Shown here: in pieces, positions 1 through 64,000 of the stretch | Position numbering within the stretch: position 1 is the stretch's first letter | Layout of the letters: each line of letters starts with the position of its first letter | From: Candidatus Woesebacteria bacterium | GTDB lineage: Bacteria > Patescibacteriota > Microgenomatia > UBA8517 | NCBI GenBank assembly: GCA_963716475.1 | Contig: OY970314.1 | Span: forward strand, 10,479 to 74,478 | Direction of reading: 5' to 3' | DNA length: 64,000 nucleotides | Position numbers and translations under genes: made by a program | The notes under the pieces: model-generated | What the model saw: only the letters and a program-made list of their open reading frames with translations | Database searches by the model: none | Told to the model about the DNA's origin: nothing

Positions 1-7
1 ATGTGGA

Positions 8-2954
<2,947 letters not shown>

Positions 2955-2997
2955 ATTTGGGACGCGACCTTTCTTTTCTAACATTTCAAGACATTTT

Positions 2998-3113
2998 TCT
3001 GGTGATTAGTGCGCAGTGGTACCACCTGATCCCTTTCCGAACTCAGAAGTGAAACGCTGTAGCGGAGACGATAGTTCTCGGGCAACTGAGCGCGAAAATA
3101 TCTCATCGCCAGA
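2998..3113 (+). rRNA. rrf: 5S ribosomal RNA
   Basis: 'ccacctgatccctttccgaactcagaagtgaaacgctgtagcg' matches the conserved 5S loop B/C core. Terminal helix I pairs 'tctggtgat' (2998-3006) with 'atcgccaga' (3104-3112). It lies ~45 nt downstream of the 23S. Confidence 0.85.
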
Positions 3114-3135
3114 ACAATGTCTTGAAAGAAGAAAA

Positions 3136-3166
3136 ATCCCCCGTTTTAAAGCGGGGGATTTTTTGT
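3136..3166 (+). terminator. Rho-independent terminator of the rRNA operon
   Basis: Perfect GC-rich hairpin 'atcccccg'-tttaaag-'cgggggat' followed by TTTTTT, immediately after the 5S. Confidence 0.8.
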
Positions 3167-3248
3167 GGTTCTGTTATTTTTTCTCTTGTCACTTCTCAAT
3201 TTTAGGCGTACAATACCACTATTACGAAAAGAAAGGCGGTAATGAAAA

Positions 3249-4346
3249 GTGAGCTTAAAATCAACTTCATCTAAAGAGCCGACCATGGCGGAGCTTCTGG
3301 CTCGTGCCAAAAATAAAGTTCAAACATTTACAAAAGGCCAAAGGCTATTGGGTAAAGTCCTATCCAAAACGGACTCTGTGGTTCTTTTTGATATTGGTGG
3401 CAAGTCCGAAGGAATAGTTAAGGAAAAAGGCTACACGGATGCCAAAGAATATATTGACGGTATTAAAGTCGGGGATGACGTTATGGTTACCATTTTGGTG
3501 CCCGAAACCCGTGAAGGAACTACAATTTTGGGCCTTAAAGATGCAATGAAAGATATTTCTTGGGAGAAATTGGAAGCAGCCAAAAAGACTGGTGAGCCGG
3601 TTCCGGTTTTTGGCAAGGGAGTAAACACGCCGGGATTTGTGGTTGATGTAATGGGGATAGAAGGATTTATTCCGACATCCCAACTTGGTAAAGAAATTAC
3701 CGGAAATCCTCAAAATTTAGTCGGGAAATACTTCAAGGCCCGCGTTATGGAAGTCGATAAAATGAATAAAAAAGTAGTTCTATCCGAGAAAGAAGTGTCG
3801 GAAGCAGGGAATATTGCCCTGGTCAAAGAAGCCCTGAAGAAGGTCAAAGAGGGAGAAATCTACGAAGGAGTCGTTACCACGGTTGCTCCTTTTGGCGCTT
3901 TTGTAAAAATTGAAGTGCCTGTCAAAAAAGAGAAAGCCGAAGTCGAAGGGCTGGTCCACGTTTCCGAACTTTCTTTCAGTAGAGTTAACCTTCCCTCAGA
4001 TGTTATTCATGAAGGTGATAAAGTCCAAGTTAAAGTCTTGGCAGCACACGAAGGTAAATTGGCACTTTCGGTTAAGCAGGCCAAGAAAGACCCCTGGGAG
4101 GGTGTTCCCGAAAAATATAAGTCTGAAGATAAAGTTACGGGAAAGGTTGTCCGGGTCAGCGATTTTGGCGCGTTTGTTGAATTGGAACCCGGGGTTGAGG
4201 GCCTAATTCATATTACCCAGATCCCTCCGGCGTATAAAATTGCCACCGGTCAGGAAGTTAAATGTACAATTGAAGAAGTTAACCTGAAAGATAAACGTAT
4301 TGCCCTAGGCCTCGTTTTGACCTCCGTCCCCGTCGGGTACAAGTAA
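3249..4346 (+). CDS. rpsA: 30S ribosomal protein S1-like protein with four S1 (OB-fold) domains
   Basis: 365-aa ORF with four repeated S1-type segments (e.g. 'GKVLSKTDSVVLFDIGGKSEGIV', 'GKYFKARVMEVDKMNKKVVLSEKE', 'IYEGVVTTVAPFGAFVKIE..GLVHVSELS', 'KVTGKVVRVSDFGAFVELEPGVEGLIHITQI'). Putative GTG start at 3249 preceded by 'aaaggcgg'; an alternative ATG lies at 3286. Confidence 0.65.
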   Translation: MSLKSTSSKEPTMAELLARAKNKVQTFTKGQRLLGKVLSKTDSVVLFDIGGKSEGIVKEKGYTDAKEYIDGIKVGDDVMVTILVPETREGTTILGLKDAMKDISWEKLEAAKKTGEPVPVFGKGVNTPGFVVDVMGIEGFIPTSQLGKEITGNPQNLVGKYFKARVMEVDKMNKKVVLSEKEVSEAGNIALVKEALKKVKEGEIYEGVVTTVAPFGAFVKIEVPVKKEKAEVEGLVHVSELSFSRVNLPSDVIHEGDKVQVKVLAAHEGKLALSVKQAKKDPWEGVPEKYKSEDKVTGKVVRVSDFGAFVELEPGVEGLIHITQIPPAYKIATGQEVKCTIEEVNLKDKRIALGLVLTSVPVGYK

Positions 4347-4568
4347 ACCGGGTTTATAAAGGTGTTTTTCTTCGTCGTAGACAATAAGCTCACTTATTAT
4401 TCCTTCAATAAGGGTTTGCATGAGGCTGTCATAAAATCCCATATTTTCCTTGTCAATAATTTCTTCGATATCTTTCTGGCTCAAACCTTCTGGAGTACTA
4501 TTTATGGCACCAAATAGCATTTCTTCAGAATCTTGCGGACCGGGGTAATGTTCAATTTTCTCTTGCAC
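4305..4568 (-). CDS. Small acidic hypothetical protein (87 aa)
   Basis: ORF with a GTG start that fills the rpsA-radA gap and overlaps the rpsA 3' end by 42 nt. No recognisable motif. Confidence 0.25.
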   Translation of the reverse strand: MQEKIEHYPGPQDSEEMLFGAINSTPEGLSQKDIEEIIDKENMGFYDSLMQTLIEGIISELIVYDEEKHLYKPGLLVPDGDGGQNEA

Positions 4569-4631
4569 CTTAGGTACTAGACTATATTTTTTCGAAAAAA
4601 TGTCAAGTAAGACGTAGTATAATCGTTTTCG

Positions 4632-5951
4632 ATGTCACTTCACTCAAAGTATGTTTGCCAGCAGTGCGGATATGAATCTACGGGTTGGCTTGGAAAATGT
4701 CCTGAATGTGGAACCTGGAATAGCCTGGTTGAGACAGTTGTTGAGATAAGCTCTAAATCCAAATCAGTGCCGCGTCGCCAAAGTTCATCAGTTCAGGCAA
4801 AAACAGTCAGACTTTCCGATATAAAATCGGTCGATACAAAGCGCATTTCAACCAAAATCTCCGAACTTGATCGGGTTCTTGGTGGGGGTTTAGTCCTCGG
4901 ACAGGTGGTATTAATTGCGGGTGAACCCGGCATCGGTAAGTCTACGCTTCTTACGCAAATTTCGGAGACTTTGGGAAATGTGCTTTATGTTTGCGGGGAG
5001 GAATCTCCCGGCCAGATTGCTATCAGAGCAAAGAGGTTAGGAGTGAAGAATAAAAATATTCAGCTACTGGAGACTACCGATGCAGATTCGGTGATTGATC
5101 ATCTGGATTCAAACCCTCAGCCCTTAGGCGCCATAATCGTTGATTCTATCCAAACCATGACCACAGGGGACCTCTCGGGCATGGCAGGAAGCGTCGGACA
5201 GGTCAGAGAGTGTGCTTTCAGACTCCTTCGGGCAGCAAAGGAGCGTAATATACCCCTATTTTTAGTCGGGCACGTTACTAAGGAAGGTACAGTTGCCGGC
5301 CCGGCGGTACTGGCTCATATAGTTGATACCGTTCTCTGGTTTGAGGGCGATAAGACGCTTACCACACGGGTTCTCAGGGCCGTCAAAAACCGCTTTGGCC
5401 CTACAGATGAAGTCGGGGTATTTGAAATGAGGGATACAGGGCTGATGCCTGTCGGCAATATCGAAAAGGCATTTTTGGAAAAAGGTGTTAAGGATGTTTC
5501 GGGCAGTATTGCCACAAGCGTAATGCAAGGAACGCGTCCGATTTTAGTCGAAATTCAGGCTTTGGTCGTACCTACAAAACTTATGATCCCCAGGAGGGTT
5601 GCCCAGGGGATAGATTCCAGACGTCTCGAACTCCTCCTAGCGGTTCTGACCAGGAGGTGCGGCTTACCCCTATATGAATACGACGTTTTTGTAAACGTCG
5701 CGGGAGGACTTAAGGTAACCGAGCCGGCAAGTGATTTGGCAATTTGTCTCGCTGTTGCTTCAAGTTATTTTGATAAATCCATTTCCGGAAAAATTATAGC
5801 CGTTGGGGAAGTGGGACTACTCGGGGAGATCCGTGAAGTGGTGGCGCAGGACAAGAGAATAAAAGAAGCAAAAAGGCTTGGGTTTATAATAGCGATTACT
5901 TCAAAAGAGGTAAAGTATGTAGGGGCTGCTATTAAACAACTCTTCAAATAA
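4632..5951 (+). CDS. radA: DNA repair protein RadA/Sms
   Basis: N-terminal C4 zinc ribbon 'CQQCGYESTGWLGKCPECG', Walker A 'GEPGIGKST', RecA-like core and a Lon-protease-like C-terminal domain. 439 aa. Confidence 0.9.
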   Translation: MSLHSKYVCQQCGYESTGWLGKCPECGTWNSLVETVVEISSKSKSVPRRQSSSVQAKTVRLSDIKSVDTKRISTKISELDRVLGGGLVLGQVVLIAGEPGIGKSTLLTQISETLGNVLYVCGEESPGQIAIRAKRLGVKNKNIQLLETTDADSVIDHLDSNPQPLGAIIVDSIQTMTTGDLSGMAGSVGQVRECAFRLLRAAKERNIPLFLVGHVTKEGTVAGPAVLAHIVDTVLWFEGDKTLTTRVLRAVKNRFGPTDEVGVFEMRDTGLMPVGNIEKAFLEKGVKDVSGSIATSVMQGTRPILVEIQALVVPTKLMIPRRVAQGIDSRRLELLLAVLTRRCGLPLYEYDVFVNVAGGLKVTEPASDLAICLAVASSYFDKSISGKIIAVGEVGLLGEIREVVAQDKRIKEAKRLGFIIAITSKEVKYVGAAIKQLFK

Positions 5952-6356
5952 TTACTCCACAAGATATCCACAATTTTTGAGTATAAAAATATAGTGCCGT
6001 ATATACGGACTTATTAGAGTATTTACGACTATAGGTGAGTAAATATTTATGGTTAATTATGTTATAGGGTTTGACAGAGTTGACATGGAGTGTTACACTT
6101 TTTCTTGAACATTGAAATCGGTTGGTGAAAGCCAAAAAAAGAGCATCGCCATCGTTGGGTTCTCCTCTAATTTCTAGTGGGACTCGCCACGAGTAGAGAT
6201 GCTCTTTCAAAACTATAACGAAGTAAATTTTCAAGTACTTCGTACAGGAGATTTGTCTTGCGGACAGGTTAATTCGGAACTAACTATATCAAGACAAATC
6301 GTAATCAGACTAAAACGAATAGAGGGGGTTGTCAAGCCCCTTTGAGATTTGGTTGT

Positions 6357-6448
6357 GAAATGCACTTTTTACCCGGTTTGAGGGACGGGTGGATTCTAGG
6401 GCAGGGGATCTACCCGTTCCTCAAGTTTGGTAGGGAGTGCATTTTTTG
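6357..6448 (+). terminator. Long imperfect hairpin ending in a U-run; candidate intrinsic terminator or 3' end of a small RNA
   Basis: 'aaatgcac...tttgagg-gacgggtggat-[tctagggcagggg]-atctacccgttc-ctcaag...gtgcatttttt'. The nested complementary arms were checked by eye, and a T6 run follows the 3' arm. Confidence 0.4.
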
Positions 6449-6455
6449 GTTCTGC

Positions 6456-6484
6456 TTGCTTTTTGACCTCATATAGCCTATAAT
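6456..6484 (+). promoter_or_regulatory. Sigma70-like promoter for the sortase gene (TTGCTT-17-TATAAT)
   Basis: -35 'ttgctt' (6456-6461), 17-nt spacer, and a perfect -10 'tataat' (6479-6484) about 14 nt upstream of the ATG at 6498, implying a near-leaderless mRNA. Confidence 0.35.
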
Positions 6485-6497
6485 AGCGACATTAATC

Positions 6498-7229
6498 ATG
6501 GCAGAAGTTATTATCTATCACCATCTTTACAATAAGAAATTTGGCACGGTAGCTGTGGCTGGGCCTCCGGTCAGAGTCTTTAGTTCGGAAAGACTGACAG
6601 GAAAGGCAGCCTCAACCCTACCCAGGCTTTCAAAATTTACAGCCTTGATTGGAATAGCTTTGATCCTCTTTTTCTATGTTCCGAAGGTCTTGGCTTGGGG
6701 AGGGAACGTTGTTGCCACAACCTTTGAAAATTTCAGAATGTCCAAGGCTGAAGTTCAGACTCTGACAAGTGATCTAAATATATCAAAACCTGTCTATGAC
6801 CCTCCTTTTGACCCGAGGCTTCCGGCCACGAATCACCTCCTTATTCCGTCAATCGGGGTGAATACCGATATTCAGGAGGCTACTGCCGATGACTATGAGG
6901 AAGCACTCCGGAAAGGCGTTTGGAGAGTTTCCGATTTTGGCGCCCCGAATGATAACGGCAGGCCGATAATTCTTGCCGCGCACAGGTTCGGGTACTTGGC
7001 CTGGACCAATTCCTACAGGCATAACAATTCCTTTTACAATCTCCCCAAAGTGAAGGTTGGGGATGTGGTGGAAATAGACTGGAATCAAAAGAAATATTTA
7101 TACGAGGTTTACGCAACCAGTAGCGGGACCCAAATCCTGGATTATTCGGCTGACCTGATCCTATATACATGCGAGACATTGGAGGGAACCGAGAAGGTTT
7201 TTGTTTATGCTCATCTAATGTGGATTTAA
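6498..7229 (+). CDS. Sortase-family transpeptidase
   Basis: N-terminal TM segment 'FTALIGIALILFFYVPKVLAWGG'. Catalytic-His context 'ILAAHRFGY' and a TLxTC-type catalytic-Cys motif 'LILYTCETLEG'. 243 aa. Confidence 0.7.
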   Translation: MAEVIIYHHLYNKKFGTVAVAGPPVRVFSSERLTGKAASTLPRLSKFTALIGIALILFFYVPKVLAWGGNVVATTFENFRMSKAEVQTLTSDLNISKPVYDPPFDPRLPATNHLLIPSIGVNTDIQEATADDYEEALRKGVWRVSDFGAPNDNGRPIILAAHRFGYLAWTNSYRHNNSFYNLPKVKVGDVVEIDWNQKKYLYEVYATSSGTQILDYSADLILYTCETLEGTEKVFVYAHLMWI

Positions 7230-7331
7230 GGCAAAATGAACCCAAGAACCCAAATAACACCAAGTATCAACAGGTTAACGTCTTATAATGTTGACAAATC
7301 GGATATTTCATGGTACAGTTCGCCCATCAAT

Positions 7332-7571
7332 ATGAAAAAGTTGATTTTTGCAGTTTTGGCAGTAGCGTTTCTAGCCACGCCGGTTGGAGTTTTGGCCGAT
7401 GAAACACAAATAATTTGTCCCCAAGCCTACGGAGGGGGAGTTGTCTGTGCAGTTCATACGACTGTAAACACAGGTTTGGGAGATAATTTGGCCATAATTG
7501 GAGGGGTTCTTCTGGTCTCTTCAGTGTTATTCTCGATTCTGTCCAGGAAATTTAAAAGAGTTTCCGCTTAA
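7332..7571 (+). CDS. Small secreted Cys-containing peptide with a sortase-sorting-signal-like C-terminus
   Basis: Signal peptide 'MKKLIFAVLAVAFLATPVGVLA'. Short mature part 'DETQIICPQAYGGGVVCAVHTTVNTGLGD', then a hydrophobic stretch 'LAIIGGVLLVSSVLFSIL' and a basic tail 'SRKFKRVSA'. It lies directly downstream of the sortase. The longer 7236 start looks unlikely. Confidence 0.45.
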   Translation: MKKLIFAVLAVAFLATPVGVLADETQIICPQAYGGGVVCAVHTTVNTGLGDNLAIIGGVLLVSSVLFSILSRKFKRVSA

Positions 7572-7833
7572 CATCTGACCCATTCAGGTCATCACAAATG
7601 CGTGACGGCTTGATAAGTCAGTAGTTAGCTCTTTAATATATCGAGGCAAATATATAAAATTAACGCCAGTCCAAGGCGATCAAGTGACTGATAGTTGAAA
7701 GTCACAAGGATACAACTTTTTGTTTTCTGGCCAGAAAGCAAACACATCATTCTCGCTTCTGAAAGGAGGTGCAAGAAATCAAGAAAACGTTTGTTTTGTG
7801 TGCCAAACATATTTTTTTCACATCTGAGGAGGT

Positions 7834-8763
7834 GTGATTATGAAGACTAATACGAAGTTGTTTTTGACGGGGGCAGTTTCTGTTCTACTTTCGCTTATGC
7901 TGATTCTGGGCATGGTTGCCGTTTGGCCTGTTCCTCAAATGATTTCGAGGACAGCAATGGTGGCGGCTCGGGCAGCTGCAGTGAAGGGTGATACAGGCCC
8001 CACGGGTCCGCAAGGACTTCCCGGCGTTGGCGCTATCGGCCCACAAGGCCCCGCCGGTCCCGCCGGTACGTCAGTTGATCTGACAACGCTTTGGGATGAT
8101 CCCGCTTTCAGAGAAGCTGTTACAAAAGCCATGGCTCCGGTGCCAGTAGGTGCTGTCGTTACACAGCTTCAAAACACCCAAGAAATGGGGCAATGGAAAA
8201 TCCAGTATTACACTGGAGCCACTGACCTAATGAAGGGATTTGTCTTTACAGACTTTGTCCCTGGGTGGAAAGCGTTTCCCAATGAGGATTGGCCAGCAGG
8301 AAATTTCCTGTCGAAAAATGGACTGGAATTCGGTCAGCAATTGTCTGACTTCTGTCAGCAAGACCAAACATGCGACTTTCCCGTCGCAGCCAGGTCCTAT
8401 CGGTCAATTACCGGTGATTACAATATTTCTGGCATTGGAGAATGCCACGAAGCAGGCACCGGTATCGGTTGCGGAGTGATTATCGTCAACGTTGGCGATG
8501 TCATGGCAGAATACCGTAACCAAATGGTCGATTCCGGCTATACAGTTACCGGTCTGTACTGGAATGGGAATGAATTAGATCAGGCGATCAGCGCGTGGGC
8601 TTCCCATGTTGCTTACCGCATGATCGGTATTCCCAGCTCCAACCCCGCCGATCCCGGCAGCAACTGCTCTGTACCAACAGGGTGCAAGGGTGATGATCTC
8701 ACCTTCGCTGTCACCTCGGGTCTAGAGTTGCTTATGCTAGGCCATGCGGTGGTCCAGCCGTAG
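7834..8763 (+). CDS. Membrane-anchored collagen-like (G-X-Y repeat) protein with a Cys-rich C-terminal domain
   Basis: Strong SD 'gaggaggtg' before the ATG. N-terminal TM 'LFLTGAVSVLLSLMLILGMVAVW'. Nine consecutive G-X-Y triplets 'GDTGPTGPQGLPGVGAIGPQGPAGPAG'. The C-terminal ~200 aa carry seven Cys. Confidence 0.6.
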   Translation: MIMKTNTKLFLTGAVSVLLSLMLILGMVAVWPVPQMISRTAMVAARAAAVKGDTGPTGPQGLPGVGAIGPQGPAGPAGTSVDLTTLWDDPAFREAVTKAMAPVPVGAVVTQLQNTQEMGQWKIQYYTGATDLMKGFVFTDFVPGWKAFPNEDWPAGNFLSKNGLEFGQQLSDFCQQDQTCDFPVAARSYRSITGDYNISGIGECHEAGTGIGCGVIIVNVGDVMAEYRNQMVDSGYTVTGLYWNGNELDQAISAWASHVAYRMIGIPSSNPADPGSNCSVPTGCKGDDLTFAVTSGLELLMLGHAVVQP

Positions 8764-8834
8764 CTAAAATAGCTACAATCCTACCCTTTTCATAAATAAA
8801 TTTTTGCCTCGATCCGGCTCTGCACATAATCTTT

Positions 8835-8871
8835 CACCTTTGGGTGATTTTAAACTTTCACCTTTAGGTGA
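8835..8871 (+). promoter_or_regulatory. Two tandem palindromic sites TCACCTTT(G/A)GGTGA, candidate operator
   Basis: 'tcacctttgggtga' (8835-8848) and 'tcacctttaggtga' (8858-8871), 23 nt centre to centre. They are flanked by inverted 'ctgcacataatc'/'gatttgtgcag' and sit ~70 nt upstream of the 8943 ORF. Confidence 0.35.
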
Positions 8872-8942
8872 TTTTTAAAAAAAGATTTGTGCAGGGCCGT
8901 TCGACTAAGAGAATAATTTTTATATTGTTAATTTAGCCGAGC

Positions 8943-11687
8943 ATGAAAAAAAATCTTCTCAAGTTTCTTCTTCCAGCGGTATTGGTAACAATATCGCTTT
9001 TTTTGTGTTTTAAAAATTACACCCCCGGAACTTATCTTCTCGGTTGGGATTCCCTCCACCCCGAATTTAACTTTCCTGAGGCTTTTGCCCGTGTTTGGGA
9101 CGGGGTATGGAGAGCCGAGCAGGGGATAGGAACTCTTGCGGCCCATTCGCATATGGCCGATTTTCCAAGAATCGTTCTTTTGTGGCTGGAATCGGCCGTT
9201 ATATCGGCATCGTTCCTGCGTTATTCTTACATTTTTCTATGTTTAATTTTAGGACCGCTTGGAGTCTACTTTTTCTTGAAGTATGTATTTCGTACCGAAA
9301 AGGAAAGCGTCTGGGCTTATCCTGCCGCCTTTTTGGGAGCACTTTTTTATCTTCTGAATCTTAGTACATTACAGAATTTCTTTGTGCCTTTTGAAATGTT
9401 TGCCGCGGCATTTGCTTTTGTCCCCTGGGTGGCAATTACCGGGCTTAAATATCTAAGGGAGGGAGGCAAACGAAACCTGTTACTTTGGGCGGCAATTTTG
9501 ATTATATCTTCACCGATGGCTTATGCAGCTACCCTTTGGTATGCCAGTTTTGCTGGACTATTCATCTTTCTGGTCGCATCCGCCCTGATACCTTCGGGCA
9601 GGAAATTAAAAATTAAGAGATTATTATTTCTGCTTCTTACTGCGGTACTTCTGAATTCATACTGGATTCTGCCTAATATTTACTCTGTTTCTAATCAGTC
9701 CGGGATAATTTCCAACTCAAACATCAACCGTCTTTTCAGCTCCGAAGCTTTCCTTCGAAACCGCGATTATGGTGACCCTGCCGATATCCTTTTACAAAGA
9801 AGTTTCCTATTCAGTTGGCGCAATTTTGATACTGTCAGCAATCAATTTACCGACCTTATGGGAGTTTGGACGAAGTATTTGTCAAATCCGATTGTTCTTG
9901 GTGTGGGTTATACCCTGGCCGGCATGTCGGTACTTGGCCTTATCGCGGGGATTGTCAAACGCCAGAAAGTAGCTATAGCCATGATTCCTGCGACCCTATT
10001 TGCTCTTTTTTTCCTGATTAATATTAACCCTCCAACAGGAGGTCTATATGCCTACTTCTACAATAATTTTGGCGTTTTCGCAGAAGGATTTCGAATGCCT
10101 TTTTCCAAATTGTCGATTTTATATGAATTTTTGGCTTCATTTTACTTCGGATACTTTGCTTTTGTTTTACTTATCTTCAAAGAAGATCGTTTGAGGAAAG
10201 TAATTCGGTTATTTTTTATTTTTGTAAAAACATTGTTTTTCCTGTCGGTTACCGCTGGAGCGATATATTTCATGCTGCCGGCATTTAACGGATGGCTTAT
10301 TGGCCCAAATGTTAGAAAAGCCTTACCGGCTGAATATAAGGAAGTATTTAATTGGTTTAATTCAAATGCTTACGGCCGTGTCGCACTATTCCCGATTAAT
10401 TCCAAATACGGGTGGGAATATAGAAGTTGGGGGTATGAAGGATCGGGATTTTTAACTTACGGGACCTCAGATCCGATTTTATACCGTGATTTTGACCGCT
10501 GGAATATCGGCAATGAAGACTTTTACAACCAAAGCGCATTCGCACTTTATACAAACAATGCCCTGGCCCTTGTCAATACGGCTAAAAAATATCAGGTAAA
10601 GTATATCCTTTTGGATGAATCGATAATTAATCCGGGAGGAACTCCCGACCTTCTTAAAATTCCGGACCTTAAAAATATTTTTGTGGTAGACGGGTTCAAA
10701 AAGGTTGCAAATTTTGGTTTTTTGACAATCTACGATACAGGTTATGGGCAAGCGGAAGTATCTGCGCCATCTAAATTTATTCAAACGGGGTTTCTCTTAT
10801 CTTATTCGCCAGTTGATCCTGTTTATGAAAAATATGGTGATTATATATACACCAGCGAGGCACTCCCTGTTCGAAAGTCACCCGACCTGCCTCATGTAAT
10901 CCCTGCAGTTTCGGAGAATTTTTCCATAAACCGTGGGTTTCCTGAGGCATATAACTGCGATTTGACAAAGAACGGGACTGTTTTTAAACAGAATTCTCCT
11001 GAGGGAATATTGTACCGTGCGGAAGGCGGAGGAGCGTCCTGTGATTATCTGGGTTATCTGGACCTCAAGTATACCCAGGCGTATGTTCTGAGAGTTGCGG
11101 GGGTAAATAGGCAAGGGCGAAGCATAAAAATGTATTTGTTTAATCAGTATTCCCAGGTGCCGGATATTGAGGAGATTCTGCCTTCCGGTAACTTTGATAA
11201 AACCTATCTTGTTTATCCGAAATATGTAAAAGGAACAGGTTATGTTTTAAATCTTGAGACAAGATCTTTTGGACGGATTGCCTCGGAAAACCTTTTGACA
11301 AAAGTTGAATTTTATCCGGTTGACAATAACTATCTTCAAAACTTTGAGGGAGTCAACTTACAAAATGTAAACAGTGTCCAAAACAATATGAAAATTATGA
11401 GTATCAAAAGTTACGGAAACTGGGCATATAAAGTTATTGCAAGCGGAGACGTTCTTCTCGAGTTGGGGCAAGGGTATGATCCGGGTTGGACGGCAATCCC
11501 GACATCCAAACATGAACTGCAGCATGTAGAGGCTAACGGTTGGGCCAACGGATGGATTGTCCCCTCAAATCAACCATTTGACCAATCAACAATTTACATA
11601 TTCTTCTGGCCCCAGCTTCTGGAGTGGGGAGGAGGAATTTTAGGTATAGCTACACTTTTGGTGTTGATTTTTAAACGCAGGCGATAG
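8943..11687 (+). CDS. Large polytopic membrane protein (914 aa), putative GT-C-type glycosyltransferase
   Basis: About 10+ hydrophobic TM segments in the first ~450 aa and a large C-terminal soluble domain. No motif firmly recognised, so the function call is by architecture only. Confidence 0.55.
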   Translation: MKKNLLKFLLPAVLVTISLFLCFKNYTPGTYLLGWDSLHPEFNFPEAFARVWDGVWRAEQGIGTLAAHSHMADFPRIVLLWLESAVISASFLRYSYIFLCLILGPLGVYFFLKYVFRTEKESVWAYPAAFLGALFYLLNLSTLQNFFVPFEMFAAAFAFVPWVAITGLKYLREGGKRNLLLWAAILIISSPMAYAATLWYASFAGLFIFLVASALIPSGRKLKIKRLLFLLLTAVLLNSYWILPNIYSVSNQSGIISNSNINRLFSSEAFLRNRDYGDPADILLQRSFLFSWRNFDTVSNQFTDLMGVWTKYLSNPIVLGVGYTLAGMSVLGLIAGIVKRQKVAIAMIPATLFALFFLININPPTGGLYAYFYNNFGVFAEGFRMPFSKLSILYEFLASFYFGYFAFVLLIFKEDRLRKVIRLFFIFVKTLFFLSVTAGAIYFMLPAFNGWLIGPNVRKALPAEYKEVFNWFNSNAYGRVALFPINSKYGWEYRSWGYEGSGFLTYGTSDPILYRDFDRWNIGNEDFYNQSAFALYTNNALALVNTAKKYQVKYILLDESIINPGGTPDLLKIPDLKNIFVVDGFKKVANFGFLTIYDTGYGQAEVSAPSKFIQTGFLLSYSPVDPVYEKYGDYIYTSEALPVRKSPDLPHVIPAVSENFSINRGFPEAYNCDLTKNGTVFKQNSPEGILYRAEGGGASCDYLGYLDLKYTQAYVLRVAGVNRQGRSIKMYLFNQYSQVPDIEEILPSGNFDKTYLVYPKYVKGTGYVLNLETRSFGRIASENLLTKVEFYPVDNNYLQNFEGVNLQNVNSVQNNMKIMSIKSYGNWAYKVIASGDVLLELGQGYDPGWTAIPTSKHELQHVEANGWANGWIVPSNQPFDQSTIYIFFWPQLLEWGGGILGIATLLVLIFKRRR

Positions 11688-11781
11688 CTGAGTAGTTGTG
11701 AAAGTTCTAAATTGTTGGCGATAACCAGCTTCAAAAGCACCATTTACTTTAGACAAACAACCTATATATACTGAAAGTGTT

Positions 11782-13989
11782 ATGGTGCGAAGGATTGGAA
11801 AAGTACTACAGGCCGTACTTTTTGTTGCGGTAGTTACCTTTTTCGCAACGTCTTCCGGCCGCGTAAAAGCACAGACAGCGTTCCTTTTTGCCTCGATGAG
11901 TGATAGTCATATTGAGACAACCAACTTTACCAATACCGTTAATCAAATAAAATCATTAAATCCGAAGTTTGCCCTTTTTAACGGTGATCTGGAGAACGAC
12001 GGGGTGGTGTCCAGTCAGATGGATCCCATGATAAATGTGCTGAAAAATGCAGGGATATTTAATAATACTTTTTTAGTGCGTGGCAACCATGATGATCATT
12101 TATCGGGTAGCGCTGCTTTATGGCAAAGTTATTTTACAACGGCAAACCGACCGCTTCCTGCCGGCGTCACCAACTACGTCGGCATAGATTCTTCCTCTAC
12201 CTATCTTACCTATTCTTTTGATTATGATAACTCCCGGTTTATCGGATTAGACAGCAATCAGTATGGAGATCCTCCCACAAGCGCACAGTATACATTCCTT
12301 GATCAGCGACTGACAGATGCAGAAAACACTGGTCTCACTCATGCATTTATATTTGTTCACCCCCCCGAATATTGTGTAGAGAGCACCCACTGTGGTTGTC
12401 AAACGGCAACAGGCTGCGGGCCTTCTACACAATTTATATCACTAATCAATAAGCACCCGATTGTTTCGGCAACATTCCATGGCCATGAACATATTTTAGC
12501 CTGGGTCCATATGAGCAGCGCCCGTGTCCCGGGGTTGACTCATGAGTATGAGGAGTTTATTACGAGTTCTTCGGGGAACCCGTATAGTTTTACCCCGTAT
12601 CCTGCCCGCATGGACTATTATAACTATTCAAGTAGCTTAACAGCATTTGGAACGGTTACTGTAAATGGGCCGAATTTTACGGTTAATTTTTATCATACCG
12701 GAACCACCACGCCGATTTGGTCCAACACATTCACCAAATCGGGTTCCGCGACAACAGTTCCTACTGCCACACCGTCTGTGACATCGACCCCTATAAAAAC
12801 ACCGACACCAACACCAATAAAGACTCCGACTCCGGTACCGACACCAACCAAAACAGTAACACCTGTTCCCGCTCCGACGCAAACACCGACCGGCGGCCTT
12901 ACAAGAACGATGAAATATTATGGTGTCGATCGCGGGAGTCCGTTTTCCGATGCCAACTATGCCAACCTGGCTTCTCATTCGGTAAAAACTATCATTGTCG
13001 ATACATATATTAATGACGCGAGTAATAGCACCAGTTCCAAATGGTCAAATGTCAAAGCTCTGGCGGATAAATATAATTTCAATTATGTTATCTGGCCAAA
13101 CCAAGGCGGAGATGTTTCCGGATGCCGCTGGGAATATCCGTTCAATGCACCAGTGAATGGTTATTATATTGGGAGAGTCACGACCATGCTGGATTTCTTC
13201 GCATCAGACCCGCATTTTATCGGCATGGTGAGCTCCCATGAGCCGAGTTCGGCTGTTTCAACGGGCTGTAATTCTACAATTGCCGACATGACCGCCATCA
13301 AATCACAGCTAAAAACGTATATGCAGTCAAAGGGAAGAGCTGACTTTAAGGTCTGGAATTATATTGATAATATTACGAATTTGATGAGTATGTCCGGCTA
13401 CACCCCGGCAGATATTGAGCGGGTTATGGATGTGGCGGTGACTTGGCAGCATTGTTTTGGTACGGCTGAAGGGACATGTCCTGCTGCCAAAAATAAAATA
13501 ATTGCCGACCGCAATTACATTAATCAGGCCGGTTTGGACGGCAAGGTTGATTTGGTCTACTTGTTCCAAACGTTCGGTTATACCAATTATGGCTATACCA
13601 TGCCGACACTTGCAGATATGCAGGCGTGGGATTGTCAGTTTGTTGCCACCAACGCTCTTGACGGCTTCATGTACTACACATGGGGTGCCTGGTATGATAC
13701 GGATTTAGCTAACCACCCTGAGCTTTGGCCGGAAATGGACAGGGTTTATAACAGTTGTGTTAATACAATCTCTGTGGCGCCGACTCCGTCATCATCTCCA
13801 GTAGTGGTTCCGGCAGTTAAGCCGGGGGACGCCAACGGAGATAATAAGGTCGACGAAGCCGATTATGCGGTATGGTTTTCTCATTTTGGTATGACATCCT
13901 CGGGGGTTTCTAACGGGGACTTTAGCGGTGACGGGGTTGTCGATGGCATAGATTATGCTATTTGGATTTCAAATTATAACAGCAATTAA
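11782..13989 (+). CDS. Secreted calcineurin-like metallophosphoesterase with a PT-rich linker and a C-terminal dockerin-like module
   Basis: Signal peptide. Metallophosphatase motifs 'SDSH', 'FNGDLEND', 'VRGNHDD', 'GHEHI'. Linker 'TPIKTPTPTPIKTPTPVPTPTKTVTPVPAPTQTP'. C-terminal paired Ca-binding-like repeats 'GDANGDNKVDEADYAVWFSHFG' and 'GDFSGDGVVDGIDYAIWISNY' (dockerin type I pattern). Confidence 0.7.
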   Translation: MVRRIGKVLQAVLFVAVVTFFATSSGRVKAQTAFLFASMSDSHIETTNFTNTVNQIKSLNPKFALFNGDLENDGVVSSQMDPMINVLKNAGIFNNTFLVRGNHDDHLSGSAALWQSYFTTANRPLPAGVTNYVGIDSSSTYLTYSFDYDNSRFIGLDSNQYGDPPTSAQYTFLDQRLTDAENTGLTHAFIFVHPPEYCVESTHCGCQTATGCGPSTQFISLINKHPIVSATFHGHEHILAWVHMSSARVPGLTHEYEEFITSSSGNPYSFTPYPARMDYYNYSSSLTAFGTVTVNGPNFTVNFYHTGTTTPIWSNTFTKSGSATTVPTATPSVTSTPIKTPTPTPIKTPTPVPTPTKTVTPVPAPTQTPTGGLTRTMKYYGVDRGSPFSDANYANLASHSVKTIIVDTYINDASNSTSSKWSNVKALADKYNFNYVIWPNQGGDVSGCRWEYPFNAPVNGYYIGRVTTMLDFFASDPHFIGMVSSHEPSSAVSTGCNSTIADMTAIKSQLKTYMQSKGRADFKVWNYIDNITNLMSMSGYTPADIERVMDVAVTWQHCFGTAEGTCPAAKNKIIADRNYINQAGLDGKVDLVYLFQTFGYTNYGYTMPTLADMQAWDCQFVATNALDGFMYYTWGAWYDTDLANHPELWPEMDRVYNSCVNTISVAPTPSSSPVVVPAVKPGDANGDNKVDEADYAVWFSHFGMTSSGVSNGDFSGDGVVDGIDYAIWISNYNSN

Positions 13990-14025
13990 AATTGCTGATA
14001 TGTAGTTTTAATTGGATAAAATGTC

Positions 14026-15534
14026 ATGGAAAGTAAATTAAATCTCGGAATAAAAGAAATGTACGATCGGGTGAAAGAGGTAGGTGTCAAAGTGGAGAAT
14101 ACGGCTTTGTCCCAAACAAATAAAATACCGCTATTCTCCAAGTTAAAAATGAAGTTTTTCGGATTTCCTAAAAATTTGAAGACTGGTTTTAAATACCTCA
14201 CGCTTGTGCTACCTCTAATCGCTATTTTTGTTACTCTGGTTCTAATTCGGAATAACCAGACAATAGGAATCCAAGCCGGAACACATCAGGCTGCTCTTTC
14301 TTTTGAGGTAGCCTCATGGAGCATTCCGCCCCAGAGCTCTTTTGGTGTTTGGATAAATTCGGACTCTCCGGTGGCATTTTCTGATATCGAGCTTTCTTTT
14401 GACCCCAGGTTTATCAAAATGATCAGCGAGGTTAATTTGGGCAGTAGTCTGACCAGAAAAATAAAAATTACATCAATGGCTGATGCCAACTCAACGGGTA
14501 AAATGTCGATAGTTTTGGGTCTCGACCCTTCTAATTTAGGGAATCCTCCCTCGGGAGCGTTTCGAGTAGCCGATCTGACATTTGATTCGAATACTTTGAC
14601 ACAAAACGCGGCTACAAAAATCTCCTTCACGACCCCAGGTATGCAGCTTGTCGCACTTGATCAATCGGTTTTTACTCTGACAACTACGGGGGTTGACCTT
14701 ACCATTAACAAACCAAGCCCGACTCCGACACCAAAAATGACTCAAACCCCAACGCCAACTCCCAAGTTGACCCCGGCTCCGACACCAAAAATGACTCAAA
14801 CCCCAACGCCAACTCCCAAGTTGACCCCGGCTCCGACACCAAAAATGACTCAAACCCCCATACCGGTGTTGACACCTTCTCCTAAGCCAATTTCTACATC
14901 CACTCCAAACCCAACTTCTCTAGTTATCACTAATGTTCGGGCCACGGACGTTACGCAGACGGGAGCGACAATCAGTTGGAACCTTTCTGATTATGGAACA
15001 GGACAGGTTCAATATGGGACTACTACGACATATGGCTTGCTTTCTACGCCTGAAACGTCATTTGACTGGAATTATCATATTCAACCACTGAGCAATCTCA
15101 AACCGGGAACACTTTATCACTACCGTGTTTCGTCATCCAATAGAGCCGGCCAGTTGACCGTCAGCGGCGACTACACCTTCACTACCATAGGAATATCGCC
15201 GACTGCTACTCCGGTAAGGACTTTAACACCGGTTCCGTTCCCAACGGCAACTCCCGTACCCGTGGCTAAGGTTCTTCTATCCGGCACGGTAACGAACTCT
15301 GGTAACTACAGGCTTATTAGTGGAATCAGTGTAACTGTCAGGGATAACTCAGGGGTGGTTGTTGCCCGAGGCAGGACAGATAGTCACGGACATTACGGGT
15401 TTTATTTAAACACCGGTTCATACAAAGTTACGGTGTCAGGATTTGGCTATATTAGTAAAACAGCCACGGTTGATCTTTCTGGTAACTTTATACTAAACTT
15501 TGCGATATCGCGCTGGAGAATTTTAAATTTTTGA
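14026..15534 (+). CDS. Membrane-anchored protein with a cohesin-like N-terminal module, PT-rich tandem linker, FN3-like and Cna-B/CarboxypepD_reg-like domains
   Basis: TM 'YLTLVLPLIAIFVTLVLI'. A ~150-aa beta-rich module containing 'IELSFDPRFIKMISEV' (cohesin-like 'YDP..L' signature). 18-aa tandem linker repeats. 'ISWNLSDYGTGQVQYGTTTTYG...YHYRVSS' is FN3-like. 'LSGTVTNSGNYRLISGISVTVRDNSGVVVARGRTDSHGHYGF' is Cna-B-like. Confidence 0.6.
   Translation: MESKLNLGIKEMYDRVKEVGVKVENTALSQTNKIPLFSKLKMKFFGFPKNLKTGFKYLTLVLPLIAIFVTLVLIRNNQTIGIQAGTHQAALSFEVASWSIPPQSSFGVWINSDSPVAFSDIELSFDPRFIKMISEVNLGSSLTRKIKITSMADANSTGKMSIVLGLDPSNLGNPPSGAFRVADLTFDSNTLTQNAATKISFTTPGMQLVALDQSVFTLTTTGVDLTINKPSPTPTPKMTQTPTPTPKLTPAPTPKMTQTPTPTPKLTPAPTPKMTQTPIPVLTPSPKPISTSTPNPTSLVITNVRATDVTQTGATISWNLSDYGTGQVQYGTTTTYGLLSTPETSFDWNYHIQPLSNLKPGTLYHYRVSSSNRAGQLTVSGDYTFTTIGISPTATPVRTLTPVPFPTATPVPVAKVLLSGTVTNSGNYRLISGISVTVRDNSGVVVARGRTDSHGHYGFYLNTGSYKVTVSGFGYISKTATVDLSGNFILNFAISRWRILNF
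14724..14862 (+). repeat. 54-nt tandem repeat (~2.6 copies) encoding the linker 'TPKMTQTPTPTPKLTPAP'
   Basis: Unit 'tccgacaccaaaaatgactcaaaccccaacgccaactcccaagttgaccccggc' recurs at 14724, 14778 and 14832. Confidence 0.8.
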
Positions 15535-15542
15535 GGCAGGTG

Positions 15543-15570
15543 TTGACAAAGGCCGATAATTAGCTATACT
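15543..15570 (+). promoter_or_regulatory. Sigma70-like promoter for rho (TTGACA-16-TATACT)
   Basis: 'ttgaca' 15543-15548 and 'tatact' 15565-15570, about 60 nt upstream of the rho ATG. Confidence 0.45.
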
Positions 15571-15628
15571 AATAAGCGTAACTTCGAGTTTGCCCGGATT
15601 CCAGTGATTTCCAAATACCACTAATTTA

Positions 15629-16966
15629 ATGCCGAAAAAAGCAGTTGAGAAGACAGTAATAAAAACAGAGACTAGCGTCATAGGAAAGGCTGATGTGCAG
15701 TCCTTGATCGGTGCTCCGGTGGATGCAGGAATGCTTCCTCCGGCTCCTGTGGCTATCGAAGAGCGTCCTGTTAATCCTTTAGTGGTAGATGAGAGGATGA
15801 TTCCCGATGCAGGTCTTCCTACGGAGTTTGTTGAAGGAGTCCTTGATATTGCCAATGAGGGGAGCGGACTTCTCAGGCCTCAAAGATTCGCTCCGAGTGA
15901 TCACGACATCTATATTTCCGCCTCCCAAATCAGGAGATTTAATCTAAGAGTCGGGGACATGATTGGCGGCCAGGCCAGGCGTCCCAAAGAAAACGAAAGA
16001 TATTGGGGACTTCTTAAAGTTGAAAAAGTAAACGGAGAACCGGTCGAAGCCCTAGGTCAAAGGATAGATTTTGACAGCATGACTGCGGTTTATCCTGATG
16101 CTCAGATTGTCCTTTCGACAGATAAAGATACATTAACAACCAGAATGATAGATTTGGTTGCTCCGATTGGTTTTGGCCAAAGGGCTCTCATTGTTTCTCC
16201 GCCTAAAGCAGGTAAAACCTGGCTTGTAAAAGACATAATCAAAGGGATTGCCACGAATTATCCCGAAAAAGGAAAAGGAAAAGCCAAAAAGGTTCATGTT
16301 ATGGCGGTCCTTATTGGCGAACGTCCTGAGGAAGTTACGGATATTATAAGAACAATGGATAGCTATTCCGACAAAATGGGTGAAGTTGCCGCCAGTAATT
16401 TTGATGAAGCGCCTCAGGACCAAACCCGTGTGGGAGAGCTGGCTCTCGAGAGGGCTAGAAGATTGGTTGAAGGCGGGCGTGATGTTGTTATAGTTCTTGA
16501 TTCCATTACCAGAATGGCGAGGGCATACAATTTGGCACTCCCGACATCCGGTCGCACTCTTTCGGGAGGTTTTGATCCCATGGCCCTTTTCCCGGCCAAA
16601 AAATTCTTTGGGGCTGCCAGAAAAATTGAAGGCAGAGGGTCTTTAACCATTATCGGAACGTGCTTGGTTGATACGGGTTCTAGAATGGATGACCTGATTT
16701 ATGAAGAATTTAAAGGAACAGGCAATATGGAACTTCATTTGGACAGAAAACTCTCCGATCGCAGAATATTCCCGGCAATTGACGTGGCCAGAAGCGGGAC
16801 CAGACAAGATGAGCTTCTTTTCGGAATGGAAAAGCTTAAGAAAGTAAATACCCTAAGAAGAATGATTGATCTTATGAATGATGATGAAAAGACGCTGACT
16901 CTAATAGATAGACTTTCCAGGTCCGATTCAAATGACGAGTTCCTCGACAGCCTTAAAACTGCTTAA
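15629..16966 (+). CDS. rho: Transcription termination factor Rho
   Basis: N-terminal RNA-binding CSD-like 'RFNLRVGDMIGGQARRPKENERYWGLLKVEKVNGEP', Walker A 'SPPKAGKT', and 'VLIGERPEEVTD'. 445 aa. Confidence 0.9.
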   Translation: MPKKAVEKTVIKTETSVIGKADVQSLIGAPVDAGMLPPAPVAIEERPVNPLVVDERMIPDAGLPTEFVEGVLDIANEGSGLLRPQRFAPSDHDIYISASQIRRFNLRVGDMIGGQARRPKENERYWGLLKVEKVNGEPVEALGQRIDFDSMTAVYPDAQIVLSTDKDTLTTRMIDLVAPIGFGQRALIVSPPKAGKTWLVKDIIKGIATNYPEKGKGKAKKVHVMAVLIGERPEEVTDIIRTMDSYSDKMGEVAASNFDEAPQDQTRVGELALERARRLVEGGRDVVIVLDSITRMARAYNLALPTSGRTLSGGFDPMALFPAKKFFGAARKIEGRGSLTIIGTCLVDTGSRMDDLIYEEFKGTGNMELHLDRKLSDRRIFPAIDVARSGTRQDELLFGMEKLKKVNTLRRMIDLMNDDEKTLTLIDRLSRSDSNDEFLDSLKTA

Positions 16967-18525
16967 TTCTGCAGAAGATACTGATAAAGATACTGGAGTT
17001 TTTGATTTTGGGGGAAGTATCTTAAGGCCTTGTTCTCCAAGAAATCTTTAGCTTCCTTGGTTTTTCCTTCTTTTATCAAAATACCGGTGTAGTTTTCATA
17101 GGCCAGATAATAATTTCCGTTCTTTATTGCTGTCAGATAAAGTTCTTCAGCTTTGGGAAGATTTCCTTTAGCTTCCCAGTAAGCACCGAGGTTGTTATAG
17201 TTTGTCCACCAATCCGGTGACATTTGAATAGATTTTTCAAAATATACCCTGGCCGTCTCTATGTCTCCGTTTCTGTAAAGCACTACTCCGAGGTTATTGA
17301 CCAAATCAAAAGACTGAGAAATGTTGATATCGTGTGAGTAAAGAGTAAGGCTATCCCTCCAATCGAAAGTGCGGATAAACGTTCTTACTGAAAAAAGCAA
17401 AATGATTACCGCTGCAATCCAGATTATCGTGTTATCTTTCTTAATCCTTGCTAAGAACACACCAATAAGTCCCAGCAGAAACGCCAGCGGCATGTAAAAG
17501 AACCTGTCCGAAACAGTCATATCCAGGGGGAAAAACTGCAAATGCATGGCGAAAGAAAGTAAAAATCCGGTTAAAAAAAGTAAATAAAAAGTAAAATGCT
17601 CATCTTTCTTTTTGAATAAATACCAAGCTCCGAATAGCAATGTCGCAAGAAAAATTAAGAGCACAGTAAGAGGTAAATAAAAGCCGGTTATTGAAATTTC
17701 TTTTACCAACCATTGTTGTTCTACTGCAATATTAATCGGCCAGACAAGTGTCTTGAGGTAATAAAACGCGACAGAAGGAAGTGTTACCATCCTCTCCAGA
17801 AAATTCATTTTTGAAATTTCGGTCAAACCGTGTTTCGCAAAATATATTTTGGCAATACCGAATCTTAAAAAAGAATAAAAGACAGCCAATAAAATTAAGG
17901 GGGGAGCAAACGTTTTTAAATTCTGGCGCTTGAACTTCAATATGTAAATTATCACAATGATTCCCCAGACAACCCCTGTTTCTTTAGAAGCAACGGAACA
18001 AAACAACAAAAAAGCTGATATTAAAAGATGTTTTAAATCATCTTTTGATATGATGAACCAAAAACTCAGGGCCCCGAAAAAGAAAAATAATGTATCCTGT
18101 AAACCGGAAATATATAAAACCGCCTCTGAATTAATCGGATGGACTAGAAATATTAGAGAAAGGATAAATGAAAGCTTTTCTTTTTTTAAAAAGTGGTTAA
18201 AGATTAGGAAAAGCAAGACTGCGCTCCCGATATGAATAATCATTTGAAAAAAGTGAAAGAATGACGCACCTGAACCGAAAATGGAATAGACTAGTGCAAA
18301 CGTAGTTGTCATCATCGGGCGGTAATATAGGCCCCCCAACTTGGCTGCACCGCCGGAATTAAAAGTTGCTTCGGTAAATAGCATGGGGATATTAAAAATT
18401 GAATGAATTTGAGTATTGATAACAATCTGCTCTTCATCATCCCATACGAATCCGTTAAAAAGGGAGTTGAAATAAATTAGAAAACCAAAAATTACAATGA
18501 GGATTATAGAGGTCTTTTTGTCCAT
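16963..18525 (-). CDS. Polytopic membrane protein with C-terminal TPR repeats; TMTC/PMT-like GT-C glycosyltransferase candidate
   Basis: N-terminal 'SLFNGFVWDDEEQIV' motif typical of TPR-fused O-mannosyltransferase-like (DUF1736/PMT_2) proteins. About 11 TM segments, then TPR-like repeats ('YNNLGAYWEAKGNLPKAEELYLTAIK'). Confidence 0.65.
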   Translation of the reverse strand: MDKKTSIILIVIFGFLIYFNSLFNGFVWDDEEQIVINTQIHSIFNIPMLFTEATFNSGGAAKLGGLYYRPMMTTTFALVYSIFGSGASFFHFFQMIIHIGSAVLLFLIFNHFLKKEKLSFILSLIFLVHPINSEAVLYISGLQDTLFFFFGALSFWFIISKDDLKHLLISAFLLFCSVASKETGVVWGIIVIIYILKFKRQNLKTFAPPLILLAVFYSFLRFGIAKIYFAKHGLTEISKMNFLERMVTLPSVAFYYLKTLVWPINIAVEQQWLVKEISITGFYLPLTVLLIFLATLLFGAWYLFKKKDEHFTFYLLFLTGFLLSFAMHLQFFPLDMTVSDRFFYMPLAFLLGLIGVFLARIKKDNTIIWIAAVIILLFSVRTFIRTFDWRDSLTLYSHDINISQSFDLVNNLGVVLYRNGDIETARVYFEKSIQMSPDWWTNYNNLGAYWEAKGNLPKAEELYLTAIKNGNYYLAYENYTGILIKEGKTKEAKDFLENKALRYFPQNQKLQYLYQYLLQN

Positions 18526-18630
18526 CCAGTTATTTTACACCATGCAACTTGTTCTGTTGGAGTAGTGTAGTGAGCATGTTTGTTTGGAAACTTTTTACCC
18601 TCATCAATAAAGTTTGCGTCATGATGTTTC

Positions 18631-19743
18631 ATGCGGTATGATCTATGGCACATGGACGACACCCTTGAAGCGTTAATTGAGATTTGGAAAGACATCAAAA
18701 TATTTCTTCACGAATTGATTAATTTCATTTTAAAAAGTCTTCACTTAAGTTTTCTGAGTATCGAAGAAAAAAAAGGAGTTGTTGTTACGGCTCTTTACCG
18801 GAAAAGAGGGAAACTTTCCAGAACCTTAACCCATTCGGGAATGGTGGCAATTACCGCTCTGGGAGTGATGATGGCTCCCTTGATTGCCCAGGAGTTTCCG
18901 GGCAAAAGTGTTAATCCTTGGAACATATCGGTGGCCCCGTCTGTGCTTTCCGCATCTACCGACGACCCGGCTATTGATACGCAAATATCCAGTAAGGTTA
19001 GGGATAGTATCATTGACTATCAAGTCCAGAATGGGGATACGGTTGCATCTGTTGCCAATAAATTCGGAATATCTCAAGACACTGTCCGTTGGGAAAATAG
19101 CCTGACGAGCGACAAGATAAAAGTCGGGCAGACCCTCAAGATTATGCCTATTACGGGAATTGCGCATACTGTTGCCAAGGGGGACACGGTTTACTCCATT
19201 GCCAAAAAATACGATGCCGATTCCCAGGCTGTCGTTGACTTTCCTTTTAATACTTTTACGGATGACGAAACCTTTGAACTTGCCATAGGGCAGGTTGTCA
19301 TTGTTCCCGATGGCGTCATGCCGGCTGCCGCAGTGACTCCCAGGGCGAGACAAATCACACCTGATGCAGGTTCTGTTACCGCATTGGGGCAATTCGTCTG
19401 GCCGACCGCAGGGACAATTACCCAAAGATTCTCCTGGTACCATCCGGGAGTCGATATCGCCAATTCTACAGGAACTCCGGACGTTGCTGCCGATAGCGGA
19501 CATGTTATATATGCAGGGTGGGACAGCTCAGGGTATGGGAATATGGTTCTTATCGATCACGGAAACGGGTTTGTCACACGCTATGCCCACATGAGCTTGA
19601 TAATGGTGATTTCCGGGCAAAATATCGGGCGCGGTCAACAAGTCGGCAAGATGGGTTCTACAGGTCACTCAACCGGCCCGCATACACATTTTGAGATAAT
19701 CTTGAACGGGGTACACGTCAACCCGTTGAACTATTTGAAGTAG
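18631..19743 (+). CDS. LysM-domain M23 metallopeptidase (peptidoglycan hydrolase)
   Basis: Two LysM repeats ('VQNGDTVASVANKFGIS', 'AKGDTVYSIAKKYDAD'). M23 motifs 'HPGVD' and 'HTHFE'. TM 'MVAITALGVMMAPLIA'. The start codon is uncertain; downstream ATGs are possible. Confidence 0.8.
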   Translation: MRYDLWHMDDTLEALIEIWKDIKIFLHELINFILKSLHLSFLSIEEKKGVVVTALYRKRGKLSRTLTHSGMVAITALGVMMAPLIAQEFPGKSVNPWNISVAPSVLSASTDDPAIDTQISSKVRDSIIDYQVQNGDTVASVANKFGISQDTVRWENSLTSDKIKVGQTLKIMPITGIAHTVAKGDTVYSIAKKYDADSQAVVDFPFNTFTDDETFELAIGQVVIVPDGVMPAAAVTPRARQITPDAGSVTALGQFVWPTAGTITQRFSWYHPGVDIANSTGTPDVAADSGHVIYAGWDSSGYGNMVLIDHGNGFVTRYAHMSLIMVISGQNIGRGQQVGKMGSTGHSTGPHTHFEIILNGVHVNPLNYLK

Positions 19744-19746
19744 TGG

Positions 19747-20163
19747 TTATTGGTAACTAACCCTAAATTTCTCCTGAGGAATTTGATCAAATCCGTAATC
19801 CTTTAACCACTTCTGAAAAATCTGATAATTTGCCTGATTTGGGCTCCCAACCGTAACCACAAAGACATCATTACCGTAATCTATATCGATTGCAAACGCA
19901 GATGTTTTATATGGTAGCATTTTTATAAGCGCTGAACTTTGCTGGGTTACGGTATCTACAACCACCGGTTCATCGATAACTCCCGATTGATTGGGAGGAT
20001 TAGGTATTTCGGGAAAGGTACTTGGTTTGGTGGTCAGTCCCTCAGAAGTTTGTTTGGATTGTATACTGATTTTTATTTGATAATAACTGAAAAAATAAAT
20101 AGAAGATAAAGCAACACCCAAAACGGGGAGGATAATGGCTGTGTAGATTAGTGTTTTTTTCAT
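19747..20163 (-). CDS. Small N-terminally membrane-anchored hypothetical protein (138 aa)
   Basis: TM 'LIYTAIILPVLGVALSSIYFF'. Translationally coupled to the upstream gene: the stop of 20164..21471 abuts its start. Confidence 0.5.
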   Translation of the reverse strand: MKKTLIYTAIILPVLGVALSSIYFFSYYQIKISIQSKQTSEGLTTKPSTFPEIPNPPNQSGVIDEPVVVDTVTQQSSALIKMLPYKTSAFAIDIDYGNDVFVVTVGSPNQANYQIFQKWLKDYGFDQIPQEKFRVSYQ

Positions 20164-21471
20164 TTATATAGCCGGTCTAGAACTTGCTGTTTTAATTAAG
20201 GTATACTCGTCCAAAGAATATTGTACTCCCAAATAATTGAACATAGACCCATACCAGGGGTCGTTGTAAATATAATTACCGTTTCCATCTATTCCGATTA
20301 TTAAGGTGAGATGGCCTTCAAGCCCAATATGAATGTGTGCAAAAGCCTGCCATCCGGCTTGAATATATTTTTTAAGAACGACAGGATCTTTATTTGAAGC
20401 TTTGGTTTGAATACGATAACTATTAAGAACCGCAACATTCTGGTCATAAGAGGTTCCATTACACCAAGTAGTCCCGTATATCTGTTGAACAACTTTTGTG
20501 GGGGTGTAAGAAGGATCTACGTTATTTGAAAGCAGCATGGCCACGCTCGTTTCTCCACAGCCAACATCATATAGAGTTCTCGTTGTGTTACCACACGTAA
20601 ATTTAATGCCGGACCAACGGGGATCTTTCTGGGAATAGTAAATTAATCCGTTACTGGTACAATATTCAATGTTGTTTATCTTCTTGCACCCGCTCGCCCC
20701 GTAACTTATGCAGAGAGACGCCTGTGTTTGAGAGCAGGCCGTACTTGGTGTTGGACTGGGTGTCGGAGTGGGTGTTGGCGTTGGTGTCGGGGTCCTGATT
20801 GGAGTTGGAGTGGGTGTTGGTGGTGAGCAATGGGTACCGCATTTGTACCCGGTACCGCAACTCATCTGACCGTACGAAGTCTCACAGGTGTATGTATTCA
20901 GATAGCAAGCACCATAACCTGAACAATTAGGAGTTGGGGTTGGTGTTGGGGTTGGGGTTGATGTTGAGCAATGAACACCACATTTATAGCCGGTCCCACA
21001 ATTCATTTGGCCATATGAGGTTTCACAGATGTATGTGTTGAGATAACAAGCGCCGAAAGAGGAACATTGAGGGGTTGGAGTTGGTGTAGGTGTCGGGGTT
21101 GGTGTTGGCGTCGGTGTTGGGGTTGGAGTTGAAGAGCAGGTACTATTTAATGTCCAGAAACAGTATGAATAGGAAAGACAACTTTTGTTTGCCAATCCCA
21201 TACACGTGTTGACGTAGCCGGCATTTAAGGGATCACTTGGGCAACACTTACCCGGTATGGGAGTGGGTGTGGGTGTTGGCGTCGGTGTCGGAGACTGACA
21301 GTAGCCTGAAGCATCCGGAATACAGGAGGCTCTATTTCTTAAATCAAAGTTTGCATTCTGCCTATTTACTACAATGGCCCCGGCTGCTACTGAAATGACC
21401 AAAAAAACTATAGCAATCAAACTTAGGATATCGACAAAACCACGCCCAAGGTACCTATGTATTCTAGGCAT
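20164..21471 (-). CDS. Secreted protein with duplicated Cys-rich modules, (TP)n linkers and a C-terminal C39-like/papain-like cysteine peptidase domain
   Basis: TM anchor. Two copies of 'CSxxGACYLNTYxCETSYGQMxCGTGYKCGxHCS' separated by (TP)8-12 runs. C-terminal 'DVGCGETSVAMLL' (Cys nucleophile context) and 'GHLTLIIGIDG...NDPWYG' (His) resemble the Peptidase_C39_2 family. Confidence 0.6.
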   Translation of the reverse strand: MPRIHRYLGRGFVDILSLIAIVFLVISVAAGAIVVNRQNANFDLRNRASCIPDASGYCQSPTPTPTPTPTPIPGKCCPSDPLNAGYVNTCMGLANKSCLSYSYCFWTLNSTCSSTPTPTPTPTPTPTPTPTPTPQCSSFGACYLNTYICETSYGQMNCGTGYKCGVHCSTSTPTPTPTPTPNCSGYGACYLNTYTCETSYGQMSCGTGYKCGTHCSPPTPTPTPIRTPTPTPTPTPTPSPTPSTACSQTQASLCISYGASGCKKINNIEYCTSNGLIYYSQKDPRWSGIKFTCGNTTRTLYDVGCGETSVAMLLSNNVDPSYTPTKVVQQIYGTTWCNGTSYDQNVAVLNSYRIQTKASNKDPVVLKKYIQAGWQAFAHIHIGLEGHLTLIIGIDGNGNYIYNDPWYGSMFNYLGVQYSLDEYTLIKTASSRPAI

Positions 21472-21539
21472 TAATTCAATTTAATATAAAAGCTGCCGGG
21501 TATCAATAACCGCTAATTTGATATAATTCAGGTATAGTC

Positions 21540-21610
21540 GGGCCGTTAGTATATCGGTCGTACACCGCATTCGCATTGCGGAGAGGGCGGTTCAATTCCG
21601 CCACGGTCCA
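21540..21610 (+). tRNA. tRNA-Ala (anticodon CGC)
   Basis: Folded by hand. Acceptor GGGCCGT/ACGGTCC with the diagnostic G3:U70 pair. D-arm GTAT-ATCGGTC-GTAC. Anticodon stem CCGCA/TGCGG with loop TTCGCAT. T-arm GGCGG-TTCAATT-CCGCC. Discriminator A. No encoded CCA. Confidence 0.85.
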
Positions 21611-21633
21611 CTAGCTTTGCTCGTGTCACGTTT

Positions 21634-21669
21634 GGAATTGGATAGTGCGCACAATTCCACCACGGTCCA
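21634..21669 (+). repeat. Partial duplicate of the tRNA-Ala 3' end (T-arm-like hairpin plus acceptor 3' strand)
   Basis: 'caattccaccacggtcca' (21652-21669) repeats the tRNA's 'caattccgccacggtcca' (21593-21610) with one mismatch. 'ggaattg...caattcc' forms a T-arm-like stem. Confidence 0.45.
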
Positions 21670-21673
21670 CAGT

Positions 21674-23611
21674 TTACGGGGTGGTTGCCGGAGGAGTTGC
21701 TTCCTGTGGTAGGGTAATTGGGGGCTGGATAACTGTTTCCTGTTTTTGAGGAGTGGTCAAGTTTTGTGTACCGGTCGTAGTAGTGGTAGTAGCTGTTGTC
21801 GGCTTACTCTTCTCCAAGGCGTCAAGGGTGCTCTTTGCCAAAGTGTAATCAGGCGTATTCGGACTGACTAGGGTTAAAACGGTATTCATTTCGGTAATTG
21901 CGTTGTCATAGTCTTTCTTCTCTCTGTAGGCGATTGCCAAGTTATAATGGGCGTTAGCAAGATCCTGTTTAGTTAGTACTGCAAGTTTGAATGTATCAAT
22001 TGCATCGTCGTATCTTCCGAGTGAATAGTAAACTCCGCCTAATGAAACTCTTAAATTTGGATTAATCGGATCAAGAGCTATTGCTTGGGTGTAAGTCTGA
22101 ATTGCGAATTGATCCGACCCTTGTGCAAAAGGCATGATATTTGCATAAATCTGTGCCAGAAGCTCCCACGCCCCCGACCTTCCCGGGTTTAAAGAGACAG
22201 TTGCCTTGCCTTGATTTATCGCGTCACTAATCAACTGCGTAATATTTGTACGGTCCGTATCCGTTAAATTTTTATTTCCTGCAATAGAGGTGGCCAGAGC
22301 CATATCTATTTGAGCCAGTGAGGCATGGTATCTGTCCACGTAAGGATTTTGGGTCACAGCTGACGTCATAAAATTGTAGGTGTTTTTGGCATCGTTGTTG
22401 TTTAAAGCAACTAAAGACTTCTGGTAAGTGAGTTCGGCCGCTATGGCTTTTGTTCCGAATATTGCTAAAGCAATTATTCCGATAATAATAGGAGCGGCGA
22501 CGATGGCAGAGGGGACTCTCCCTGCCGCCAAGCTAACGGTTTTTTCCTCCGAGTGCGAGAAAACTGCCAAAAGAGCCATAAAAAGAAATATAAGCACAGG
22601 CGCGGAGGGGAAAATGGCGAAAAGAATAACCAGTAATGCGAGTGAAATTATTTCCCAGTTTTTCTGCCTAAGGCCATTTTTGACTGCCCTGTAAATACTG
22701 ATAAGAAGTACGGCAATGGCGGCCAGTCCGGCAAAGCCGGTTTCTGTTATTAACGTAAAGTAATAATTGTTTGCTATGGAAAACCTGGTCAGCCAAAGAA
22801 CAGTTTGATTATAACCAAGCGGCCTAAACAAGTTAAAAGCGGTAACATAATTATCCGGTCCGATTCCCCAAATCGGGGTTTGTTTCAAAGTATCAATAAG
22901 TACCTCCCATGAGGTTTGCAAACCGGGCAACACCAAGGATTGGGATTTACCGGGAAGAAGACTAAAGACAAGTATGGCGGCTCCCAGTACGACAACAGCA
23001 GAAGCAACGCCAAAAAATATCCTTTTTACCAAATCTTTCTCTTTAATTAATAAGACTATGCCGATAGGGAGGATGGTGGCGAGATATATTGCCCCCGGCA
23101 AGTTTCCGCCAATCGGATTAAAGGAAGAACTTTTCATAAAAGTTGGAAGTTGAGGGATTTTTGCGAAGAGTCCCAGCTCCGTAAACAGAACCGAAACGGA
23201 AACGAATATTCCCGAAGCAAATAAGGCAATTAGAATCAAATTTTTTGTTCCTTTATCGAACTGGTTAACCAAAAAATAGAACATGAAGGCCAGAATGACG
23301 AAAGTAACCGTACCGGGGATAAAAAACGCCTCCATTTTGTTTGGGGTTTTAATAATTGCCGAAAGAATATAGACAATCGCAATTAGCAGAACTCCCAAAT
23401 CAAATTTTCCTATAGAGAAAGCAGCTTCGCCTCTGATTACTGCACGCGCCGACCAAAGCAAAAGTACCAAGACTATAGCAACTGCTCCAAAGATTTCCTT
23501 AGGGACAAGATAGGAAGCGGAGAACCTCGGAAGAACAAAAACTGCAAAAAGGCCGGCTAAGACCATAAGGATGTATTTTTCCGAATTTCTGATGTGCCTG
23601 GTTATATCCAT
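21674..23611 (-). CDS. O-antigen-ligase/Wzy_C-like polytopic membrane protein with C-terminal TPR repeats and a T/P-rich tail
   Basis: About 12 TM segments. 'TPIWGIGPDNYVTAF' matches the O-antigen ligase family loop motif. C-terminal TPRs ('AHYNLAIAYREKKDYDNAITEMNTVL'). Tail 'KPTTATTTTTTGTQNLTTP'. Confidence 0.65.
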   Translation of the reverse strand: MDITRHIRNSEKYILMVLAGLFAVFVLPRFSASYLVPKEIFGAVAIVLVLLLWSARAVIRGEAAFSIGKFDLGVLLIAIVYILSAIIKTPNKMEAFFIPGTVTFVILAFMFYFLVNQFDKGTKNLILIALFASGIFVSVSVLFTELGLFAKIPQLPTFMKSSSFNPIGGNLPGAIYLATILPIGIVLLIKEKDLVKRIFFGVASAVVVLGAAILVFSLLPGKSQSLVLPGLQTSWEVLIDTLKQTPIWGIGPDNYVTAFNLFRPLGYNQTVLWLTRFSIANNYYFTLITETGFAGLAAIAVLLISIYRAVKNGLRQKNWEIISLALLVILFAIFPSAPVLIFLFMALLAVFSHSEEKTVSLAAGRVPSAIVAAPIIIGIIALAIFGTKAIAAELTYQKSLVALNNNDAKNTYNFMTSAVTQNPYVDRYHASLAQIDMALATSIAGNKNLTDTDRTNITQLISDAINQGKATVSLNPGRSGAWELLAQIYANIMPFAQGSDQFAIQTYTQAIALDPINPNLRVSLGGVYYSLGRYDDAIDTFKLAVLTKQDLANAHYNLAIAYREKKDYDNAITEMNTVLTLVSPNTPDYTLAKSTLDALEKSKPTTATTTTTTGTQNLTTPQKQETVIQPPITLPQEATPPATTP

Positions 23612-23740
23612 TTGAATACTATTTTTAGAGTATTTAGCATTTTGTATAAGTTGTCAATACCCTTTTAAGAACAAATTGTTTCTTTTCACACCATATTATT
23701 TCACAATATATATAAATATATAGTTAGATATATTATGACA

Positions 23741-26700
23741 TCATTTAAATATGAGACCTTTAAAAATTGCACCCTTGAGTTGGGAATTTATATTTGCCGG
23801 AGCACCAGAGGCGATTGTGGTAAAAGAGTAGGGGGAAGCCTGGGTAGAACTCCATGTACTACTTCCGCCGGGGTCTTTTGCATAGCTGTCCCAATAATAA
23901 GTCTTATTATTTTGAAGAGCTGATTGAACTGTATAAGTTGCTTGCGAATTGTCTGTGTAGTCTGTATAAGGACCCCCCGGTGGGTAATTTTGACCGGACC
24001 ATCCGGTTTGGTCACCTGTTTGATCAAAAGTCTGACAGTTGGTTGTCATTCCCGGGTTTTCGCAAAGAACAATTTTATATTTCATATAATCGCCGTCCGT
24101 GTCATGTGCAGTAGTCTTTAATGCAGGTGTTGTCGATTGACCCGAGGAGGTATCACCGGGCGAATCAAGTGACGGTATATTGGGGGCAGAGTTGGTACAT
24201 GTTGGATTCATAGTGATGGTATAGCCGTAATTATTTCCGTCGCCGGTTGAATAAGTGGCACAAATGGTTCCGGTGTTGTTGTGGGACCAGGATAGATCTA
24301 CATAGGTAACAGAAGTATTAGCCGGCGTAATATCCCATCTGCTACCTCCACTGGATTGAAGATATAGTTTATAGCTTCCGGTACCGTTCATCGTCCAAGT
24401 TCCGGTGACAGTTGTCGTCGAACCACTAGCGTATTGAATATATCTGATATTTGAATTTGATGCGGTCGATGCTGACAGGTTGTTGAAGGTGGAGTTTCCG
24501 CTTATTGCCTGTGTTGAACTGTCGGCACCGTTAAGAGTAATAGTACTGCCCCCCGAAGCGGTAAAAGTGCTTGAATTTGACCAGTTGCCGGAAACGCTAA
24601 AGCTTGATGTTGTTGTCGTTACTCCCGTAATCGAAACGTTAACAAAAGCTAAAGCATTGGAATTCGTAATTGTTCCTCCGGACAGGGTAATTGTCCCCGC
24701 ATTGGGGGAGAAAGTTCCTGTTACATTAAGATTAGCGGCGGTTGCGGTATTGGAATTGCCCGATATTGACCCGGATATTTTTAGAGTTCCGTATGTCAGA
24801 TTAGAAAGAATCTGGCCACTAGCGTTATAGTCGACGGTCAAATTGGTAAGAGTGTTGGTCGAGAATTTATATTGTGATGAGTAGTCGGCGGTGGCGGAAG
24901 TTCTGGTAACCATTACGGTTCCGTTTCCGGTTATTGTACCTGCCGGGGCTGACGTATTGATTATCACTGATGCTCCCGGTGTAAAAACTCCGCCGGAGTT
25001 AACTGTAAACGTTCCACTTACACCAAAGTTATTATTTCCGGCGACCGCCGCACTTGTGTCAACGGCAAGACCGGAAAAAGTTAGGGTACCTGAATTTCCT
25101 ATTGAGCTGCCGTTGGTGAAGGTTATGGTTCCTCCCGATGGGGAAAAATTACTACTTCCCCCGACCGAAATTGCAGTTCCGACATAGAATGATGAGCTTG
25201 TTGTAACGGTTGCAGAAGCGGCAATTGCCAGAGTCTTGAAAGCCAGAGAACCCGCAGTATTTGAATTGGTTATTGAACCTCCATTCATTGTTACCGTCCC
25301 GCCCCCCGGTGCGAAATTACCAGACGCTCCTACCGAAAGCGCATTTGCCACAGCGAACGCGACATTAGAAGTGTTTGTGCCGTTGAATGCCACTCCGTAA
25401 AAAGTAATAGTACCGGAGTTGGTAATTGAAGTGGTAACTCCGGAGTCAAAATAAATTGTTCCACCGGTTGGCTGGAGCGTTCCTGATGAAAGTGTTAGGC
25501 TGTGACTGATTGTATAGTTTGCGTTCGATTGAGAACCCGGGGTAGTAGAAATTGTCAGGTCATAGAAGTCCAGAGAAGCTGCGGTGTTATTGTTTGTTAT
25601 TGTCCAGCCGCTTCCACTTAAAGTAATATTTGAACTTGCAGAAGGTGCCATACTACCGCTTGCACCGATTGTTAAAGCTCCGCCCACACTGAAATTGGAG
25701 GAAGTTGTAACTGTACCGTTAATTGAAAGACCGGAGAATGCCAATGTTCCGGAATTGCTAAGTGCTCCTCCTGTTAGTGTTATTACTCCTCCTGATGGGG
25801 AAAGATTTCCGGAGGAGCCCACTGAAAGGTTGTGGCTCACGGAAAATGAAGAGCCTGTATTTACAGTTGCAGAATTAGCGACAGCCAAGTCGTAGAACGA
25901 TAAAGTTCCCGAACTGTTAGTTATAGTTGAGGCGTTATTAAAGGTCGCCGTTCCTGCCGACGCGGTGAAATTTGCGGAACTATTTACGGTTAGGGTGCCG
26001 TTGAAATTAAAGCTTACACTAGGGGCAACAGTTCCTCCGGTATTTGAATCTGTAATACTTCCGAATGTTGTGGTACTGCCTCCGTTTATTGCTTGTCCCG
26101 AAGCACCGTTAAAAGTAATTGTGCTTGTTCCTCCCGAAAAAGTAGAATTGTTGGTAAAGTTGCCTCCGATTGACATATTGTAATTGCTTCCTGAGGTTGA
26201 AAGTGTTCCGCTTGAGATTGTTAGGGTTGCTCCTACCGTTGTTATTCCCAGAAGTGTTTTTGTTGAAGCACCGGAAACTGTTAAGTTGGAGTAGGTGGGA
26301 GCGTTGGCCACATTTTGTGACGAGGTTGATGCGTATTCAACTGTGCTTCCCGAGGTTAATGTGATATTTGTATATGATGTCGGGAAAGTTGTTACGCCGG
26401 ATGCACCCAACTTTAAAGTTGCACCGGAAGCTACCGATAAAGTTCCCGTGCCATTTCCTGTAATTTGATAACCTCCATCGGCAAAGGTTCCTGCGGAGAC
26501 AGTAAGGTCAGCCCCAACAGATATTGTATTTCCCAGAGTTCCGGTATGGCCGGACATACTTATTTGAAGGGTATTAAATGTAATGGCTCCGGAGGTTAGA
26601 AAAAGATCGGCGGAAGTTTCGCTGAAGTTTACAGAGGAACCCCCAGCAGTAAATAATCCGTTATTTGTAAAAAGGGTTCCTGACGTACTGTTGATTGTTA

Positions 26701-29140
26701 CCGAAGAGTTATTGGCATAGAATTTTCCACCACCTTCAATATTAATAGTACCCGTTGTGAAGGATTGATCCGAACCGGTATCAAGAGAACCATAAGCCGA
26801 AGTTTCGGCTTTAAGATCTGTTAATCCTGTTACAATTGTTGTGCCACTAAGGGTAACCGTTAGTGTATTGCTACCGCCTGAGGTGGGATCAACAGTAAAG
26901 TTATTATTGACTGTAAAAGCTGCACCCATTGTATAGCCGAAAGAAGTCGATATTGATGGGGAGAGTGTAAGATTATAGAAAGCGTTTGAGCCGGTAAAAT
27001 TACTGGTGCCGCCCAGTATTGCCGTTGGTGCGGTGATTCCGGTAAATATCACGGTAGAGCTGGACCCGGCACTTATTGAACCGTTATTGGTTAGAATTGT
27101 TCCCGATGTTCCATCCAGTGTCAGAGATGACGAGCTTCCGAAAGTCAAAGTTCCTGTATTACTAATGGTAACTGTGGCAGCCGCTTGAGCCCCGTCTACG
27201 GTGACATTGTTTCCTGCAGATATAGTTGCGATATCGCCGGCGATGGGTTGTCCGTTTCCTCCCGAACAACCCGCAGTCCAAGTTCCCACAGCACTCCAGT
27301 TTGCCGAAGCTTGAGAAGAGCATGTTGGCGTACCTCCCCCGGTCGGTTGGAAAGTACCGATACTTACCCCCGCATCATAATTGCCGTAATTATCTTTCTG
27401 AAAAACCACATATGTGTAATCTTGGCTATTTGTTAGAGAGTTAGTTGTACAATCCGATTCGCTATCACCATCCACTCTGGAGACAACGGTACTTCCAGAT
27501 GAAGAAACGACACAGGCAACAGTTGCCCCTCCGTTAGTGCTTCCTTTTGTTGGGGTTGATCCCTCAGTTGGCACCTCAGCTCCCGCCGATCCGGATGTCC
27601 AACGATAAACGACTGACCCTGCTGTTGTGTTAAAATCACCACTACTGCTTGTTGTCCAATGAACGGTTACCTGTTGATTTCCCGCAGAACCACCGGTACT
27701 TGTGGCACCACTGGGAGGGGTGTTGTCCACCGTTATAGTGTCGCTATCCGTATCACTACCGGCGATACGATTGTTATTACCGGATGTAAAAGTTGAACTG
27801 ACGGTACCTGTAACCGCGTAAGTTCCTTGAGCCAGTGAATGATCCGTAGCAGTGAAAATAACTCTGTAGTAGGAAGCTGATGTGGTAACCGGTATTGAGG
27901 TACCTCCGCTAAAAACCCAGTTATCACCACTTGGGGATGATACTGTGGAAAAATATTGCTGTGACATCGCATTATTCCAGATCTCCACACTGGCAATTGC
28001 TGACGTATTTGCCGTCGTGACAGTAAGGCCGGTTACGCTATCAGTTGTGGTGTCGTTTGTAAAAGAAAACTGATCAAGATAATTATCGGTAGTTCCCGGC
28101 GCTACAGTTGGAGTGGAGGATGGATCTATTCCGTCGCCGAGAGTCGTTATAGCAGGAGTATAAATAACAACTATTATTCCTTGAATTCCGCTACCGCTAT
28201 TCGCAGTTGTACCGGCTTTTGCACCTCCACCGCCTCCACCGAAATTACCACCATTCCCTGCAGTAATCGTTGCGCCGTTACCCGAGTTTCCACCTCCGCC
28301 GCCTCCGGACCCATGGCTGCCGTCCCACTCTGTTCCGGGAGAACCGTTGTTTTGACCTGCGGCGCCTCCATTACCACCCACAGAATCATCACCCCTACCT
28401 CCGGCTGTGGTTACGTTATTGCTGGTTGTAGAATTGTCACCTCCGGGGTTTCCGTCTGCGGTACTACCACCAGCACCTCCGCCTCCCGAACCACCGGTTC
28501 CTGATGCGCCTGTTAAATTGCCCCCTCGGCCTCCGCTTGTACGTGTTTGTCCATAGCCGCTTGCTAAAGCGCCACCCGCACCACCATTTCTACTTCCAGA
28601 GCCGTTGACCCCCCCGGTTCCACCCTGTGCCCCGCATTTTGCATTATCAGTTCCGGCTCCGGGATCTGATGCTGCGTTCCAATAAGACACCCCACCGCTT
28701 GCCCCAGGAGTAGTATTGCCGGCCCCGGCTCCGCCAATACCAACACGGTACGTGGCTGTTGTTGTACCAGGGGATGCAAAAGAAAAATTGGTTATTTTAG
28801 AATACGCCCCTCCGCCGCCACCGGTTGAGTGATTACCGGCGGCACTTCCACCAGCTGCTCCACCACCCATGCATTCAACTGTATTATTAGAGTTATTCCA
28901 ATTAGAGGGTGAGGTAAAAGTCTGGTTGCTTCCTGTAGTTGTAAGGAAGGCAACACAAGTGCTTCCAACGGGGGAAAAAGGAGAGTTGCATATTGCAGCC
29001 TGTACATCATTAATTTTTGGTGGAAAAATTCCAAAGCTTGGAATTGAAACTGCCGGCCAGCCGGACAGAAGCCACGAGAATATCAAAGTTAGTATTAATA
29101 CCGGTTTTAAGACTTTCCTGATATTTTTAGTCTTTATCAT
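23741..29140 (-). CDS. Giant secreted Gly/Thr/Ser-rich beta-helical-repeat surface protein (1799 aa)
   Basis: Signal peptide 'VLKPVLILTLIFSWLLSGWPAVS'. N-terminal Gly-rich region ('GGGAAGGSAAGNHSTGGGGGA'). Long degenerate ~20-25-aa repeats ('TLSGGTITNSNALAFVNVSITG...'). The C-terminal ~130 aa are shared with the 1005-aa protein. Confidence 0.75.
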   Translation of the reverse strand: MIKTKNIRKVLKPVLILTLIFSWLLSGWPAVSIPSFGIFPPKINDVQAAICNSPFSPVGSTCVAFLTTTGSNQTFTSPSNWNNSNNTVECMGGGAAGGSAAGNHSTGGGGGAYSKITNFSFASPGTTTATYRVGIGGAGAGNTTPGASGGVSYWNAASDPGAGTDNAKCGAQGGTGGVNGSGSRNGGAGGALASGYGQTRTSGGRGGNLTGASGTGGSGGGGAGGSTADGNPGGDNSTTSNNVTTAGGRGDDSVGGNGGAAGQNNGSPGTEWDGSHGSGGGGGGNSGNGATITAGNGGNFGGGGGGAKAGTTANSGSGIQGIIVVIYTPAITTLGDGIDPSSTPTVAPGTTDNYLDQFSFTNDTTTDSVTGLTVTTANTSAIASVEIWNNAMSQQYFSTVSSPSGDNWVFSGGTSIPVTTSASYYRVIFTATDHSLAQGTYAVTGTVSSTFTSGNNNRIAGSDTDSDTITVDNTPPSGATSTGGSAGNQQVTVHWTTSSSGDFNTTAGSVVYRWTSGSAGAEVPTEGSTPTKGSTNGGATVACVVSSSGSTVVSRVDGDSESDCTTNSLTNSQDYTYVVFQKDNYGNYDAGVSIGTFQPTGGGTPTCSSQASANWSAVGTWTAGCSGGNGQPIAGDIATISAGNNVTVDGAQAAATVTISNTGTLTFGSSSSLTLDGTSGTILTNNGSISAGSSSTVIFTGITAPTAILGGTSNFTGSNAFYNLTLSPSISTSFGYTMGAAFTVNNNFTVDPTSGGSNTLTVTLSGTTIVTGLTDLKAETSAYGSLDTGSDQSFTTGTINIEGGGKFYANNSSVTINSTSGTLFTNNGLFTAGGSSVNFSETSADLFLTSGAITFNTLQISMSGHTGTLGNTISVGADLTVSAGTFADGGYQITGNGTGTLSVASGATLKLGASGVTTFPTSYTNITLTSGSTVEYASTSSQNVANAPTYSNLTVSGASTKTLLGITTVGATLTISSGTLSTSGSNYNMSIGGNFTNNSTFSGGTSTITFNGASGQAINGGSTTTFGSITDSNTGGTVAPSVSFNFNGTLTVNSSANFTASAGTATFNNASTITNSSGTLSFYDLAVANSATVNTGSSFSVSHNLSVGSSGNLSPSGGVITLTGGALSNSGTLAFSGLSINGTVTTSSNFSVGGALTIGASGSMAPSASSNITLSGSGWTITNNNTAASLDFYDLTISTTPGSQSNANYTISHSLTLSSGTLQPTGGTIYFDSGVTTSITNSGTITFYGVAFNGTNTSNVAFAVANALSVGASGNFAPGGGTVTMNGGSITNSNTAGSLAFKTLAIAASATVTTSSSFYVGTAISVGGSSNFSPSGGTITFTNGSSIGNSGTLTFSGLAVDTSAAVAGNNNFGVSGTFTVNSGGVFTPGASVIINTSAPAGTITGNGTVMVTRTSATADYSSQYKFSTNTLTNLTVDYNASGQILSNLTYGTLKISGSISGNSNTATAANLNVTGTFSPNAGTITLSGGTITNSNALAFVNVSITGVTTTTSSFSVSGNWSNSSTFTASGGSTITLNGADSSTQAISGNSTFNNLSASTASNSNIRYIQYASGSTTTVTGTWTMNGTGSYKLYLQSSGGSRWDITPANTSVTYVDLSWSHNNTGTICATYSTGDGNNYGYTITMNPTCTNSAPNIPSLDSPGDTSSGQSTTPALKTTAHDTDGDYMKYKIVLCENPGMTTNCQTFDQTGDQTGWSGQNYPPGGPYTDYTDNSQATYTVQSALQNNKTYYWDSYAKDPGGSSTWSSTQASPYSFTTIASGAPANINSQLKGAIFKGLIFK

Positions 29141-29144
29141 TTGT

Positions 29145-29895
29145 TTATTTTGCTACCACAATTTGCCACTCATTGTTATTTCCCAATTTATAAACCGCCG
29201 GTACTGTTTTCGGGGTAGAGTATTCATAGATTAGTTCTTTAGTTTCCCCAGCTTTCAAATTTACCTGCCAGGAAATTATTTTTCCTTCCTCACCTTTGTC
29301 AGTAACCTTGGCAGGTCCCTGCCAGGGGATAGTAAATCCTGCCGGGACGGTGTCGGAAATTTCTCCCTGAAAATCTTTTGATGCCTTAACAATAAAACGG
29401 ACGGGATATCTTTCAGACCAAACCCGGATTAATTCTGGTTGCGGCTTCCCTGACTATATCAAGATCTCTTTTATCAACTACCTTAAATGTATTATTGGTT
29501 AAGTTTTTGGTGTCCAAATTTGTTAACTTAAGTTTGTAGGTTCCTGTTTTTTGAGGAACAAACTTGAAGAAATAGTCCGGATTGTTAGTCACATTATCTC
29601 CGCAAGTAGAAGATTTTTTGATATCTTTCATTTTTGTACCGTTTATTTTTAGTTCCAAATTAGCATCACAAAGAGTATTTCCATTTGGATCAAGCACCCC
29701 CATTTGGATGGTTGCAGTTTCGCCGGGTAAATACTCCGTCCTATCGCTGTTTACGGCCAGGATGCCTTTCGATAAATTATTATTTGCTATGTTATTTTTA
29801 GTCAAAATAATGTACACAAAAACACCCCCGAGCAAAAGTAATATGGCTTTTGTGATTAATATCTTTTTATTTATTTTTATTTTTTTGTTGCTCAT
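29145..29895 (-). pseudogene. Frameshifted paralogue of the N-terminal Ig-like domains of the adjacent 1005-aa protein
   Basis: The 160-aa ORF (29413-29895) is homologous to residues ~150-260 of the 1005-aa protein ('CGDNVTNNPDYFFKF..TGTYKLKLTNLD' vs 'CGADNVTDSPDYYSYY..GIYRMKLTNLD'; 'ATRINP'). The homology continues in another frame down to the TAA at 29145 ('ISDTVPAGFTIPWQ...WQVNLKAGETKELIYEYSTPKTVPAVYKLG' vs 'IKEEVPQSFQI...WDTVLKAGVAKTFSYTYQAPNITPQIFLLG'). The frameshift lies near 29410-29435. Confidence 0.5.
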
Positions 29896-29905
29896 TTTAA
29901 AATAA

Positions 29906-32900
29906 TTAATTTAAATTAAACCCCTTGAGATTTAAGCCATGGGCTGAAAAAGTTCCGCTTGAGACAGTTGTAAAGGAATAAGGACTTGCTTGCGTGCCGC
30001 TCCAACTATTGCTTCCGGGGGTGGGGTCAAAAGCATAGCTTTCCCAGTAGTAAGTTTTGTTGTTTTGAAGCGTATCGGCCGACTGGATTGTATAGATGGC
30101 TTGAGTACCACTGGCATAAGCTAACCCGCCGTTAGCGTCCTGCCCGATCCATCCGGTCTGGTCGCCCGTTTCATCAAAAGTTTTGCAATTGGCCGACATC
30201 CCTGAATTTTCACAAAGGGTAATCTTGTATTCAAGATAGTCACTGTTCGGGTCGGTGGCCGTAGTTTTCAACATTGGCCTTATTGATTGATTGGTTGCAG
30301 TATCAGTAGGTGAGTTAAGAGACGGTGTATTGGGAGCACTATTTGAGCTGGGGAGAACCTTACCCCATTGAACGTTTGATCCGTCATACCACTCGGCGAA
30401 AATATAGCCCGCTCCGGAGTAGTTGGCGGTAACATCCGTATTGGTTCCTGTTGTTTTCCAGTCAGTCGCCGAGGCATCCCAATCGCCTGAAGCATAGGGT
30501 GAAACAGCCTTTTTGTAATAAATGTGATTGCCTCTTATCCAGAAAGCGTATATGTCGCCGGTAGATGTATTCAAAGAGATGGTGGGATAGGCATTACCGC
30601 TATTACTGTCCAAGGTTACGGCTGTTTGCCAGCTGCTGGTGCGTTTCTGGTAGACCGCGTGCCCGTTTTGGTCAATATAGACCATGTGGGTATTTCCGGA
30701 AGAATCGGCAACTACCGAAATCGAATTTGAAATACCGGAGCTTCCTGTGGCAATTAAGGGTGAGGCATAATCCCAACCGCTATAATCAACATGCAACAGT
30801 GCTGCCGAAGCGCTGGCGCCGGAATAGTCCCACGTAGAATTGTAGTTAGTGCCGCCCGAAGCATTATCCCTCAGCTCGACAATCACATTGTCATTACTGA
30901 TGGTGAAGTTATTGACCAACTCCTGAAATATAGCGTTAAGACTGGCTGAGGTGGTTGCTGCGTTCGCGGACCAGTTGGAGGCGTTCCAGGAGACATTGGC
31001 AGAAGTCAGGGCCAAGCCGTCCATTAGCGCATGGGATGTCGGGGCGGAAGGGTTATCAGCTTTGACTCCATAAACACTTATCTTGGGGGAACCGGTTGAG
31101 GCATCGTGGGCGATGAACTTAATATACGAGTTGGTAATCGTTCCGGACATCGTCGCGTTGTTAAAACAGTAAAATGAGTTATAAACTAAAGCGCTGTAGG
31201 AACCGGCTACGTCATTTGGATCGGTAGTTGAAAATCCACTAGTGCTCCATTCCGTTCCTTCGTCGGCGGTTTTTGAGATGCTTTTACTTACCGTCCCGTC
31301 ACTGCCCGAATATAGTTTACCTTCAATTGTCGTGCCCCGCACCCACATGGCATACATTTGTCCGGTAGTCAGGGGTACGATGTTGCCGTAGATATTAGAA
31401 TTGGCGTTAGTTATGTCGGAAATAGAATATACACTATCAGATGTATCTACGGGAAGGGTGTTGGTTGTGGCATCTTTAATAGTCTTTATATAATAGATGC
31501 TGCTTCCCGTATATCTTGCCAACACCCAAACCTGGCTGGAACTGTCTCTGGATATAACGGGATAACTGTAGTCATCTGATGCACCCGTCCCGTTGAACAC
31601 GGTTGTTTCTCCGCTCCAGCCGAATCCTGTCCCCGGATATGAAGTTGCCGCCCTGCCCCTGATATCGTTACTGGTCGTGTAGACAATAAAAAGATATGTT
31701 GTTCCGGTAGTCGAGTCGGTTTCAACTGAAAAATCGTTGGTATTAACGGTAATTCTGGCTGTCGTATTTTCAGTCCAGGAAGTGCCGTTTGATGAATACT
31801 CAAACATGATGCGTGAATTTGCCGTATCGTTAGATGACCGCCAATAAAGAGCATCTGTTGTGTCATACCAGGTCTTGCGTTGGAAGGAATTACTGGTTGG
31901 AGAATCCGATGCCAGCTGCCATTGCTGCGATTCTCTGAAATTACCAACAGTCAGTGGACCGAGCAGAAATATTTGTGGAGTAATGTTGGGCGCCTGGTAA
32001 GTGTATGAAAAAGTTTTTGCTACGCCTGCTTTTAAAACCGTATCCCAGTTCGTTTGTGAATTTATGATTTGGAAACTTTGCGGAACTTCTTCTTTTATGA
32101 TACCGCTCCAGTCCTGATCGGCAGTAATTTTGATTGTCATGGTGTAGCTGGATTTGAAGGGATTTATACGTGTTGCACCGATTCTTTCAACTTTTACAGG
32201 AAGGGTATCTTCTACCTGGAAAGAACTCTCTGTCTCAAATTTATTATCCAGATTTGTCAGCTTCATTCGATAAATTCCTGAAATTGTAGTTTTGTAGTAG
32301 CTATAATAATCGGGCGAGTCTGTTACATTGTCAGCTCCGCAAGATTGCGATTTTGCTATACCGGTGTTTTCGGTTCTTCCCTGAGGATCTGTAATGATAA
32401 TTTGCAACCGGCTGTCGCAAAGAGTGTGACCGCTTGAATCAAGAGAGGCCATCTGAATATAAGCGGTGTCACCGGTTTTATAAACCGATTGGCTGGTATT
32501 TATTACCAGAACTCCCCAGGAAAAATCAGTTACGGGCTGACCGTCAACTGCCAGGTGGTAGGTTCCCGGATGAAGTGCGGCAGTCGGGAGAGGAATTTCA
32601 GTAGTGTCGCCGTTAATTTCCCGGAGTTCAATTTCGCCGGCGGGATCCGTAATTTTTAATGTATGTTTTGGGCTTTGTCCTATAAGCTGTCTGAAAATGC
32701 TTACGAAATCTTGCCCAAGGTTTTTACTTTCCTGTATGCCGATTTTCGGCGTGGTACCGGCAGGATAAATGTTATCTGTCGAAATAGTAAATGATGCGGT
32801 TGGCGTATTAATTGTATTATCTGAAGCCATAACCTGGGTTGCCGAAGCAGTCAGCGTTATTAAAGCCAATACGAAACCCAATAATTTCTTTGACATAAAT

Positions 32901-32923
32901 TTTATTGCACTTGTACAATCCAC
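29906..32923 (-). CDS. Secreted multi-domain surface protein (1005 aa): Ig-like domains, BNR/Asp-box-like beta-propeller region and a conserved C-terminal module
   Basis: Signal peptide 'MSKKLLGFVLALITLTASATQVMA' (the likely true start is ~32896). Asp-box-like 'SSNGTSWTE' and 'ADEGTEWS'. The C-terminal 130 aa are homologous to the C-terminus of the 1799-aa protein. Confidence 0.75.
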   Translation of the reverse strand: MDCTSAIKFMSKKLLGFVLALITLTASATQVMASDNTINTPTASFTISTDNIYPAGTTPKIGIQESKNLGQDFVSIFRQLIGQSPKHTLKITDPAGEIELREINGDTTEIPLPTAALHPGTYHLAVDGQPVTDFSWGVLVINTSQSVYKTGDTAYIQMASLDSSGHTLCDSRLQIIITDPQGRTENTGIAKSQSCGADNVTDSPDYYSYYKTTISGIYRMKLTNLDNKFETESSFQVEDTLPVKVERIGATRINPFKSSYTMTIKITADQDWSGIIKEEVPQSFQIINSQTNWDTVLKAGVAKTFSYTYQAPNITPQIFLLGPLTVGNFRESQQWQLASDSPTSNSFQRKTWYDTTDALYWRSSNDTANSRIMFEYSSNGTSWTENTTARITVNTNDFSVETDSTTGTTYLFIVYTTSNDIRGRAATSYPGTGFGWSGETTVFNGTGASDDYSYPVISRDSSSQVWVLARYTGSSIYYIKTIKDATTNTLPVDTSDSVYSISDITNANSNIYGNIVPLTTGQMYAMWVRGTTIEGKLYSGSDGTVSKSISKTADEGTEWSTSGFSTTDPNDVAGSYSALVYNSFYCFNNATMSGTITNSYIKFIAHDASTGSPKISVYGVKADNPSAPTSHALMDGLALTSANVSWNASNWSANAATTSASLNAIFQELVNNFTISNDNVIVELRDNASGGTNYNSTWDYSGASASAALLHVDYSGWDYASPLIATGSSGISNSISVVADSSGNTHMVYIDQNGHAVYQKRTSSWQTAVTLDSNSGNAYPTISLNTSTGDIYAFWIRGNHIYYKKAVSPYASGDWDASATDWKTTGTNTDVTANYSGAGYIFAEWYDGSNVQWGKVLPSSNSAPNTPSLNSPTDTATNQSIRPMLKTTATDPNSDYLEYKITLCENSGMSANCKTFDETGDQTGWIGQDANGGLAYASGTQAIYTIQSADTLQNNKTYYWESYAFDPTPGSNSWSGTQASPYSFTTVSSGTFSAHGLNLKGFNLN

Positions 32924-35900
32924 CAGTTAAAACTGACGTCTGTATCAATTGAATTGGCAAAACCGACTACAAATTGCCCCGCCTGCTTACTCTTTACATA
33001 TAGTACGTTGTTCTCTGTCGAGGAGGTCGGGGTTACATAAATAAGCGTGTAGTCCGTAACTTTCGGATTTTTAATTGTGATCTCGCTCGTTCCTGCGGGA
33101 ATTACGGCTTGTCCGACTGTCGAATTTGTCGTAATGACACCGTCTATAATAGTACCCGACTCCGTTGCGTCAGACCCCGCAATCACAAGTTGGGGAGTGG
33201 AAACCGAGCCGAACTGGGCATTTCCGCCGGCGTTAACCGAGGCAACTTCCGAACCGGAACTGTTCTGGAGAGAAAGCAGGGCAGAGGCCGTTGCCGATTC
33301 TTGGTTGTCGGTTGCAGACAATGTTAAACCGGAAGATTTAATACGGCCGGCAACATACAAGTCTCCCGCGATATTAACATTTCCGTGAGTATCGATAGTG
33401 ACTAAGCCTGCCATGATTTCAAGAGGCGCCATGGCCAGAGATTGCAGCTTGAGCGGAGCGGAAAGAGTATCAATGCTATTTACTCCCGAGCCGATTACCA
33501 TATCAGGTCCGACCGTCAAGGCGTTTGTTACCGACAGGGAATTAAAGGCGGCTTGATTTGTAACATAAAGATCGGCAACAGCCAGTTCGTCAAGACTTGC
33601 GGAGTTGGTCGCGGTCAGGACATTCCAATTTGCCGCGTCTTTGAGAAGATTTTGGTCTGCCTGAACACTTGTCAAAAGTGCCTGGATGTCATCCAGACTC
33701 TTGGATTTTATTTCATCTGCGAACAAAGTTCCCGAAACGGATGCGTTACCGGCAAAAGCGGCGTTGCCCTGATTATCAATTGATGCCACCGCGCTCCCAC
33801 TGGCATTCTGGACTACAAATTGTCCTGAAGGAGTTGAGGTTGAACCAACCTGTACTGTTACATCAGTGCCGTCGGCAAGAGGGGAGATGAGTTTTGTTTG
33901 GATGTTGCCCGCGACGAGGCCCGACCTGATAAGTAGATTATCGACAGTTCCCTGGAAAGCCGTAAATCCTTGAGCTACCAAGTTTTGGGCAGTTACCGCG
34001 CCCGAGGTAACATTTTCAGCTACGAAATCAGTGGTTGTAACCACTCCCGCTTTAACGTTTGCCGCAACAACATTGGCAAACGCCCCGATTCTATCAATAA
34101 CAGTTCCACCGTTGGTCAATCGGTATGTACTGGCAGAATCAGTTGCATTGGCAACTGCCTGAATATTCACGTCTCCGATTGATGTAAGGTAGACATCCGG
34201 ATCATACCAGGAGACATTGACGAATGTACTGATTTTGTTGGTATCGGTGACTTGGGTGTAGTTTTCAAGTGCTTTACCGACAACCCGGCCGGGACGGGTA
34301 GCTTTCATAGCCACGCCGGGGGTTGAAGAGGAGGTTAGGAAATCGCCGATATGGATAGGACCATTTTCAAGAGAAACAGCAAGTGGTACACGGCCTGCAA
34401 GGGTAACAACAGCAGTTCCGGCACTTGGAGTGGCGCCACCACTGCCAAGGCTACTATAGCCCGATTTAAAAACGATATTCGGATTGGTGCTTACTATTCC
34501 TATGATGTTAGGATCATAGACTTGCTGGCTCTTGACGACAGTCTCATTTCCACTCCCAGTGGTAACAATTTCGCCGGCTGATAGCGATTCAGAAGTTGGA
34601 TATTCCTCGGCGAGATCGAAGGAAGTGTTATTGGTATCATAGCGGATAGTGCCTGCGACACCTGCAGGACAGGCAGTAACGTCTTGAACACAGACACTGC
34701 CCTTAACATGAAGCGTAGCATTTGGAGTAACCGTACCGATACCAACACTGCCGGCGTTATCAATGGCCATTTTAGCAGACCAGGTTGCGGCACTCCTTGT
34801 CCAAAACTGCATCTCCCCGTCCGTATCGCTGCCATAGCGTACCGCATAAACACCGCCAATGTAATTCGGGCCGGCAGTGTTATCCTGTATTGATAATGTG
34901 ATGCCGGTACCATGAGAATCTGCCATGTCCCCGGTGGTCTTTCCAACTATATCCAACGCGGCAGCAGCAGCAGCTGTGGTGGTAACAGTCCTTGTAAATC
35001 TGCCTGCATAAGTTCCACTGGTGGTGGCAGTTGCCTCGAGCGGAAAACTGGGCGTTGAATTCCCAAGGCCGAGGTTGCCGGCAAAGGAGTTTTTTTCAGT
35101 CCCTGACTGATAGATACCGAAGTTATTTGTAATTGTGCCGACGGTGACACTAGCAGGCAAATAGATAGCGTAGCCATTAGTTATGGTTCCCGTGGCGTTA
35201 TTGTTGGCTACTGCGACTTCAAGAGCATACATACTTGTTACGGCACCCGTTCCTTGTTTTATGGGGCTAAAAACCCCTCCAAGTATGGTGCCGATAGTCC
35301 CACTGGATTGGTTAGTCGGACTAAAGTAACCACCATAAAGAGTGGTAATCGTTCCCGTAGTTGTGTTTTGTGGGGCTACATCCAATCCAACCAGTGCAGC
35401 AAGTGTATTTCCCGTAGTAGCTGAGAAATCGGGTGTAATTAACTCTCCGTAATAAGTGCCTGTATTCGCGGTTGTTTGGGAGCCGTGTATGTAAGTATTC
35501 CAATAGTCAGAACCCGTACTGGCAGAGGTTCCGAGAACGTCAAACATGGCAGCGGGGGCTTCAGCAATACCGACCCCGCCGGTATCGCCATTGATTGTCA
35601 TTAAAGTTGAGAACGTCCCCGTTCCCGTTTGCTGCATGAATTGGTAACCCTGAATTCCCGCATTTGAGTTAGCACGGCGGCTGATGAGATCAAATTCTCC
35701 TTGGCCATTGGTCATGTTAAAAGTCAGTGCTCCTCCGAATCCGGTGGCAAGGGTCGAAAGATCGGCGGCTTGTTCATTATCATTAAAATCAAGTGCAAGA
35801 TAACCGTTATTCGAATTGCTGGAGTTAATATCGAAAGTTGCGTCAGGAGTTGTTGTCCCGATACCAACGATACCAGTAGCGGTAATGTTTAATAAAGAGC

Positions 35901-38900
35901 TCCCTGAAGATGATGCAACATTAAAAGGTGAAATTCCCGCCGTACCCGATACATCCAATTTACTCGTTGCGTTCATATTTCCAACTCCGACTCGGCCGCC
36001 AAAGTAGTTATGTTCACCGGTACCTGCCTGGTATAGACCGTAGTCGTTTGTAATCACGCCGGTTGTAGTACTGTCTTGGATTAGGAGACCATAACCGTAG
36101 TCTACTGTTGCCGAAGCGTTAGTGTTAATCACTCCGGCACGGACTCCAACCAGACTGCTTACTCCACCGGTTCCCTGGTCCATGGCGAGAAAAGAACCTG
36201 CTTCCAGATTAGTAACTGTTCCGCTTGATGTATTGGTTGGACTTGCCTTTACCCCGTAAAGACCGGAGATTGCACCAGTACTTGCATTGTACGGATCAGC
36301 TTCTAATCCGGCAAGTTGGGTAAGCGTATTCCCAGAGGCGGCAGAATAATCTGGGGTCATATATATTCCAATATAAGAGCCCGAATTAGCTGTTGTTTGG
36401 GCACCTAATATATGAATACCGAAATAATTACTACTGGCAAGGATTGAATCATGACTAATCGTAAGATAACCATCAGGTCCTGTCGTCCCAAGGCCGAGGT
36501 TGCCGGTTCCCAGATTAAACCAGGCATTTTGGTTATTGATTCCCGGTACATGGAAGTAAGCCGAGGCAGAGGCAGTATTGCCTACATTGAGTGCATATAA
36601 ATTGTTGGCGGGGGAAAGCGAGACACTGCCGGTTAATTGCCAGTAGTTTGTCATCCCTGCAGGACAGTGGTTACCAGCTGAATCACAGACTTGATTTGCC
36701 CCTTGGAAAAGTGCCTGTCCGTATATATTCCTGAACTCCAGGGATGAAGAAGTACCAATGTCAGAAGCATCGGTTGCACCGGGAATAACATTTCCTGCAT
36801 TTGTGATGACAAATTTCTTTGCCCCTGAAACAGAGGCTGAGAAAATATCTCCGCCTTTAGTCTGATCGACCATCAGGGCAGCCAGTCCGGGATTTCCTGC
36901 TGCCGGGTTTTGAATCAGCCAGCTGCCGTTTGTAAGAAGATTATAAGATCCGGCTGCGGTTGGGCTTGATGGGAAACTGATTGTCGTGGTTCCGTTGCTG
37001 CTTGTTATGATTCTGCTGTCAAGGAATAAAGTTCCATCCAGTTCCAATCCGCCTCCAATCAGAACATCCGAGGAAGCCGAAAGGCTATGGCCGGTAGTTG
37101 CTGACCCGCTAAATCTGGAATAAGCAACATTGGCAAGGTTACCAACTTGGAGTGAGCCTGTTGTCGATCGAATATCACCGGCTACGTCTAAGACTTCCGA
37201 AGGAGCTGTTGTCCCAATGCCGACACTGCCGGTTCCCAGATTAAACCAGGCATTATTGTTGGTAATTCCGGGTACATGGAAGGTGGTTGAGGCTGAGGTG
37301 CTGGCAGTATTTCCTACATTAAGTGCATATAAATTGTTTGCGGGGGAAAGGGAGACACCGCCGGTAAGTTGCCAGTAGTTAGTTCCACCTGCAGGACAGT
37401 TGTCACCGTTACTGTCACAGACCGCATAGTGTGATGCTCCCTCGTAGAAGGTGGTGGCATATACATTTCTCCAGCCGACGGTGGAAGTTCCCAGATCGCT
37501 TACATTATTGGTATTGGGTGCAACATATCCACCGGCTATGTGATTGCTGGGATCAAGTGTTATGTTACCTGTTGAGTTTCCACCGATTACCAATGGATTA
37601 AAGACAGTTGTCTGGATTGTTCCTGTTCCCGCCCTAAAGGCCAGAGTTCCGGAAACTGAAGCATTACCGGCAACGTCAAGCGTTACAATTGGCGTAGTTG
37701 TTCCAATACCGACGTTACCTGTGCCCAGGTTAAACCAGGCGTTTTGGTTATTGATTCCCGGTGCATGGAAGAAAGCCGAGGTGCTGGCAGTGTTACCCAC
37801 ATTAAGTGCATATAAATTGTTGGCGGGGGATAGCGAAACACCGCCGGTTAATTGCCAGTAGTTAGTAATTCCTGCAGGACAACCTGTACCGGTACTGTCA
37901 CAGACAGTGTTTCCTGCCTGGTAAAAGCTGGTTGCATATATATTCCTCCAGCGTAGGGCATTAGTTCCAAGATCGCTTACATTATTGGTATTGGCTGCCA
38001 CATATCCACCGGCTATGTGATTGCTCGGATCAAGGGTTATGTTACCTGTTGAGTTTCCACCGATTACCAATGGATTAAAGACAGTTGTCTGGATGGTTCC
38101 TGTTCCTGCCCTAAAGGCCAGGGTTCCTGAGACAGAGGCATTACCGGCAACATCAAGGGGAGCAGTGGGAGTAGATGTCCCTATTCCGACATTGCCTGCA
38201 AAGTAGTTATTTGAAGCTGTCTGGGAGTAGATTCCGTAGCTCCAGCCAGTCCCTATGTTAACTGCATACCCGGTTCCTGCCCCTGCTGTTATGCCGTCAA
38301 TCTTAATGGCATTCTCGGAAACACCGGATGTCGGAGTAAATCCTACCATTCTATATCCGTTCCAGGTACTACCGCTGCCTACGGTGTTGGAGGTTAAATC
38401 GATTCTTTCGGCACTGGCTTCAATTGCACCCGACCCGGCCACGTAGCTGATTTGTATACCACTTACGCCTGCGGATGTAACCCCGTAACCGGTATTGGCA
38501 ATATTGACCATATCGGCAGTCGGAACGGCTGAGGTTGCGACTTTGATCTGTCCCGTTACATCGGAAACGGTAAGGCCGGCTGCCCAGGTGTTGGATCCTG
38601 ATTTATATGCCAGGGTAAGTGGACCGTATTGGGATCTGATGGCATCTCCGTATCCTACCGTCAGAGTACCGCTCATTGAGGCATCTCCTGTTGCCGCAAA
38701 TACCTGGAACCTGGCAGAAGCAGTTGAGTTTCCTCCTACTGCCAGATCATAATCCGATGAATTCGCGGGAGCTAAAACATGACTGGCAAGTTGCCAGTAG
38801 TTTGTCATTCCGGCAGGACAACCTGTACCGGTACTGTCACAGACAGTGTTTCCTGCCTGGTAAAAGCTGGTTGCATATATATTCCTCCAGCGTAGGGCAT

Positions 38901-40848
38901 TAGTTCCAAGATCGCTTACATTATTGGTATTGGCTGCCACATATCCGCCGGCTATGTGATTGCTCGGATCAAGTGTGATATTACCTGTTGAGTTTCCACC
39001 GATTACCAATGGATTAAAGACAGTTGTCTGGATTGTTCCTGTTCCTGCCCTAAAGGCCAGAGTTCCTGAGAGGGAAGCGGTTCCTGCTATATCTAGGACC
39101 GCTGTTGGAGTAGTTGTCTCAATCCCAATGTTGCTTGCAAAGTAAGCTCCACCCGCACTAGTGATATAAGATACTGCATTAGTGGTATTTGAAGCACGAT
39201 CATAAAGTGTGAATGGGTAAGTGAACGACGGGTCGTGTGTTTGGTCGTTATTAAGCCCCAGCGCGATACTTCCGGTCTGGTTAATCCCAACACCGACTGC
39301 GGTTGCAGCCCTATTTCCAAACCGGACGAATCCTGAAGAGTTGTGTGGAGCGATTGTCAAATCACCATATGTATTATCTGCGTTAATGATATTATATCCG
39401 TTGGTATTTATCTGTAATCCGTTTCCGCCAGTCGAAATCTGAGATACATCTTGGTTTGCATTGCCCGTGTCAGGATTCCAACCAAAGTTAATATTATTGG
39501 TAAGAGCACCCTTATCTAATATGTTCATACCAATTTCGGAGTTGTTATTACTTAGAGAATCCATATCAGCGTAAATTTGGGCTGCTTCGGTTGCTGCCGG
39601 ATAAGCATCTGTTCTTTGTATTACAAAACCTAATGCCGGGCCAAATCCATTAGAGGGACCAGTATCCGAAACAGCTAACGTTGTAATTTCAGTAGGTGTG
39701 GTGCTGTGAACGGCATATTTTACAGACAAAGGTGTAGATGGTGCCGTTGTCCCAATGCCGAGGTTACCGGTTCCCAGGTTAAACCAGGCATTTTGGTTAT
39801 TGATTCCCGGTACATGGAAGTAAGCCGAGGTGCTGGCGGTGTTACCTACATTAAGTGCATATAAATTGTTAGCGGGGGAAAGAGAGACACCGCCTGTTAG
39901 TTGCCAGTAGTTGGTCATTCCGGCAGGACAGTGGTTACCACCGCTGTCACAGACTTGGTAGGCTCCCTGGAACACCGCAGTTGCTGACACGCTGGCAATG
40001 TTGTAGAGACTGTCTCCTGCAAACGAAATAAAATTACTTGCAGCATCAATTGTTATATCTCCCGCCGTATTGGAGAGAGTTGATGTTGCGCCCAGGAGTT
40101 TCAGAGTGCCGTCGTTTGCCAAAACCATCCTTGTTGTTCCCGATGCTGATGCAGTAAGTATATCTTGTGATTCATACTGATCTACCAGGAATGCCGCTTT
40201 CCCGGTCGCGTTGGCTGAGGGTGCAACGACAGAGAGTTTTGAAAATGGAGAGGATGTCCCTATACCTATGTTCCCGAAGCCGTTGGGATTAAGGAGAACA
40301 TTTCCGGTTGTGTTGTAGGTTGAGGAGTTACCGATGGTTATGCTGTTGCGGAGAGTACTTGAAATATTACCGTTTCCGTCAATGAAGGTGGCAACACCGG
40401 CTGTTGAACCGGAGATACTTGCTGTCGGAGTATTTTTCAGAACGTTAATGAATGCAAACTTGGCACTGGCTGTGGCACTGTTCCCGATTAAAAGATCCAT
40501 AGTGGTATTACCCGGATATATGGTTCCGAGGCCAAGGGCCCAGTAGTTAACTCCGGTAGCAGGACAGTTGTCTCCGTTACTGTTACAGACCGCATAGTGT
40601 GATGCTCCCTCGTAGAAGGTGGTGGCATATACATTTCTCCAAAGTAGAGAGGAAGTTCCAAGATCAGATACGTTAGTAGTATTGGCTGCCACATATCCAC
40701 CGGCTATGTGATTGCTCGGATCAAGTGTAATGTTACCTGTTGAGTTTCCACCGATTACCAATGGATTAAAGACAGTTGTCTGGATGGTTCCTGTTCCTGC
40801 CCTAAAGGCCAGGGTTCCGGAGACAGAGGCCATTACCGGCAACATCAA
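32902..40848 (-). CDS. Giant repetitive surface protein, 2648-aa ORF; probably the C-terminal continuation of the 40802..49882 ORF
   Basis: It has no signal peptide or TM of its own and begins mid-repeat ('..ASVSGTLAFRAGTGTIQTTVFNPL..'). It is built from ~250-aa modules containing 'NYWQL..', 'GNVGIGTTTP..LDVAGNASVSG' (phage tail-fibre-repeat-like). The C-terminal region 'FADEIKSKSLDDIQALL..' has a distinct tail. Confidence 0.75.
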   Translation of the reverse strand: MMLPVMASVSGTLAFRAGTGTIQTTVFNPLVIGGNSTGNITLDPSNHIAGGYVAANTTNVSDLGTSSLLWRNVYATTFYEGASHYAVCNSNGDNCPATGVNYWALGLGTIYPGNTTMDLLIGNSATASAKFAFINVLKNTPTASISGSTAGVATFIDGNGNISSTLRNSITIGNSSTYNTTGNVLLNPNGFGNIGIGTSSPFSKLSVVAPSANATGKAAFLVDQYESQDILTASASGTTRMVLANDGTLKLLGATSTLSNTAGDITIDAASNFISFAGDSLYNIASVSATAVFQGAYQVCDSGGNHCPAGMTNYWQLTGGVSLSPANNLYALNVGNTASTSAYFHVPGINNQNAWFNLGTGNLGIGTTAPSTPLSVKYAVHSTTPTEITTLAVSDTGPSNGFGPALGFVIQRTDAYPAATEAAQIYADMDSLSNNNSEIGMNILDKGALTNNINFGWNPDTGNANQDVSQISTGGNGLQINTNGYNIINADNTYGDLTIAPHNSSGFVRFGNRAATAVGVGINQTGSIALGLNNDQTHDPSFTYPFTLYDRASNTTNAVSYITSAGGAYFASNIGIETTTPTAVLDIAGTASLSGTLAFRAGTGTIQTTVFNPLVIGGNSTGNITLDPSNHIAGGYVAANTNNVSDLGTNALRWRNIYATSFYQAGNTVCDSTGTGCPAGMTNYWQLASHVLAPANSSDYDLAVGGNSTASARFQVFAATGDASMSGTLTVGYGDAIRSQYGPLTLAYKSGSNTWAAGLTVSDVTGQIKVATSAVPTADMVNIANTGYGVTSAGVSGIQISYVAGSGAIEASAERIDLTSNTVGSGSTWNGYRMVGFTPTSGVSENAIKIDGITAGAGTGYAVNIGTGWSYGIYSQTASNNYFAGNVGIGTSTPTAPLDVAGNASVSGTLAFRAGTGTIQTTVFNPLVIGGNSTGNITLDPSNHIAGGYVAANTNNVSDLGTNALRWRNIYATSFYQAGNTVCDSTGTGCPAGITNYWQLTGGVSLSPANNLYALNVGNTASTSAFFHAPGINNQNAWFNLGTGNVGIGTTTPIVTLDVAGNASVSGTLAFRAGTGTIQTTVFNPLVIGGNSTGNITLDPSNHIAGGYVAPNTNNVSDLGTSTVGWRNVYATTFYEGASHYAVCDSNGDNCPAGGTNYWQLTGGVSLSPANNLYALNVGNTASTSASTTFHVPGITNNNAWFNLGTGSVGIGTTAPSEVLDVAGDIRSTTGSLQVGNLANVAYSRFSGSATTGHSLSASSDVLIGGGLELDGTLFLDSRIITSSNGTTTISFPSSPTAAGSYNLLTNGSWLIQNPAAGNPGLAALMVDQTKGGDIFSASVSGAKKFVITNAGNVIPGATDASDIGTSSSLEFRNIYGQALFQGANQVCDSAGNHCPAGMTNYWQLTGSVSLSPANNLYALNVGNTASASAYFHVPGINNQNAWFNLGTGNLGLGTTGPDGYLTISHDSILASSNYFGIHILGAQTTANSGSYIGIYMTPDYSAASGNTLTQLAGLEADPYNASTGAISGLYGVKASPTNTSSGTVTNLEAGSFLAMDQGTGGVSSLVGVRAGVINTNASATVDYGYGLLIQDSTTTGVITNDYGLYQAGTGEHNYFGGRVGVGNMNATSKLDVSGTAGISPFNVASSSGSSLLNITATGIVGIGTTTPDATFDINSSNSNNGYLALDFNDNEQAADLSTLATGFGGALTFNMTNGQGEFDLISRRANSNAGIQGYQFMQQTGTGTFSTLMTINGDTGGVGIAEAPAAMFDVLGTSASTGSDYWNTYIHGSQTTANTGTYYGELITPDFSATTGNTLAALVGLDVAPQNTTTGTITTLYGGYFSPTNQSSGTIGTILGGVFSPIKQGTGAVTSMYALEVAVANNNATGTITNGYAIYLPASVTVGTITNNFGIYQSGTEKNSFAGNLGLGNSTPSFPLEATATTSGTYAGRFTRTVTTTAAAAAALDIVGKTTGDMADSHGTGITLSIQDNTAGPNYIGGVYAVRYGSDTDGEMQFWTRSAATWSAKMAIDNAGSVGIGTVTPNATLHVKGSVCVQDVTACPAGVAGTIRYDTNNTSFDLAEEYPTSESLSAGEIVTTGSGNETVVKSQQVYDPNIIGIVSTNPNIVFKSGYSSLGSGGATPSAGTAVVTLAGRVPLAVSLENGPIHIGDFLTSSSTPGVAMKATRPGRVVGKALENYTQVTDTNKISTFVNVSWYDPDVYLTSIGDVNIQAVANATDSASTYRLTNGGTVIDRIGAFANVVAANVKAGVVTTTDFVAENVTSGAVTAQNLVAQGFTAFQGTVDNLLIRSGLVAGNIQTKLISPLADGTDVTVQVGSTSTPSGQFVVQNASGSAVASIDNQGNAAFAGNASVSGTLFADEIKSKSLDDIQALLTSVQADQNLLKDAANWNVLTATNSASLDELAVADLYVTNQAAFNSLSVTNALTVGPDMVIGSGVNSIDTLSAPLKLQSLAMAPLEIMAGLVTIDTHGNVNIAGDLYVAGRIKSSGLTLSATDNQESATASALLSLQNSSGSEVASVNAGGNAQFGSVSTPQLVIAGSDATESGTIIDGVITTNSTVGQAVIPAGTSEITIKNPKVTDYTLIYVTPTSSTENNVLYVKSKQAGQFVVGFANSIDTDVSFNWWIVQVQ
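37960..38765. repeat. ~0.8-kb near-identical intragenic repeat, copy 1 (coordinates approximate)
   Basis: Identical antisense ORF peptides at 38255..38446 = 40947..41138 = 43845..44036 and 38495..38752 = 41187..41444. Visual alignment of 38041-38200 with 40741-40900 shows identity. Confidence 0.7.
40113..40551. repeat. ~0.44-kb block repeated ~8 kb upstream at ~48088-48526
   Basis: The antisense ORF at 40334..40546 is identical to 48309..48521. The corresponding ~150 aa ('NYWALGLGTIYPGNTTMDLLIGNSATASAKF...DQYESQDILTASASG') are identical in both giant ORFs. Confidence 0.7.
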
Positions 40849-41455
40849 GGGGAGCAGTGGGAGAAGTTGTCCCTATTCCGACATTGCCTGCAAAGTAGTT
40901 ATTTGAAGCTGTCTGGGAGTAGATTCCGTAGCTCCAGCCAGTCCCTATGTTAACTGCATACCCGGTTCCTGCCCCTGCTGTTATGCCGTCAATCTTAATG
41001 GCATTCTCGGAAACACCGGATGTCGGAGTAAATCCTACCATTCTATATCCGTTCCAGGTACTGCCGCTGCCTACGGTGTTGGAGGTTAAATCGATTCTTT
41101 CGGCACTGGCTTCAATTGCACCCGACCCGGCCACGTAGCTGATTTGTATACCACTTACGCCTGCGGATGTAACCCCGTAACCGGTATTGGCAATATTGAC
41201 CATATCGGCAGTCGGAACGGCTGAGGTTGCGACTTTGATCTGTCCCGTTACATCGGAAACGGTAAGGCCGGCTGCCCAGGTGTTGGATCCTGATTTATAT
41301 GCCAGGGTAAGTGGACCGTATTGGGATCTGATGGCATCTCCGTATCCTACCGTCAGAGTACCGCTCATTGAGGCATCTCCTGTTGCCGCAAATACCTGGA
41401 ACCTGGCAGAAGCAGTTGAGTTTCCTCCTACTGCCAGATCATAATCCGATGAATT
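40660..41455. repeat. ~0.8-kb near-identical intragenic repeat, copy 2; spans the ORF junction and carries the extra C
   Basis: Same evidence as copy 1. Offset is 2692 nt from copy 1. Confidence 0.7.
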
Positions 41456-44400
41456 TGCAGGAGCCAGTACATGATTGGCAAGTTGCCAGTAGTTTATTCC
41501 GCTACAGCCGGATACACCTCCACCCGCATCACAGACCTGGTTTGCTCCCTGATATATGGTTGTTCCTTTGATATTTGTGCCATATATATTCCTCCAAAGT
41601 AATGAAGATGTTCCAAGATCAGATACGTTAGTAGTATTGGCTGCCACATACCCGCCGGCTATGTGATTGCTCGGATCAAGTGTAATGTTGCCTGTTGAGT
41701 TTCCACCGATTACCAACGGATTAAAGACAGTTGTCTGGATTGTTCCTGTTCCTGCCCTAAAGGCCAGGGTTCCTGAGACAGAGGCATTACCGGCAACATC
41801 CAATAGGGCAGTGGGGGAGGTTGTACCTATACCAACGTTGCCAGTACCTTTAAAAGTCACATTTCTGGTAAATGATGAGCTGGAACCGTATCCGAAAGAA
41901 ATATCGCCGCTGGAATCATAGGCGAATTCCTGAAGCAAACTGCTTTGTATACCGAATCCATAACCGGTTCCAGAACCGGCATCATAAAGAGCGATTTTGT
42001 TACCCAAAGTGGTTCCAAGTGAAAGTGGAAAGCTTGGGTTCGTTGTCCCAATACCAACATTGCCCGTTGCGGCTACATTTAATATTGAAGTTCCTGAAGA
42101 TGAGGCAACATTGAGCGGAGAAACCCCTGCCGTACCTAGGACATCCAGTTTACTTGCTGGGTTATTTATCCCAATGCCGACTTTACCACCTGTTATTCCC
42201 AAATCGCCGCTACTATTAACACCAAAATCTACATTGTTGAAATACGTTCCTTCTGTTAACCGTAATGCAATAGAGGAACTGGTTGTAATTCGGGCAGCCA
42301 AAGCGCTACCTGCTTCAACCTGGAGTTTATAGACAGGTGCTGTTGTCCCAATACCGATGTTGCCGGTTGAAGCCACGTTTAATAATGATCCGCCCGATGA
42401 TGATGCAACATTAAATGGAGAAACTCCTACTAAACCTAGAATGTCCAATCTGCTGACTGGTGTTGTTCCGATGCCAATATTTCCACCGGTAGGATTTAAT
42501 ACCAAGTCACCAAAAACTGAACCCTCGGCCGCTATTGATTGAATGGCGTTAACTCCGGATGTGTCCGCACTTCTCCCCATGCGTAGATAAGTCCCTCCTG
42601 TGTCGGTATTACCAACGGCAAATGGCCAATAATATCCGCTTGCAGACGATCCCAGAGGGCGCACCTGCAAAGAAGTGGTTGGGCTTGTTGTCCCAATACC
42701 CAGGTCGCCAGTCCCTAAGTTAAACCAGGCATTATTGTTGGTAATTCCAGGTACATGGAAGGTGGTTGAGGCTGAAGTGCTGGCGGTATTGCCTATATTA
42801 AGTGCATATAAATTGTTGGCGGGGGAAAGGGAGACACCGCCTGTTAGTTGCCAGTAGTTGGTTCCGCCGCAGCCGGATACACCTCCACCCGCATCACAGA
42901 CCTGGTTTACTCCCTGGTATAGTTTCTGTGCATATATGTTCCTGAATTCCAAAGAGGAGGAAGTACCAAGGTCTATAGCATTATTGGCGCCGGGAACAAC
43001 ATTACCTGCATTAGTGGAAGGAGAGAGGATAATATTACCCGTGTTATTTCCTCCTATGGTTAAAGGACTAAAGGCTGTTGTTTGAATGTATCCTGTCCCT
43101 GCCCTGAATGCCAGAGTTCCTGAGACTGAAGCATTGCCATTGACATCAAGTGCTACTGATGGAGTAGTTGTTCCAATTCCAACATATCCGTTTATATCAG
43201 TTAGAGTTAATCCTGCAACAAAGGAATTTGAACCCGATTTGTAACGTAAAGTAAGAGGACCGTAAGCGGGTTGAATACCGTTTCCATAGCCAATAGTTAG
43301 TGATCCGGACATACTGGCATCTCCTGTTGCCGCAAATACCTGGAACCTGGCAGAAGCAGTTGAGTTTCCTCCTACTGCCAGATCATAATCCGATGAATTT
43401 GCAGGAGCTAAAACATGGTTGGCAAGTTGCCAGTAGTTTATTCCGCTACAGCCGGATACACCTCCGCCTGCATCACAGACCTGGTTTGCTCCCTGATATA
43501 TGGTTGTTCCTTTGATATTTGTGCCATATATATTCCTCCAAAGTAATGAAGATGTTCCAAGATCAGATACGTTAGTAGTATTGGCTGCCACATACCCGCC
43601 GGCTATGTGATTGCTCGGATCAAGTGTAATGTTGCCTGTTGAGTTTCCACCGATTACCAACGGATTAAAGACAGTTGTCTGGATTGTTCCTGTTCCTGCC
43701 CTAAAGGCCAGAGTTCCGGAAACTGAAGCCGCTCCGGCAACATCAAGGGGAGCAGTGGGTGAAGTTGTCCCTATTCCGACATTGCCTGCAAAGTAGTTAT
43801 TTGAAGCTGTCTGGGAGTAGATTCCGTAGCTCCAGCCAGTCCCTATGTTAACTGCATACCCGGTTCCTGCCCCTGCTGTTATGCCGTCAATCTTAATGGC
43901 ATTCTCGGAAACACCGGACGTCGGGGTAAATCCTACCATTCTATATCCGTTCCAGGTACTGCCGCTGCCTACGGTGTTGGAGGTTAAATCGATTCTTTCG
44001 GCACTGGCTTCAATTGCACCTGAACCTGCCACGTAGGTGAGCTGTATGGCACTACTTCCTGCCGTGGTAACCGGGTAACCCGTGTTGCTAACGGTAAACA
44101 CATCAGTAGTCGGAGCAACAGAGGCTGCAATTTTGACTGCTCCAGTTACATCGGCAATAGTTAACCCGGGTGACCAGGTATTGGATCCTGATTTATAATT
44201 CAAGGTGAGTGGGCCGTATGCACTTTGTATGGCTTGTCCGTTGGCAATCGTCAGAGTACCGCTCATTGAGGCATTACCTGTTGCTGCAAATACCTGGAAC
44301 CTGGCAGAAGCAGTTGAGTTTCCTCCTACTGCCAGATCATAATCCGATGAATTTGCAGGAGCTAAAACATGGTTGGCAAGTTGCCAGTAGTTTATTCCGC

Positions 44401-47400
44401 TACAGCCTGATACACCTCCGCCTGCATCACAGACCTGGTTTACGCCCTGATATAGTTTCTGTGCATATATGTTCCTGAATTCCAGAGAAGAGGAAGTACC
44501 TAAATCAGTTCTGTCTGTGATACCCGGAGAGACATTTCCTCCTGTTATATTATTGGAAGGAGCAAGGACAATGTTGCCTGTTGTTGTTCCCCCAATGGTT
44601 AAAGGACTAAAGGTGTTTGTCTGGATGGATGATGCTCCTGCATGGAATAAAAGACCGCTTACGGATGCATTTCCGTAAACATCCAGGTTGACACCTGGAA
44701 CACCTCCTATACCAAGCCAACCTTGTATAAAAACATTGCCATTGGTAAAATAGCCTGCCCAATTCGTAGTCCCGCCTGTGGCGGTACCGTAGACGCCATA
44801 ATTTGTTGCGGATCCTTGTGCGTTCCCCTCGACCCCATAGACATTACTATTGCCTTTGGCGACGCCGAGTACGCCAATATTGGATCCTAAAGTACTGAGA
44901 GCATTGCCGGTGATAGCGGTTTGGCTGCTGTCATTGGTGGTGGTGATTAAACCAGCGCCGTAACCGATAGCTGCTAATATTTCTAATTTTGCTGTTGGTG
45001 CCGTTGTTCCAATACCAACATTGCCAAGCGAAGCCACGGGATTAAGAAGTATATTTCCGGTGGTGTCGTAGGTTGATGAATTTCCAAGAACTAGATTGTT
45101 ACGGTTTGTTGTGGATATATTTCCGTTGCCGTCAATAAAAGTAGCTACCCCTGCAGTTGTTCCTGCGATACTGGCTGTGGGTGTTCCTCCTGTGGGAATA
45201 CCTGTGAAAGCAAACTTGGCACTGGTGGTGGCTGTTGCCGCCGTGGCACCAAAGAAAACATTAACAGTATTATTAAGTGGGTAAATGGATCCTAGGGATT
45301 GTCCCCAGATGGTAGCTCCTGCGGGGCATCCTGTGCCTCCCGCATCACAGACCTGATTTGCTCCCTGATATATGGTTGTTCCTTTGATATTTGTGCCATA
45401 TATATTCCTCCAAAGTAGGGAAGAAGTTCCAAGGTCGCTTACATTTGTGGTATTTGGTGCCACATATCCGCCGGCGATGTGATTGCTCGGATCGAGTGTG
45501 ATATTACCTGTTGAATTTCCACCAATGACCAGTGGATTAAAAGCAGTGGTTTGGATAGTTGGTGAACCGGCTGTTCTAAAGGTTAGTGATCCCGATACTG
45601 AGGCTGCTCCGGCCACATCAAGCGTGGAGGTTGGAGCAGTTGTACCGATTCCGACCCTGGAGTTATTGGTATCAAGTGACATAAGAGTGGATTCAAAAGA
45701 AAGGGCATTGACGGTAGCATTTTTAAGATCAAGGTTTGGTGTGCTGTTACTGAGTGTCCAGGTATTGGGCCAGATGGTTAAGCTGTCACCCGTGGCATCT
45801 CCAAGTGTGGTATTACCCTGGATTGTTCCTGCATTTAGAATGGCATTCCCTGAAGAATCAATAGAGTAGGTAGTTCCGTTAAAGTAAAGGTATCCTGCCC
45901 CGGTTGTTAAGTTGGCTCCGTTGGCAGTTAGGGCAGTTGAACCTCTGGAGTTAATGATGACATTACCTGTGGAAGTGCCTCCGAGTGTCAGGTCCTGGGC
46001 TTTGGTTGTTGATAAGACTCCGTTACCCGTCAGGTAAGTGGCATACCCTGCGGCACTTCCCGCAATACTGGCTGTGGGAGTTCCACCGGTATTTACCCCT
46101 GTGAAAGCAAACTTGGCAGAGGAGGTGGCAGTTGAACCGATGAGAAGATCAACGCTGCTATTCTTGGGATATATGGCTCCGGCGGCTACGCTCCAGAGAT
46201 CGGTAGCTGCCGCACAGTTTCCAGAAGAATCACAAACTGCATTGTTACCGGCTCCCTGGTAGAATGACGTGGCATATATATTCCTCCAGAGCAGGGAAGA
46301 AGTACCAAGGTCAGATACATTTGTGGTATTTGGTGCAACATATCCGCCGGCGATGTGGTTAGAAGGATCGAGCGTGATATTACCGGTTGAATTTCCACCA
46401 ATGACCAGTGGATTAAAAGCAGTGGTTTGGATGGTTGGTGAACCGGCTGTTCTAAAGGTTAGTGATCCTGATACTGAGGCTGCTCCGGCTACATCAAGTG
46501 TGGAGGTTGGAGCAGTTGTACCGATTCCGACCCTGCCTGTTCCCAAATTAAACCAAGCATCCGCATTATTGGTTCCGGGTACGTGGAAGTAGGCTGAGGT
46601 ACTGGCAGTGTTACCTACATTAAATGCATATGTTGAGTTAGCAGGGGATAGTGAGACCCCGCCGGTTAGTTGCCAGTAGTTAGTTCCGAGTGTGGCAGGA
46701 TCACTCCAAGTATTGACTCCTCCTGCAGCTGAAGTTAGGAGATATCCTGAGGCACCGGCTACTCCTCCCGGAAGTAGGGCATTGGAGTACGAGACGTTGC
46801 CGATTCCTGCTAAAGCATTACCACTACCTACATTCAGGGAAGCAGACATTGTGGCGTAACCTGTTAAATTGAAGTTTCCATTTACATCCAGTAATTGTGA
46901 TGGGGAGGTGGTACCAATACCTACGTTGCCTGCGTTTGTTATTCTCATCTTTTCTGTTAATGCTCCTCCGGAAGAATTAGAAGTTAAAAATTGCATATAA
47001 CCGGCGGCATTTCCATCCGAGGCGTTTTCCTTTCTGCCAGCTAGACCTGCGAATGGAGTTGAAACTCCGCCGGAAGAGTAAATACCACCAATAGAAATTT
47101 GGCCGCCCTTGTCTATTGCATAAGCGTCCGTCGAAGAAACATAAACATTTCCTTTTGAGTTAAGAGCCTGGTTTGCACCGGCGGCATGTAATATGGCTAG
47201 GGGAGACGTTGTCCCAATTCCCACACTCCCGGCCGCATCAATAATAACCTTTGTTGTAGAGCTATTGACAAACTCAGCGAGAGTCCCGCTTGCAGCGGCT
47301 GAGTTAACTTCTACGTGTAGTCCTACGATTGTAGAGGAAAGGTTTTGAGCTCCGGCTTTAAACCAGCCTGCATATGCTTTATCTCCGGCGACGTCTCCCG

Positions 47401-49882
47401 TACCTCGGGCAGTACCAATAACCCCGTAATTTATTCCTGTCCCAGTGCCAAGAGTTCTTCCTTCTGTACCCAATATGGCGAAATTTGTTCCCGACGGTTC
47501 ATATCCCGTAGATGCACCCTGGACATACAGTTTTGCTGTCGGAGCGGTGACTCCAACTCCCACATTTCCAGTTCCCAGATTAAACCAGGCATTATTGTTG
47601 GTAATTCCGGGTACATGGAAGGTGGTTGAGGCTGAAGTGCTGGCGGTATTGCCTATATTAAGTGCATATAAATTATTGGCAGGGGAAAGGGAGACCCCAC
47701 CTGTTAGTTGCCAGTAGTTGGTACAACCTGAGCCGCTACTGTCGCACACCTGGTTTACTCCCTGATATAGTTTCTGCCCATATATGTTTCTGAACTCCAG
47801 GGAAGAGGAAGTACCAAGATCTGTTTTATCTGTGGAGCCCGGGGAGACATTACCTCCCAAAACATTATTTAAAGGAGCGAGGACGATATTGCCCGTTGTA
47901 GTTCCCCCGATTGTTAACAGATTTGAGGCAGTGGTTTGAACAGACCTTGATCCTCCTGCAAGTGTTAAATCACCCGAAGCTGAAGCACTTCCTGTTACAA
48001 CCAATAGGCCGCTTGCCGGGGTGATCGTGATATTTCCGGAAAGGTTTGAGATGCTCGAAGAGGCATTGTACAGATTTAAAGTTCCGTCATTGGACAGGGT
48101 CAATCTGGTTGAGCCCGATGCTGATGCAGTAAGTATATCTTGTGATTCATACTGATCTACCAGGAATGCCGCTTTCCCGGTCGCGTTGGCTGAGGGTGCA
48201 ACAACAGAGAGTTTTGAAAATGGAGAGGATGTCCCTATACCTATGTTCCCGAAGCCGTTGGGATTAAGGAGAACATTTCCGGTTGTGTTGTAGGTTGAGG
48301 AGTTACCGATGGTTATGCTATTGCGGAGAGTGCTTGAAATGTTACCGTTTCCGTCAATGAAGGTGGCAACACCGGCTGTTGAACCGGAGATACTTGCTGT
48401 CGGAGTATTTTTCAGAACGTTAATGAATGCAAACTTGGCACTGGCTGTGGCACTATTCCCGATTAAAAGATCCATAGTGGTATTACCCGGATATATGGTT
48501 CCGAGGCCAAGGGCCCAGTAGTTGGTTCCAAGGCTTGAAGGGCTTGTCCAAGTAGGCGGTCCGCTATTATTGTGCGTTGTTAAAATATTACCTTCAGTTC
48601 CTGCACCAAGTATTCCACCCATAGTAGTGGTGCTATCGTAGTAGGGAATTGCATACTGAGTGGCCGACGAGTTATTTGCTCCTGTCCCGCCGTATTGTAT
48701 GGGGACAACGCCGCCGTGCCAGGTTCCGCCTGTTATTGTTCCACCGGAGACCGCCAAGCCGTTAATTGTTCCCGATGCTGTTGCATTTCCAACTGCATCA
48801 ACAACAAATCTGTTTGCTGGTGTTGCCCCTGCCTGTAATTGTAGGAGATTGTAACCCGTGGCATTACTGGCGACGGCTCCGTAATAAAGAGATTTTGAGG
48901 TGAGGTTGGCGTCTGTCGCGTTCACAAATCCTCCTGCGCTGCCTCCCGGAGCAGCCCCCGAAAAGTTAAAATTAGCAGATCCGGTTCCATCTGGTGCGAT
49001 AGTGATTGATCCATTAGAACTTGTAGGAGTGCTTATTGTCAGAACTTGTCCTTCAATTGCAAATGTGCCCGATGTTGACTGAATTTTGGGAGAGCCTGCT
49101 GCAATGACCATCTGCCCGGAGTTATTCAATACGGGAACGGTATTGATTGTCGCGGATGAACTGGCCGGATAGCCTTGCAGAGTTTCGGAGTTCAAAGCAT
49201 AGGCAACGGTTGCGATCTGGACTCTGGGAATGGCCTCGGCATCGGCTGCAACAGTAACTCCCAGCCAGACAGCCGCGTTATCCGAAAAAACGCTGCTTGT
49301 AAGTTCTGTTCCGCATCCGTTTCCGAGGAGGATAGAGAAGACTCCATCAATGTCCGGAGAAACGGAACATGAACCTGAATTCCAAAGTGTGCTGCCACCG
49401 CTGGAATTATCGTATAGTTTGAATACAACACCAGTAGCAGTTGTTATCGGATTTCCAAATTGATTTGTCAGCCTGCCCTGGAATGATAGGTAACGGTTCG
49501 GACGGTTCAAGGCAGTAAGAGCGAACGGGGAAGTGGCATTCTTAAAAAACTGATTATATATTCCCAGGCCGACCAGAGATGTAAGGATTAAGGCTATCGC
49601 AATATTAAGATAGTTAACTCCAGGTATGCTTCGATACCTATTGTACCAATTGTAAAGCCTGATTTTCCCCGCAGGTTTTGCGGAGATTTTCCTTTCCTTT
49701 TGCTTTTGAGCCGAGAGAAGATCTCCAAGATTTGTATCTACAATGCCTTCACTTTTAGCCCAGTCAAGAAACTTGCCGATGGATATTGATTTTCTTTTAA
49801 CTGTTGCGGGCGAGAAGTGCCCGATAAGTTCTTCCTGATATTTTCTTATTAAATCCGGTGTGATATTGGGCAGGGTAGCCAT
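40802..49882 (-). CDS. Giant repetitive surface protein, 3026-aa ORF: cytoplasmic SAM-like half-domain, one TM, then tail-fibre-like repeat modules
   Basis: N-terminus 'ITPDLIRKYQEELIGHFSPATVKRKSISIGKFLDWAKSEG' (integrase core-binding-like). TM 'YLNIAIALILTSLVGLGIY'. Then repeats identical in part to the 2648-aa ORF. It ends '..DVAGNGLCLRNPGL*' exactly where the sibling repeats read '..DVAGNASVSGTLAFRAG'. Confidence 0.8.
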   Translation of the reverse strand: MATLPNITPDLIRKYQEELIGHFSPATVKRKSISIGKFLDWAKSEGIVDTNLGDLLSAQKQKERKISAKPAGKIRLYNWYNRYRSIPGVNYLNIAIALILTSLVGLGIYNQFFKNATSPFALTALNRPNRYLSFQGRLTNQFGNPITTATGVVFKLYDNSSGGSTLWNSGSCSVSPDIDGVFSILLGNGCGTELTSSVFSDNAAVWLGVTVAADAEAIPRVQIATVAYALNSETLQGYPASSSATINTVPVLNNSGQMVIAAGSPKIQSTSGTFAIEGQVLTISTPTSSNGSITIAPDGTGSANFNFSGAAPGGSAGGFVNATDANLTSKSLYYGAVASNATGYNLLQLQAGATPANRFVVDAVGNATASGTINGLAVSGGTITGGTWHGGVVPIQYGGTGANNSSATQYAIPYYDSTTTMGGILGAGTEGNILTTHNNSGPPTWTSPSSLGTNYWALGLGTIYPGNTTMDLLIGNSATASAKFAFINVLKNTPTASISGSTAGVATFIDGNGNISSTLRNSITIGNSSTYNTTGNVLLNPNGFGNIGIGTSSPFSKLSVVAPSANATGKAAFLVDQYESQDILTASASGSTRLTLSNDGTLNLYNASSSISNLSGNITITPASGLLVVTGSASASGDLTLAGGSRSVQTTASNLLTIGGTTTGNIVLAPLNNVLGGNVSPGSTDKTDLGTSSSLEFRNIYGQKLYQGVNQVCDSSGSGCTNYWQLTGGVSLSPANNLYALNIGNTASTSASTTFHVPGITNNNAWFNLGTGNVGVGVTAPTAKLYVQGASTGYEPSGTNFAILGTEGRTLGTGTGINYGVIGTARGTGDVAGDKAYAGWFKAGAQNLSSTIVGLHVEVNSAAASGTLAEFVNSSTTKVIIDAAGSVGIGTTSPLAILHAAGANQALNSKGNVYVSSTDAYAIDKGGQISIGGIYSSGGVSTPFAGLAGRKENASDGNAAGYMQFLTSNSSGGALTEKMRITNAGNVGIGTTSPSQLLDVNGNFNLTGYATMSASLNVGSGNALAGIGNVSYSNALLPGGVAGASGYLLTSAAGGVNTWSDPATLGTNYWQLTGGVSLSPANSTYAFNVGNTASTSAYFHVPGTNNADAWFNLGTGRVGIGTTAPTSTLDVAGAASVSGSLTFRTAGSPTIQTTAFNPLVIGGNSTGNITLDPSNHIAGGYVAPNTTNVSDLGTSSLLWRNIYATSFYQGAGNNAVCDSSGNCAAATDLWSVAAGAIYPKNSSVDLLIGSTATSSAKFAFTGVNTGGTPTASIAGSAAGYATYLTGNGVLSTTKAQDLTLGGTSTGNVIINSRGSTALTANGANLTTGAGYLYFNGTTYSIDSSGNAILNAGTIQGNTTLGDATGDSLTIWPNTWTLSNSTPNLDLKNATVNALSFESTLMSLDTNNSRVGIGTTAPTSTLDVAGAASVSGSLTFRTAGSPTIQTTAFNPLVIGGNSTGNITLDPSNHIAGGYVAPNTTNVSDLGTSSLLWRNIYGTNIKGTTIYQGANQVCDAGGTGCPAGATIWGQSLGSIYPLNNTVNVFFGATAATATTSAKFAFTGIPTGGTPTASIAGTTAGVATFIDGNGNISTTNRNNLVLGNSSTYDTTGNILLNPVASLGNVGIGTTAPTAKLEILAAIGYGAGLITTTNDSSQTAITGNALSTLGSNIGVLGVAKGNSNVYGVEGNAQGSATNYGVYGTATGGTTNWAGYFTNGNVFIQGWLGIGGVPGVNLDVYGNASVSGLLFHAGASSIQTNTFSPLTIGGTTTGNIVLAPSNNITGGNVSPGITDRTDLGTSSSLEFRNIYAQKLYQGVNQVCDAGGGVSGCSGINYWQLANHVLAPANSSDYDLAVGGNSTASARFQVFAATGNASMSGTLTIANGQAIQSAYGPLTLNYKSGSNTWSPGLTIADVTGAVKIAASVAPTTDVFTVSNTGYPVTTAGSSAIQLTYVAGSGAIEASAERIDLTSNTVGSGSTWNGYRMVGFTPTSGVSENAIKIDGITAGAGTGYAVNIGTGWSYGIYSQTASNNYFAGNVGIGTTSPTAPLDVAGAASVSGTLAFRAGTGTIQTTVFNPLVIGGNSTGNITLDPSNHIAGGYVAANTTNVSDLGTSSLLWRNIYGTNIKGTTIYQGANQVCDAGGGVSGCSGINYWQLANHVLAPANSSDYDLAVGGNSTASARFQVFAATGDASMSGSLTIGYGNGIQPAYGPLTLRYKSGSNSFVAGLTLTDINGYVGIGTTTPSVALDVNGNASVSGTLAFRAGTGYIQTTAFSPLTIGGNNTGNIILSPSTNAGNVVPGANNAIDLGTSSSLEFRNIYAQKLYQGVNQVCDAGGGVSGCGGTNYWQLTGGVSLSPANNLYALNIGNTASTSASTTFHVPGITNNNAWFNLGTGDLGIGTTSPTTSLQVRPLGSSASGYYWPFAVGNTDTGGTYLRMGRSADTSGVNAIQSIAAEGSVFGDLVLNPTGGNIGIGTTPVSRLDILGLVGVSPFNVASSSGGSLLNVASTGNIGIGTTAPVYKLQVEAGSALAARITTSSSIALRLTEGTYFNNVDFGVNSSGDLGITGGKVGIGINNPASKLDVLGTAGVSPLNVASSSGTSILNVAATGNVGIGTTNPSFPLSLGTTLGNKIALYDAGSGTGYGFGIQSSLLQEFAYDSSGDISFGYGSSSSFTRNVTFKGTGNVGIGTTSPTALLDVAGNASVSGTLAFRAGTGTIQTTVFNPLVIGGNSTGNITLDPSNHIAGGYVAANTTNVSDLGTSSLLWRNIYGTNIKGTTIYQGANQVCDAGGGVSGCSGINYWQLANHVLAPANSSDYDLAVGGNSTASARFQVFAATGDASMSGTLTVGYGDAIRSQYGPLTLAYKSGSNTWAAGLTVSDVTGQIKVATSAVPTADMVNIANTGYGVTSAGVSGIQISYVAGSGAIEASAERIDLTSNTVGSGSTWNGYRMVGFTPTSGVSENAIKIDGITAGAGTGYAVNIGTGWSYGIYSQTASNNYFAGNVGIGTTSPTAPLDVAGNGLCLRNPGL
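43560..44050. repeat. Near-identical intragenic repeat, copy 3 (partial; coordinates approximate)
   Basis: 43845..44036 is identical to 38255..38446, and 43611..43796 is near-identical to 38021..38206. Confidence 0.6.
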
Positions 49883-49885
49883 AAG

Positions 49886-50431
49886 TTAATTTTTTGATTT
49901 GTTTACCAAATTCTGATTTGGCCAAGTTTTGCTTATTTGTTTCTCAGATTCGAGCCAAAGAAGAAAATGTCTTATATCAGAAAGATAGTTTTTGATAGTG
50001 TTAGGAGAGACTTTCTCCCGCTCAAGCTGCCGCCTATAATCACTAAATATTGGATTAATACTAACTCCCTTGACAGGATTTGAACTGACGTTCTCGATGC
50101 CTTCGGTGAAATCATGATCGATAATGTGGCTTCCAAGTAGGAATCTTGACAGGTGCCTTAGGGTTGAAAGTCTGCGGTTTGTGGTCTTAGCCGGAACAGA
50201 ATTTCCAATCATGAAGTTTCTATATTCCTGAGCGAGCTCGGTGTTTAGAAAGGGGACAGTCTCAGTTAAAGATTCAATGTAGCTTCCCAATGATCTGATC
50301 TTCAATATAGCCCAGGCAAGGAAATGAACCAGATCGCTCCTGTAATTTTTATGGGATCGCGGGGAAAGACCTAGAGAGTTGAGGTAAATAATAAATTCTT
50401 TTCTGATTAAATCTGATTTTTGGTTGGGCAT
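49886..50431 (-). CDS. Tandem integrase-type SAM-like (core-binding) domain protein without catalytic domain (181 aa)
   Basis: First ~105 aa form a full Phage_integrase-N/XerD-N-like fold ('FIIYLNSLGLSPRSHKNYRSDLVHFLAWAI....TTNRRLSTLRHLSRFLL'). A second half-domain follows ('YRRQLEREKVSPNTIKNYLSDIRHFLLWLE'). No Tyr-recombinase catalytic region is present. The stop lies 2 codons in-frame before the giant ORF's ATG. Confidence 0.6.
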   Translation of the reverse strand: MPNQKSDLIRKEFIIYLNSLGLSPRSHKNYRSDLVHFLAWAILKIRSLGSYIESLTETVPFLNTELAQEYRNFMIGNSVPAKTTNRRLSTLRHLSRFLLGSHIIDHDFTEGIENVSSNPVKGVSINPIFSDYRRQLEREKVSPNTIKNYLSDIRHFLLWLESEKQISKTWPNQNLVNKSKN

Positions 50432-50466
50432 TAAGTTAAGGCTAGATTATACTAAATTATACTAAT

Positions 50467-50501
50467 TAGACTATTATTAAAGCATTTAATAAAGCTGTCA
50501 A
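50467..50501 (-). promoter_or_regulatory. Candidate promoter of the giant-protein operon (TTGACA-17-AATAAT on the minus strand, plus two TATAAT boxes downstream)
   Basis: Reverse complement reads 'cTTGACAgctttattaaatgctttAATAATagtctaattagTATAATttagTATAATctagcc', 30-70 nt upstream of the 50431 start. Confidence 0.35.
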
Positions 50502-50955
50502 GAGCCTATTAGTGGCAAATTTCAATTATGTTTTTTTATTTTTTAAAATATATTTCACGCAGTATATAGTTAAATTACCGCATCTATTTCACCCCTCTTA
50601 GATATACAAATACGATTAAATGCACAACTCATAACAGTTATATTTTGGCATTTTAGACACTATTATCGTGCCTGGATATTTATTGCGGAGATATGCGTTT
50701 AATAACGAGACGTTTTTAAAGTTGCGGTAAACTATATTGGATTACGCTATATAAGTATATCAAACAACATCTGATGAACATTAGTTCCGGAATTCCTGTT
50801 TTATGTGTGTAATTAGCAGTTTGATTAATGAAGTGCCAGGATTTATTGTACCGTTTTTGCTCCGTATTTATGGGAATTATATTTTTAGTTGGCTTAAGAG
50901 AGGTGAAGGAGTAAAAAAGCTTGATTTTTTTGTTCCTGTATATGATGATTGTATC

Positions 50956-51426
50956 ATGGACGAGAAAAGAAATACAAGGATATCAAAATCTGCCATATAC
51001 TTACTGGTCATCGTTGTAATCCTAATTCTAATCTTATTGTTTTTTCTGTATTTGATCCATAGCCCCCTCATCTTTAGAAGCGGAGCCTATACATCTACTA
51101 CCACAGTAACCCAGACAAATAATGTCCCAAGTTTGTCGACAGACAATTCATATGTTTTTGCTTCCCCCTTAAGGGCTAAAGCCAACGGAGAGCAAATCAG
51201 AATTACAGTCTTCATTCTTGATGACAGAGGCATTGGGATGTCCGGTAAAACGGTTTCCATAGGAGGCGGGGACCAACTTCAGGTTACGCCTGTTCAGCCG
51301 GTTACAGACAGTCAGGGAAGAGCCACTTTCGATATAAGCTCAGGCAGTACTCCCGGGGTTTATATAATTCAGGCTGCGACTGGCGGGGTAACGCTAACGC
51401 AAAAGGCAACTGTGACCTTCGATTAA
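50956..51426 (+). CDS. Membrane-anchored bacterial Ig-like (Big-1/invasin-like) domain protein
   Basis: TM 'AIYLLVIVVILILILLFFLYLI', then 'VFASPLRAKANGEQIRITVFILDDRGIGMSGKTVSIGGGDQLQVTPV..TDSQGRATFDISSGSTPGVYIIQAA', a typical Big_1 pattern. The ATG at 50956 is preferred over the 50803 ORF start. Confidence 0.55.
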   Translation: MDEKRNTRISKSAIYLLVIVVILILILLFFLYLIHSPLIFRSGAYTSTTTVTQTNNVPSLSTDNSYVFASPLRAKANGEQIRITVFILDDRGIGMSGKTVSIGGGDQLQVTPVQPVTDSQGRATFDISSGSTPGVYIIQAATGGVTLTQKATVTFD

Positions 51427-52361
51427 ACCCGGGGTAGACGCTTCGATCTTAAGTAATTTTGATATTCATTGATGGGATTTGAAGTATTTGGAGATACCTT
51501 TATCTTACTTCTTTTGGATGAAAATAGCGTAATAATAATGATCAAAATAATCAGTACTTCCAAGACGATAAGTACCCGCAGGTTTAATAAAGAAAGGATT
51601 AATTTCCAAATATTTTCCAATAAGGCAAGCATCGGGGAAATTACCCTAAAGGTCAGGGTGTTGCTCTTGGGGGAAGTTGACCCTTGAGAATATGTCGTAA
51701 TGGCAAATACGCGCCAGTTATTGGGTGATGCATCCGGCATATTAAAACTAAAATTACCCCGGGAGTCGGATTTAACAGTATAATTTGGAATATAATATGC
51801 CAAAGCAGTCTTTACGATACTAAAAATGGCAAGGCTTCTGCCTGTATTTTCCTCGGCCAGTACAATTTTGACTTCGGAATTTGGGATAGTGATTCCGCTT
51901 ACTCCGGTTTGAGTAGAAGGAGAAACAGTTCCCGCCTCCAGACTTAGGGTGGGTGGTAATATTACGGGTCCGATATCGTAGCTAAATTCATTTGCGGGAA
52001 GAGCCGGAATGCATGTGGGTGGCGTTGCCCTGCCGATCAAGTCGATTCCGGTTAAACATAACTCGGGGTAGAGAAGACCAATGGGTGACGGCAAAAAGGC
52101 TTTTGAAAATTCAAAATAGCCGTCGGTTCTGGCATATGTGAAGTCTTCAACTCCGTTACCTCTCAGTTCAACCCTTGAGTTTGAAGGCCCATAACCCCAA
52201 AGTCTTAATACAGGCGCTCCAAGGCTTGCGGAGATTGTCACCTGGGCCTCCTTAGTTAAATAATTCAGTGGTGTAAGGGCTGCGGCGGTTAAACCTTTAG
52301 CTGACAGAAAAAGGCCACACACAATGAACCAAGCTGCGAAGATTACGGCAGATCGTTTCAT
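51423..52361 (-). CDS. Secreted hypothetical protein with a C-terminal TM anchor and basic tail (312 aa)
   Basis: Signal peptide 'MKRSAVIFAAWFIVCGLFLSAKG'. C-terminal 'LIVLEVLIILIIIITLF' plus 'SSKRSKIK'. Confidence 0.5.
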   Translation of the reverse strand: MKRSAVIFAAWFIVCGLFLSAKGLTAAALTPLNYLTKEAQVTISASLGAPVLRLWGYGPSNSRVELRGNGVEDFTYARTDGYFEFSKAFLPSPIGLLYPELCLTGIDLIGRATPPTCIPALPANEFSYDIGPVILPPTLSLEAGTVSPSTQTGVSGITIPNSEVKIVLAEENTGRSLAIFSIVKTALAYYIPNYTVKSDSRGNFSFNMPDASPNNWRVFAITTYSQGSTSPKSNTLTFRVISPMLALLENIWKLILSLLNLRVLIVLEVLIILIIIITLFSSKRSKIKVSPNTSNPINEYQNYLRSKRLPRV

Positions 52362-52365
52362 GGCC

Positions 52366-53838
52366 TTAAAAAGTTGCGGTTACCGTATATTTGGCGATGT
52401 TGTAATAATAACCCGAAGGCTGATTACCCGGAACAGTTATTTTGTAGCAAACATAGACACTGCTGCCGCTAACGGGTCCTGCGTTACTCATTATGGCTTG
52501 CGCCGTTTCGCTTCCCCCCTTGTCGGCCAGCTGTTTTGCACTGAAAGTTCTTGTCATTTCATTATAGAAAAATGGGGCGTCACTTCCGCTTTGGCTGGCC
52601 AGGGAATAACCAAGGCCCGGATAACTTGTTGAGTTTGTCCAATCTGAAGCTACTGATTCTGAGCAATTACCCGAGGCACATACAGTATCTCTGATGCAGG
52701 TGGCCGAACCAAAAGTGTAATCTCCTGCGGAGGGGGAGGTACCGGTACAGGCATTTCCGTTCTTACCCATTTGGTCATTTTCTTCAATTGTTACAACATA
52801 TCCACCCGCCGAGTTTGTGTTTACAATCAGTTGCTGAGCGGCATAGTAGAAAGTATTGGCGGCTGCCAGGTGTCCCCAAGGAATTGATGTGGGGGTTGAC
52901 GTAACCGAAGTGGTTTGTCCGCAAATGGATGGGGTAGAAGTTGCGACACCGGATACGATAAAGGATAAACTTTCGTCTATCGTTGCGGATATTAAAACAG
53001 CCTCTACCAGGAATGCCCTGGGCACAGATGAATCCAAAGTGCCGTTAAGTTCGTTACGGGTTGCAACTGTAACACCGTAAATATCTGCCGTTCCCTGAGT
53101 ATGCCCCGTGGTAATGGGGGCGGGGTTTACTATGCCACCGCCTCCGATTGTGATCACAATCGCAGTTCCTCCCGTACATGTAGCCGTGTTTCTGGGAATG
53201 GAAATCGTGTGGTCGGTTGTTCCGCTTCCTACTGTTATAACCGGCGTTCCCCAGTCGGCAGGAGTGCATCCTGTGATACCTATATTTCCGGCCACAAGCC
53301 CATTCAAATCAAAGCCGTTGTGAGCAATAGTATCGGAAGAATCCGGGATTCCGTTATTGCCGTTGGCGTTATCCGCCATCGGGATCGTGATCAGAATGCT
53401 GCCGCCGTTTGGAACTTCGGAAGCCGTAGTAAAGGCTACAGTCCAGGTCCCTGACTGTGAGGCAACCGCATAACCCGAGGTGTCGAGATTGTCGGTAAGC
53501 GGAGTGGTCAGATTAAAATTTGTTGCGTTTACAATGCTGCTTACGGTGTATGTTTTATTTCCGATGCATCCGTTTTGTCCCGCATCTGTAAAACAGACGG
53601 TATCTCCCGGAAAAAGATGATTGGTATTATTGTCGGGGAAACCTGTACCTGTGATTGTCACGGCTGAGGATCCTAAAGAACCCGAAGCAACACCGGCCTT
53701 ATACGACAGTCTGGAATTTCCTATTGCTACAGAAGTAGCAGTCAATGCGGCATCCGCGTTTTTTGGAAAAAGGATGAAAAGGGCAGCCAGAATTGCAACA
53801 AAAACGCCCACGAGAACTATTGGTTTTTGTTTGTCCAT
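52366..53838 (-). CDS. Large secreted surface protein, paralogue A (490 aa)
   Basis: Signal/anchor 'IVLVGVFVAILAALFILF'. Paralogous over its full length to 54967..56472 (e.g. 'NSRLSYKAGxxSGxxGxSxVTIxxxGxPDNNTNHxFPGDxVCFTDAGxNGC', and the C-terminus 'SGSDAPFFYNExTRxxSAKQLAD...VYVCYKITxPGNQP'). Confidence 0.6.
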   Translation of the reverse strand: MDKQKPIVLVGVFVAILAALFILFPKNADAALTATSVAIGNSRLSYKAGVASGSLGSSAVTITGTGFPDNNTNHLFPGDTVCFTDAGQNGCIGNKTYTVSSIVNATNFNLTTPLTDNLDTSGYAVASQSGTWTVAFTTASEVPNGGSILITIPMADNANGNNGIPDSSDTIAHNGFDLNGLVAGNIGITGCTPADWGTPVITVGSGTTDHTISIPRNTATCTGGTAIVITIGGGGIVNPAPITTGHTQGTADIYGVTVATRNELNGTLDSSVPRAFLVEAVLISATIDESLSFIVSGVATSTPSICGQTTSVTSTPTSIPWGHLAAANTFYYAAQQLIVNTNSAGGYVVTIEENDQMGKNGNACTGTSPSAGDYTFGSATCIRDTVCASGNCSESVASDWTNSTSYPGLGYSLASQSGSDAPFFYNEMTRTFSAKQLADKGGSETAQAIMSNAGPVSGSSVYVCYKITVPGNQPSGYYYNIAKYTVTATF

Positions 53839-53893
53839 AGTCTTACCTAGTTATTATACTAATCCTTTGGGATCTTGACCACAACACATCGGA

Positions 53894-54970
53894 CTATTTA
53901 GTCTCTTTACTTGGAGGCGTCTCATCTTTTGGAGTATTCTCGCCTGTTATCTTGTCTTTGAGCTCTTCTTTCAGGGTCTCAAGCTCGGTCTTTTCCTCTT
54001 TGATTTCCTCGACCAACTTCTCCTCTTTCTTTTTCATTCTCTTGTACCACATGGTCCCTGTTAGGGCGATTATGACAAGCGCCAGGAGTATTGCCAGCAT
54101 TATCTTCCAAGGGAGAACCCACATGACAAAAGTAGAAGCAAGAAGTTTTCCGGTATCTCCGTAAGTTGCGTTGAGATTTACAGTAAATCTGCCGATCATC
54201 AATTTCTGCCCAAGCTCGTTGGTGTAGGATCTGGAAGTACCGGGGAATATATTTTTTGAATCAAGATTACTCTTGGCAACAACCCGGCCAAATATGTCTT
54301 TCAAAGTGACCGCGCCCTGGGGGGTAATGTGGTAGTTGCCCTGATTTAAGATTTGTGTAGTGATGGTCGTCGGCCCGTATTCCAGGAAAGTCGGACCCAG
54401 GAACTTTGTAACGGAAGCGCTTTCAGTAATGGGCCCCGCCACTCTTATGTATATTAATGACGCCAGACGTATTGCGATCGGAGTTTCCTGAGCAAAGGCG
54501 GGGTTACCCAGGGTTAAGCTTCCCGATGGCTGGAATAAAACTGCCGCATACCGTCCGCCGGGAGCGGCATTTGCAGGAACACTAATTGTGATCGGAACTG
54601 CCTCATTTCCCTTGGCTGCTATCGTTAGACTATCTTTCGGAACCGAGATCCATTTTGCTGCCGAATACTGTGCCGGGATTTGGGTTGTCCCTACCACTTG
54701 GGGATTGTCCAGAAACACCGGTGTGCCGTTATTATCCTCGACTATGAAATCAACGACGCTCAGTGTTCCTGTGACGGGAGTATCACCCTGATTCAGGAAT
54801 TTCACCGAGGTAGAGAAGTGTTCGCCTGGATTAATCAGTGCCTCCTGTTTTGGTGGAATAACGGTTAAAGGCAATACCTGTTCGGATTGAGCATGAATAC
54901 GTGCAGCTGCAACGATACCTCCAAGAAGAATTAAGAATGTTGTAATGATTAGGGCAGTTTTTTTCATCAT
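53894..54970 (-). CDS. Signal-peptide protein with two beta-sandwich-like regions, C-terminal TM anchor and charged coiled tail; DUF916/DUF3324-like architecture (hypothesis)
   Basis: 'MMKKTALIITTFLILLGGIVAAARIHA'. C-terminal TM 'WKIMLAILLALVIIALTGTMWY' then 'KRMKKKEEKLVEEIKEEKTELE'. N-terminal region homologous to 56540..57460. Confidence 0.55.
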   Translation of the reverse strand: MMKKTALIITTFLILLGGIVAAARIHAQSEQVLPLTVIPPKQEALINPGEHFSTSVKFLNQGDTPVTGTLSVVDFIVEDNNGTPVFLDNPQVVGTTQIPAQYSAAKWISVPKDSLTIAAKGNEAVPITISVPANAAPGGRYAAVLFQPSGSLTLGNPAFAQETPIAIRLASLIYIRVAGPITESASVTKFLGPTFLEYGPTTITTQILNQGNYHITPQGAVTLKDIFGRVVAKSNLDSKNIFPGTSRSYTNELGQKLMIGRFTVNLNATYGDTGKLLASTFVMWVLPWKIMLAILLALVIIALTGTMWYKRMKKKEEKLVEEIKEEKTELETLKEELKDKITGENTPKDETPPSKETK

Positions 54971-56472
54971 TTTATGTTAACACTTTTAGAATGTTGCCGT
55001 TGCCGTGTACTTGGCCATGTTGTAATAATAACCGCCGGTTGATTACCGGGTATAGTTATTTTATAACAAACATAGATACTACTTCCACTAACAGGCCCGC
55101 TATTGCTCATAATTGAGGCCGGAGTTTCAGCAGCAGCTCCGACTCCTGATACGTCAGCAAGTTGTTTTGCACTCCAAACCCTGGTCTTTTCGTTATAGAA
55201 GAAAGGTGCATCGCTCCCGCTTTGACTGGCCAGAGAATAACCCAAACCGGGGTAGCTCGTTGCGTTTACCCAGTTGGCTGCGGTTGATTCCGAGCAGGTG
55301 CCGTCACAGGTTGTGTCCCTGATACAGGTAGCTGACCCAAAAGTATAGTCATTGGCAGAAGGCGCAGTACCCGTACATGCCCCGCCGTTTCTACCCATTT
55401 GGTCATCCTCGTCAATAGTAACTGTATAACCCGAGGAGGCATTTGTATTAACCGTTAATTGTTGGGCGGCATAAACGAAAGTATTGGCTGCGGTGAAATG
55501 CCCCCAGGGGATCGAGGTGGCAGTAGCGCTTACCGATGCGCCGAAACCGCAATATGTACCTCCGGCAGCAAGCCCGGTAACAACAAACTGGAGAGTTTCA
55601 TCTACAGTTCCCGAAATCAAAACGGCCTCGACGGGAGCAACTCGTGGTATAGATGAATCAAGAATATTGCCGCTGCCGTCCCTGGTTTGTATTGTTATGC
55701 CATATACATCCGCAGTTCCCTGTGTATGACTGGTGGTTACGGGAGCGGGGTTGGCGATACCGGGTCCGCCCAAAAGAAGGGTAACTGCGCCTGCTGTGCA
55801 GATGGAAGAGGCTCTGGTCCAAGTGATCATCGTGTCGACGGTTCCGCTTCCGGTTGCTATTGTCGCTGTTCCCCAGTTAGCCGGGGTACAGCCGGCTGAG
55901 ACTACGGCATTGCTTGGTCCTAGAGTTTTTATATCAAACCCACTGTAAGCGGAAGAGGTGGCGCTGTCGGGAATGCTGTCATGCCCGTTGACACCGTCTG
56001 CCATAGGAATTGTTATTGTCAGACTACCCCCGATTGGAACCTCGGAGACAGTGGTAAATCCTATGGTCCAAATCCCCGATTCAGTGGCGATTACATATCC
56101 GCTTCCGTCAAGGGTGTTTGTAAGTACGGTAGTCAGATTAATGTGGGTGGTATCGGGAACGCTGTCCACGGTATAAGTTTTACTTCCCGTGCATCCGTTT
56201 ATCCCTGCATCGGTAAAACAGACAACATCTCCCGGAAAAATATGATTGGTATTGTTATCGGGGTAACCCGAGTTTTTAATTGTTACTACGGAAGTACCGG
56301 TCGTTCCGGAAGAAATACCGGCTTTATACGACAACCTGGAATTGGCCAAAGTTACCGCGGAACTCGTCAGCGAGGCACTATTTGCCTTTTTCGTAAGGCG
56401 GTCGGAGAGAACAGCGAGAGTCAAAACAAAAACGAGTGCAAATATCAATAAAACAGCTCTGCGCTTATGCAT
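54967..56472 (-). CDS. Large secreted surface protein, paralogue B (501 aa)
   Basis: See paralogue A. Shared motifs throughout. Confidence 0.6.
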   Translation of the reverse strand: MHKRRAVLLIFALVFVLTLAVLSDRLTKKANSASLTSSAVTLANSRLSYKAGISSGTTGTSVVTIKNSGYPDNNTNHIFPGDVVCFTDAGINGCTGSKTYTVDSVPDTTHINLTTVLTNTLDGSGYVIATESGIWTIGFTTVSEVPIGGSLTITIPMADGVNGHDSIPDSATSSAYSGFDIKTLGPSNAVVSAGCTPANWGTATIATGSGTVDTMITWTRASSICTAGAVTLLLGGPGIANPAPVTTSHTQGTADVYGITIQTRDGSGNILDSSIPRVAPVEAVLISGTVDETLQFVVTGLAAGGTYCGFGASVSATATSIPWGHFTAANTFVYAAQQLTVNTNASSGYTVTIDEDDQMGRNGGACTGTAPSANDYTFGSATCIRDTTCDGTCSESTAANWVNATSYPGLGYSLASQSGSDAPFFYNEKTRVWSAKQLADVSGVGAAAETPASIMSNSGPVSGSSIYVCYKITIPGNQPAVIITTWPSTRQRQHSKSVNIK

Positions 56473-56539
56473 ACCAACAAATTCTTATACATATAATAAC
56501 ACCTGTCAAGTAACAGTTGTCAAATATCGAAGGTAATAA

Positions 56540-57460
56540 CTAAGATGTTAGCTTTCTTATCGCACGATAAATGATGAATATAGTAATAAGTCCCAGAATA
56601 ATGGAAAACGGAAAAGCTACTGTATAAATTTGTTTTTCAATACTTTCACCTGACCCGTCAATAGTAAAACTTAAATTAGCCCGGTATATTCCGATTAAAA
56701 ATTTACCCGGCAACTTACAGGGGATTAGATCTTCTCCCTGGATGCATGAGGTTTGCCGGGATCCGCCGACGAGTATATTAAGGGGTGCCAGGTTTAGAAC
56801 GGTGGTTGAACCGAAAACTTGATCAATCGTGATTTTTCCTATCGGTTTAAAGAAACTGAAACCGGAATTTCCAATCAGAACGTTATAGTTGAGGCCGGAG
56901 AAGGAATCGATAATTTTTGGTGCAGAGAAATCCGTTATTGATGCTTTCTTTTGCGGGTTACCGTCTTTTGACACGGTTATCAGAATGTTTGCACCAACCC
57001 GTGACTTTGCTTGAGAGTTGTTGGTTCCCAAATTGCTGTCATTTTGGACTTCAATAATAAATGTAAAATAATAATCTTTTTCCTCCGCTCCCGGGGGCGG
57101 CGTAATTTTTACAATAAAATTATGGCTTCCGGTTGTTCCGAGAGATATAGGAGTGGGATCAAAGAAGAACCAACCGGTAAAAGCATTGACAGAATTTGTG
57201 TCTTCAATAAGTTCCGCATGACCCTGATTGTCAAAAGGTACGAATGGAAAAACTTTTGCTGCTATGACGACGGGTGCGCCGTCATTTTTTACCGTAAATG
57301 TTTGGCTGAAGCTTCTGCCGGGCTGAATTTTAAGTTCGGTTATGGGGGGAGCGATAGAAATGGAAATCTCCTGAGCCCTGACCGTCTTGGGAAAAGCGAA
57401 TAAGCCAATAACCAAATATGTAATAAAAATACAAAAGATTTTGAGTTTATATTTTGTCAT
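56540..57460 (-). CDS. Paralogue of the 358-aa DUF916-like protein (306 aa), with C-terminal TM anchor
   Basis: 'ISISIAPPITELKIQPGRSFSQTFTVKNDGAPVVIAAKVFPFV' aligns with 'LPLTVIPPKQEALINPGEHFSTSVKFLNQGDTPVTGTLSVVDFIV'. C-terminal TM 'FPFSIILGLITIFIIY' plus 'RAIRK'. Confidence 0.55.
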   Translation of the reverse strand: MTKYKLKIFCIFITYLVIGLFAFPKTVRAQEISISIAPPITELKIQPGRSFSQTFTVKNDGAPVVIAAKVFPFVPFDNQGHAELIEDTNSVNAFTGWFFFDPTPISLGTTGSHNFIVKITPPPGAEEKDYYFTFIIEVQNDSNLGTNNSQAKSRVGANILITVSKDGNPQKKASITDFSAPKIIDSFSGLNYNVLIGNSGFSFFKPIGKITIDQVFGSTTVLNLAPLNILVGGSRQTSCIQGEDLIPCKLPGKFLIGIYRANLSFTIDGSGESIEKQIYTVAFPFSIILGLITIFIIYRAIRKLTS

Positions 57461-58176
57461 CAGTAGCTTGGAATTGCCGTGTAGGTAATAATGTTGTTGT
57501 AAGCACCTCCCTGTTGAACCCCCGAGACATTGACTTTATAGGTAACGGTTGATTGTCGTCCGCGTCCGACATAAATAGATGACATTACCACCTGCGGACT
57601 TTGGCTAATGGATGCGTCTGCAAAAGGACGGAAGTAGGTCAAACCAGAAAAATCTGCAGGGATGTCATTGCCGGACATATTAAAACCAAAACCATACCTC
57701 GAGGTTGAACTCCAGACTCCGGCGGTGGTATATGTGCAAGCCGAATCACAATTCGTATTGGGAATAGTCGGGGTAGAATTGGGAATCTTCATCGGATGGT
57801 TTTCGGAAGCCTTGACCTGATATCCTCCCGCACCGCCGCTGGCAACAGTGAGGGTATTGGTTGCCGTTACCGGAGTCTGGGGGATCAGGTGGCCAAAATT
57901 AATAGAAATCGAAGAAACGGTGAAAGAGAACGGAATTATTGAATAAATATATTGAAAGCCGGATTTGACAAGGTAGCCGCTTGACGTAGCAAGTCCCTGT
58001 GCCGTTTGTCCGATTGTTGTACCGAGTCTGTATTGGTCTGATGTAGGTATACCTGCGCCTGAGTTCAAATTTGGCATCTGGATGGTATAGTTTGGAGACT
58101 GAATTACGCCCTGGGCGTGAACAGAGCCGATAAGAGGTACGATCAGGCCGATAATGAACTTAAGCATTGCATTCAA
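57460..58176 (-). CDS. Secreted beta-rich hypothetical protein (238 aa)
   Basis: Signal peptide 'MLKFIIGLIVPLIGSVHA'. S/T/G/N-rich. Start overlaps the stop of the downstream gene in an operon arrangement. Confidence 0.5.
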   Translation of the reverse strand: MNAMLKFIIGLIVPLIGSVHAQGVIQSPNYTIQMPNLNSGAGIPTSDQYRLGTTIGQTAQGLATSSGYLVKSGFQYIYSIIPFSFTVSSISINFGHLIPQTPVTATNTLTVASGGAGGYQVKASENHPMKIPNSTPTIPNTNCDSACTYTTAGVWSSTSRYGFGFNMSGNDIPADFSGLTYFRPFADASISQSPQVVMSSIYVGRGRQSTVTYKVNVSGVQQGGAYNNIITYTAIPSY

Positions 58177-58853
58177 ATTTTCTTTTCCATAGTACGCCCG
58201 CTTAAGAATAAATCATAAATTTGCCTATACAGGGAGTTAATTCTTTCTTTTTTATCAAGCTCAATCGACGGATCATTACTGAGTTTTTGTAAATATTCCT
58301 GGATTCTTAATAGTCGCCTTCGGAAATCTCCTTCGGTCCAACTTGTTACATCAACTTTATTCATCTGGACTTTCTGGGATAGCCCAGTAATTATTTTTTT
58401 GTCTGTGAGAACTTTCAAATATTGTTTTCCAAAGAGAACGGAGAGTGGGGCAATAGCCAGAAGGGAGCCGATTTGAAGTAAATCAAGCCAAAAATCTCCT
58501 TTAGGCGCCACGATAAACAGTAGTGCGAAAGTGACGGTAATTGCCGTTGCCGTAATAGGTGAGGAAAAAAGTGCAACTCCAAAGAGCAAAAAATAACTCA
58601 AGAAAAAAACCGGAGACGTAAAACCACCGGTTGTAAAAACCAAAAGCGAAATTGTCAAGGAAAAAACCAAAACATCGAGAGTAACCTTCAGGTCTATAGA
58701 TAGTATGTGCTTTCTTATCAAAAATGAGACCCCGACGTAGACGGTCATCATGAGTGCTGCTATCTGCAGACCATAGTTTGATAAAGGACTTACCGAAATC
58801 AGGAAAGCAACTACGACTGTGACGGCGGCGAGAATGGGCGAAACAAATTGCAT
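58173..58853 (-). CDS. Integral membrane hypothetical protein (226 aa, ~6 TM) with a cytoplasmic charged C-terminus
   Basis: Hydrophobic segments throughout the first 150 aa. First gene of the minus-strand surface-protein operon. Confidence 0.5.
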   Translation of the reverse strand: MQFVSPILAAVTVVVAFLISVSPLSNYGLQIAALMMTVYVGVSFLIRKHILSIDLKVTLDVLVFSLTISLLVFTTGGFTSPVFFLSYFLLFGVALFSSPITATAITVTFALLFIVAPKGDFWLDLLQIGSLLAIAPLSVLFGKQYLKVLTDKKIITGLSQKVQMNKVDVTSWTEGDFRRRLLRIQEYLQKLSNDPSIELDKKERINSLYRQIYDLFLSGRTMEKKI

Positions 58854-58909
58854 ATCTTCTAAAAGTATATGACAAGTGTTAAAATTTGCAAAGCTCGGTC
58901 TAGATTTTT

Positions 58910-61117
58910 ATGCAGAAAAAGTACGATCACGCAAGAGTTGAGAAGAAGTGGCAGGAAAAGTGGAAGAAAGAGGGGATTTATGATTCAGGCGATGGAGTGC
59001 TCCATAAAAAGTACATACTTGACATGTTCCCTTACCCGTCGGGGTCAACCATGCATGTAGGGCATCTTGAGGGCTATGTAGGTACGGATATACTGTCCAG
59101 GTACCTTAGGATGAACGGCTTTTCCGTGCTTCATCCGATGGGCTGGGACGCTTTCGGACTCCCCGCCGAAAACTATGCCATTAAAACCGGAATTGATCCC
59201 GATAAGTCAACTCACGATAACATAAATATTTTTAAGCGCCAGCTTGCCATATCCGGACTTTCTTACGATTGGTCCCGCGAAATTGATACCAGCTCTCCCG
59301 AGTTTTACAAATGGACCCAGTGGCTTTTTATCTTAATGTATAAGAAGGGTCTGGCGTATAAGAAGAGGGCTGCTGTTAATTGGTGTCCTAAAGACGAAAC
59401 CGTGCTGGCCAACGAGCAGGTGATAGACGGTAAGTGCGAGAGGTGTGACACACCCGTGGTTCAAAAAGAACTAGATCAATGGTTTCTCAAAATAACAGCT
59501 TATGCCGATAAACTGATATCTGGCTTGGACGGTATTGATTGGCCGGATGAGGTTAAAACCCAGCAGAGAAACTGGATCGGAAAGTCGGAGGGCAGAACCA
59601 TAGAGTTTGAAGTCGTGGGCGGCAATAGGAAAATAAAGGTCTTTACAACCCGGCCCGATACCCTTAATAGTGCGACGTTTTTGGCAGTAGCTTCCGCAGA
59701 AAATAAGGATCTGAAAGAAAAATGGGGTAAATTTGCAGGCGAATATGCGATCAATCCCCTAAATGGCGACAAACTTCCGATTTGGGAAACGAATTATGTT
59801 GATATCGGTTACGGAACGGGTGCGATAATGGGGGTTCCGGCATATGACGAAAGGGATAGAGAATTTGCAAATAAATACCACATTGATATAGTTGAAAAGC
59901 CTTTTACAAAAGAAATTTTAGGAGAGAAAACCACGCATTACCATCTTCGCGATTGGTTGATTTCAAGACAACGCTATTGGGGTTGTCCGATCCCAATGGT
60001 TTATTGTAAAGATTGCGGATGGCAACCAGTTTCTGATGCAGATTTACCTATTATGTTACCTAAAGATGTAGGCTTTTTACCGCACGGTGAAAGCCCCATC
60101 GCCAGGTCAAAAACTTTCCAGCGGGGAGTAAAGTGCCCGAAATGCGGTAAAGATGCGAAGCGCGAAGTAGACACAATGGATACTTATATCGATTCATCTT
60201 GGTACTTTATACGTTTTGTTGACCCGAAAAACAGTAAGGAGTTTGCCTCAGGTGAAAGCATTAAAAAATGGCTTCCGGTCGATGATTATGTTGGCGGCGG
60301 GCACGTTGTCCAACATCTTCTTTTCGCCAGATTTTTCTGGAAGGTGCTTTTTGACTCCGGTCTTATAGAGAAAAGCTTAGGGGATGAACCTTTTTTGAAG
60401 CTCAGGGCACCCGGTTGGATATTGGGGGCCGATTTCAAAAAGATGAGTAAAAGGTGGGGGAATGTGGTTACACCCGATGAGATTATTCCCAAGTTCGGTG
60501 CGGACACCCTGAGGGTCTATGAGATGTTTATGGGACCCTTTGAGGTAATGAAGCCCTGGAGCGTAACCGGTGTGGAAGGAGCGTACAGATTTTTGGGAAA
60601 GGTTTGGAGACTATTTAACGAGAAGCCGAATGAGAAAACGAGTTCGGAGGTTGCTTCAAAACTGCATCAAACTATTAAAAAGGTTACTGGTGATATTGAA
60701 GGATACAAGTTTAACACCGCAATTTCATCCCTTATGGAATTGGTGAACGTGATGAATGAGTATAAAGTACATAATACAGAATATTTGGAGAAGCTGGCTC
60801 TACTTTTGGCTCCTTTTGCACCCCATTTAAGTGAGGAAGTCTGGGTGGAAGTTCTTGGTAAGCCCTTTAGTGTTCACAAGGCTAAATGGCCTAAATATGA
60901 TAGTAGTTTGATAAAGAGTGATATGGTTGAGGTTGTGGTTCAGGTGAACGGAAAAATGAGGGGAACCCTGAATTTGGGGCTAGAGATATCGGACAGGGAG
61001 TCGGAAGTTACCCGGTTGGCAAAAGATGACGAAAAAATAGCAAAATGGTTGGAAGGTGGGGAAATAATCAAAACAATTTTTGTTCCGGGAAAACTTATCA
61101 ATTTTGTTATTTCATAA
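58910..61117 (+). CDS. leuS: Leucyl-tRNA synthetase (compact, 735 aa)
   Basis: Class I 'HVGH' and 'KMSKR' signatures. Editing-domain motifs 'TTRPDT' and 'GTGAIMGVPAYDERDREFA'. Zn-binding Cys clusters. Confidence 0.9.
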   Translation: MQKKYDHARVEKKWQEKWKKEGIYDSGDGVLHKKYILDMFPYPSGSTMHVGHLEGYVGTDILSRYLRMNGFSVLHPMGWDAFGLPAENYAIKTGIDPDKSTHDNINIFKRQLAISGLSYDWSREIDTSSPEFYKWTQWLFILMYKKGLAYKKRAAVNWCPKDETVLANEQVIDGKCERCDTPVVQKELDQWFLKITAYADKLISGLDGIDWPDEVKTQQRNWIGKSEGRTIEFEVVGGNRKIKVFTTRPDTLNSATFLAVASAENKDLKEKWGKFAGEYAINPLNGDKLPIWETNYVDIGYGTGAIMGVPAYDERDREFANKYHIDIVEKPFTKEILGEKTTHYHLRDWLISRQRYWGCPIPMVYCKDCGWQPVSDADLPIMLPKDVGFLPHGESPIARSKTFQRGVKCPKCGKDAKREVDTMDTYIDSSWYFIRFVDPKNSKEFASGESIKKWLPVDDYVGGGHVVQHLLFARFFWKVLFDSGLIEKSLGDEPFLKLRAPGWILGADFKKMSKRWGNVVTPDEIIPKFGADTLRVYEMFMGPFEVMKPWSVTGVEGAYRFLGKVWRLFNEKPNEKTSSEVASKLHQTIKKVTGDIEGYKFNTAISSLMELVNVMNEYKVHNTEYLEKLALLLAPFAPHLSEEVWVEVLGKPFSVHKAKWPKYDSSLIKSDMVEVVVQVNGKMRGTLNLGLEISDRESEVTRLAKDDEKIAKWLEGGEIIKTIFVPGKLINFVIS

Positions 61118-61126
61118 CACCCTGTC

Positions 61127-61750
61127 ATGCCAAACTGGGAGGAGATATTTTTAAAATATCGTTATCCTTTTTTAATACTTCTAGTGGGACTTGTCTTGAC
61201 CCTTTCCGGCGCCTTTATTGTTAAAAGCGGGCTGATGTCTTCCTCTACAAAAGTAGAGGTCCTAACAGCCACTACATCGGGTCAGATTACAGGAGAAATT
61301 ACCGTAGAGATTGCAGGGGAAGTGTTAGCCCCGGGGGTCTATAAATTGCCGGCGGGGAGTAGAGTTAATGATTTATTAGTTATTTCGGGCGGGTTTACCG
61401 CCGGTGCGGATAGAAGTTGGACGGATAAATATCTTAATAGAGCAGCAAAATTAATTGATGGTCAAAAGGTATTTATTCCGTCTATTAATCAGCAGTCAGA
61501 CGTCTTAAGTGCTAAAAATAGTGGAGGGGATCAAACTGTGTCATCAAATTTTACATCCGATAGTAGTAGTCAAATTAACATAAATACTGCCAGCCTTAGC
61601 CAACTTGACTCGCTGCCGGGAATTGGTCCTGTTTACGGCCAAAGTATCATTGATCACAGACCTTACTCAAACATTGACGAACTCCTATCAAAGGGGGCTT
61701 TGCGTTCTTCGGTCTATCAAAAGATAAAAGATTTAGTAACCGTCTTTTAA
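61127..61750 (+). CDS. comEA: Competence protein ComEA (TM anchor, SLBB-like domain, tandem helix-hairpin-helix DNA-binding region)
   Basis: 'INTASLSQLDSLPGIGPVYGQSIIDHRPYSNIDELLSKGALRSSVYQKIKDLV' is the canonical ComEA HhH region. Confidence 0.8.
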   Translation: MPNWEEIFLKYRYPFLILLVGLVLTLSGAFIVKSGLMSSSTKVEVLTATTSGQITGEITVEIAGEVLAPGVYKLPAGSRVNDLLVISGGFTAGADRSWTDKYLNRAAKLIDGQKVFIPSINQQSDVLSAKNSGGDQTVSSNFTSDSSSQININTASLSQLDSLPGIGPVYGQSIIDHRPYSNIDELLSKGALRSSVYQKIKDLVTVF

Positions 61751-61770
61751 TTTTTAATCGCAAATTTATA

Positions 61771-62877
61771 ATGATCGACAAACCCCCAGTTCCGAAATAT
61801 TTTAATGGGGTTTTGTTTAGAAATCTGGCATTATTGATTTTTATAATTTTGTTAATATGTTTTCGTTATTTTACTACCCGCCCGGTTTACAAAAACGGCG
61901 ACACCGTCCGGATTACCGCAACCGTTTTTTCTGACCCGATAAGTTATCCCGGTTCCCGGGGATTAAAAGTTGCGGGAATGACCGTTTATCTGCCGCTTTT
62001 TCCCGAAATAAGTTATGGGGATAGAGTAGTAATCGAAGGAGTTGTGGAAGACGGAAAATTAAAAAATCCAAAACTGATAAGCGTTGCCGAAAGTCAGGGT
62101 TTCGGGTCGGCTATAAGAAATAAAATAATTGCCTTTTATCAGCAGGTTTTACCCCAACCAATGTCGGGACTTATCGCCGGGGTGACTTTGGGAAGCAAAG
62201 GGACCTTAACTGCTGATTTTTGGAATCAGGTAAAACATACCGGAGTGGCTCATGTGGTTGTGGCGTCGGGGACTAATGTGACTTTTGTAGTTTCTTTCCT
62301 AATGGGAATAATAACTTTTTTCCTGCCGCGAAAGAAAGCGGTGGTTTTTGTTATATTGGGTATTATTTTGTATCTGTTTTTGTCTGGGTTTGAGGCCCCA
62401 CTCATTAGGGCTGCGGTTATGGCTACTTTTGCCTTTTGGGCGGTAGAGGCAGGCCGGCTTATTAATGCCTGGCGGATATTATTTCTGACTGCGGGAATGA
62501 TGCTTATCGTCCAACCCGATTGGTTGGGGGATGTGGGCTTTGCGCTATCATTCGTTTCTACAGCCTCTATTATGCTTTTTGAAAAACGGATCTCAAAGTG
62601 GCTGAAGTTCATTCCTGAGGTTTTGAAAGAGGGCTTATCAACCTCGTTTGCAGCTCAAATTGGTGTAGCTCCGATACTGTTTGTTACATTTGGACAGTTT
62701 AATATATGGTCTCCGCTTATAAATGCTTTAGTTCTTTGGACAATTCCATATATTATGATTTTAGGAAGCATTGGGGGAGCACTAGGACTCATATTCCCAT
62801 TTTTAGGCAAAATGATTCTTTGGCTTTCCTATCCGCTAAATTGGTGGTTTGTAGCAATAGTACAGATATTCGGATGA
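61771..62877 (+). CDS. comEC: ComEC/Rec2 DNA-uptake channel, N-terminal part (OB/DUF4131 plus Competence domain)
   Basis: Periplasmic OB-like 'GDTVRITATVFSDP', then the polytopic competence domain with 'HTGVAHVVVASGTNVTFVVSFLMG' (the conserved ComEC 'H..A.SG.' segment). Confidence 0.75.
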   Translation: MIDKPPVPKYFNGVLFRNLALLIFIILLICFRYFTTRPVYKNGDTVRITATVFSDPISYPGSRGLKVAGMTVYLPLFPEISYGDRVVIEGVVEDGKLKNPKLISVAESQGFGSAIRNKIIAFYQQVLPQPMSGLIAGVTLGSKGTLTADFWNQVKHTGVAHVVVASGTNVTFVVSFLMGIITFFLPRKKAVVFVILGIILYLFLSGFEAPLIRAAVMATFAFWAVEAGRLINAWRILFLTAGMMLIVQPDWLGDVGFALSFVSTASIMLFEKRISKWLKFIPEVLKEGLSTSFAAQIGVAPILFVTFGQFNIWSPLINALVLWTIPYIMILGSIGGALGLIFPFLGKMILWLSYPLNWWFVAIVQIFG

Positions 62878-63752
62878 AACTTTGGAAATATATCTTCGGC
62901 GTTTTGTTATTGACTGTTTTTTTGATAGTGATCGCCATATTTCAAATTCCTGACGATAATCTTCATATCGTCGCCTGTAATGTAGGACTTGGGGATGCCA
63001 TTTTGATCACTTACGGAAAAACACAGATTTTAACGGATGGGGGACCGGACAAAAGTGTTTTAGGTTGTCTTGGAAAGTATATGCCCTTTTGGGATAGGGA
63101 CATAGAACTCGTCGTTTCTACACATCCGGACGCGGACCATTCAACGGGACTGGTCGATGTTATTAAGAATTACAAAGTTGACGAAATAATGATTAATCCG
63201 ATAGATCCTGGCACTTCTGTCTATGAAGTGCTAAAAAAAGAGGTGGGGGGTCGGGGTGTACCCGTGATAAATCCGGTAGAAGGCACAAGACTTAGCGTGG
63301 GTCTGATATATTTAGATATACTTGAGCCCTCGGAAGAATTATATAGCAGGTTAATGGTCAAAGACGTTAGCAGTAAACTGGCAAAGTATGATATTAAAAG
63401 CGAGACAAATCTATATTCAATAGTGTATAAACTTAGCTTCAAAAACTTTTCCGGATTATTCACCGGAGATATCCCCCCCGAAATATCAGACGGCCTATCG
63501 GCTCTGAGCGAAGTCGAAGGGTTGGACTATATCAAAATACCTCACCATGGAAGTGTCAACGGTTTAACCGAAAATCTCCTCAAGGCACTTATGCCTAAAA
63601 TTGCGGTAATCAGTGTCGGTAAAAATATCTGGAGTTTTCCCCGTCCCGAAATTTTAGACATGTTGGCAAAGTATGGAGTTAAAATTTTACGGACGGATAA
63701 GGTGGGGGATGTCCAAGTAATAACCGACGGAACAAAGTATTGGATAAAGTAA
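62874..63752 (+). CDS. comEC: ComEC C-terminal metallo-beta-lactamase-fold domain encoded as a separate TM-anchored protein
   Basis: Starts in an ATGA overlap with the upstream stop. TM 'IFGVLLLTVFLIVIAIF'. MBL motif 'STHPDADHSTG' and 'IPHHGS'. Confidence 0.7.
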   Translation: MKLWKYIFGVLLLTVFLIVIAIFQIPDDNLHIVACNVGLGDAILITYGKTQILTDGGPDKSVLGCLGKYMPFWDRDIELVVSTHPDADHSTGLVDVIKNYKVDEIMINPIDPGTSVYEVLKKEVGGRGVPVINPVEGTRLSVGLIYLDILEPSEELYSRLMVKDVSSKLAKYDIKSETNLYSIVYKLSFKNFSGLFTGDIPPEISDGLSALSEVEGLDYIKIPHHGSVNGLTENLLKALMPKIAVISVGKNIWSFPRPEILDMLAKYGVKILRTDKVGDVQVITDGTKYWIK

Positions 63753-63757
63753 AAAGA

Positions 63758-63994
63758 TTAATGTATTCCCATACGGATAAGTGTTTCCTGTCTCCGCTGA
63801 CTGTTTACCCCTGCCGCCGGGCCCATGAATTGGTAGTCACTGTTGCACTTATCGGATTTACCTCGTGAGCGCATGTTTTTATTCTGAATTACTCTGGCCT
63901 CTTCACCTGCTTTCACCAGGTCTTCATGGAAATTGGGACTGCCGTAGATGAGTATTCGATTCCAAGGTTGGTCGGGTTTAGTTTCTGCTGTCAT
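63758..63994 (-). CDS. Small hypothetical protein (78 aa)
   Basis: Complete ORF bounded by an in-frame stop just upstream. No recognisable motif. Confidence 0.25.
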   Translation of the reverse strand: MTAETKPDQPWNRILIYGSPNFHEDLVKAGEEARVIQNKNMRSRGKSDKCNSDYQFMGPAAGVNSQRRQETLIRMGIH

Positions 63995-64000
63995 TCAACA

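What the first reader, a model, noticed from the sequence alone, without database searches (positions are those of the whole stretch)
23741..50431. 26.7-kb co-directional supercluster: SAM-like protein, giant fibre (x2 ORFs), 1005-aa BNR/Ig protein, frameshifted Ig paralogue, 1799-aa beta-helix protein
Five to six consecutive minus-strand genes have overlapping or 5-nt-spaced boundaries (49886/49882, 40848/40802, 32923/32902, 29145/29140). This implies one transcription unit driven from the AT-rich 50.43-50.95-kb region. Nearly all products are secreted. The locus is about 40 percent of the window and would be a major investment for a small genome. It is a candidate cell-surface attachment or episymbiosis apparatus, and the combination is not a described system.
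Basis: inference. Interest (0 to 1): 0.6.

Follow-up and report, generated by a model that had tools for sequence, protein, structure and literature searches.

The report
Membrane-anchored giant tail-fibre-like surface locus
A tiny Woesebacteria-type (CPR) bacterium spends about 27 kb on a roughly 5,660-residue, membrane-anchored protein built like a phage tail fibre, a small cytoplasmic partner that completes a split integrase-type domain, and variable accessory surface proteins, all next to a Pam pilus operon; this is probably its equipment for grabbing other cells.

Summary
The two "giant" ORFs are one gene of about 5,659 aa, split by a single extra G near 40830.

The conserved core is a two-gene module, not the whole 26.7-kb block. 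A 181-aa protein with integrase-type SAM-like domains and no catalytic domain is followed 3 nt later by the giant gene. This pairing held in all 20 related Microgenomatia loci examined. It sits behind an almost invariant promoter region.

The second SAM-like domain is split between the small protein's C-terminus and the giant's N-terminus. Several orthologues carry it fused and intact.

The giant has one TM helix, an Ig-like domain, and about 12 tail-fibre-like modules resembling Bdellovibrio MAT fibres and phage tail fibres. It ends in a phi29-gp12/Peptidase_G2-type autochaperone with a DLAEEY motif, followed by a conserved tail.

The 1005-aa, small Ig and 1799-aa genes are variable accessories. 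Directly upstream, outside the finding, lies an operon resembling the recently described CPR Pam pilus.

Verdict: a real surface-fibre locus and a new variant of known tail-fibre-like adhesins. The cytoplasmic SAM-like anchor appears undescribed. Its function has not been tested.

The parts
50552..50583 (-). Conserved upstream non-coding block U (ATGCGGTAATT[T/A]…GTGAAAT). In most relatives it contains an inverted copy of TAGTATAATT.
   Evidence: The alignment of 15 loci has many invariant columns here. The motif TGCGGWAATTATACTA occurs once per locus, always upstream of the SAM-like gene, in 19 of 26 loci. There is no Rfam match.
50440..50510 (-). Conserved promoter block P: TTGACA(50501-50496)-17 nt-AATAAT, followed by about three tandem ~10-bp TAGTNTAAT units and TAGCC. 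It ends 9 nt before the ATG.
   Evidence: 11/12 sigma-70 match; sequence. Nearly invariant in 15 loci and found once per locus in 18 of 26 loci. The exact 23-nt motif occurs in 14 metagenome contigs. In 13 of them a SAM-like start codon follows within 20-26 nt; in the fourteenth the script picked another ATG. It occurs once in the window against 0.03 expected.
49886..50431 (-). 181-aa cytoplasmic SAM-like protein. It has one complete tyrosine-recombinase core-binding (SAM-like) domain at residues ~8-100 and the first helix hairpin of a second at 127-164. There is no catalytic domain. pI is 9.8.
   Evidence: Pfam PF02899 at 12-99 and PF13495 at 131-164 (profile positions 4-36 only). NCBIfam XerC/XerD hits cover only the N-terminal ~100 residues. 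AF2 pLDDT is above 90. No TM segment. The family has 337 members of ~170 aa at 50-73% identity. pI.
32902..49882 (-). Giant fibre gene. It is one gene of about 5,659 aa, interrupted by a single-base insertion (extra G) near 40830 that creates the two listed ORFs.
   Evidence: Junction aligned against paralogous repeats. The repaired ORF has no internal stop. Orthologues are single ORFs of 1,160 to more than 5,000 aa sharing both its N- and C-terminal modules.
49733..49882 (-). Giant residues 1-50: a helix hairpin that forms the second half of SAM-like domain 2 (cytoplasmic).
   Evidence: Matches PF02899 profile positions 40-83 (E 0.17 alone). BLASTP against the SAM-like protein gives E 0.001. 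Concatenating the two proteins gives PF13102 at 128-233 (profile 5-92/98) and PF13495 at 131-212. The natural fusions P0243 and L022 have the complete domain. AF2 shows a hairpin with pLDDT ~90.
49544..49627 (-). Single transmembrane helix (residues 86-113), preceded by a basic stretch. This implies an N-in signal anchor.
   Evidence: Hydropathy scan. AF2 helix at positions 270-295 of the concatenate. Residues 50-88 have pI 10.45.
48758..49489 (-). Conserved extracellular base of the fibre: an Ig/macroglobulin-like beta-sandwich (residues ~132-211) plus the conserved stalk start, up to residue ~375.
   Evidence: 31-58% identity over residues 1 to about 375 (up to ~840 in the closest relatives) in 13 of the 17 orthologues compared; three others match only part of this stretch and one not at all. 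AF2 pLDDT 87-96. Foldseek's best matches are complement C5 MG domains, E about 0.01. 440 clusters (at 50% identity) match at E <= 1e-30.
34648..48757 (-). Variable mosaic fibre shaft: about 12 copies of a ~160-500-aa module (…GNVGIGT.P…LDVAG.ASVSG…DLGTSS..WRNIY…VCD..G..C…NYWQL…) in several cassette types.
   Evidence: Motif map. DNA repeats reach 1.2 kb at 92% and 419 bp at 98% identity. PDB hit to the Bdellovibrio MAT fibre Bd2133 (8ond_A), E 3.3e-4. PHROG tail-fibre families at E 6e-10 and 1e-9. The middle region differs between orthologues.
34168..34617 (-). phi29-gp12 / Peptidase_G2-type intramolecular-chaperone (autocleavage) domain. It starts at D5089 of 'TSF|DLAEEY' (D codon 34617-34615).
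   Evidence: Homologues P0155, P0164 and P0168 pass Pfam PF11962 (28.7-36.5 bits against a 25-bit cutoff). In P0155 and P0168 the PF11962 stretch overlaps the stretch that aligns to this motif. The A2 profile hits PDB 3gqh_A, the cleaved gp12 fragment, from its residue 1 'DFAEYF' (E 0.002). D, A and E are nearly or fully invariant. The AF2 model's top PDB match is 3suc, pre-mature gp12 (E 8.8e-4). BFVD returns 'Preneck appendage protein' (E 1.8e-10, TM 0.62).
32905..34167 (-). Conserved C-terminal tail after the chaperone domain, ending in a beta-sandwich (33153-32905: …VLYVKSKQAGQFVVGF…FNWWIVQVQ).
   Evidence: 38-59% identity to the C-termini of nine orthologues and of family representatives. 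AF2 pLDDT 81-95 for the last ~80 residues. Foldseek matches of ~70-90 aligned columns to phage tailspike and R-pyocin fibre structures, E 2e-3 to 0.1. Which part of the model these cover was not reported; I infer it is this confident C-terminal domain.
29906..32923 (-). 1005-aa secreted accessory protein: signal peptide, MG2-like Ig domain, unassigned middle, and a C-terminal ~215-aa domain shared with the 1799-aa protein.
   Evidence: Pfam MG2 E 1.2e-4, below the cutoff. Signal segment. The shared domain is 47% identical, E 1e-45. Relatives follow the giant gene in L010 and L022, and the shared domain appears in L016.
29145..29895 (-). Small membrane-anchored Ig (MG2-like) protein of ~245 aa, broken by a 1-nt frameshift near 29415.
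   Evidence: Three-frame translation compared with the intact L022 homologue. Pfam MG2 E 7.5e-6, 26.7 bits, below the 32.8-bit cutoff.
23741..29140 (-). 1799-aa secreted or anchored accessory protein: Gly-rich N-terminal region, long G/S/T/N-rich repetitive middle, and the shared C-terminal domain. Fold unverified.
   Evidence: No significant family or PDB match. Composition is G 15%, S 15%, T 16%. N-terminal hydrophobic segment at 7-33. Among the fetched loci only its C-terminal domain finds a match, in L016.
21674..23611 (-). 645-aa polytopic membrane protein with a Wzy_C-like region and TPR repeats. It is the conserved downstream neighbour of the giant gene in relatives.
   Evidence: Pfam. 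Ten TM-like segments. Its homologue follows the giant directly in L011, L018, L019 and L020.
51423..58853 (-). Upstream Pam-pilus-like operon outside the finding: 226 aa (polytopic), 238 aa (PamT-like), 306 and 358 aa (chaperone-like with C-terminal TM), 501 and 490 aa (pilin-like paralogues), 312 aa (PamR-like with C-terminal TM).
   Evidence: NCBIfam CPR_pilus_PamT E 3e-12 and CPR_Pam_pilin_C E 4e-6, both below cutoff. Topologies. Matches the architecture in Troman et al. 2026. Conserved upstream of the module in L001/2/3, L009, L018, L019, L022 and L025.
50803..51426 (+). Divergently transcribed, membrane-anchored Big_1 (invasin/intimin-type Ig) protein of 207 aa, between the pam-like operon and the module.
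   Evidence: Pfam Big_1 E 8.7e-10. Conserved in the same position in relatives.

Best explanation
The locus encodes a cell-surface fibre system.

Its conserved core is a two-gene module typical of the CPR class Microgenomatia.
1. A small basic cytoplasmic protein carries one and a half tyrosine-recombinase core-binding (SAM-like) domains.
2. A giant protein begins with the missing half of the second SAM-like domain. It crosses the membrane once (N-in) and then extends outward as a very long fibre built like a phage tail fibre.

Proposed mechanism:
- The module is transcribed from its own conserved promoter (promoter shown, use inferred).
- The small protein docks on the giant's cytoplasmic tail by completing the split domain (inferred from gene fusions and profile matches).
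- The exported part assembles as a trimeric fibre with the help of a C-terminal phi29-gp12/Peptidase_G2-type intramolecular chaperone, which probably cuts itself off at F|DLAEEY (inferred from homology).
- The variable, cassette-like middle of the fibre provides binding specificity for a host or prey cell or another surface (inferred by analogy with phage fibres and Bdellovibrio MAT fibres).

The 1005-aa, small Ig and 1799-aa proteins are lineage-variable accessory surface proteins. Two of them share a C-terminal domain. The neighbouring Pam-pilus-like operon is a second, separately described surface filament system.
For: Gene structure and repair.

Module conservation:
- The SAM-like gene is followed within -40 to +16 nt by a large gene in all 20 loci (contexts).
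- The organisms are Woesebacteria and other Microgenomates.
- 440 family clusters match at E <= 1e-30, with lengths of about 0.2-5.6 kaa (most of the best 150 are 1.2-5.6 kaa; the shorter ones include truncated proteins).

Split domain: half-domain Pfam matches, restored matches on concatenation and complete domains in natural fusions, and confident AF2 hairpins.

Topology.

Tail-fibre nature: Bd2133, PHROG tail-fibre families, repeat modules.

Chaperone domain:
- G2-type.
- Some family members instead carry an S74-type chaperone before the same tail. Pfam confirms this for P0125. SDxRLK-type motifs are seen by eye in P0279 and P0386.

Modular evolution: conserved ends with a variable middle.

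Dedicated conserved promoter.

Not viral: no relative of the SAM-like family in IMG/VR and none of the C-terminal module in phage genomes.
Against: - Nothing here is experimental. Trimer formation, cleavage, surface exposure and any binding partner are inferred.
- The window's own sequence does not reach Pfam significance for Peptidase_G2. The assignment rests on homologues, a profile-to-PDB hit at E 0.002, and fold matches to a model of mean pLDDT 65.
- The conserved C-terminus and variable middle are the reverse of phage and MAT fibres, where the tip varies. If the chaperone cuts, about 570 conserved residues would be released, and no reason for that is apparent.
- The gene carries a frameshift, as do two other surface genes nearby. 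In this genome the fibre may be inactive, or the assembly may contain errors.
- The role of the SAM-like module is unknown.
- No lifestyle or host information was obtained for this organism.
Confidence: 0.65

Rival explanations
1. The SAM-like array is a membrane-tethered DNA-binding module. The fibre would then be an outside-in signalling adhesin. Engagement or maturation of the fibre would change binding of the SAM-like domains to the tandem TAGTNTAAT repeats in the module's own promoter, giving autoregulation in the manner of ToxR/CadC or RsgI-type single-pass regulators. This is a sub-hypothesis about the cytoplasmic part and is compatible with the fibre model.
For: - Core-binding domains of tyrosine recombinases bind DNA (established knowledge). 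The fold matches XerD, lambda Int, Cre and 3nrw.
- The small protein and the giant's cytoplasmic tail are basic, with pI 9.8 and 10.0.
- Family members carry one to about four SAM-like units before the TM helix.
- Other CPR fibre-type proteins carry MerR-type HTH domains: P0198 and the 4,594-aa protein in L005. Whether those domains precede a TM helix was not checked.
- The promoter has about three 10-bp direct repeats plus one inverted copy upstream. It is almost invariant across genomes whose proteins are only 46-67% identical, and is found only in front of this gene.
Against: - There is no evidence of DNA binding. The repeats contain TATAAT and may simply be stacked -10 boxes.
- Conserved residues are the generic structural motifs of the fold.
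- A folded cytoplasmic domain could instead fix topology, cluster fibres or bind another protein.
- No regulon was detectable: the motif is absent elsewhere in the window and in the fetched loci.
Confidence: 0.12
2. The giant gene, the small Ig gene and one pilin-like gene are decaying pseudogenes. The locus would be a relic in this genome.
For: Three single-base frameshifts lie within 35 kb of surface genes. None is in a long homopolymer.
Against: - Each gene has only one lesion. The 9-kb and 8-kb halves of the giant are otherwise free of stops, so any inactivation is very recent.
- The lesions could equally be assembly errors or population variants in a metagenome-derived genome.
- Orthologues elsewhere are intact.
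Confidence: 0.15
3. The fibre is a general envelope or matrix structure, for example spacing, attachment to particles or biofilm, or protection, rather than a host-recognition device.
For: - Both termini are conserved while only length and cassette content vary.
- The neighbours include a Wzy_C/TPR envelope protein.
- No receptor-binding domain family was identified in this copy.
Against: - The closest characterised analogues, phage fibres and MAT fibres, are recognition devices.
- Relatives carry LamG/lectin-type inserts.
- The mosaic turnover of cassettes is typical of recognition proteins.
Confidence: 0.15
4. The locus is a prophage remnant (integrase plus tail fibres), or a recombinase-driven shufflon that rearranges fibre cassettes.
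For: Sources annotate the small protein as 'site-specific recombinase XerD' or 'integrase'. The fibre matches phage tail-fibre families. The gene is full of repeats.
Against: - The small protein has no catalytic domain. XerC/D models match only its first ~100 residues.
- The chromosomal position next to LeuRS/ComEA/ComEC is the same across the class.
- The fibre has a TM anchor, which does not fit a virion protein.
- There are no relatives in IMG/VR or phage genomes, and nothing in the scanned neighbourhood matched a capsid, portal or terminase family.
- Only short, chance-level inverted repeats occur.
- The promoter has the same orientation in all 15 aligned loci and in the 13 metagenome contigs that could be read.
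Confidence: 0.03

Closest known systems
Bdellovibrio bacteriovorus MAT (mosaic adhesive trimeric) fibres (Caulton et al. 2024, PMC10769870)
   Same: Both are cellular rather than viral proteins built from phage-tail-fibre-like segments, with a conserved cell-proximal end and mosaic exchange of modules. Part of the family ends in an autoproteolytic chaperone domain. There is direct sequence similarity to Bd2133 (8ond_A, E 3.3e-4). Both occur in a bacterium that lives on other bacteria.
   Different: MATs are about 1,000 aa, with a signal peptide and a conserved ~130-aa beta-rich N-domain, and their C-terminal tip varies. Here the protein is 1,160-5,659 aa with a cytoplasmic SAM-like domain and a TM anchor. 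The variable part is the middle. The C-terminus is conserved, and the chaperone is G2-type (S74-type in some relatives), followed by a further ~400-aa conserved tail.
Bacteriophage phi29 gp12 pre-neck appendage (tailspike) and its Peptidase_G2 C-terminal autochaperone (PDB 3gqh, 3suc)
   Same: The D-x-A-E motif sits at the start of the domain and aligns with residue 1 of the cleaved gp12 fragment. The fold matches. The domain lies after a beta-rich fibre or spike.
   Different: The host protein is a membrane-anchored cellular giant. The domain is followed by about 420 more conserved residues, whereas the solved gp12 fragment is 163 residues. Cleavage is not shown here.
Tyrosine recombinase core-binding (SAM-like) domain, e.g. 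XerD, lambda Int, Cre
   Same: Same fold and sequence family (Pfam PF02899, PF13495, PF13102; fold matches).
   Different: There is no catalytic domain anywhere in the module. The domains sit in front of a TM helix of a surface protein, and one domain is split between two polypeptides.
CPR Pam pilus operon (Troman et al. 2026, bioRxiv 10.64898/2026.03.03.709456)
   Same: The seven genes upstream (51423-58853) match its layout: a tip-pilin-like protein with NCBIfam PamT and Pam_pilin_C hits, two chaperone-like proteins with C-terminal TM helices, pilin-like paralogues, and an anchor-like protein. That preprint notes a 'tail fibre-like protein' near pam operons.
   Different: The finding itself is not part of the pilus. 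The SAM-like + giant module also occurs without a pam operon within the 10 kb fetched on either side in most other Microgenomatia loci. The preprint does not analyse the fibre protein.

Membership tests
Bdellovibrio-type MAT fibre family | Fibre segments homologous to MAT or phage beta-helical fibre repeats | tested here: met
   phmmer hit to Bd2133 (8ond_A), E 3.3e-4, over the GNVGIGT…L.V repeats. PHROG tail-fibre families at E about 1e-9.
Bdellovibrio-type MAT fibre family | Signal peptide followed immediately by the conserved ~130-aa beta-rich MAT N-terminal domain | not testable with these tools
   This protein instead has a cytoplasmic SAM-like hairpin, a TM anchor and an Ig/MG-like sandwich. 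No MAT N-domain sequence or structure was available to compare, and the afdb50 library was unavailable.
Bdellovibrio-type MAT fibre family | Variable C-terminal tip (adhesive fold) or a terminal S74 chaperone | tested here: not met
   The C-terminal ~580 aa are conserved across orthologues. They begin with a G2-type, not S74-type, chaperone in this copy. S74 occurs in some relatives.
Bdellovibrio-type MAT fibre family | Homotrimeric assembly | not testable with these tools
   Only monomer AF2 was available, and the fibre parts are low-confidence as monomers.
Peptidase_G2 (phi29 gp12) intramolecular chaperone domain | Sequence membership (Pfam PF11962) | tested here: inconclusive
   The window sequence alone gives no hit at E <= 1. 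Homologues at 31-41% identity pass the gathering cutoff. A family profile hits the gp12 fragment 3gqh_A at E 0.002.
Peptidase_G2 (phi29 gp12) intramolecular chaperone domain | Asp and Glu at positions i and i+3 of the motif, aligned with the N-terminus of the cleaved gp12 fragment. Their catalytic role is recalled from the gp12 literature and was not checked here. | tested here: met
   D5089-L-A-E5092 aligns with D1-F-A-E4 of 3gqh_A. D is nearly invariant, and A and E are invariant, in 24 family sequences.
Peptidase_G2 (phi29 gp12) intramolecular chaperone domain | Fold | tested here: met
   The top PDB match is 3suc, pre-mature gp12, at E 8.8e-4. BFVD returns 'Preneck appendage protein' at E 1.8e-10, TM 0.62. 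Model pLDDT is 78-93 in this domain.
Peptidase_G2 (phi29 gp12) intramolecular chaperone domain | Autocatalytic cleavage and release after trimer folding | not testable with these tools
   This needs expression of the C-terminal fragment and D/E mutants.
Tyrosine recombinase (XerC/XerD/integrase), as annotated by public sources | C-terminal catalytic domain with the R-K-H-R-H/W-Y active site | tested here: not met
   The 181-aa protein is covered entirely by SAM-like domains. XerC/XerD models match only their first ~100 positions, at 38-39 bits against a cutoff of about 330. The next gene starts 3 nt later. It is not a recombinase.
Tyrosine recombinase (XerC/XerD/integrase), as annotated by public sources | N-terminal core-binding (SAM-like) domain | tested here: met
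   PF02899 E 2e-13, above the cutoff. Fold matches to 3nrw (TM 0.76), XerD, lambda Int and Cre.
CPR Pam pilus system (for the upstream genes 51423-58853) | PamT and Pam pilin C-terminal domain | tested here: inconclusive
   The 238-aa ORF scores NF058579 E 3e-12 (46.5 bits against a cutoff of 240) and NF058581 E 4e-6 (26.9 against 55). It is related but below the curated cutoffs. The 490-aa protein shares its C-terminal region by tblastn.
CPR Pam pilus system (for the upstream genes 51423-58853) | Two chaperone-like proteins and an anchor protein, each with a signal peptide and a C-terminal TM helix | tested here: met
   The 306-, 358- and 312-aa ORFs each have N-terminal and C-terminal hydrophobic segments. 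Folds were not predicted.

The most novel reading that the evidence does not exclude
The giant fibre is a single-pass, outside-in signalling adhesin. Its cytoplasmic integrase-type core-binding domains are completed in trans by the small partner protein. They bind the tandem TAGTNTAAT repeats of the module's own ultra-conserved promoter (or other DNA), so that fibre assembly, cleavage or engagement with a host cell is coupled directly to gene expression. A recombinase DNA-binding domain would thus have been recruited as the cytoplasmic end of a surface fibre, across a whole CPR class.
Probability: 0.12. Interest if true: 0.85.

Novelty: new variant of a known kind. Interest (0 to 1): 0.62.

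Why it matters
How ultrasmall CPR bacteria find and hold on to other cells is largely unknown outside the Saccharibacteria, where pili are implicated.

This locus, and the family of at least 440 sequence clusters it belongs to, points to a second candidate device across the Microgenomatia. That device is a very long fibre rooted in the membrane and built from phage tail-fibre parts, often beside the Pam pilus operon.

It offers concrete, testable handles:
- a predicted self-cleavage site;
- a split domain that predicts a specific protein-protein contact;
- a promoter conserved almost base for base.

It also corrects a systematic mis-annotation. The small partner and many fragments of the giants are labelled 'site-specific integrase' or 'XerD' although they lack a catalytic domain. 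That labelling could be mistaken for evidence of mobile elements.

If the cytoplasmic domains do bind DNA, this would be an unusual direct link between a surface fibre and the chromosome.

Tried and rejected
- **Prophage or phage origin.** No relative of the SAM-like family was found in IMG/VR, and none of the C-terminal module in 50,697 phage genomes. The chromosomal position is fixed across the class.
- **Shufflon or invertible element.** Only short, imperfect inverted repeats occur. There is no catalytic recombinase. The promoter orientation is the same in all 15 aligned loci and in the 13 metagenome contigs that could be read.
- **Two separate giant genes.** Rejected by the 1-nt indel alignment and by single-ORF orthologues.
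- **WxL/Csc-type cluster for the upstream genes.** This was my first guess, from a weak WxLIP_PGBD hit at E 0.006. The NCBIfam Pam pilus hits and the 2026 preprint replaced it.
- **ComEC split as evidence of assembly indels.** Rejected, because the same split is present in relatives.
- **Known RNA in the conserved upstream region.** No Rfam match at E <= 1.
- **Regulon for the promoter motif.** The motif occurs nowhere else in the window, the fetched loci or the metagenome scan.
- **Family assignment of the 1005- and 1799-aa proteins.** Pfam, NCBIfam, PHROGs and PDB sequence searches gave nothing significant. 'BNR' and 'beta-helix' remain unverified.
- **Exact-sequence look-ups of the window's SAM-like protein.** Both found no contig on record.
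- **Literature.** Searches for a description of SAM-like plus giant proteins in CPR found none.

Full report
**Context.** The window is bacterial, with 23S and 5S rRNA at 16-3114 and one tRNA. Relatives of its proteins come from Candidatus Woesebacteria and other Microgenomates/Patescibacteria. Its proteins are recorded on one contig of 982,852 bp.

**Observation.**
- The two giant ORFs (3026 and 2648 aa) are one gene. The end of the first and the start of the second lie inside a repeat unit. Compared with two paralogous copies, the junction has one extra G. Removing it gives 5,659 codons with no other stop.
- The 160-aa Ig ORF is also a frameshifted gene. An intact ~245-aa homologue is present in locus L022.
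- Hydropathy shows N-terminal signals or anchors on the 1005-, 160- and 1799-aa products. The giant has one TM helix at residues 86-113. The SAM-like protein has no hydrophobic segment.

**What is conserved.** The 181-aa protein belongs to a tight family: 337 hits of ~170 aa at 50-73% identity. Public sources label them XerD or integrase, although they consist only of SAM-like (core-binding) domains.
- In all 20 related loci inspected, this gene is followed within -40 to +16 nt by a gene of 1,160 to more than 5,000 codons. That gene's product begins with the motif LP.ISP..[IV]K.YQ.E…S.AT.KRK..SL..F..WA.
- Most orthologues of the giant share its first ~375 residues, and nine share its last ~580. 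The middle differs in length and content, and includes LamG and glycine-rich inserts in relatives.
- An exhaustive search with the first 400 residues finds 440 representative clusters at E <= 1e-30, many of them 1.2-5.6 kaa long.
- The other genes of the 'supercluster' are not fixed. In L011, L018, L019 and L020 the giant is followed directly by the homologue of the 645-aa Wzy_C/TPR membrane protein (21674-23611). 1005/Ig-like genes follow it in L010 and L022.
- The 1005- and 1799-aa proteins share a ~215-aa C-terminal domain at 47% identity. Otherwise they match no family.

**A domain split between two genes.** Pfam matches residues 12-99 of the small protein to a whole SAM-like domain. Residues 131-164 match only the first two helices of a second one (profile positions 4-36).
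- The giant's residues 4-46 match the last two helices (profile positions 40-83). That match is weak alone (E 0.17). BLASTP to the small protein gives E 0.001.
- Joining the two sequences restores matches that span the junction: PF13102 at 128-233 (profile 5-92/98) and PF13495 at 131-212.
- In natural fusions (L022, P0243 and about ten other partial proteins) the second domain is complete and continuous, followed by the same TM helix.
- AF2 on the concatenate gives a five-helix domain, two separate helix hairpins, a TM helix and an Ig-like sandwich, all at pLDDT ~90.
- Fold matches are to recombinase core-binding domains and to macroglobulin-type Ig domains.
- Other family members carry up to about four SAM-like units before the TM helix.
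- I infer that the small protein docks on the giant's cytoplasmic tail by completing this domain. This is an inference from fusions and profiles, not a demonstrated interaction.

**The fibre.** The extracellular part contains about 12 copies of a module with GNVGIGT…LDV, DLGTSS..WRNIY and VCD..G..C…NYWQL motifs, in several cassette types.
- DNA repeats reach 1.2 kb at 92% and 419 bp at 98% identity.
- The fibre matches the solved Bdellovibrio MAT fibre Bd2133 (E 3.3e-4) and phage tail-fibre PHROGs.
- MAT fibres are trimeric, mosaic adhesins used by a predatory bacterium to recognise prey.

**The C-terminal module.** It starts with TSF|DLAEEY.
- Homologues pass Pfam Peptidase_G2. In P0155 and P0168 the matched stretch overlaps the stretch that aligns with this motif.
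- A 24-sequence profile hits the cleaved C-terminal fragment of phi29 gp12 from its first residue, DFAEYF (E 0.002). The D, A and E are nearly or fully invariant.
- The AF2 model's best PDB match is pre-mature gp12 (3suc, E 8.8e-4). In the viral structure library it matches 'preneck appendage protein' at E 1.8e-10.
- Some relatives carry an S74-type chaperone instead, followed by the same conserved tail.
- The final ~80 residues form a confident beta-sandwich. Short fold matches to phage tailspike and R-pyocin fibre structures probably correspond to it.
- By analogy, the domain should assist trimer folding and cut itself off. If so, about 570 conserved residues would be released, and I cannot explain why.

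**Regulation.** The 371-nt AT-rich spacer holds the best sigma-70-like site of the region, TTGACA-17-AATAAT at 50501-50473. It is followed by about three tandem ~10-bp TAGTNTAAT units.
- Aligning 15 loci shows 47 invariant columns in ~170 non-coding bases. A second conserved block lies ~120 nt upstream and, in most relatives, contains the same unit inverted.
- The motifs occur once per locus, always before the SAM-like gene.
- A scan of 241 million metagenome records for the exact 23-mer found 14 contigs. In 13 of them a SAM-like start codon follows within 20-26 nt; in the fourteenth the script picked another ATG.
- No Rfam family matches.
- This supports a dedicated, conserved promoter for the module. 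Whether transcription continues through all downstream genes is untested. Consensus scans show no terminator or promoter excess over shuffles.

**Surroundings.** The seven genes upstream (51423-58853) resemble the Pam pilus operon described in a 2026 preprint.
- The 238-aa ORF hits NCBIfam CPR_pilus_PamT and Pam_pilin_C, both below cutoff.
- Two chaperone-like proteins and one anchor-like protein have C-terminal TM helices, and there are two pilin-like paralogues.
- This block is adjacent to the module in the closest relatives, but is absent from the 10 kb fetched on either side in most other Microgenomatia loci.
- The preprint mentions a 'tail fibre-like protein' near pam operons and does not analyse it.

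**Rivals.**
- A prophage remnant or shufflon is unlikely. There is no catalytic recombinase, no phage relatives and no inverted repeats; the position is fixed and the fibre has a TM anchor.
- Pseudogenisation in this genome cannot be excluded. Three surface genes carry single-base frameshifts. Each has only one lesion, so error or very recent change is as likely.
- A signalling or DNA-binding role for the SAM-like array is the most novel reading still open. The proteins are basic, and the promoter repeats are suggestive. Nothing tests it.

**Verdict.** This is a real and substantial surface-fibre locus. It is a new variant of tail-fibre-like cellular adhesins, and its cytoplasmic, split, integrase-type anchor appears undescribed.

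Noticed in passing
window 51423-58853 (minus strand): Seven-gene block resembling the recently described CPR Pam pilus operon. It has a PamT-like 238-aa ORF (NCBIfam E 3e-12, below cutoff), two chaperone-like proteins and one anchor-like protein with C-terminal TM helices, two pilin-like paralogues, and a 226-aa polytopic membrane protein that has no named counterpart in the preprint section I read.
   Followed up: partly
window 50440-50583: Non-coding region conserved almost base for base across Microgenomatia. It contains about three tandem 10-bp TAGTNTAAT units overlapping -10-like boxes, plus an inverted copy ~90 nt upstream in most relatives. It is found only in front of SAM-like genes, including in a metagenome-wide scan. 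There is no Rfam match. It could be stacked promoters or a protein-binding array.
   Followed up: partly
window ~55000 (3' end of ORF 54967-56472): The 501-aa pilin-like ORF has a 1-nt deletion relative to its paralogue and its L001 orthologue. This replaces the conserved C-terminal strand (…SGYYYNIAKYTVTATF) with unrelated residues and makes the ORF run 4 nt into the next gene. Together with the giant and the small Ig gene, that makes three single-base frameshifts in surface genes.
   Followed up: partly
window 61771-63752: ComEC is encoded as two overlapping ORFs, a Competence domain and a Lactamase_B domain. The same split is present in relatives L004 and L007, so it is a lineage feature and not an assembly error.
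   Followed up: partly
L005 1-1063; proteins P0198-P0200 and P0207: A separate large fibre-type protein in L005 (4,594 aa, with LamG_3) carries MerR/HTH_17 DNA-binding domains, as do ~930-aa Daviesbacteria proteins that share the chaperone region. Together with the SAM-like arrays, this suggests a wider pattern of DNA-binding-type domains joined to CPR surface fibres. Whether the HTH domains lie before a TM helix was not checked.
   Followed up: no
proteins P0137, P0147, P0157, P0160, P0202, P0258, P0260: Some homologues of the giant's N- or C-terminal modules carry Hint/intein-splicing domains. One is named 'replicative DNA helicase' by its source, probably because of the intein. No intein was seen in the window's copy.
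   Followed up: no
window 6498-19743: Many further envelope and surface genes sit upstream of the finding: a sortase, a 914-aa unassigned protein, a dockerin-bearing phosphoesterase, an FN3/CarboxypepD_reg protein, a PMT_2/TPR membrane protein, and a LysM-M23 peptidase. The window as a whole is rich in surface functions.
   Followed up: no
L013, L014, L015, L019, L023 (record titles): Five genome records carrying this Microgenomatia-specific module are titled 'uncultured Gammaproteobacteria bacterium'. Gene content and synteny match the Woesebacteria/Microgenomates loci, so the labels look wrong.
   Followed up: no
window 23741-24385 and 29906-30560: The 1799- and 1005-aa proteins share a ~215-aa C-terminal domain (47% identity), which is also seen downstream of the giant in L016. 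It matches no family. There is a weak, unconvincing similarity to C-type-lectin-like NKG2-D (E 8e-4).
   Followed up: partly

Follow-up and report, generated by a model that had tools for sequence, protein, structure and literature searches.

The closest described systems to the locus reported here are the mosaic adhesive trimers (MATs) of Bdellovibrio bacteriovorus, e.g., Bd2133 (PDB 8OND), 8OJN, 8OML, 8OL4, and 8ON4. MATs begin with a signal peptide, followed by a beta-rich domain that is conserved and spans ~130 aa, and an S74 protease-chaperone with an SDxxxK motif is found at the C-terminus of 13 of the 21 MATs (Caulton et al. 2024, PMC10769870). They are surface-exposed fibre adhesins composed of mosaic, duplicated blocks, with kinship to the tail fibres of phages. 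The second group for comparison is formed by those phage tail fibres and tailspikes that have an intramolecular chaperone at the C-terminus (Peptidase_S74, PF13884; Peptidase_G2, PF11962). A third one is that of frameshifted giant repetitive genes in MAGs, be they artefacts of assembly or consensus or young pseudogenes, in which a single-base indel lies in a long near-identical repeat and both halves are otherwise open.

In the window, i.e., the whole stretch of 64,000 nucleotides from a Woesebacteria-like (CPR) bacterium that was analysed, two long ORFs lie one after the other on the minus strand (Table 1). Very probably, both are halves of a single gene of ~5,659 residues cut by a one-base insertion, be it an error or a recent mutation. 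The event is neither ancestral nor conserved, nor is it a regulatory device. An error or a recent frameshift had also been the core reading of a preliminary description of this DNA, and the comparative data given below support it.

Table 1. Coordinates of the break, the repeat cores, and the ORFs in the window
Feature	Position	Strand	Remark
Extra base	40830..40831	-	GG (plus strand: CC) against one G in each of five sibling repeat copies
Near-identical repeat core containing the break	40678..41455	-	99.1% identical to core 37987-38763
Sibling repeat core, in frame, without the extra base	37987..38763	-	Pattern search, alignment, core comparison
Upstream ORF (very probable N-terminal half), 3026 aa	40802..49882	-	Ends ..PLDVAGNGLCLRNPGL, then stop
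Downstream ORF (very probable C-terminal half), 2648 aa as listed from TTG	32902..40848	-	Begins MMLPVMASVSGTLAFRAGTGTIQ..
Separate 181-aa gene, two Phage_int_SAM_1 units	49886..50431	-	Immediately upstream of the giant ORF

Architecture of the giant protein and its likeness to fibres

The giant gene is predicted to encode a membrane-anchored, fibre-like surface protein, in which a short cytoplasmic integrase-SAM-like unit would be followed by one TM helix, the fibre repeats, and the conserved C-terminal module. In the upstream ORF, the integrase-SAM-like helical unit occupies aa ~1-45 and the TM segment aa 91-109, after which the fibre repeats start, while the downstream ORF comprises further fibre repeats and the conserved C-terminal module of ~600 aa, which ends in ..NWWIVQVQ. 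By hydropathy, residues 91-109 of the upstream ORF are the only TM-like segment in all, and neither a TM nor a signal segment is present in the downstream ORF, as had been stated beforehand. The motif "GxVGIGTxxPxxxLxV" occurs 25 times in the repaired protein, and the ~25 fibre-repeat modules would be set out in large duplicated blocks. The search of Pfam with both halves as well as with the N- and C-terminal ends (E<=10) gave nothing meaningful. The separate SAM gene shares its frame with the giant ORF, with a TAA and one codon preceding the ATG; it stands alone in the closest relatives, and in those further away it is joined to the giant gene as a fusion.

The repeat module "xxMxIdxxGnVGIGTtxPxxxLhV" is common to MATs and the giant protein, which contains ~25 copies of it and appears to share the mosaic, duplicated layout of these surface fibres. 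With a single sequence, phmmer matched Bd2133 (8OND) at E=1.6e-6. Profile matches were obtained for 8OND (2.1e-12), 8OML (7e-6), 8OJN (1.6e-5), and 8OL4 (4e-5), with four MAT structures besides 8OND in all, and the C-terminal profile matches Bdellovibrio MAT fibres. However, MATs are several-fold shorter than the 5,659 aa of the giant protein, whose N-terminus consists of the cytoplasmic SAM-like unit and the TM anchor instead of a signal peptide and the ~130-aa domain; comparison with the MAT N-domain gave no match in it. Its C-terminal module is also distinct. A motif search found no SDxxxK in the giant protein, and neither S74 nor G2 of Pfam matched it even at E<=10. A likeness to phage fibres and tailspikes shows as well: the C-terminal module has some homologs with PF13884 or PF11962 matches, and the family profile weakly matched (E=0.013) the C-terminal auto-chaperone of phi29 gp12 (3GQH). 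The giant gene differs in being chromosomal and syntenic, and in the missing S74/G2 match. An AF2 monomer model of the last 620 aa was poor (mean pLDDT of 60.5), and Foldseek against the PDB with this low-confidence C-terminal model gave weak matches to phage capsid-decoration proteins and to C-terminal parts of tailspikes and pyocin fibres; the AF2 and Foldseek results were kept out of the primary evidence. From the MAT adhesins of Bdellovibrio and the phage tail fibres, we infer that the protein may be a trimer and form a fibre.

Across Microgenomates (CPR), both the family and its synteny are conserved, and the GTDB species genomes contain 385 relatives. The ~350 aa after the TM segment are conserved only among Microgenomates homologs, and the N-terminal homologs are Woesebacteria/Microgenomates proteins, nearly all of them partial at contig ends. 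Database homologs are mostly labelled "partial" because the giant gene systematically breaks short-read assemblies. The locus is flanked by LeuRS/ComEA/ComEC on one side and by TPR-Wzy_C/LysM-M23/Rho on the other, and this synteny is shared between the window and the relatives L001, L003, and L005. Given that chromosomal synteny is conserved across relatives, a prophage tail-fibre gene was rejected. Literature searches found no specific description of this CPR protein family. Although the frameshift in itself is biologically ordinary, the fibre family is mildly interesting and the more useful by-product: a giant protein, anchored by a TM segment and similar to MATs and tail fibres, with an integrase-SAM-like unit on the cytoplasmic side, which is syntenic and near-universal in Microgenomates. 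As a candidate fibre by which these presumed episymbionts would attach to their hosts, it merits study.

The break site and its comparison with sibling copies and relatives

Read on the minus strand, the sequence of the break copy is GCCGGTAATGGCCTC and that of the five siblings GCCGGTAATGCYTC, with one G less; on the plus strand, positions 40826-40840 read gaggccattaccggc. The extra G shifts the frame by +1, and the upstream ORF stops at a TAG (40802-40804) after nine out-of-frame codons. When one G was removed in silico (40830/40831), an ORF of 16,980 nt and 5,659 codons with zero other stops was obtained, in which the 2,633 codons past the break stay open. The repaired junction reads ..PLDVAGNASVSGTLAFRAGTGTIQ.., identical in form to the sibling copies, and the junction peptide of the intact frame is ..LDVAGNASVSGTLAFR... 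The pattern search returned six matches in total (0.04 expected by chance), including sibling copies with one base fewer at 38135-38154, 41781-41800, and 37658-37677, and when the break copy and five siblings were aligned by MAFFT, a single-column gap appeared at the position of the extra base in 5/5 siblings. The extra C of the preliminary description, read against siblings one base shorter, was thus recovered by both approaches.

The same description had placed the break inside a near-identical repeat, which holds for the core of ~780 nt only. This core has a 99%-identical copy 2.7 kb downstream, and the two (41455..40678 versus 38763..37987) show seven differences, with the indel counted, and identical runs of 392, 195, and 89 nt; copy-specific SNPs lie at 40867, 40864, 40819, 40729, and 40726. 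Beyond the core, the near-identity is lost, as these copies are 92.6% identical over the full ~1 kb and the remaining repeat copies range from 82 to 91% identity.

Orthologous loci were compared, as had been suggested, wherever both ends of the gene could be seen, which was the case for 35 loci. A single uninterrupted ORF (1,482-3,638 aa) holds N-terminal anchor and C-terminal module in 27 of these, and the window fits this architecture only once one base is removed. The earlier claim of one gene of ~5.7 thousand aa split by an extra base is therefore upheld by the relatives and by the 5,659 codons of the repaired frame. The splits in other genomes occur at different positions, or in gap-containing or error-ridden assemblies. 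For L003, the collection calls an ORF of 5,818 aa, and at least 3,230 aa of it were confirmed in this analysis.

Assembly error or recent mutation

Of the two branches of this reading, an error that entered the assembly in consensus calling or polishing is slightly more likely, at a little above even, and a real mutation that arose very recently in the population sampled comes somewhat below even. On the side of an error, the break sits among the identical runs described above, and such runs are where consensus and polishing are weakest. Repeats of this kind, together with an adjoining complete rRNA operon, imply a long-read or curated assembly, and the homologs of L001-L003, which come from long-read assemblies, show the same kind of breaks. 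The locus shares with frameshifted giant repetitive genes in MAGs, including the likewise split homologs of L001, L002, and L003, the single-base indel in a long near-identical repeat with both halves otherwise open, and no feature distinguishes it from them. Against a real mutation, zero decay is seen downstream of the break.

On the other side, the insertion is outside any long homopolymer (1 to 2 bases), and no other frame break was found in the remaining testable part of the window, with 38.6 kb aligned to proteins of relatives; among the housekeeping genes, those for LeuRS, Rho, and RadA are unbroken. A scan of the blastx HSPs for in-frame stops gave only gene-boundary and shadow-frame artefacts, and an apparent extension at 56543-57601 was checked and dismissed. 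Counting for an error, there is a second frameshift by a one-base insertion at ~29408-29428, 11 kb away, in a small, unique gene of 255 aa whose ortholog in L013 is intact and of the same length. The two sites fit a common reading TG[G]YCT, with more than one placement of the extra base at the second. Both breaks lie in accessory surface-protein genes of one cluster, which fits the prediction of relaxed selection and argues against error. The 2,633 downstream codons are still open, which speaks for a recent break on either branch.

Exact-protein look-ups with four window proteins found no second assembly of the strain on record, so error and mutation were left at about this balance; a copy-specific DNA pattern allowing either indel state had no match in the GTDB genomes and JGI metagenomes. 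If the insertion is real, an anchored stump of 3,026 aa without the C-terminal module would be made, the C-terminal half would be cytoplasmic and probably untranslated, and the outcome would be a loss of function.

Other readings of the two ORFs

In another reading, which we regard as very unlikely, the two ORFs are two genuine genes, the downstream one being started at an ATG (MASVSG.., 40833-40831) or a TTG (40848) by translational coupling to the upstream ORF. An in-frame ATG is indeed present 27 nt before the upstream stop, and some relatives (L006, L053, and L060) are also split. In addition, native starts in this organism are AT-rich and without a Shine-Dalgarno sequence (SD-like in 3/29), hence the missing SD is not disqualifying. 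However, the upstream region of this ATG, the only one nearby, is GC-rich, in contrast to the AT-rich native leaders (26/29), and the junction lies midway through a repeat unit, which runs on unbroken in the five siblings. Moreover, the gene is one ORF in most of the relatives, the splits of other genomes are at unrelated positions, and the downstream product would have no TM or signal segment of its own.

Equally improbable is a scenario in which the insertion is real and some full-length fibre would still be made, either by a +1 slip at the fortuitous CUU_UAG or after gene conversion from the 99%-identical sibling copy 2.7 kb away. The near-identical internal repeats would then provide a template for repair and variation, by which expression of the conserved giant adhesin of an episymbiotic CPR bacterium is toggled or tuned, and the neighbouring MG2-like surface gene would have been inactivated in the same lineage.

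We give still less credence to a phase-variable (contingency) switch, in which expression of the giant adhesin would be switched back and forth by reversible slipped-strand indels. Genes for large surface adhesins are classic examples of phase variation, and the second frameshifted surface gene nearby would be in line with such a switch. Phase variation is nevertheless unlikely because there is no simple-sequence tract: TRF found no tandem repeat at 40600-41060, the indel falls in a run of 1 to 2 bases, no homopolymer within 100 nt is longer than 4, and the alignment of the five sibling copies has no such tract at the matching position. The phase-variable branch of the preliminary description is weakened accordingly.

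A similarly slight chance is left for programmed or fortuitous +1 ribosomal frameshifting, whereby a tRNA-Leu slip at CUU UAG G would rejoin the downstream frame and yield the full-length protein with nine residues substituted (GLCLRNPGL for ASVSGTLAF) and the junction peptide ..NPGLRAGTGT... CUU-UGA-C is the established +1 site of prfB (RF2), and the sequence GGC CTT TAG GGC resembles it: CUU and a stop end the shifted tail, and a +1 slip (..TTT AGG GCA..) would restore the frame. Yet the stop here is UAG, no SD-like stimulator lies upstream, and the motif is unconserved as a frameshift site; without stimulators, the efficiency would be at the percent level. The CUU-stop motif is coincidental, since CTTTAGG results from reading out of frame the invariant GCC TTT AGG that all repeat copies share, and programmed frameshifting is unlikely because no relative needs a frameshift.

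Of the remaining candidates, an alternative genetic code was rejected because every other gene reads normally with table 11. Repeat collapse, the other branch raised by the preliminary description, was rejected as well, as nothing in the sequence points to it: apart from the break, reading frame and repeat register are undisturbed. A DGR target was rejected because the variation among copies shows no adenine specificity, and no RT stood out in the window, short of a dedicated search.

With a single gene split by a one-base insertion as the preferred reading, the two ORFs should be merged in annotation and marked as a single frameshifted gene (pseudogene or low-quality call) rather than listed as two hypothetical proteins, and the second frameshift at ~29.4 kb deserves an equal flag.

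An extra base in a repeated motif

The giant gene is coded on the minus strand and is read as two ORFs (see table), which part at an extra base at 40830/40831 (CC on the plus strand, GG on the minus strand); the plus strand at 40826-40840 is gaggccattaccggc. A mismatch-tolerant search recovered six copies of the motif at the break, against 0.04 expected by chance. Those at 38135-38154, 41781-41800, and 37658-37677 read GATGTTGCCGGTAATGC(C/T)TC, and the break copy reads GATGTTGCCGGTAATGGCCT. When the six repeat copies are aligned, a one-column gap falls exactly at the break in 5/5 siblings (the other copies of the repeat inside the gene). Removal of one G results in a frame of 16,980 nt (5,659 codons) that contains no further stop and reads ..LDVAGNASVSGTLAFRAGTGTIQTTVF.. 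at the break, as in the siblings. Thus, the extra base and the split ORFs flagged in the preliminary description are correct in every checkable detail. Its wording of a near-identical repeat holds for the 780-nt core that contains the break (41455..40678; 7 differences, including the indel, from 38763..37987, with identical runs of 392, 195, and 89 nt), but not over ~1 kb, where identity is 92.6% for the best sibling and 82-91% for the other copies.

Features of the window and of the repaired protein (product after removal of the extra base)
Feature	Position	Strand	Description
Upstream ORF	40802..49882	minus	3026 aa, ATG start; ends ..PLDVAGNGLCLRNPGL, then stop
Downstream ORF	32902..40848	minus	2648 aa as listed; starts MMLPVMASVSGTLAFRAGTGTIQ..
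ORF with second frameshift	29413..29895	minus	160 aa, TM/signal and MG2-like; ends ..RINPGLV, then stop
Surface-protein cluster downstream of giant gene	23741-32923	minus	two more large secreted proteins
Secreted protein, 1005 aa	surface-protein cluster		own signal peptide, weak MG2 match
Secreted protein, 1799 aa	surface-protein cluster		weak G8 match
181-aa ORF	49880-50431	minus	two Phage_int_SAM units
23S rRNA	16-2948	plus	complete; model positions 1-2925, no large insertion
5S rRNA	2998-3114	plus	complete
ComEC, two overlapping ORFs	61771-63752	plus	Competence 61771-62877; Lactamase_B 62706-63752
Short helical unit	N-terminal part of repaired protein		similar to SAM-like units of the 181-aa ORF (pairwise E ~4e-4 to 8e-4)
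Single TM-like segment	residues 91-109 of repaired protein		no other segment comes close
~25 GxVGIGTxxPxxxLxV modules	repaired protein		in large duplicated blocks
Conserved ~600-aa C-terminal module	repaired protein		ends NWWIVQVQ

Origin of the break

Whether error or mutation, the break is a young event, since the frame remains open for 2,633 codons downstream. Given that the core carries only six substitutions relative to the sibling core, gene conversion would probably have either erased or copied any lesion of greater age.

A sequencing or consensus error has, in our judgement, slightly better than an even chance of being the cause. The break lies within long stretches of identical sequence, in which consensus calling and polishing are at their least dependable, and the resolution of such repeats next to the rRNA operon implies long reads. 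Moreover, blastx against relatives' ORFs, covering 38.6 kb of the window, found exactly two frame breaks, and the second (~29408-29428) is likewise a one-base insertion. It affects a unique MG2-like gene of ~255 aa; the orthologue of this gene in L013, a homologous locus from a related Microgenomates genome, is a single intact protein equal in length (19213-20010). This second frameshift (29106-29895, minus strand) falls at CCGGGTTTGGTCTGA, after which the +1 frame reads ..SERYPVRFIVKASKDFQGEISD..EWQIVVAK and stops at ~29133; its extra base is not uniquely placeable, one possible placement being TG[G]YCT, as at the main break.

A real, recent loss of function is a serious contender, at somewhat less than an even chance, and anything else is left a very small share. 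All housekeeping genes are intact, a long homopolymer is present at neither break, and both breaks affect accessory surface genes belonging to a single cluster (~26 kb for the giant gene and the two large secreted proteins). If the frameshift is real, only an anchored stump of 3,026 aa without the C-terminal module would be displayed on the cell, the C-terminal half would not be exported, and a conserved adhesin would have lost its function; folding of tail-fibre-like proteins is typically nucleated by this module, which also bears their distal binding tip. Exact-protein look-ups and a DNA pattern run against GTDB genomes and JGI metagenomes turned up no other assembly of the strain. For a giant, repetitive gene in a genome derived from metagenomes, a single-base frameshift is an ordinary finding.

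Programmed, prfB-like +1 frameshifting is a low-probability curiosity: the last bases of the shifted tail are CUU UAG G, at which slipping by +1 would bring the ribosome back into the downstream frame, but every repeat copy has this string within its invariant GCC TTT AGG, here read in the wrong frame, a stimulator is absent, and no orthologue requires a shift. The proposal of an error or a recent frameshift stands without its phase-variable branch. Phase variation requires a tract, and none was detected by TRF at 40600-41060; homopolymers within 100 nt reach at most 4, and the altered run grows from 1 to 2 bases.

One gene or two

The comparison with relatives was based on 35 loci showing both the N-terminal and the C-terminal module, and in 27 of them both lie in one uninterrupted ORF (1,482-3,638 aa). 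The eight exceptions are error-ridden long-read contigs (L001, and L002 with LeuRS in three pieces), loci with N gaps (L005, L079), an irrelevant match (L066), and frameshift-like junctions at unrelated positions (L006, L053, L060). Very long versions of the gene exist, as the L003 ORF has 5,818 aa per the collection call, of which the locus confirms at least 3,230 aa; a 936-aa ORF comes next, and the junction of the two resembles the loss of one base within a Gly-rich GC run. Homologous giant genes have frameshift-like breaks of their own (L006 14600-14700, L053 14940-14990, L003 9840-9860, L001 11845-11911), at unrelated positions and in both Illumina MAGs (L006) and long-read contigs; breaking up in assemblies is a general tendency of the family.

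An independent downstream protein is rejected as highly improbable because of these single ORFs, because no export signal was found in the downstream ORF (nor any TM-like segment in that half, as first described), and because its ATG follows GC-rich sequence, whereas native window genes have AT-rich leaders. One gene split by an extra base is thus upheld. An SD-like motif precedes only 3/29 native genes and TATAAT-like boxes lie within ~20 nt of the ATG at several, which suggests that this organism has very short or leaderless mRNAs and initiates independently of SD motifs.

Protein family and genomic surroundings

Similarity to MAT proteins (mosaic adhesive trimer fibre proteins of Bdellovibrio), the single TM-like segment, and the repeat modules point to a membrane-anchored, MAT/tail-fibre-like surface fibre. 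The repeat module matches Bd2133 (PDB 8OND; E=1.6e-6 as a single sequence, 2.1e-12 as a family profile) and four further MAT crystal structures. MAT fibres are surface structures built as beta-prism trimers and are related to the tail fibres of phages (PMC10769870). The giant protein has no Pfam match to an S74 or G2 chaperone and lacks the SDxxxK motif; PF13884 or PF11962 is present in some homologs of the C-terminal module, and the phi29 gp12 auto-chaperone matches the family profile weakly (E=0.013). The AF2 monomer model made for the last 620 aa is of poor overall quality (pLDDT 60.5) and contains two beta domains predicted with confidence; with this model, Foldseek returned weak, phage-like matches (capsid decoration proteins, tailspike and pyocin-fibre termini).

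In GTDB species-representative genomes, a profile built on the N-terminal 456 aa identified 385 relatives, of which 80 loci were fetched. The N-terminal homologs all belong to Candidatus Woesebacteria and other Microgenomates (CPR/Patescibacteria; best 76% identical), and nearly all are partial proteins at contig ends, so the family evidently breaks short-read assemblies. Judged from sequence, it appears to be a new, unusually large and unusually anchored MAT/tail-fibre-like adhesin widespread in Microgenomates, undescribed in the literature searched and a modestly interesting by-product of the frameshift analysis.

The window order (LeuRS, ComEA, ComEC, 181-aa Phage_int_SAM protein, giant gene, TPR/Wzy_C, LysM-M23, Rho) is the same in L001, L003, and L005. 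A 16S rRNA gene was detected neither in the 15 nt that precede the 23S gene nor elsewhere in the window. The ComEC split is probably native and not a frameshift, since L005 has it too. The 181-aa ORF is in frame with the giant ORF, with TAA, one codon, and ATG between them; it stands alone, in various frames, in the closest relatives (L006, L008-L012, L014) but forms a fusion with the giant gene in more distant relatives (e.g., L013, apparently L001), which puts a predicted cytoplasmic integrase-SAM-like module on a giant surface fibre.

Follow-up and report, generated by a model that had tools for sequence, protein, structure and literature searches.

Our results indicate that the 181-aa ORF (49886-50431, minus strand, TAA included) and the 3026-aa giant ORF (40802-49882, minus strand) of the 64-kb window, by which we mean the whole stretch of DNA analyzed here, probably derive from an old fission of one gene and encode halves that most likely re-associate. 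The ancestral gene, intact in many relatives, would have encoded one type-II membrane protein with, in this order, two tandem cytoplasmic core-binding domains, a basic linker, a transmembrane helix, an Ig-like domain, and an extracellular fibre of several thousand residues. In the Woesebacteria-type clade that holds the window, the break in this gene appears to fall within domain 2, in the loop that connects helix B to helix C, and the small protein would then retain domain 1 with helices A-B while the giant protein would start at its own ATG with helices C-D. Judging from their evolution, the half-domains would most likely re-associate non-covalently and rebuild domain 2, the rebuilt domain would dock domain 1 on the cytoplasmic face of the fibre's membrane anchor, and the two split proteins together would function as the fused one does.

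The small gene encodes a soluble, basic protein (pI 9.8) in which core-binding domain 1 is followed by helices A-B of domain 2 and then by an unconserved tail of 17 to 20 aa. Domain 1 (residues 12-99; 50135-50398, minus strand) is a complete integrase-type, SAM-like domain by Pfam and NCBIfam, and its match to Phage_int_SAM_1 (PF02899) spans profile positions 3-80 of 83 with E = 2e-13 and 50.8 bits against a cut-off of 22.3. The first half of domain 2 (residues ~127-164; 49940-50053, minus strand) is placed by Pfam and by the model of a fused homologue, with residues 131-164 matching positions 4-36 only of the 85 in Phage_int_SAM_4. Helices C-D form the second half on the giant protein (residues 4-46; 49745-49873, minus strand; Pfam and predicted structure), where Phage_int_SAM_1 is matched over profile positions 40-83 of 83, weakly when this segment is scored alone (E = 0.097), and where a helical hairpin is predicted (residues 9-22 and 25-44, pLDDT ~83). 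This domain content is far beyond chance. The junction between the ORFs (49883-49888, minus strand) consists of the TAA stop (49886-49888) and one TTA codon, a 3-nt intergenic spacer before the giant ATG (49880-49882), which is in frame with the TAA, and it sits at the helix B/helix C loop. When the two ORFs are joined, one SAM_4/SAM_5 match crosses the stop (residues 131-214 and 129-235, Pfam), and in the PDB a complete recombinase N-domain is matched by the module profile over both sides of the junction. The initial annotation had described one and a half integrase-type core-binding domains lacking a tyrosine-recombinase catalytic region, followed by a TAA, a single codon and the giant ORF in the same frame, and our analysis agrees with it on domains, positions and frame, the Phage_int_SAM_1 similarity being significant; its reading of the giant N terminus as another copy of the same half-domain was wrong, as this is the complementary half.

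In the fused homologue P0003, the AF2 model (pLDDT 85.9) shows the first half of domain 2 as helices 127-138 and 143-159, and the split site falls in the eight loop residues (160-167) that link helix 143-159 to helix 168-181. Searched with Foldseek, the PDB gives tyrosine-recombinase N-terminal domains for all of the best fold matches of this model, with Brujita Int, lambda Int, XerD, XerA, Cre, and IntI at the top. One PDB sequence match, 9i5v_14, is labelled RaiA and seems to be a recombinase-like chain under an odd label.

The module shares its fold and signature motifs with the N-domains of XerC/XerD, XerA, lambda Int, and Cre (PF02899/PF13495/PF13102), but it differs from these tyrosine recombinases in that its core-binding domains stand in tandem, lack a catalytic domain, and are joined, covalently or via the split domain, to a transmembrane helix and a giant extracellular fibre. 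We rejected a recombinase as the identity of the locus: a Pfam search of the small and giant ORFs and of the three ORFs that follow gives no match to the catalytic domain PF00589, and the NCBIfam XerC/XerD match of the small protein is limited to model positions 2-96, with equivalog scores of 38-39 bits against cut-offs of 330-335. Because the recombinase catalytic domain is absent, the tandem module cannot recombine DNA. Core-binding-type domains have been studied without a catalytic domain in stand-alone integrase-like N-domain proteins from structural genomics (PDB 2kd1, 2kiw, 2kob, 2khv, 3nrw, and 3lys), all among our fold matches and including excised N-terminal fragments of full integrases (3nrw, 3lys, and 2kiw). 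We know of none that is membrane-tethered, tandem, or split.

On the giant protein, a K/R-rich basic linker (residues 47-88; 49619-49744) separates the half-domain from a single transmembrane helix (residues 89-113; 49544-49618, minus strand; sequence and predicted structure), a helix that had already been noted from the sequence. By the positive-inside rule, the linker before this helix implies a cytoplasmic N terminus, and the idea of a domain tethered to the cytoplasmic face of a surface fibre stands as a prediction that puts the module on the cytoplasmic side of the giant protein's membrane anchor. Beyond the helix lies a membrane-proximal beta-sandwich domain of Ig/macroglobulin-like type (49208-49495, minus strand), recognized by family conservation and predicted structure (strands at residues 132-223, pLDDT ~85), whose signature LSFQGRLT...QIATVAYALN.ETLQG is conserved in all family members. 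A fold search with the N-terminal 330 residues gave nothing beyond generic Ig/macroglobulin-like folds and a weak match to an archaeal pilin (E = 3e-3, rmsd 16 Å); we rejected a pilin identity, as the sequence has no prepilin-type leader. The fibre itself is repetitive and rich in G/T/S/A/N, with no Pfam or NCBIfam matches in the fibre of either the 3026-aa ORF or the 2648-aa ORF (32902-40848, minus strand) that continues its repeat in another frame. These two ORFs are probably parts of one gene, ~5.66 kaa long overall, that a frameshift near 40802-40848 has interrupted.

Among the genomes representing the 185,579 species of GTDB, we found 118 related stretches. The single-ORF form occurs at 26 related loci, and fused homologues (P0003, P0004, P0008, P0011, and P0018) carry two full SAM-like domains, the transmembrane helix, and the same ectodomain. 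The split form was found at 35-36 species-level loci, all cut at the same inter-helix loop, and at every one of them the ATG of the downstream part is conserved in place, with a start of the form M-x-x-LP-x-I-[TS]-P-[DE]-L. In the 35 loci scored as split, for which the second half was sought within 1.5 kb downstream only, the halves are always neighbors and always share strand and gene order. Most small-giant gaps run from -14 to +26 nt, ATGA-type overlaps included, within a full range of -14 to +1010 nt. A complete unrelated ORF has been inserted between the halves in five split loci, being of the four-helix-bundle type in L001, L022, L029, and L040 and NYN-like in L044, and L018 retains a degraded remnant of such an ORF.

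These comparisons bear directly on programmed read-through or recoding of the in-frame TAA, which would yield a single fusion protein and make the two-ORF appearance an artefact of translation. Read-through would fit the coinciding frames, with only the TAA and one codon between the ORFs, and a stop that falls within a domain found complete in the fused relatives. However, the frame is shared in 10 of 35 split loci against the one-third expected by chance (P(X>=10) = 0.78), and because this is what chance predicts, the comparative sequences indicate that the shared frame at the window's TAA is a coincidence. Most orthologous loci are out of frame and have clear ATG starts of their own, TAA, TAG, and TGA all occur at the junctions so that stop identity is not conserved, and some gene pairs overlap out of frame while others lie 346-1010 nt apart with other genes between them. 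In the window, TAA ends 18 of the 31 genes, including those for S1, RadA, Rho, and LeuRS, and the only tRNA found is tRNA-Ala(CGC); we see no sign there of the alternative code or suppressor tRNA that had been considered, at long odds, in the initial annotation. The comparative data largely refute read-through, which appears very improbable to us save perhaps at a low level at this particular TAA, and of the historical or read-through fusion suggested earlier it is the historical part that stands, as the fused homologues point to what was once one gene.

It is scarcely credible, too, that a recent nonsense mutation or an error of sequencing or assembly broke one gene and left a pseudogene or artefact, even though a similar frameshift is probable further down the same gene, inside a repeat. 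The same loop is broken in 35-36 genomes, each assembled independently, and 6 more contigs from metagenomes share the break; all have intact small ORFs of 160-190 aa and a start codon for the downstream part, and both halves are still under constraint. Among split loci, mean pairwise identity is 55% for helices A-B and 46% for helices C-D compared with 44% for the intact domain 1, and only 10% and 14% for the tail and linker that adjoin the half-domains, a pattern of conserved half-domains and drifted flanks that indicates purifying selection on both parts.

The same pattern weighs against a further scenario, in which the genes diverged after fission, the small protein acting as a free cytoplasmic DNA-binding regulator through domain 1 and the half-domains being non-interacting leftovers or pairing with themselves or with other partners. 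Such a regulator would suit a basic protein with one complete domain, and the unrelated genes that may sit between the halves mean that tight translational coupling is not essential. We nevertheless regard this scenario as quite unlikely: the half-domains are no less conserved than the complete domain while neighboring segments drift freely, adjacency, order, and strand are kept in every locus scored as split, and a two-helix fragment is unlikely to be stable by itself. Fused forms also reappear inside the split clade, which is hard to square with diverged functions. Fused and split states alternate in close relatives (L004/P0012 split; P0004, P0007, and L012 fused), and a crude neighbor-joining tree of the ~250-aa module, from which we estimate how often, and in which direction, fission and re-fusion took place, requires at least five state changes. 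This alternation argues that the two forms would be functionally equivalent.

With fission and re-association as the favored reading, the two genes would be co-transcribed from a conserved promoter. A sigma-70-type promoter (TTGACA, 17 nt, AATAAT; 11 of 12 consensus matches) lies at 50473-50501 (minus strand), upstream of the small gene only, and a TTGACA-17-TAATAAT block is kept in most related loci. The 3-nt spacing between the stop and the giant ATG suggests that the giant would be translated by re-initiation or translational coupling; since most genes of this genome have no Shine-Dalgarno sequence, the ribosome-binding site offers no argument for independent initiation. Between promoter and ATG lie two perfect tandem TAGTATAAT units, 10 nt apart (50446-50464, minus strand), which belong to a conserved promoter/leader block of ~75 nt and may serve as an operator or as stacked -10 boxes. 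This block is 64-88% identical to its relatives, compared with 57-71% for the coding sequence, and all 6 of its metagenome matches lie directly upstream of orthologous genes. The tandem unit precedes the gene in 37 of 62 related loci, with AGTCTAAT / TAGTATAAT x2 in Woesebacteria-type and CGTCTAAT x2 in Collierbacteria-type loci, and GTATAATNNNGTATAAT occurs in the window only once, at the small-gene promoter/leader. We tried and dropped the simple form of the operator idea, in which the number of repeats tracks the number of domains, as the one-domain protein P0014 (locus L086) also has a tandem pair. No RNA family was found by Rfam in the region. As for motifs further upstream, from the divergent intergenic region, GCGTGAAAT is not enriched in the window, and TTACCGCA occurs 8 times there against 1.9 expected, mostly inside genes.

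The most likely role of the module would be nucleic-acid binding at the membrane. Its conservation is highest in the recombinase core-binding motifs S.NTIKNY.SD..F (helix B) and T.NRRLS.LR (helix D), and these helices are the ones turned toward DNA when Cre, lambda Int, and Xer proteins are bound to it. Alternatively, the SAM-like bundles may bind no nucleic acid and instead act in the cytoplasm, as a protein-protein docking domain or an aid to export for the long fibre, in keeping with a module that is always N-terminal to the transmembrane anchor of large exported proteins and with conserved neighbors that are uncharacterized membrane or surface proteins. The canonical motifs in helices B and D, the strongly basic cytoplasmic parts, and the highly conserved tandem-repeat DNA element that accompanies the gene speak against this alternative, and we consider it unlikely, though deserving of some weight. 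More speculatively, the tandem-repeat element of the gene's own promoter is a candidate target for the nucleic-acid-binding module, and the tandem core-binding domains might be membrane-tethered, sequence-specific binders of the ~10-bp direct repeats in their own promoter/leader, a proposal that is doubtful at present. If true, this would amount to transmembrane signalling or autoregulation of a new type: the state of the giant surface fibre could be coupled to its own transcription, or the locus could be held at the membrane during synthesis and export of a protein of >5000 aa, and the recurrent split of domain 2 would allow the DNA-binding half to come off, so that a recombinase domain would serve as a ToxR-like tether that is reversible and non-covalent.

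ToxR, TcpP, and CadC share the predicted topology, with an N-terminal cytoplasmic domain of nucleic-acid-binding type, a single transmembrane helix, and an extracytoplasmic domain. In contrast to the OmpR-type winged helix with which ToxR and CadC bind DNA, the fold here is a recombinase core-binding domain, and Pfam, matching only Phage_int_SAM families, finds no OmpR-type winged helix at the locus; the part outside is a multi-kiloresidue fibre rather than the small sensor of ToxR, TcpP, and CadC, and both DNA binding and regulation are putative.

Split genes are known from reduced genomes and elsewhere, such as the split protein genes of Nanoarchaeum equitans and cyanobacterial rpoC1/rpoC2. 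As in those cases, one ancestral ORF would have given rise to two co-working polypeptides, with fused orthologues in relatives; unlike them, the cut falls inside a helical domain of ~80 residues and not between domains, the parts are adjacent and co-transcribed, and fused and split states alternate repeatedly within one class. The locus offers a clean natural case of a small helical domain that is divided at a loop and maintained in many species as a pair of genes, apparently with re-fusions, and it is of use for work on domain complementation and on how genes split and fuse in reduced genomes.

The family comprises 877 protein clusters at E <= 1e-30 and is confined to Microgenomates-type CPR bacteria. 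Its proteins, where named in databases, are called 'site-specific integrase' or 'XerD', while Pfam and NCBIfam find no catalytic domain in the members examined; counting the family as integrases would inflate estimates of mobile elements in CPR genomes. Searches of the literature on integrase or SAM-like domains in Microgenomates, on giant proteins of CPR bacteria, and on core-binding proteins without a catalytic domain yielded no description of it. To our knowledge, the cell-surface biology and host contact of Microgenomates are essentially unknown, and this family ties a cytoplasmic domain of nucleic-acid-binding type to their largest surface proteins. Its position next to comEA/comEC had seemed unusual and is in fact ordinary conserved synteny, from which no functional link to competence follows: in 12-23 related loci, LeuRS-ComEA-ComEC is found inside the flanks of ~4 kb retrieved on each side, and in L005 it adjoins a fused gene.

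The small gene that precedes the giant ORF in the window and the start of that ORF together encode one recombinase-type core-binding domain, and we conclude that this domain, at the cytoplasmic end of a giant fibre on the cell surface, is the site of a conserved split. Both genes lie on the minus strand: the TAA of the small gene (49886..50431; 181 aa, ATG start) is followed by a single TTA codon and then by the ATG (49880-49882) of the 3026-aa ORF (40802..49882), and the coordinates and the common frame agree with the single in-frame TAA described in the initial annotation. Residues 12-99 of the 181-aa protein form a complete Phage_int_SAM_1 domain (Pfam, E = 2e-13), residues 131-164 match only positions 4-36 of 85 of a SAM-like profile, that is, its first third to half, and matches to XerC/XerD models (NCBIfam) are confined to N-terminal positions 2-96 and fall about 300 bits under the family cut-offs. 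A catalytic domain was found by Pfam and NCBIfam searches neither in this ORF nor in the giant ORF or the next three ORFs, which bears out the proposal of integrase-type core-binding domains without a recombinase catalytic domain. The N-terminus of the giant had been read as another copy of the same half; its residues 4-46 instead match positions 40-83 of 83 of the SAM_1 profile and are the complementary, missing half. Joining the two translations gives one SAM_4/SAM_5 match that crosses the stop, and a profile of the whole module (two tandem domains, the second of four helices, A to D) aligns over the junction to an entire recombinase N-domain in PDB. The best PDB sequence match to this profile was chain 14 of 9i5v (401 aa), which aligns over residues 6-110 as a recombinase core-binding domain would; its label, 'Ribosome-associated translation inhibitor RaiA', seems odd for such a sequence.

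Structure prediction places the split between helices B and C of domain 2. The AlphaFold2 model of P0003, a naturally fused relative, has two helical bundles (mean pLDDT 85.9), with the helices of domain 2 at 127-138, 143-159, 168-181, and 184-203, and the split site maps to the loop at 160-167. Almost all leading Foldseek matches of this model in PDB were tyrosine-recombinase N-terminal domains or excised integrase N-domains, including those of Brujita Int, lambda Int, XerD, XerA, Cre, and IntI, at a probability of about 1.0 and E values no better than ~0.06-0.3 because the domain is small. The first 330 residues of the giant were modelled as a helical hairpin (residues 9-22 and 25-44), a K/R-rich linker, a TM helix (89-113), and a beta-sandwich (132-223) that carries the family signature LSFQGRLT...QIATVAYALN.ETLQG and has generic Ig/macroglobulin-like fold matches; the remainder is a repetitive fibre (59% G+T+S+A+N+D) with recurring NVGIGTTSPT..LDV units.

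Homologues with both parts in one ORF, which the initial annotation had suggested looking for, were recovered by a search with the small gene and the N-terminus of the giant joined: a single ORF covers 97-99% of the query in P0004, P0008, P0011, and P0018, and P0003 and P0006 are fused fragments. The closer relatives P0001, P0002, and P0005 (Woesebacteria, 65-74% identity) have precisely the split seen in the window. Scanning the module profile against genomes representing GTDB's 185,579 species gave 80 loci; those with a lineage label are Microgenomates-type CPR (Woesebacteria, Collierbacteria, Beckwithbacteria, Levyibacteriota, and Roizmanbacteria), and the roughly half with generic labels, such as 'uncultured Gammaproteobacteria', were taken as mislabels. 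With one HMM per half of domain 2 run on stop-to-stop ORFs, 26 loci scored as fused and 35-36 as split. In every split locus an ATG lies 1-10 codons ahead of helix C and opens the conserved sequence M-x-x-LP-x-I-[TS]-P-[DE]-L. The small ORFs are uninterrupted and 157-220 aa long (median 170), with the single exception of L032, whose 97-aa ORF is truncated by the contig end.

These loci refute read-through of the TAA, one of the two kinds of fusion, historical or read-through, that had been proposed. Only 10 of 35 split loci are in frame (P(X>=10) = 0.78 given p = 1/3), the junction stop may be TAA, TAG, or TGA, and most gene pairs are spaced between a 14-nt overlap and +26 nt, the rest being 90 to 1010 nt apart. 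Orthologues with independent starts lie in other frames, as in loci L002 and L003, which is the outcome that the initial annotation had named as a refutation. The shared frame in the window carries no meaning of its own; in L004 the genes are in frame with the stop and two codons between them. The historical link between the two genes stands, with its direction reversed from fusion to fission. A reassigned code was likewise rejected, as TAA ends 18 of 31 window genes, S1, RadA, Rho, and LeuRS among them, and the sole tRNA in the window is tRNA-Ala. An assembly or sequencing error, or a pseudogene, does not fit a split that is repeated in dozens of independent assemblies with both halves under selection. 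Among 28 split loci, mean pairwise identity is 55% and 46% for the half-domains versus 44% for the intact domain 1, and it falls to 10% in the tail after helix B and 14% in the linker after helix D; since the halves are at least as conserved as the intact domain and the adjoining segments far less so, both are kept by selection.

The ancestral form is the fused one, from which the split form derives, because two genes cannot assemble a complete domain by chance. In a crude NJ tree of the module, the window falls in a large split clade with fused loci L005, L012, and L021 nested inside, the Collierbacteria-type clade is uniformly fused, and parsimony counts at least 5 state changes. Junction sequences (in L004 ...NNTRTNQAQT, the stop, 6 nt, and MPNLPKITPEL; in P0004 ...NDNNRIKQAQITPEAL; in P0007 ...FISPGLPKITPELL) suggest that the state has been toggled by small deletions or insertions. 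As the split and fused forms have been interconverted repeatedly, they probably do the same job, and from this equivalence we infer that the two polypeptides assemble; they would be parts of one protein and most likely re-associate. Two separate products would be recognisable by MATLPNITPDLIR or ATLPNITPDLIR at the N-terminus of one and ...LVNKSKN at the C-terminus of the other.

In five split loci a small gene sits exactly between the two halves, and L018 has a degraded remnant there (2910-3089). The insert is a 166-aa four-helix-bundle gene of the '23S rRNA intervening-sequence' family PF05635 in L001 (4616-5116), an ORF apparently of the same kind, judged by eye, in L022 (4488-4880), longer ORFs of four-helix-bundle-like appearance in L029 (4479-5126) and L040 (2998-3576), and an NYN-like ORF in L044 (4035-4598). 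This suggests that such genes spread into intergenic gaps of CPR genomes. A further PF05635 gene lies in a different intergenic gap nearby in L001.

The split gene is a member of a large Microgenomates family that is undescribed and mis-annotated. Among 1.84 billion cluster representatives, the module profile matched 877 clusters at E <= 1e-30, many of them 1500-6300 aa long. Of the 144 best new representatives, 34 are split-type giants that start with the C-D half only, at residue 3-4; two full domains are present in about 60 and one in about 20-30. The family is named 'site-specific integrase' or 'site-specific recombinase XerD' in source databases, and literature searches found no paper describing it; the two proteins of the window itself are singletons without a name, from a 982,852-bp contig. 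The fibre gene itself is probably longer than the 3026-aa ORF, which ends within a repeat unit (...GIGTTSPTAPLDVAG followed by NGLCLRNPGL and the stop; 40780-40860, minus strand) that a 2648-aa ORF (32902..40848, minus strand) carries on in another frame (ASVSGTLAFRAGTGTIQTT...); to judge from these sequences, a frameshift, whether genuine or introduced when the repeats were assembled, probably divides one gene of ~5.66 kaa. The fibre gene of L086 (8237-9769), a one-domain member, also appears broken into several ORFs, and one fragment ends in a Peptidase_S74 domain (tail-fibre/endosialidase intramolecular chaperone), a hint that the maturation of some fibres in the family may resemble that of phage tail fibres.

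A near-consensus promoter (TTGACA-17-AATAAT; 50501-50473, minus strand) lies ahead of the small gene, no promoter-like site was seen directly upstream of the giant ATG, and the nearest minus-strand match (49510-49483) is inside the giant ORF. As the giant ATG is also 3 nt from the small-gene stop, the simplest reading is that the two genes would be co-transcribed and their translation coupled. The Shine-Dalgarno motif is nearly absent from the start regions of the 31 window genes, so its absence at the giant is uninformative. A TATAAT-like box lies 15-25 nt before the ATG of several genes, namely those for RadA, sortase, the 490-aa protein, and the 181-aa protein, and suggests that leaders in this organism may be very short or absent.

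The ~75 nt before the small-gene ATG are 64-88% identical to relatives versus 57-71% for coding sequence. This promoter/leader block (especially 50446-50501, within the divergent intergenic region 50432-50802) contains tandem ~10-bp units, TAGTATAAT in the window. The arrangement is AGTCTAAT-T-AGTATAAT-nnn-GTATAAT-nn-AGCCTTA in the Woesebacteria type; the Collierbacteria type has a counterpart made of CGTCTAAT units, CGTCTAAT-AT-CGTCTAAT, and there the units lie 200-300 nt upstream and precede apparent coding sequence immediately upstream of the gene. The tandem unit occurs on the coding strand within 400 nt upstream in 37 of 62 loci, with 52 matches in ~25 kb of upstream sequence versus 12 in the remaining ~875 kb; the tandem element occurs once in the 64-kb window, and 6/6 exact metagenome matches directly precede split-type orthologous genes encoding 171-172 aa. 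It is conceivable, but rather improbable, that these units are an operator for the tandem core-binding domains, and they could simply be stacked -10 boxes and the A/U-rich leader of a strong promoter. Repeat number is no simple reflection of domain number, given that a tandem pair is also present at L086, the locus of a one-domain member.

The window is chromosomal CPR DNA, with a complete 23S rRNA gene lacking a large insertion (16-2948), a 5S rRNA gene (2998-3114), and genes for S1, RadA, sortase, Rho, LeuRS, ComEA, and ComEC; an ORF at 1853..2344 inside the 23S rRNA gene is spurious. Proximity to comEA/comEC, which had been thought unusual, is conserved synteny: the ~4-kb flanks retrieved around the module gene contain LeuRS-ComEA-ComEC in 12-23 related loci, among them the locus of the fused P0008 gene, where it adjoins that gene. 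This synteny is no evidence for a role in DNA uptake. The region 50803-58853 encodes a Big_1 protein and then 312-, 490-, 358-, 501-, 306-, 238-, and 226-aa proteins with weak Pfam matches or none (the 358-aa protein is weakly WxL-interacting PGBD-like). All but the 226-aa gene form a block of surface or membrane genes that recurs by the module gene in 26-44 related loci, and they may constitute a conserved surface-apparatus cluster linked to the fibre. The comEC region (61771-63752) consists of two overlapping ORFs in different frames, 368 aa with a Competence domain and 348 aa with a Lactamase_B domain, and in L005 a 352-aa Competence-domain gene precedes a distinct 317-aa gene that has no Pfam match; comEC may be another conserved split gene.
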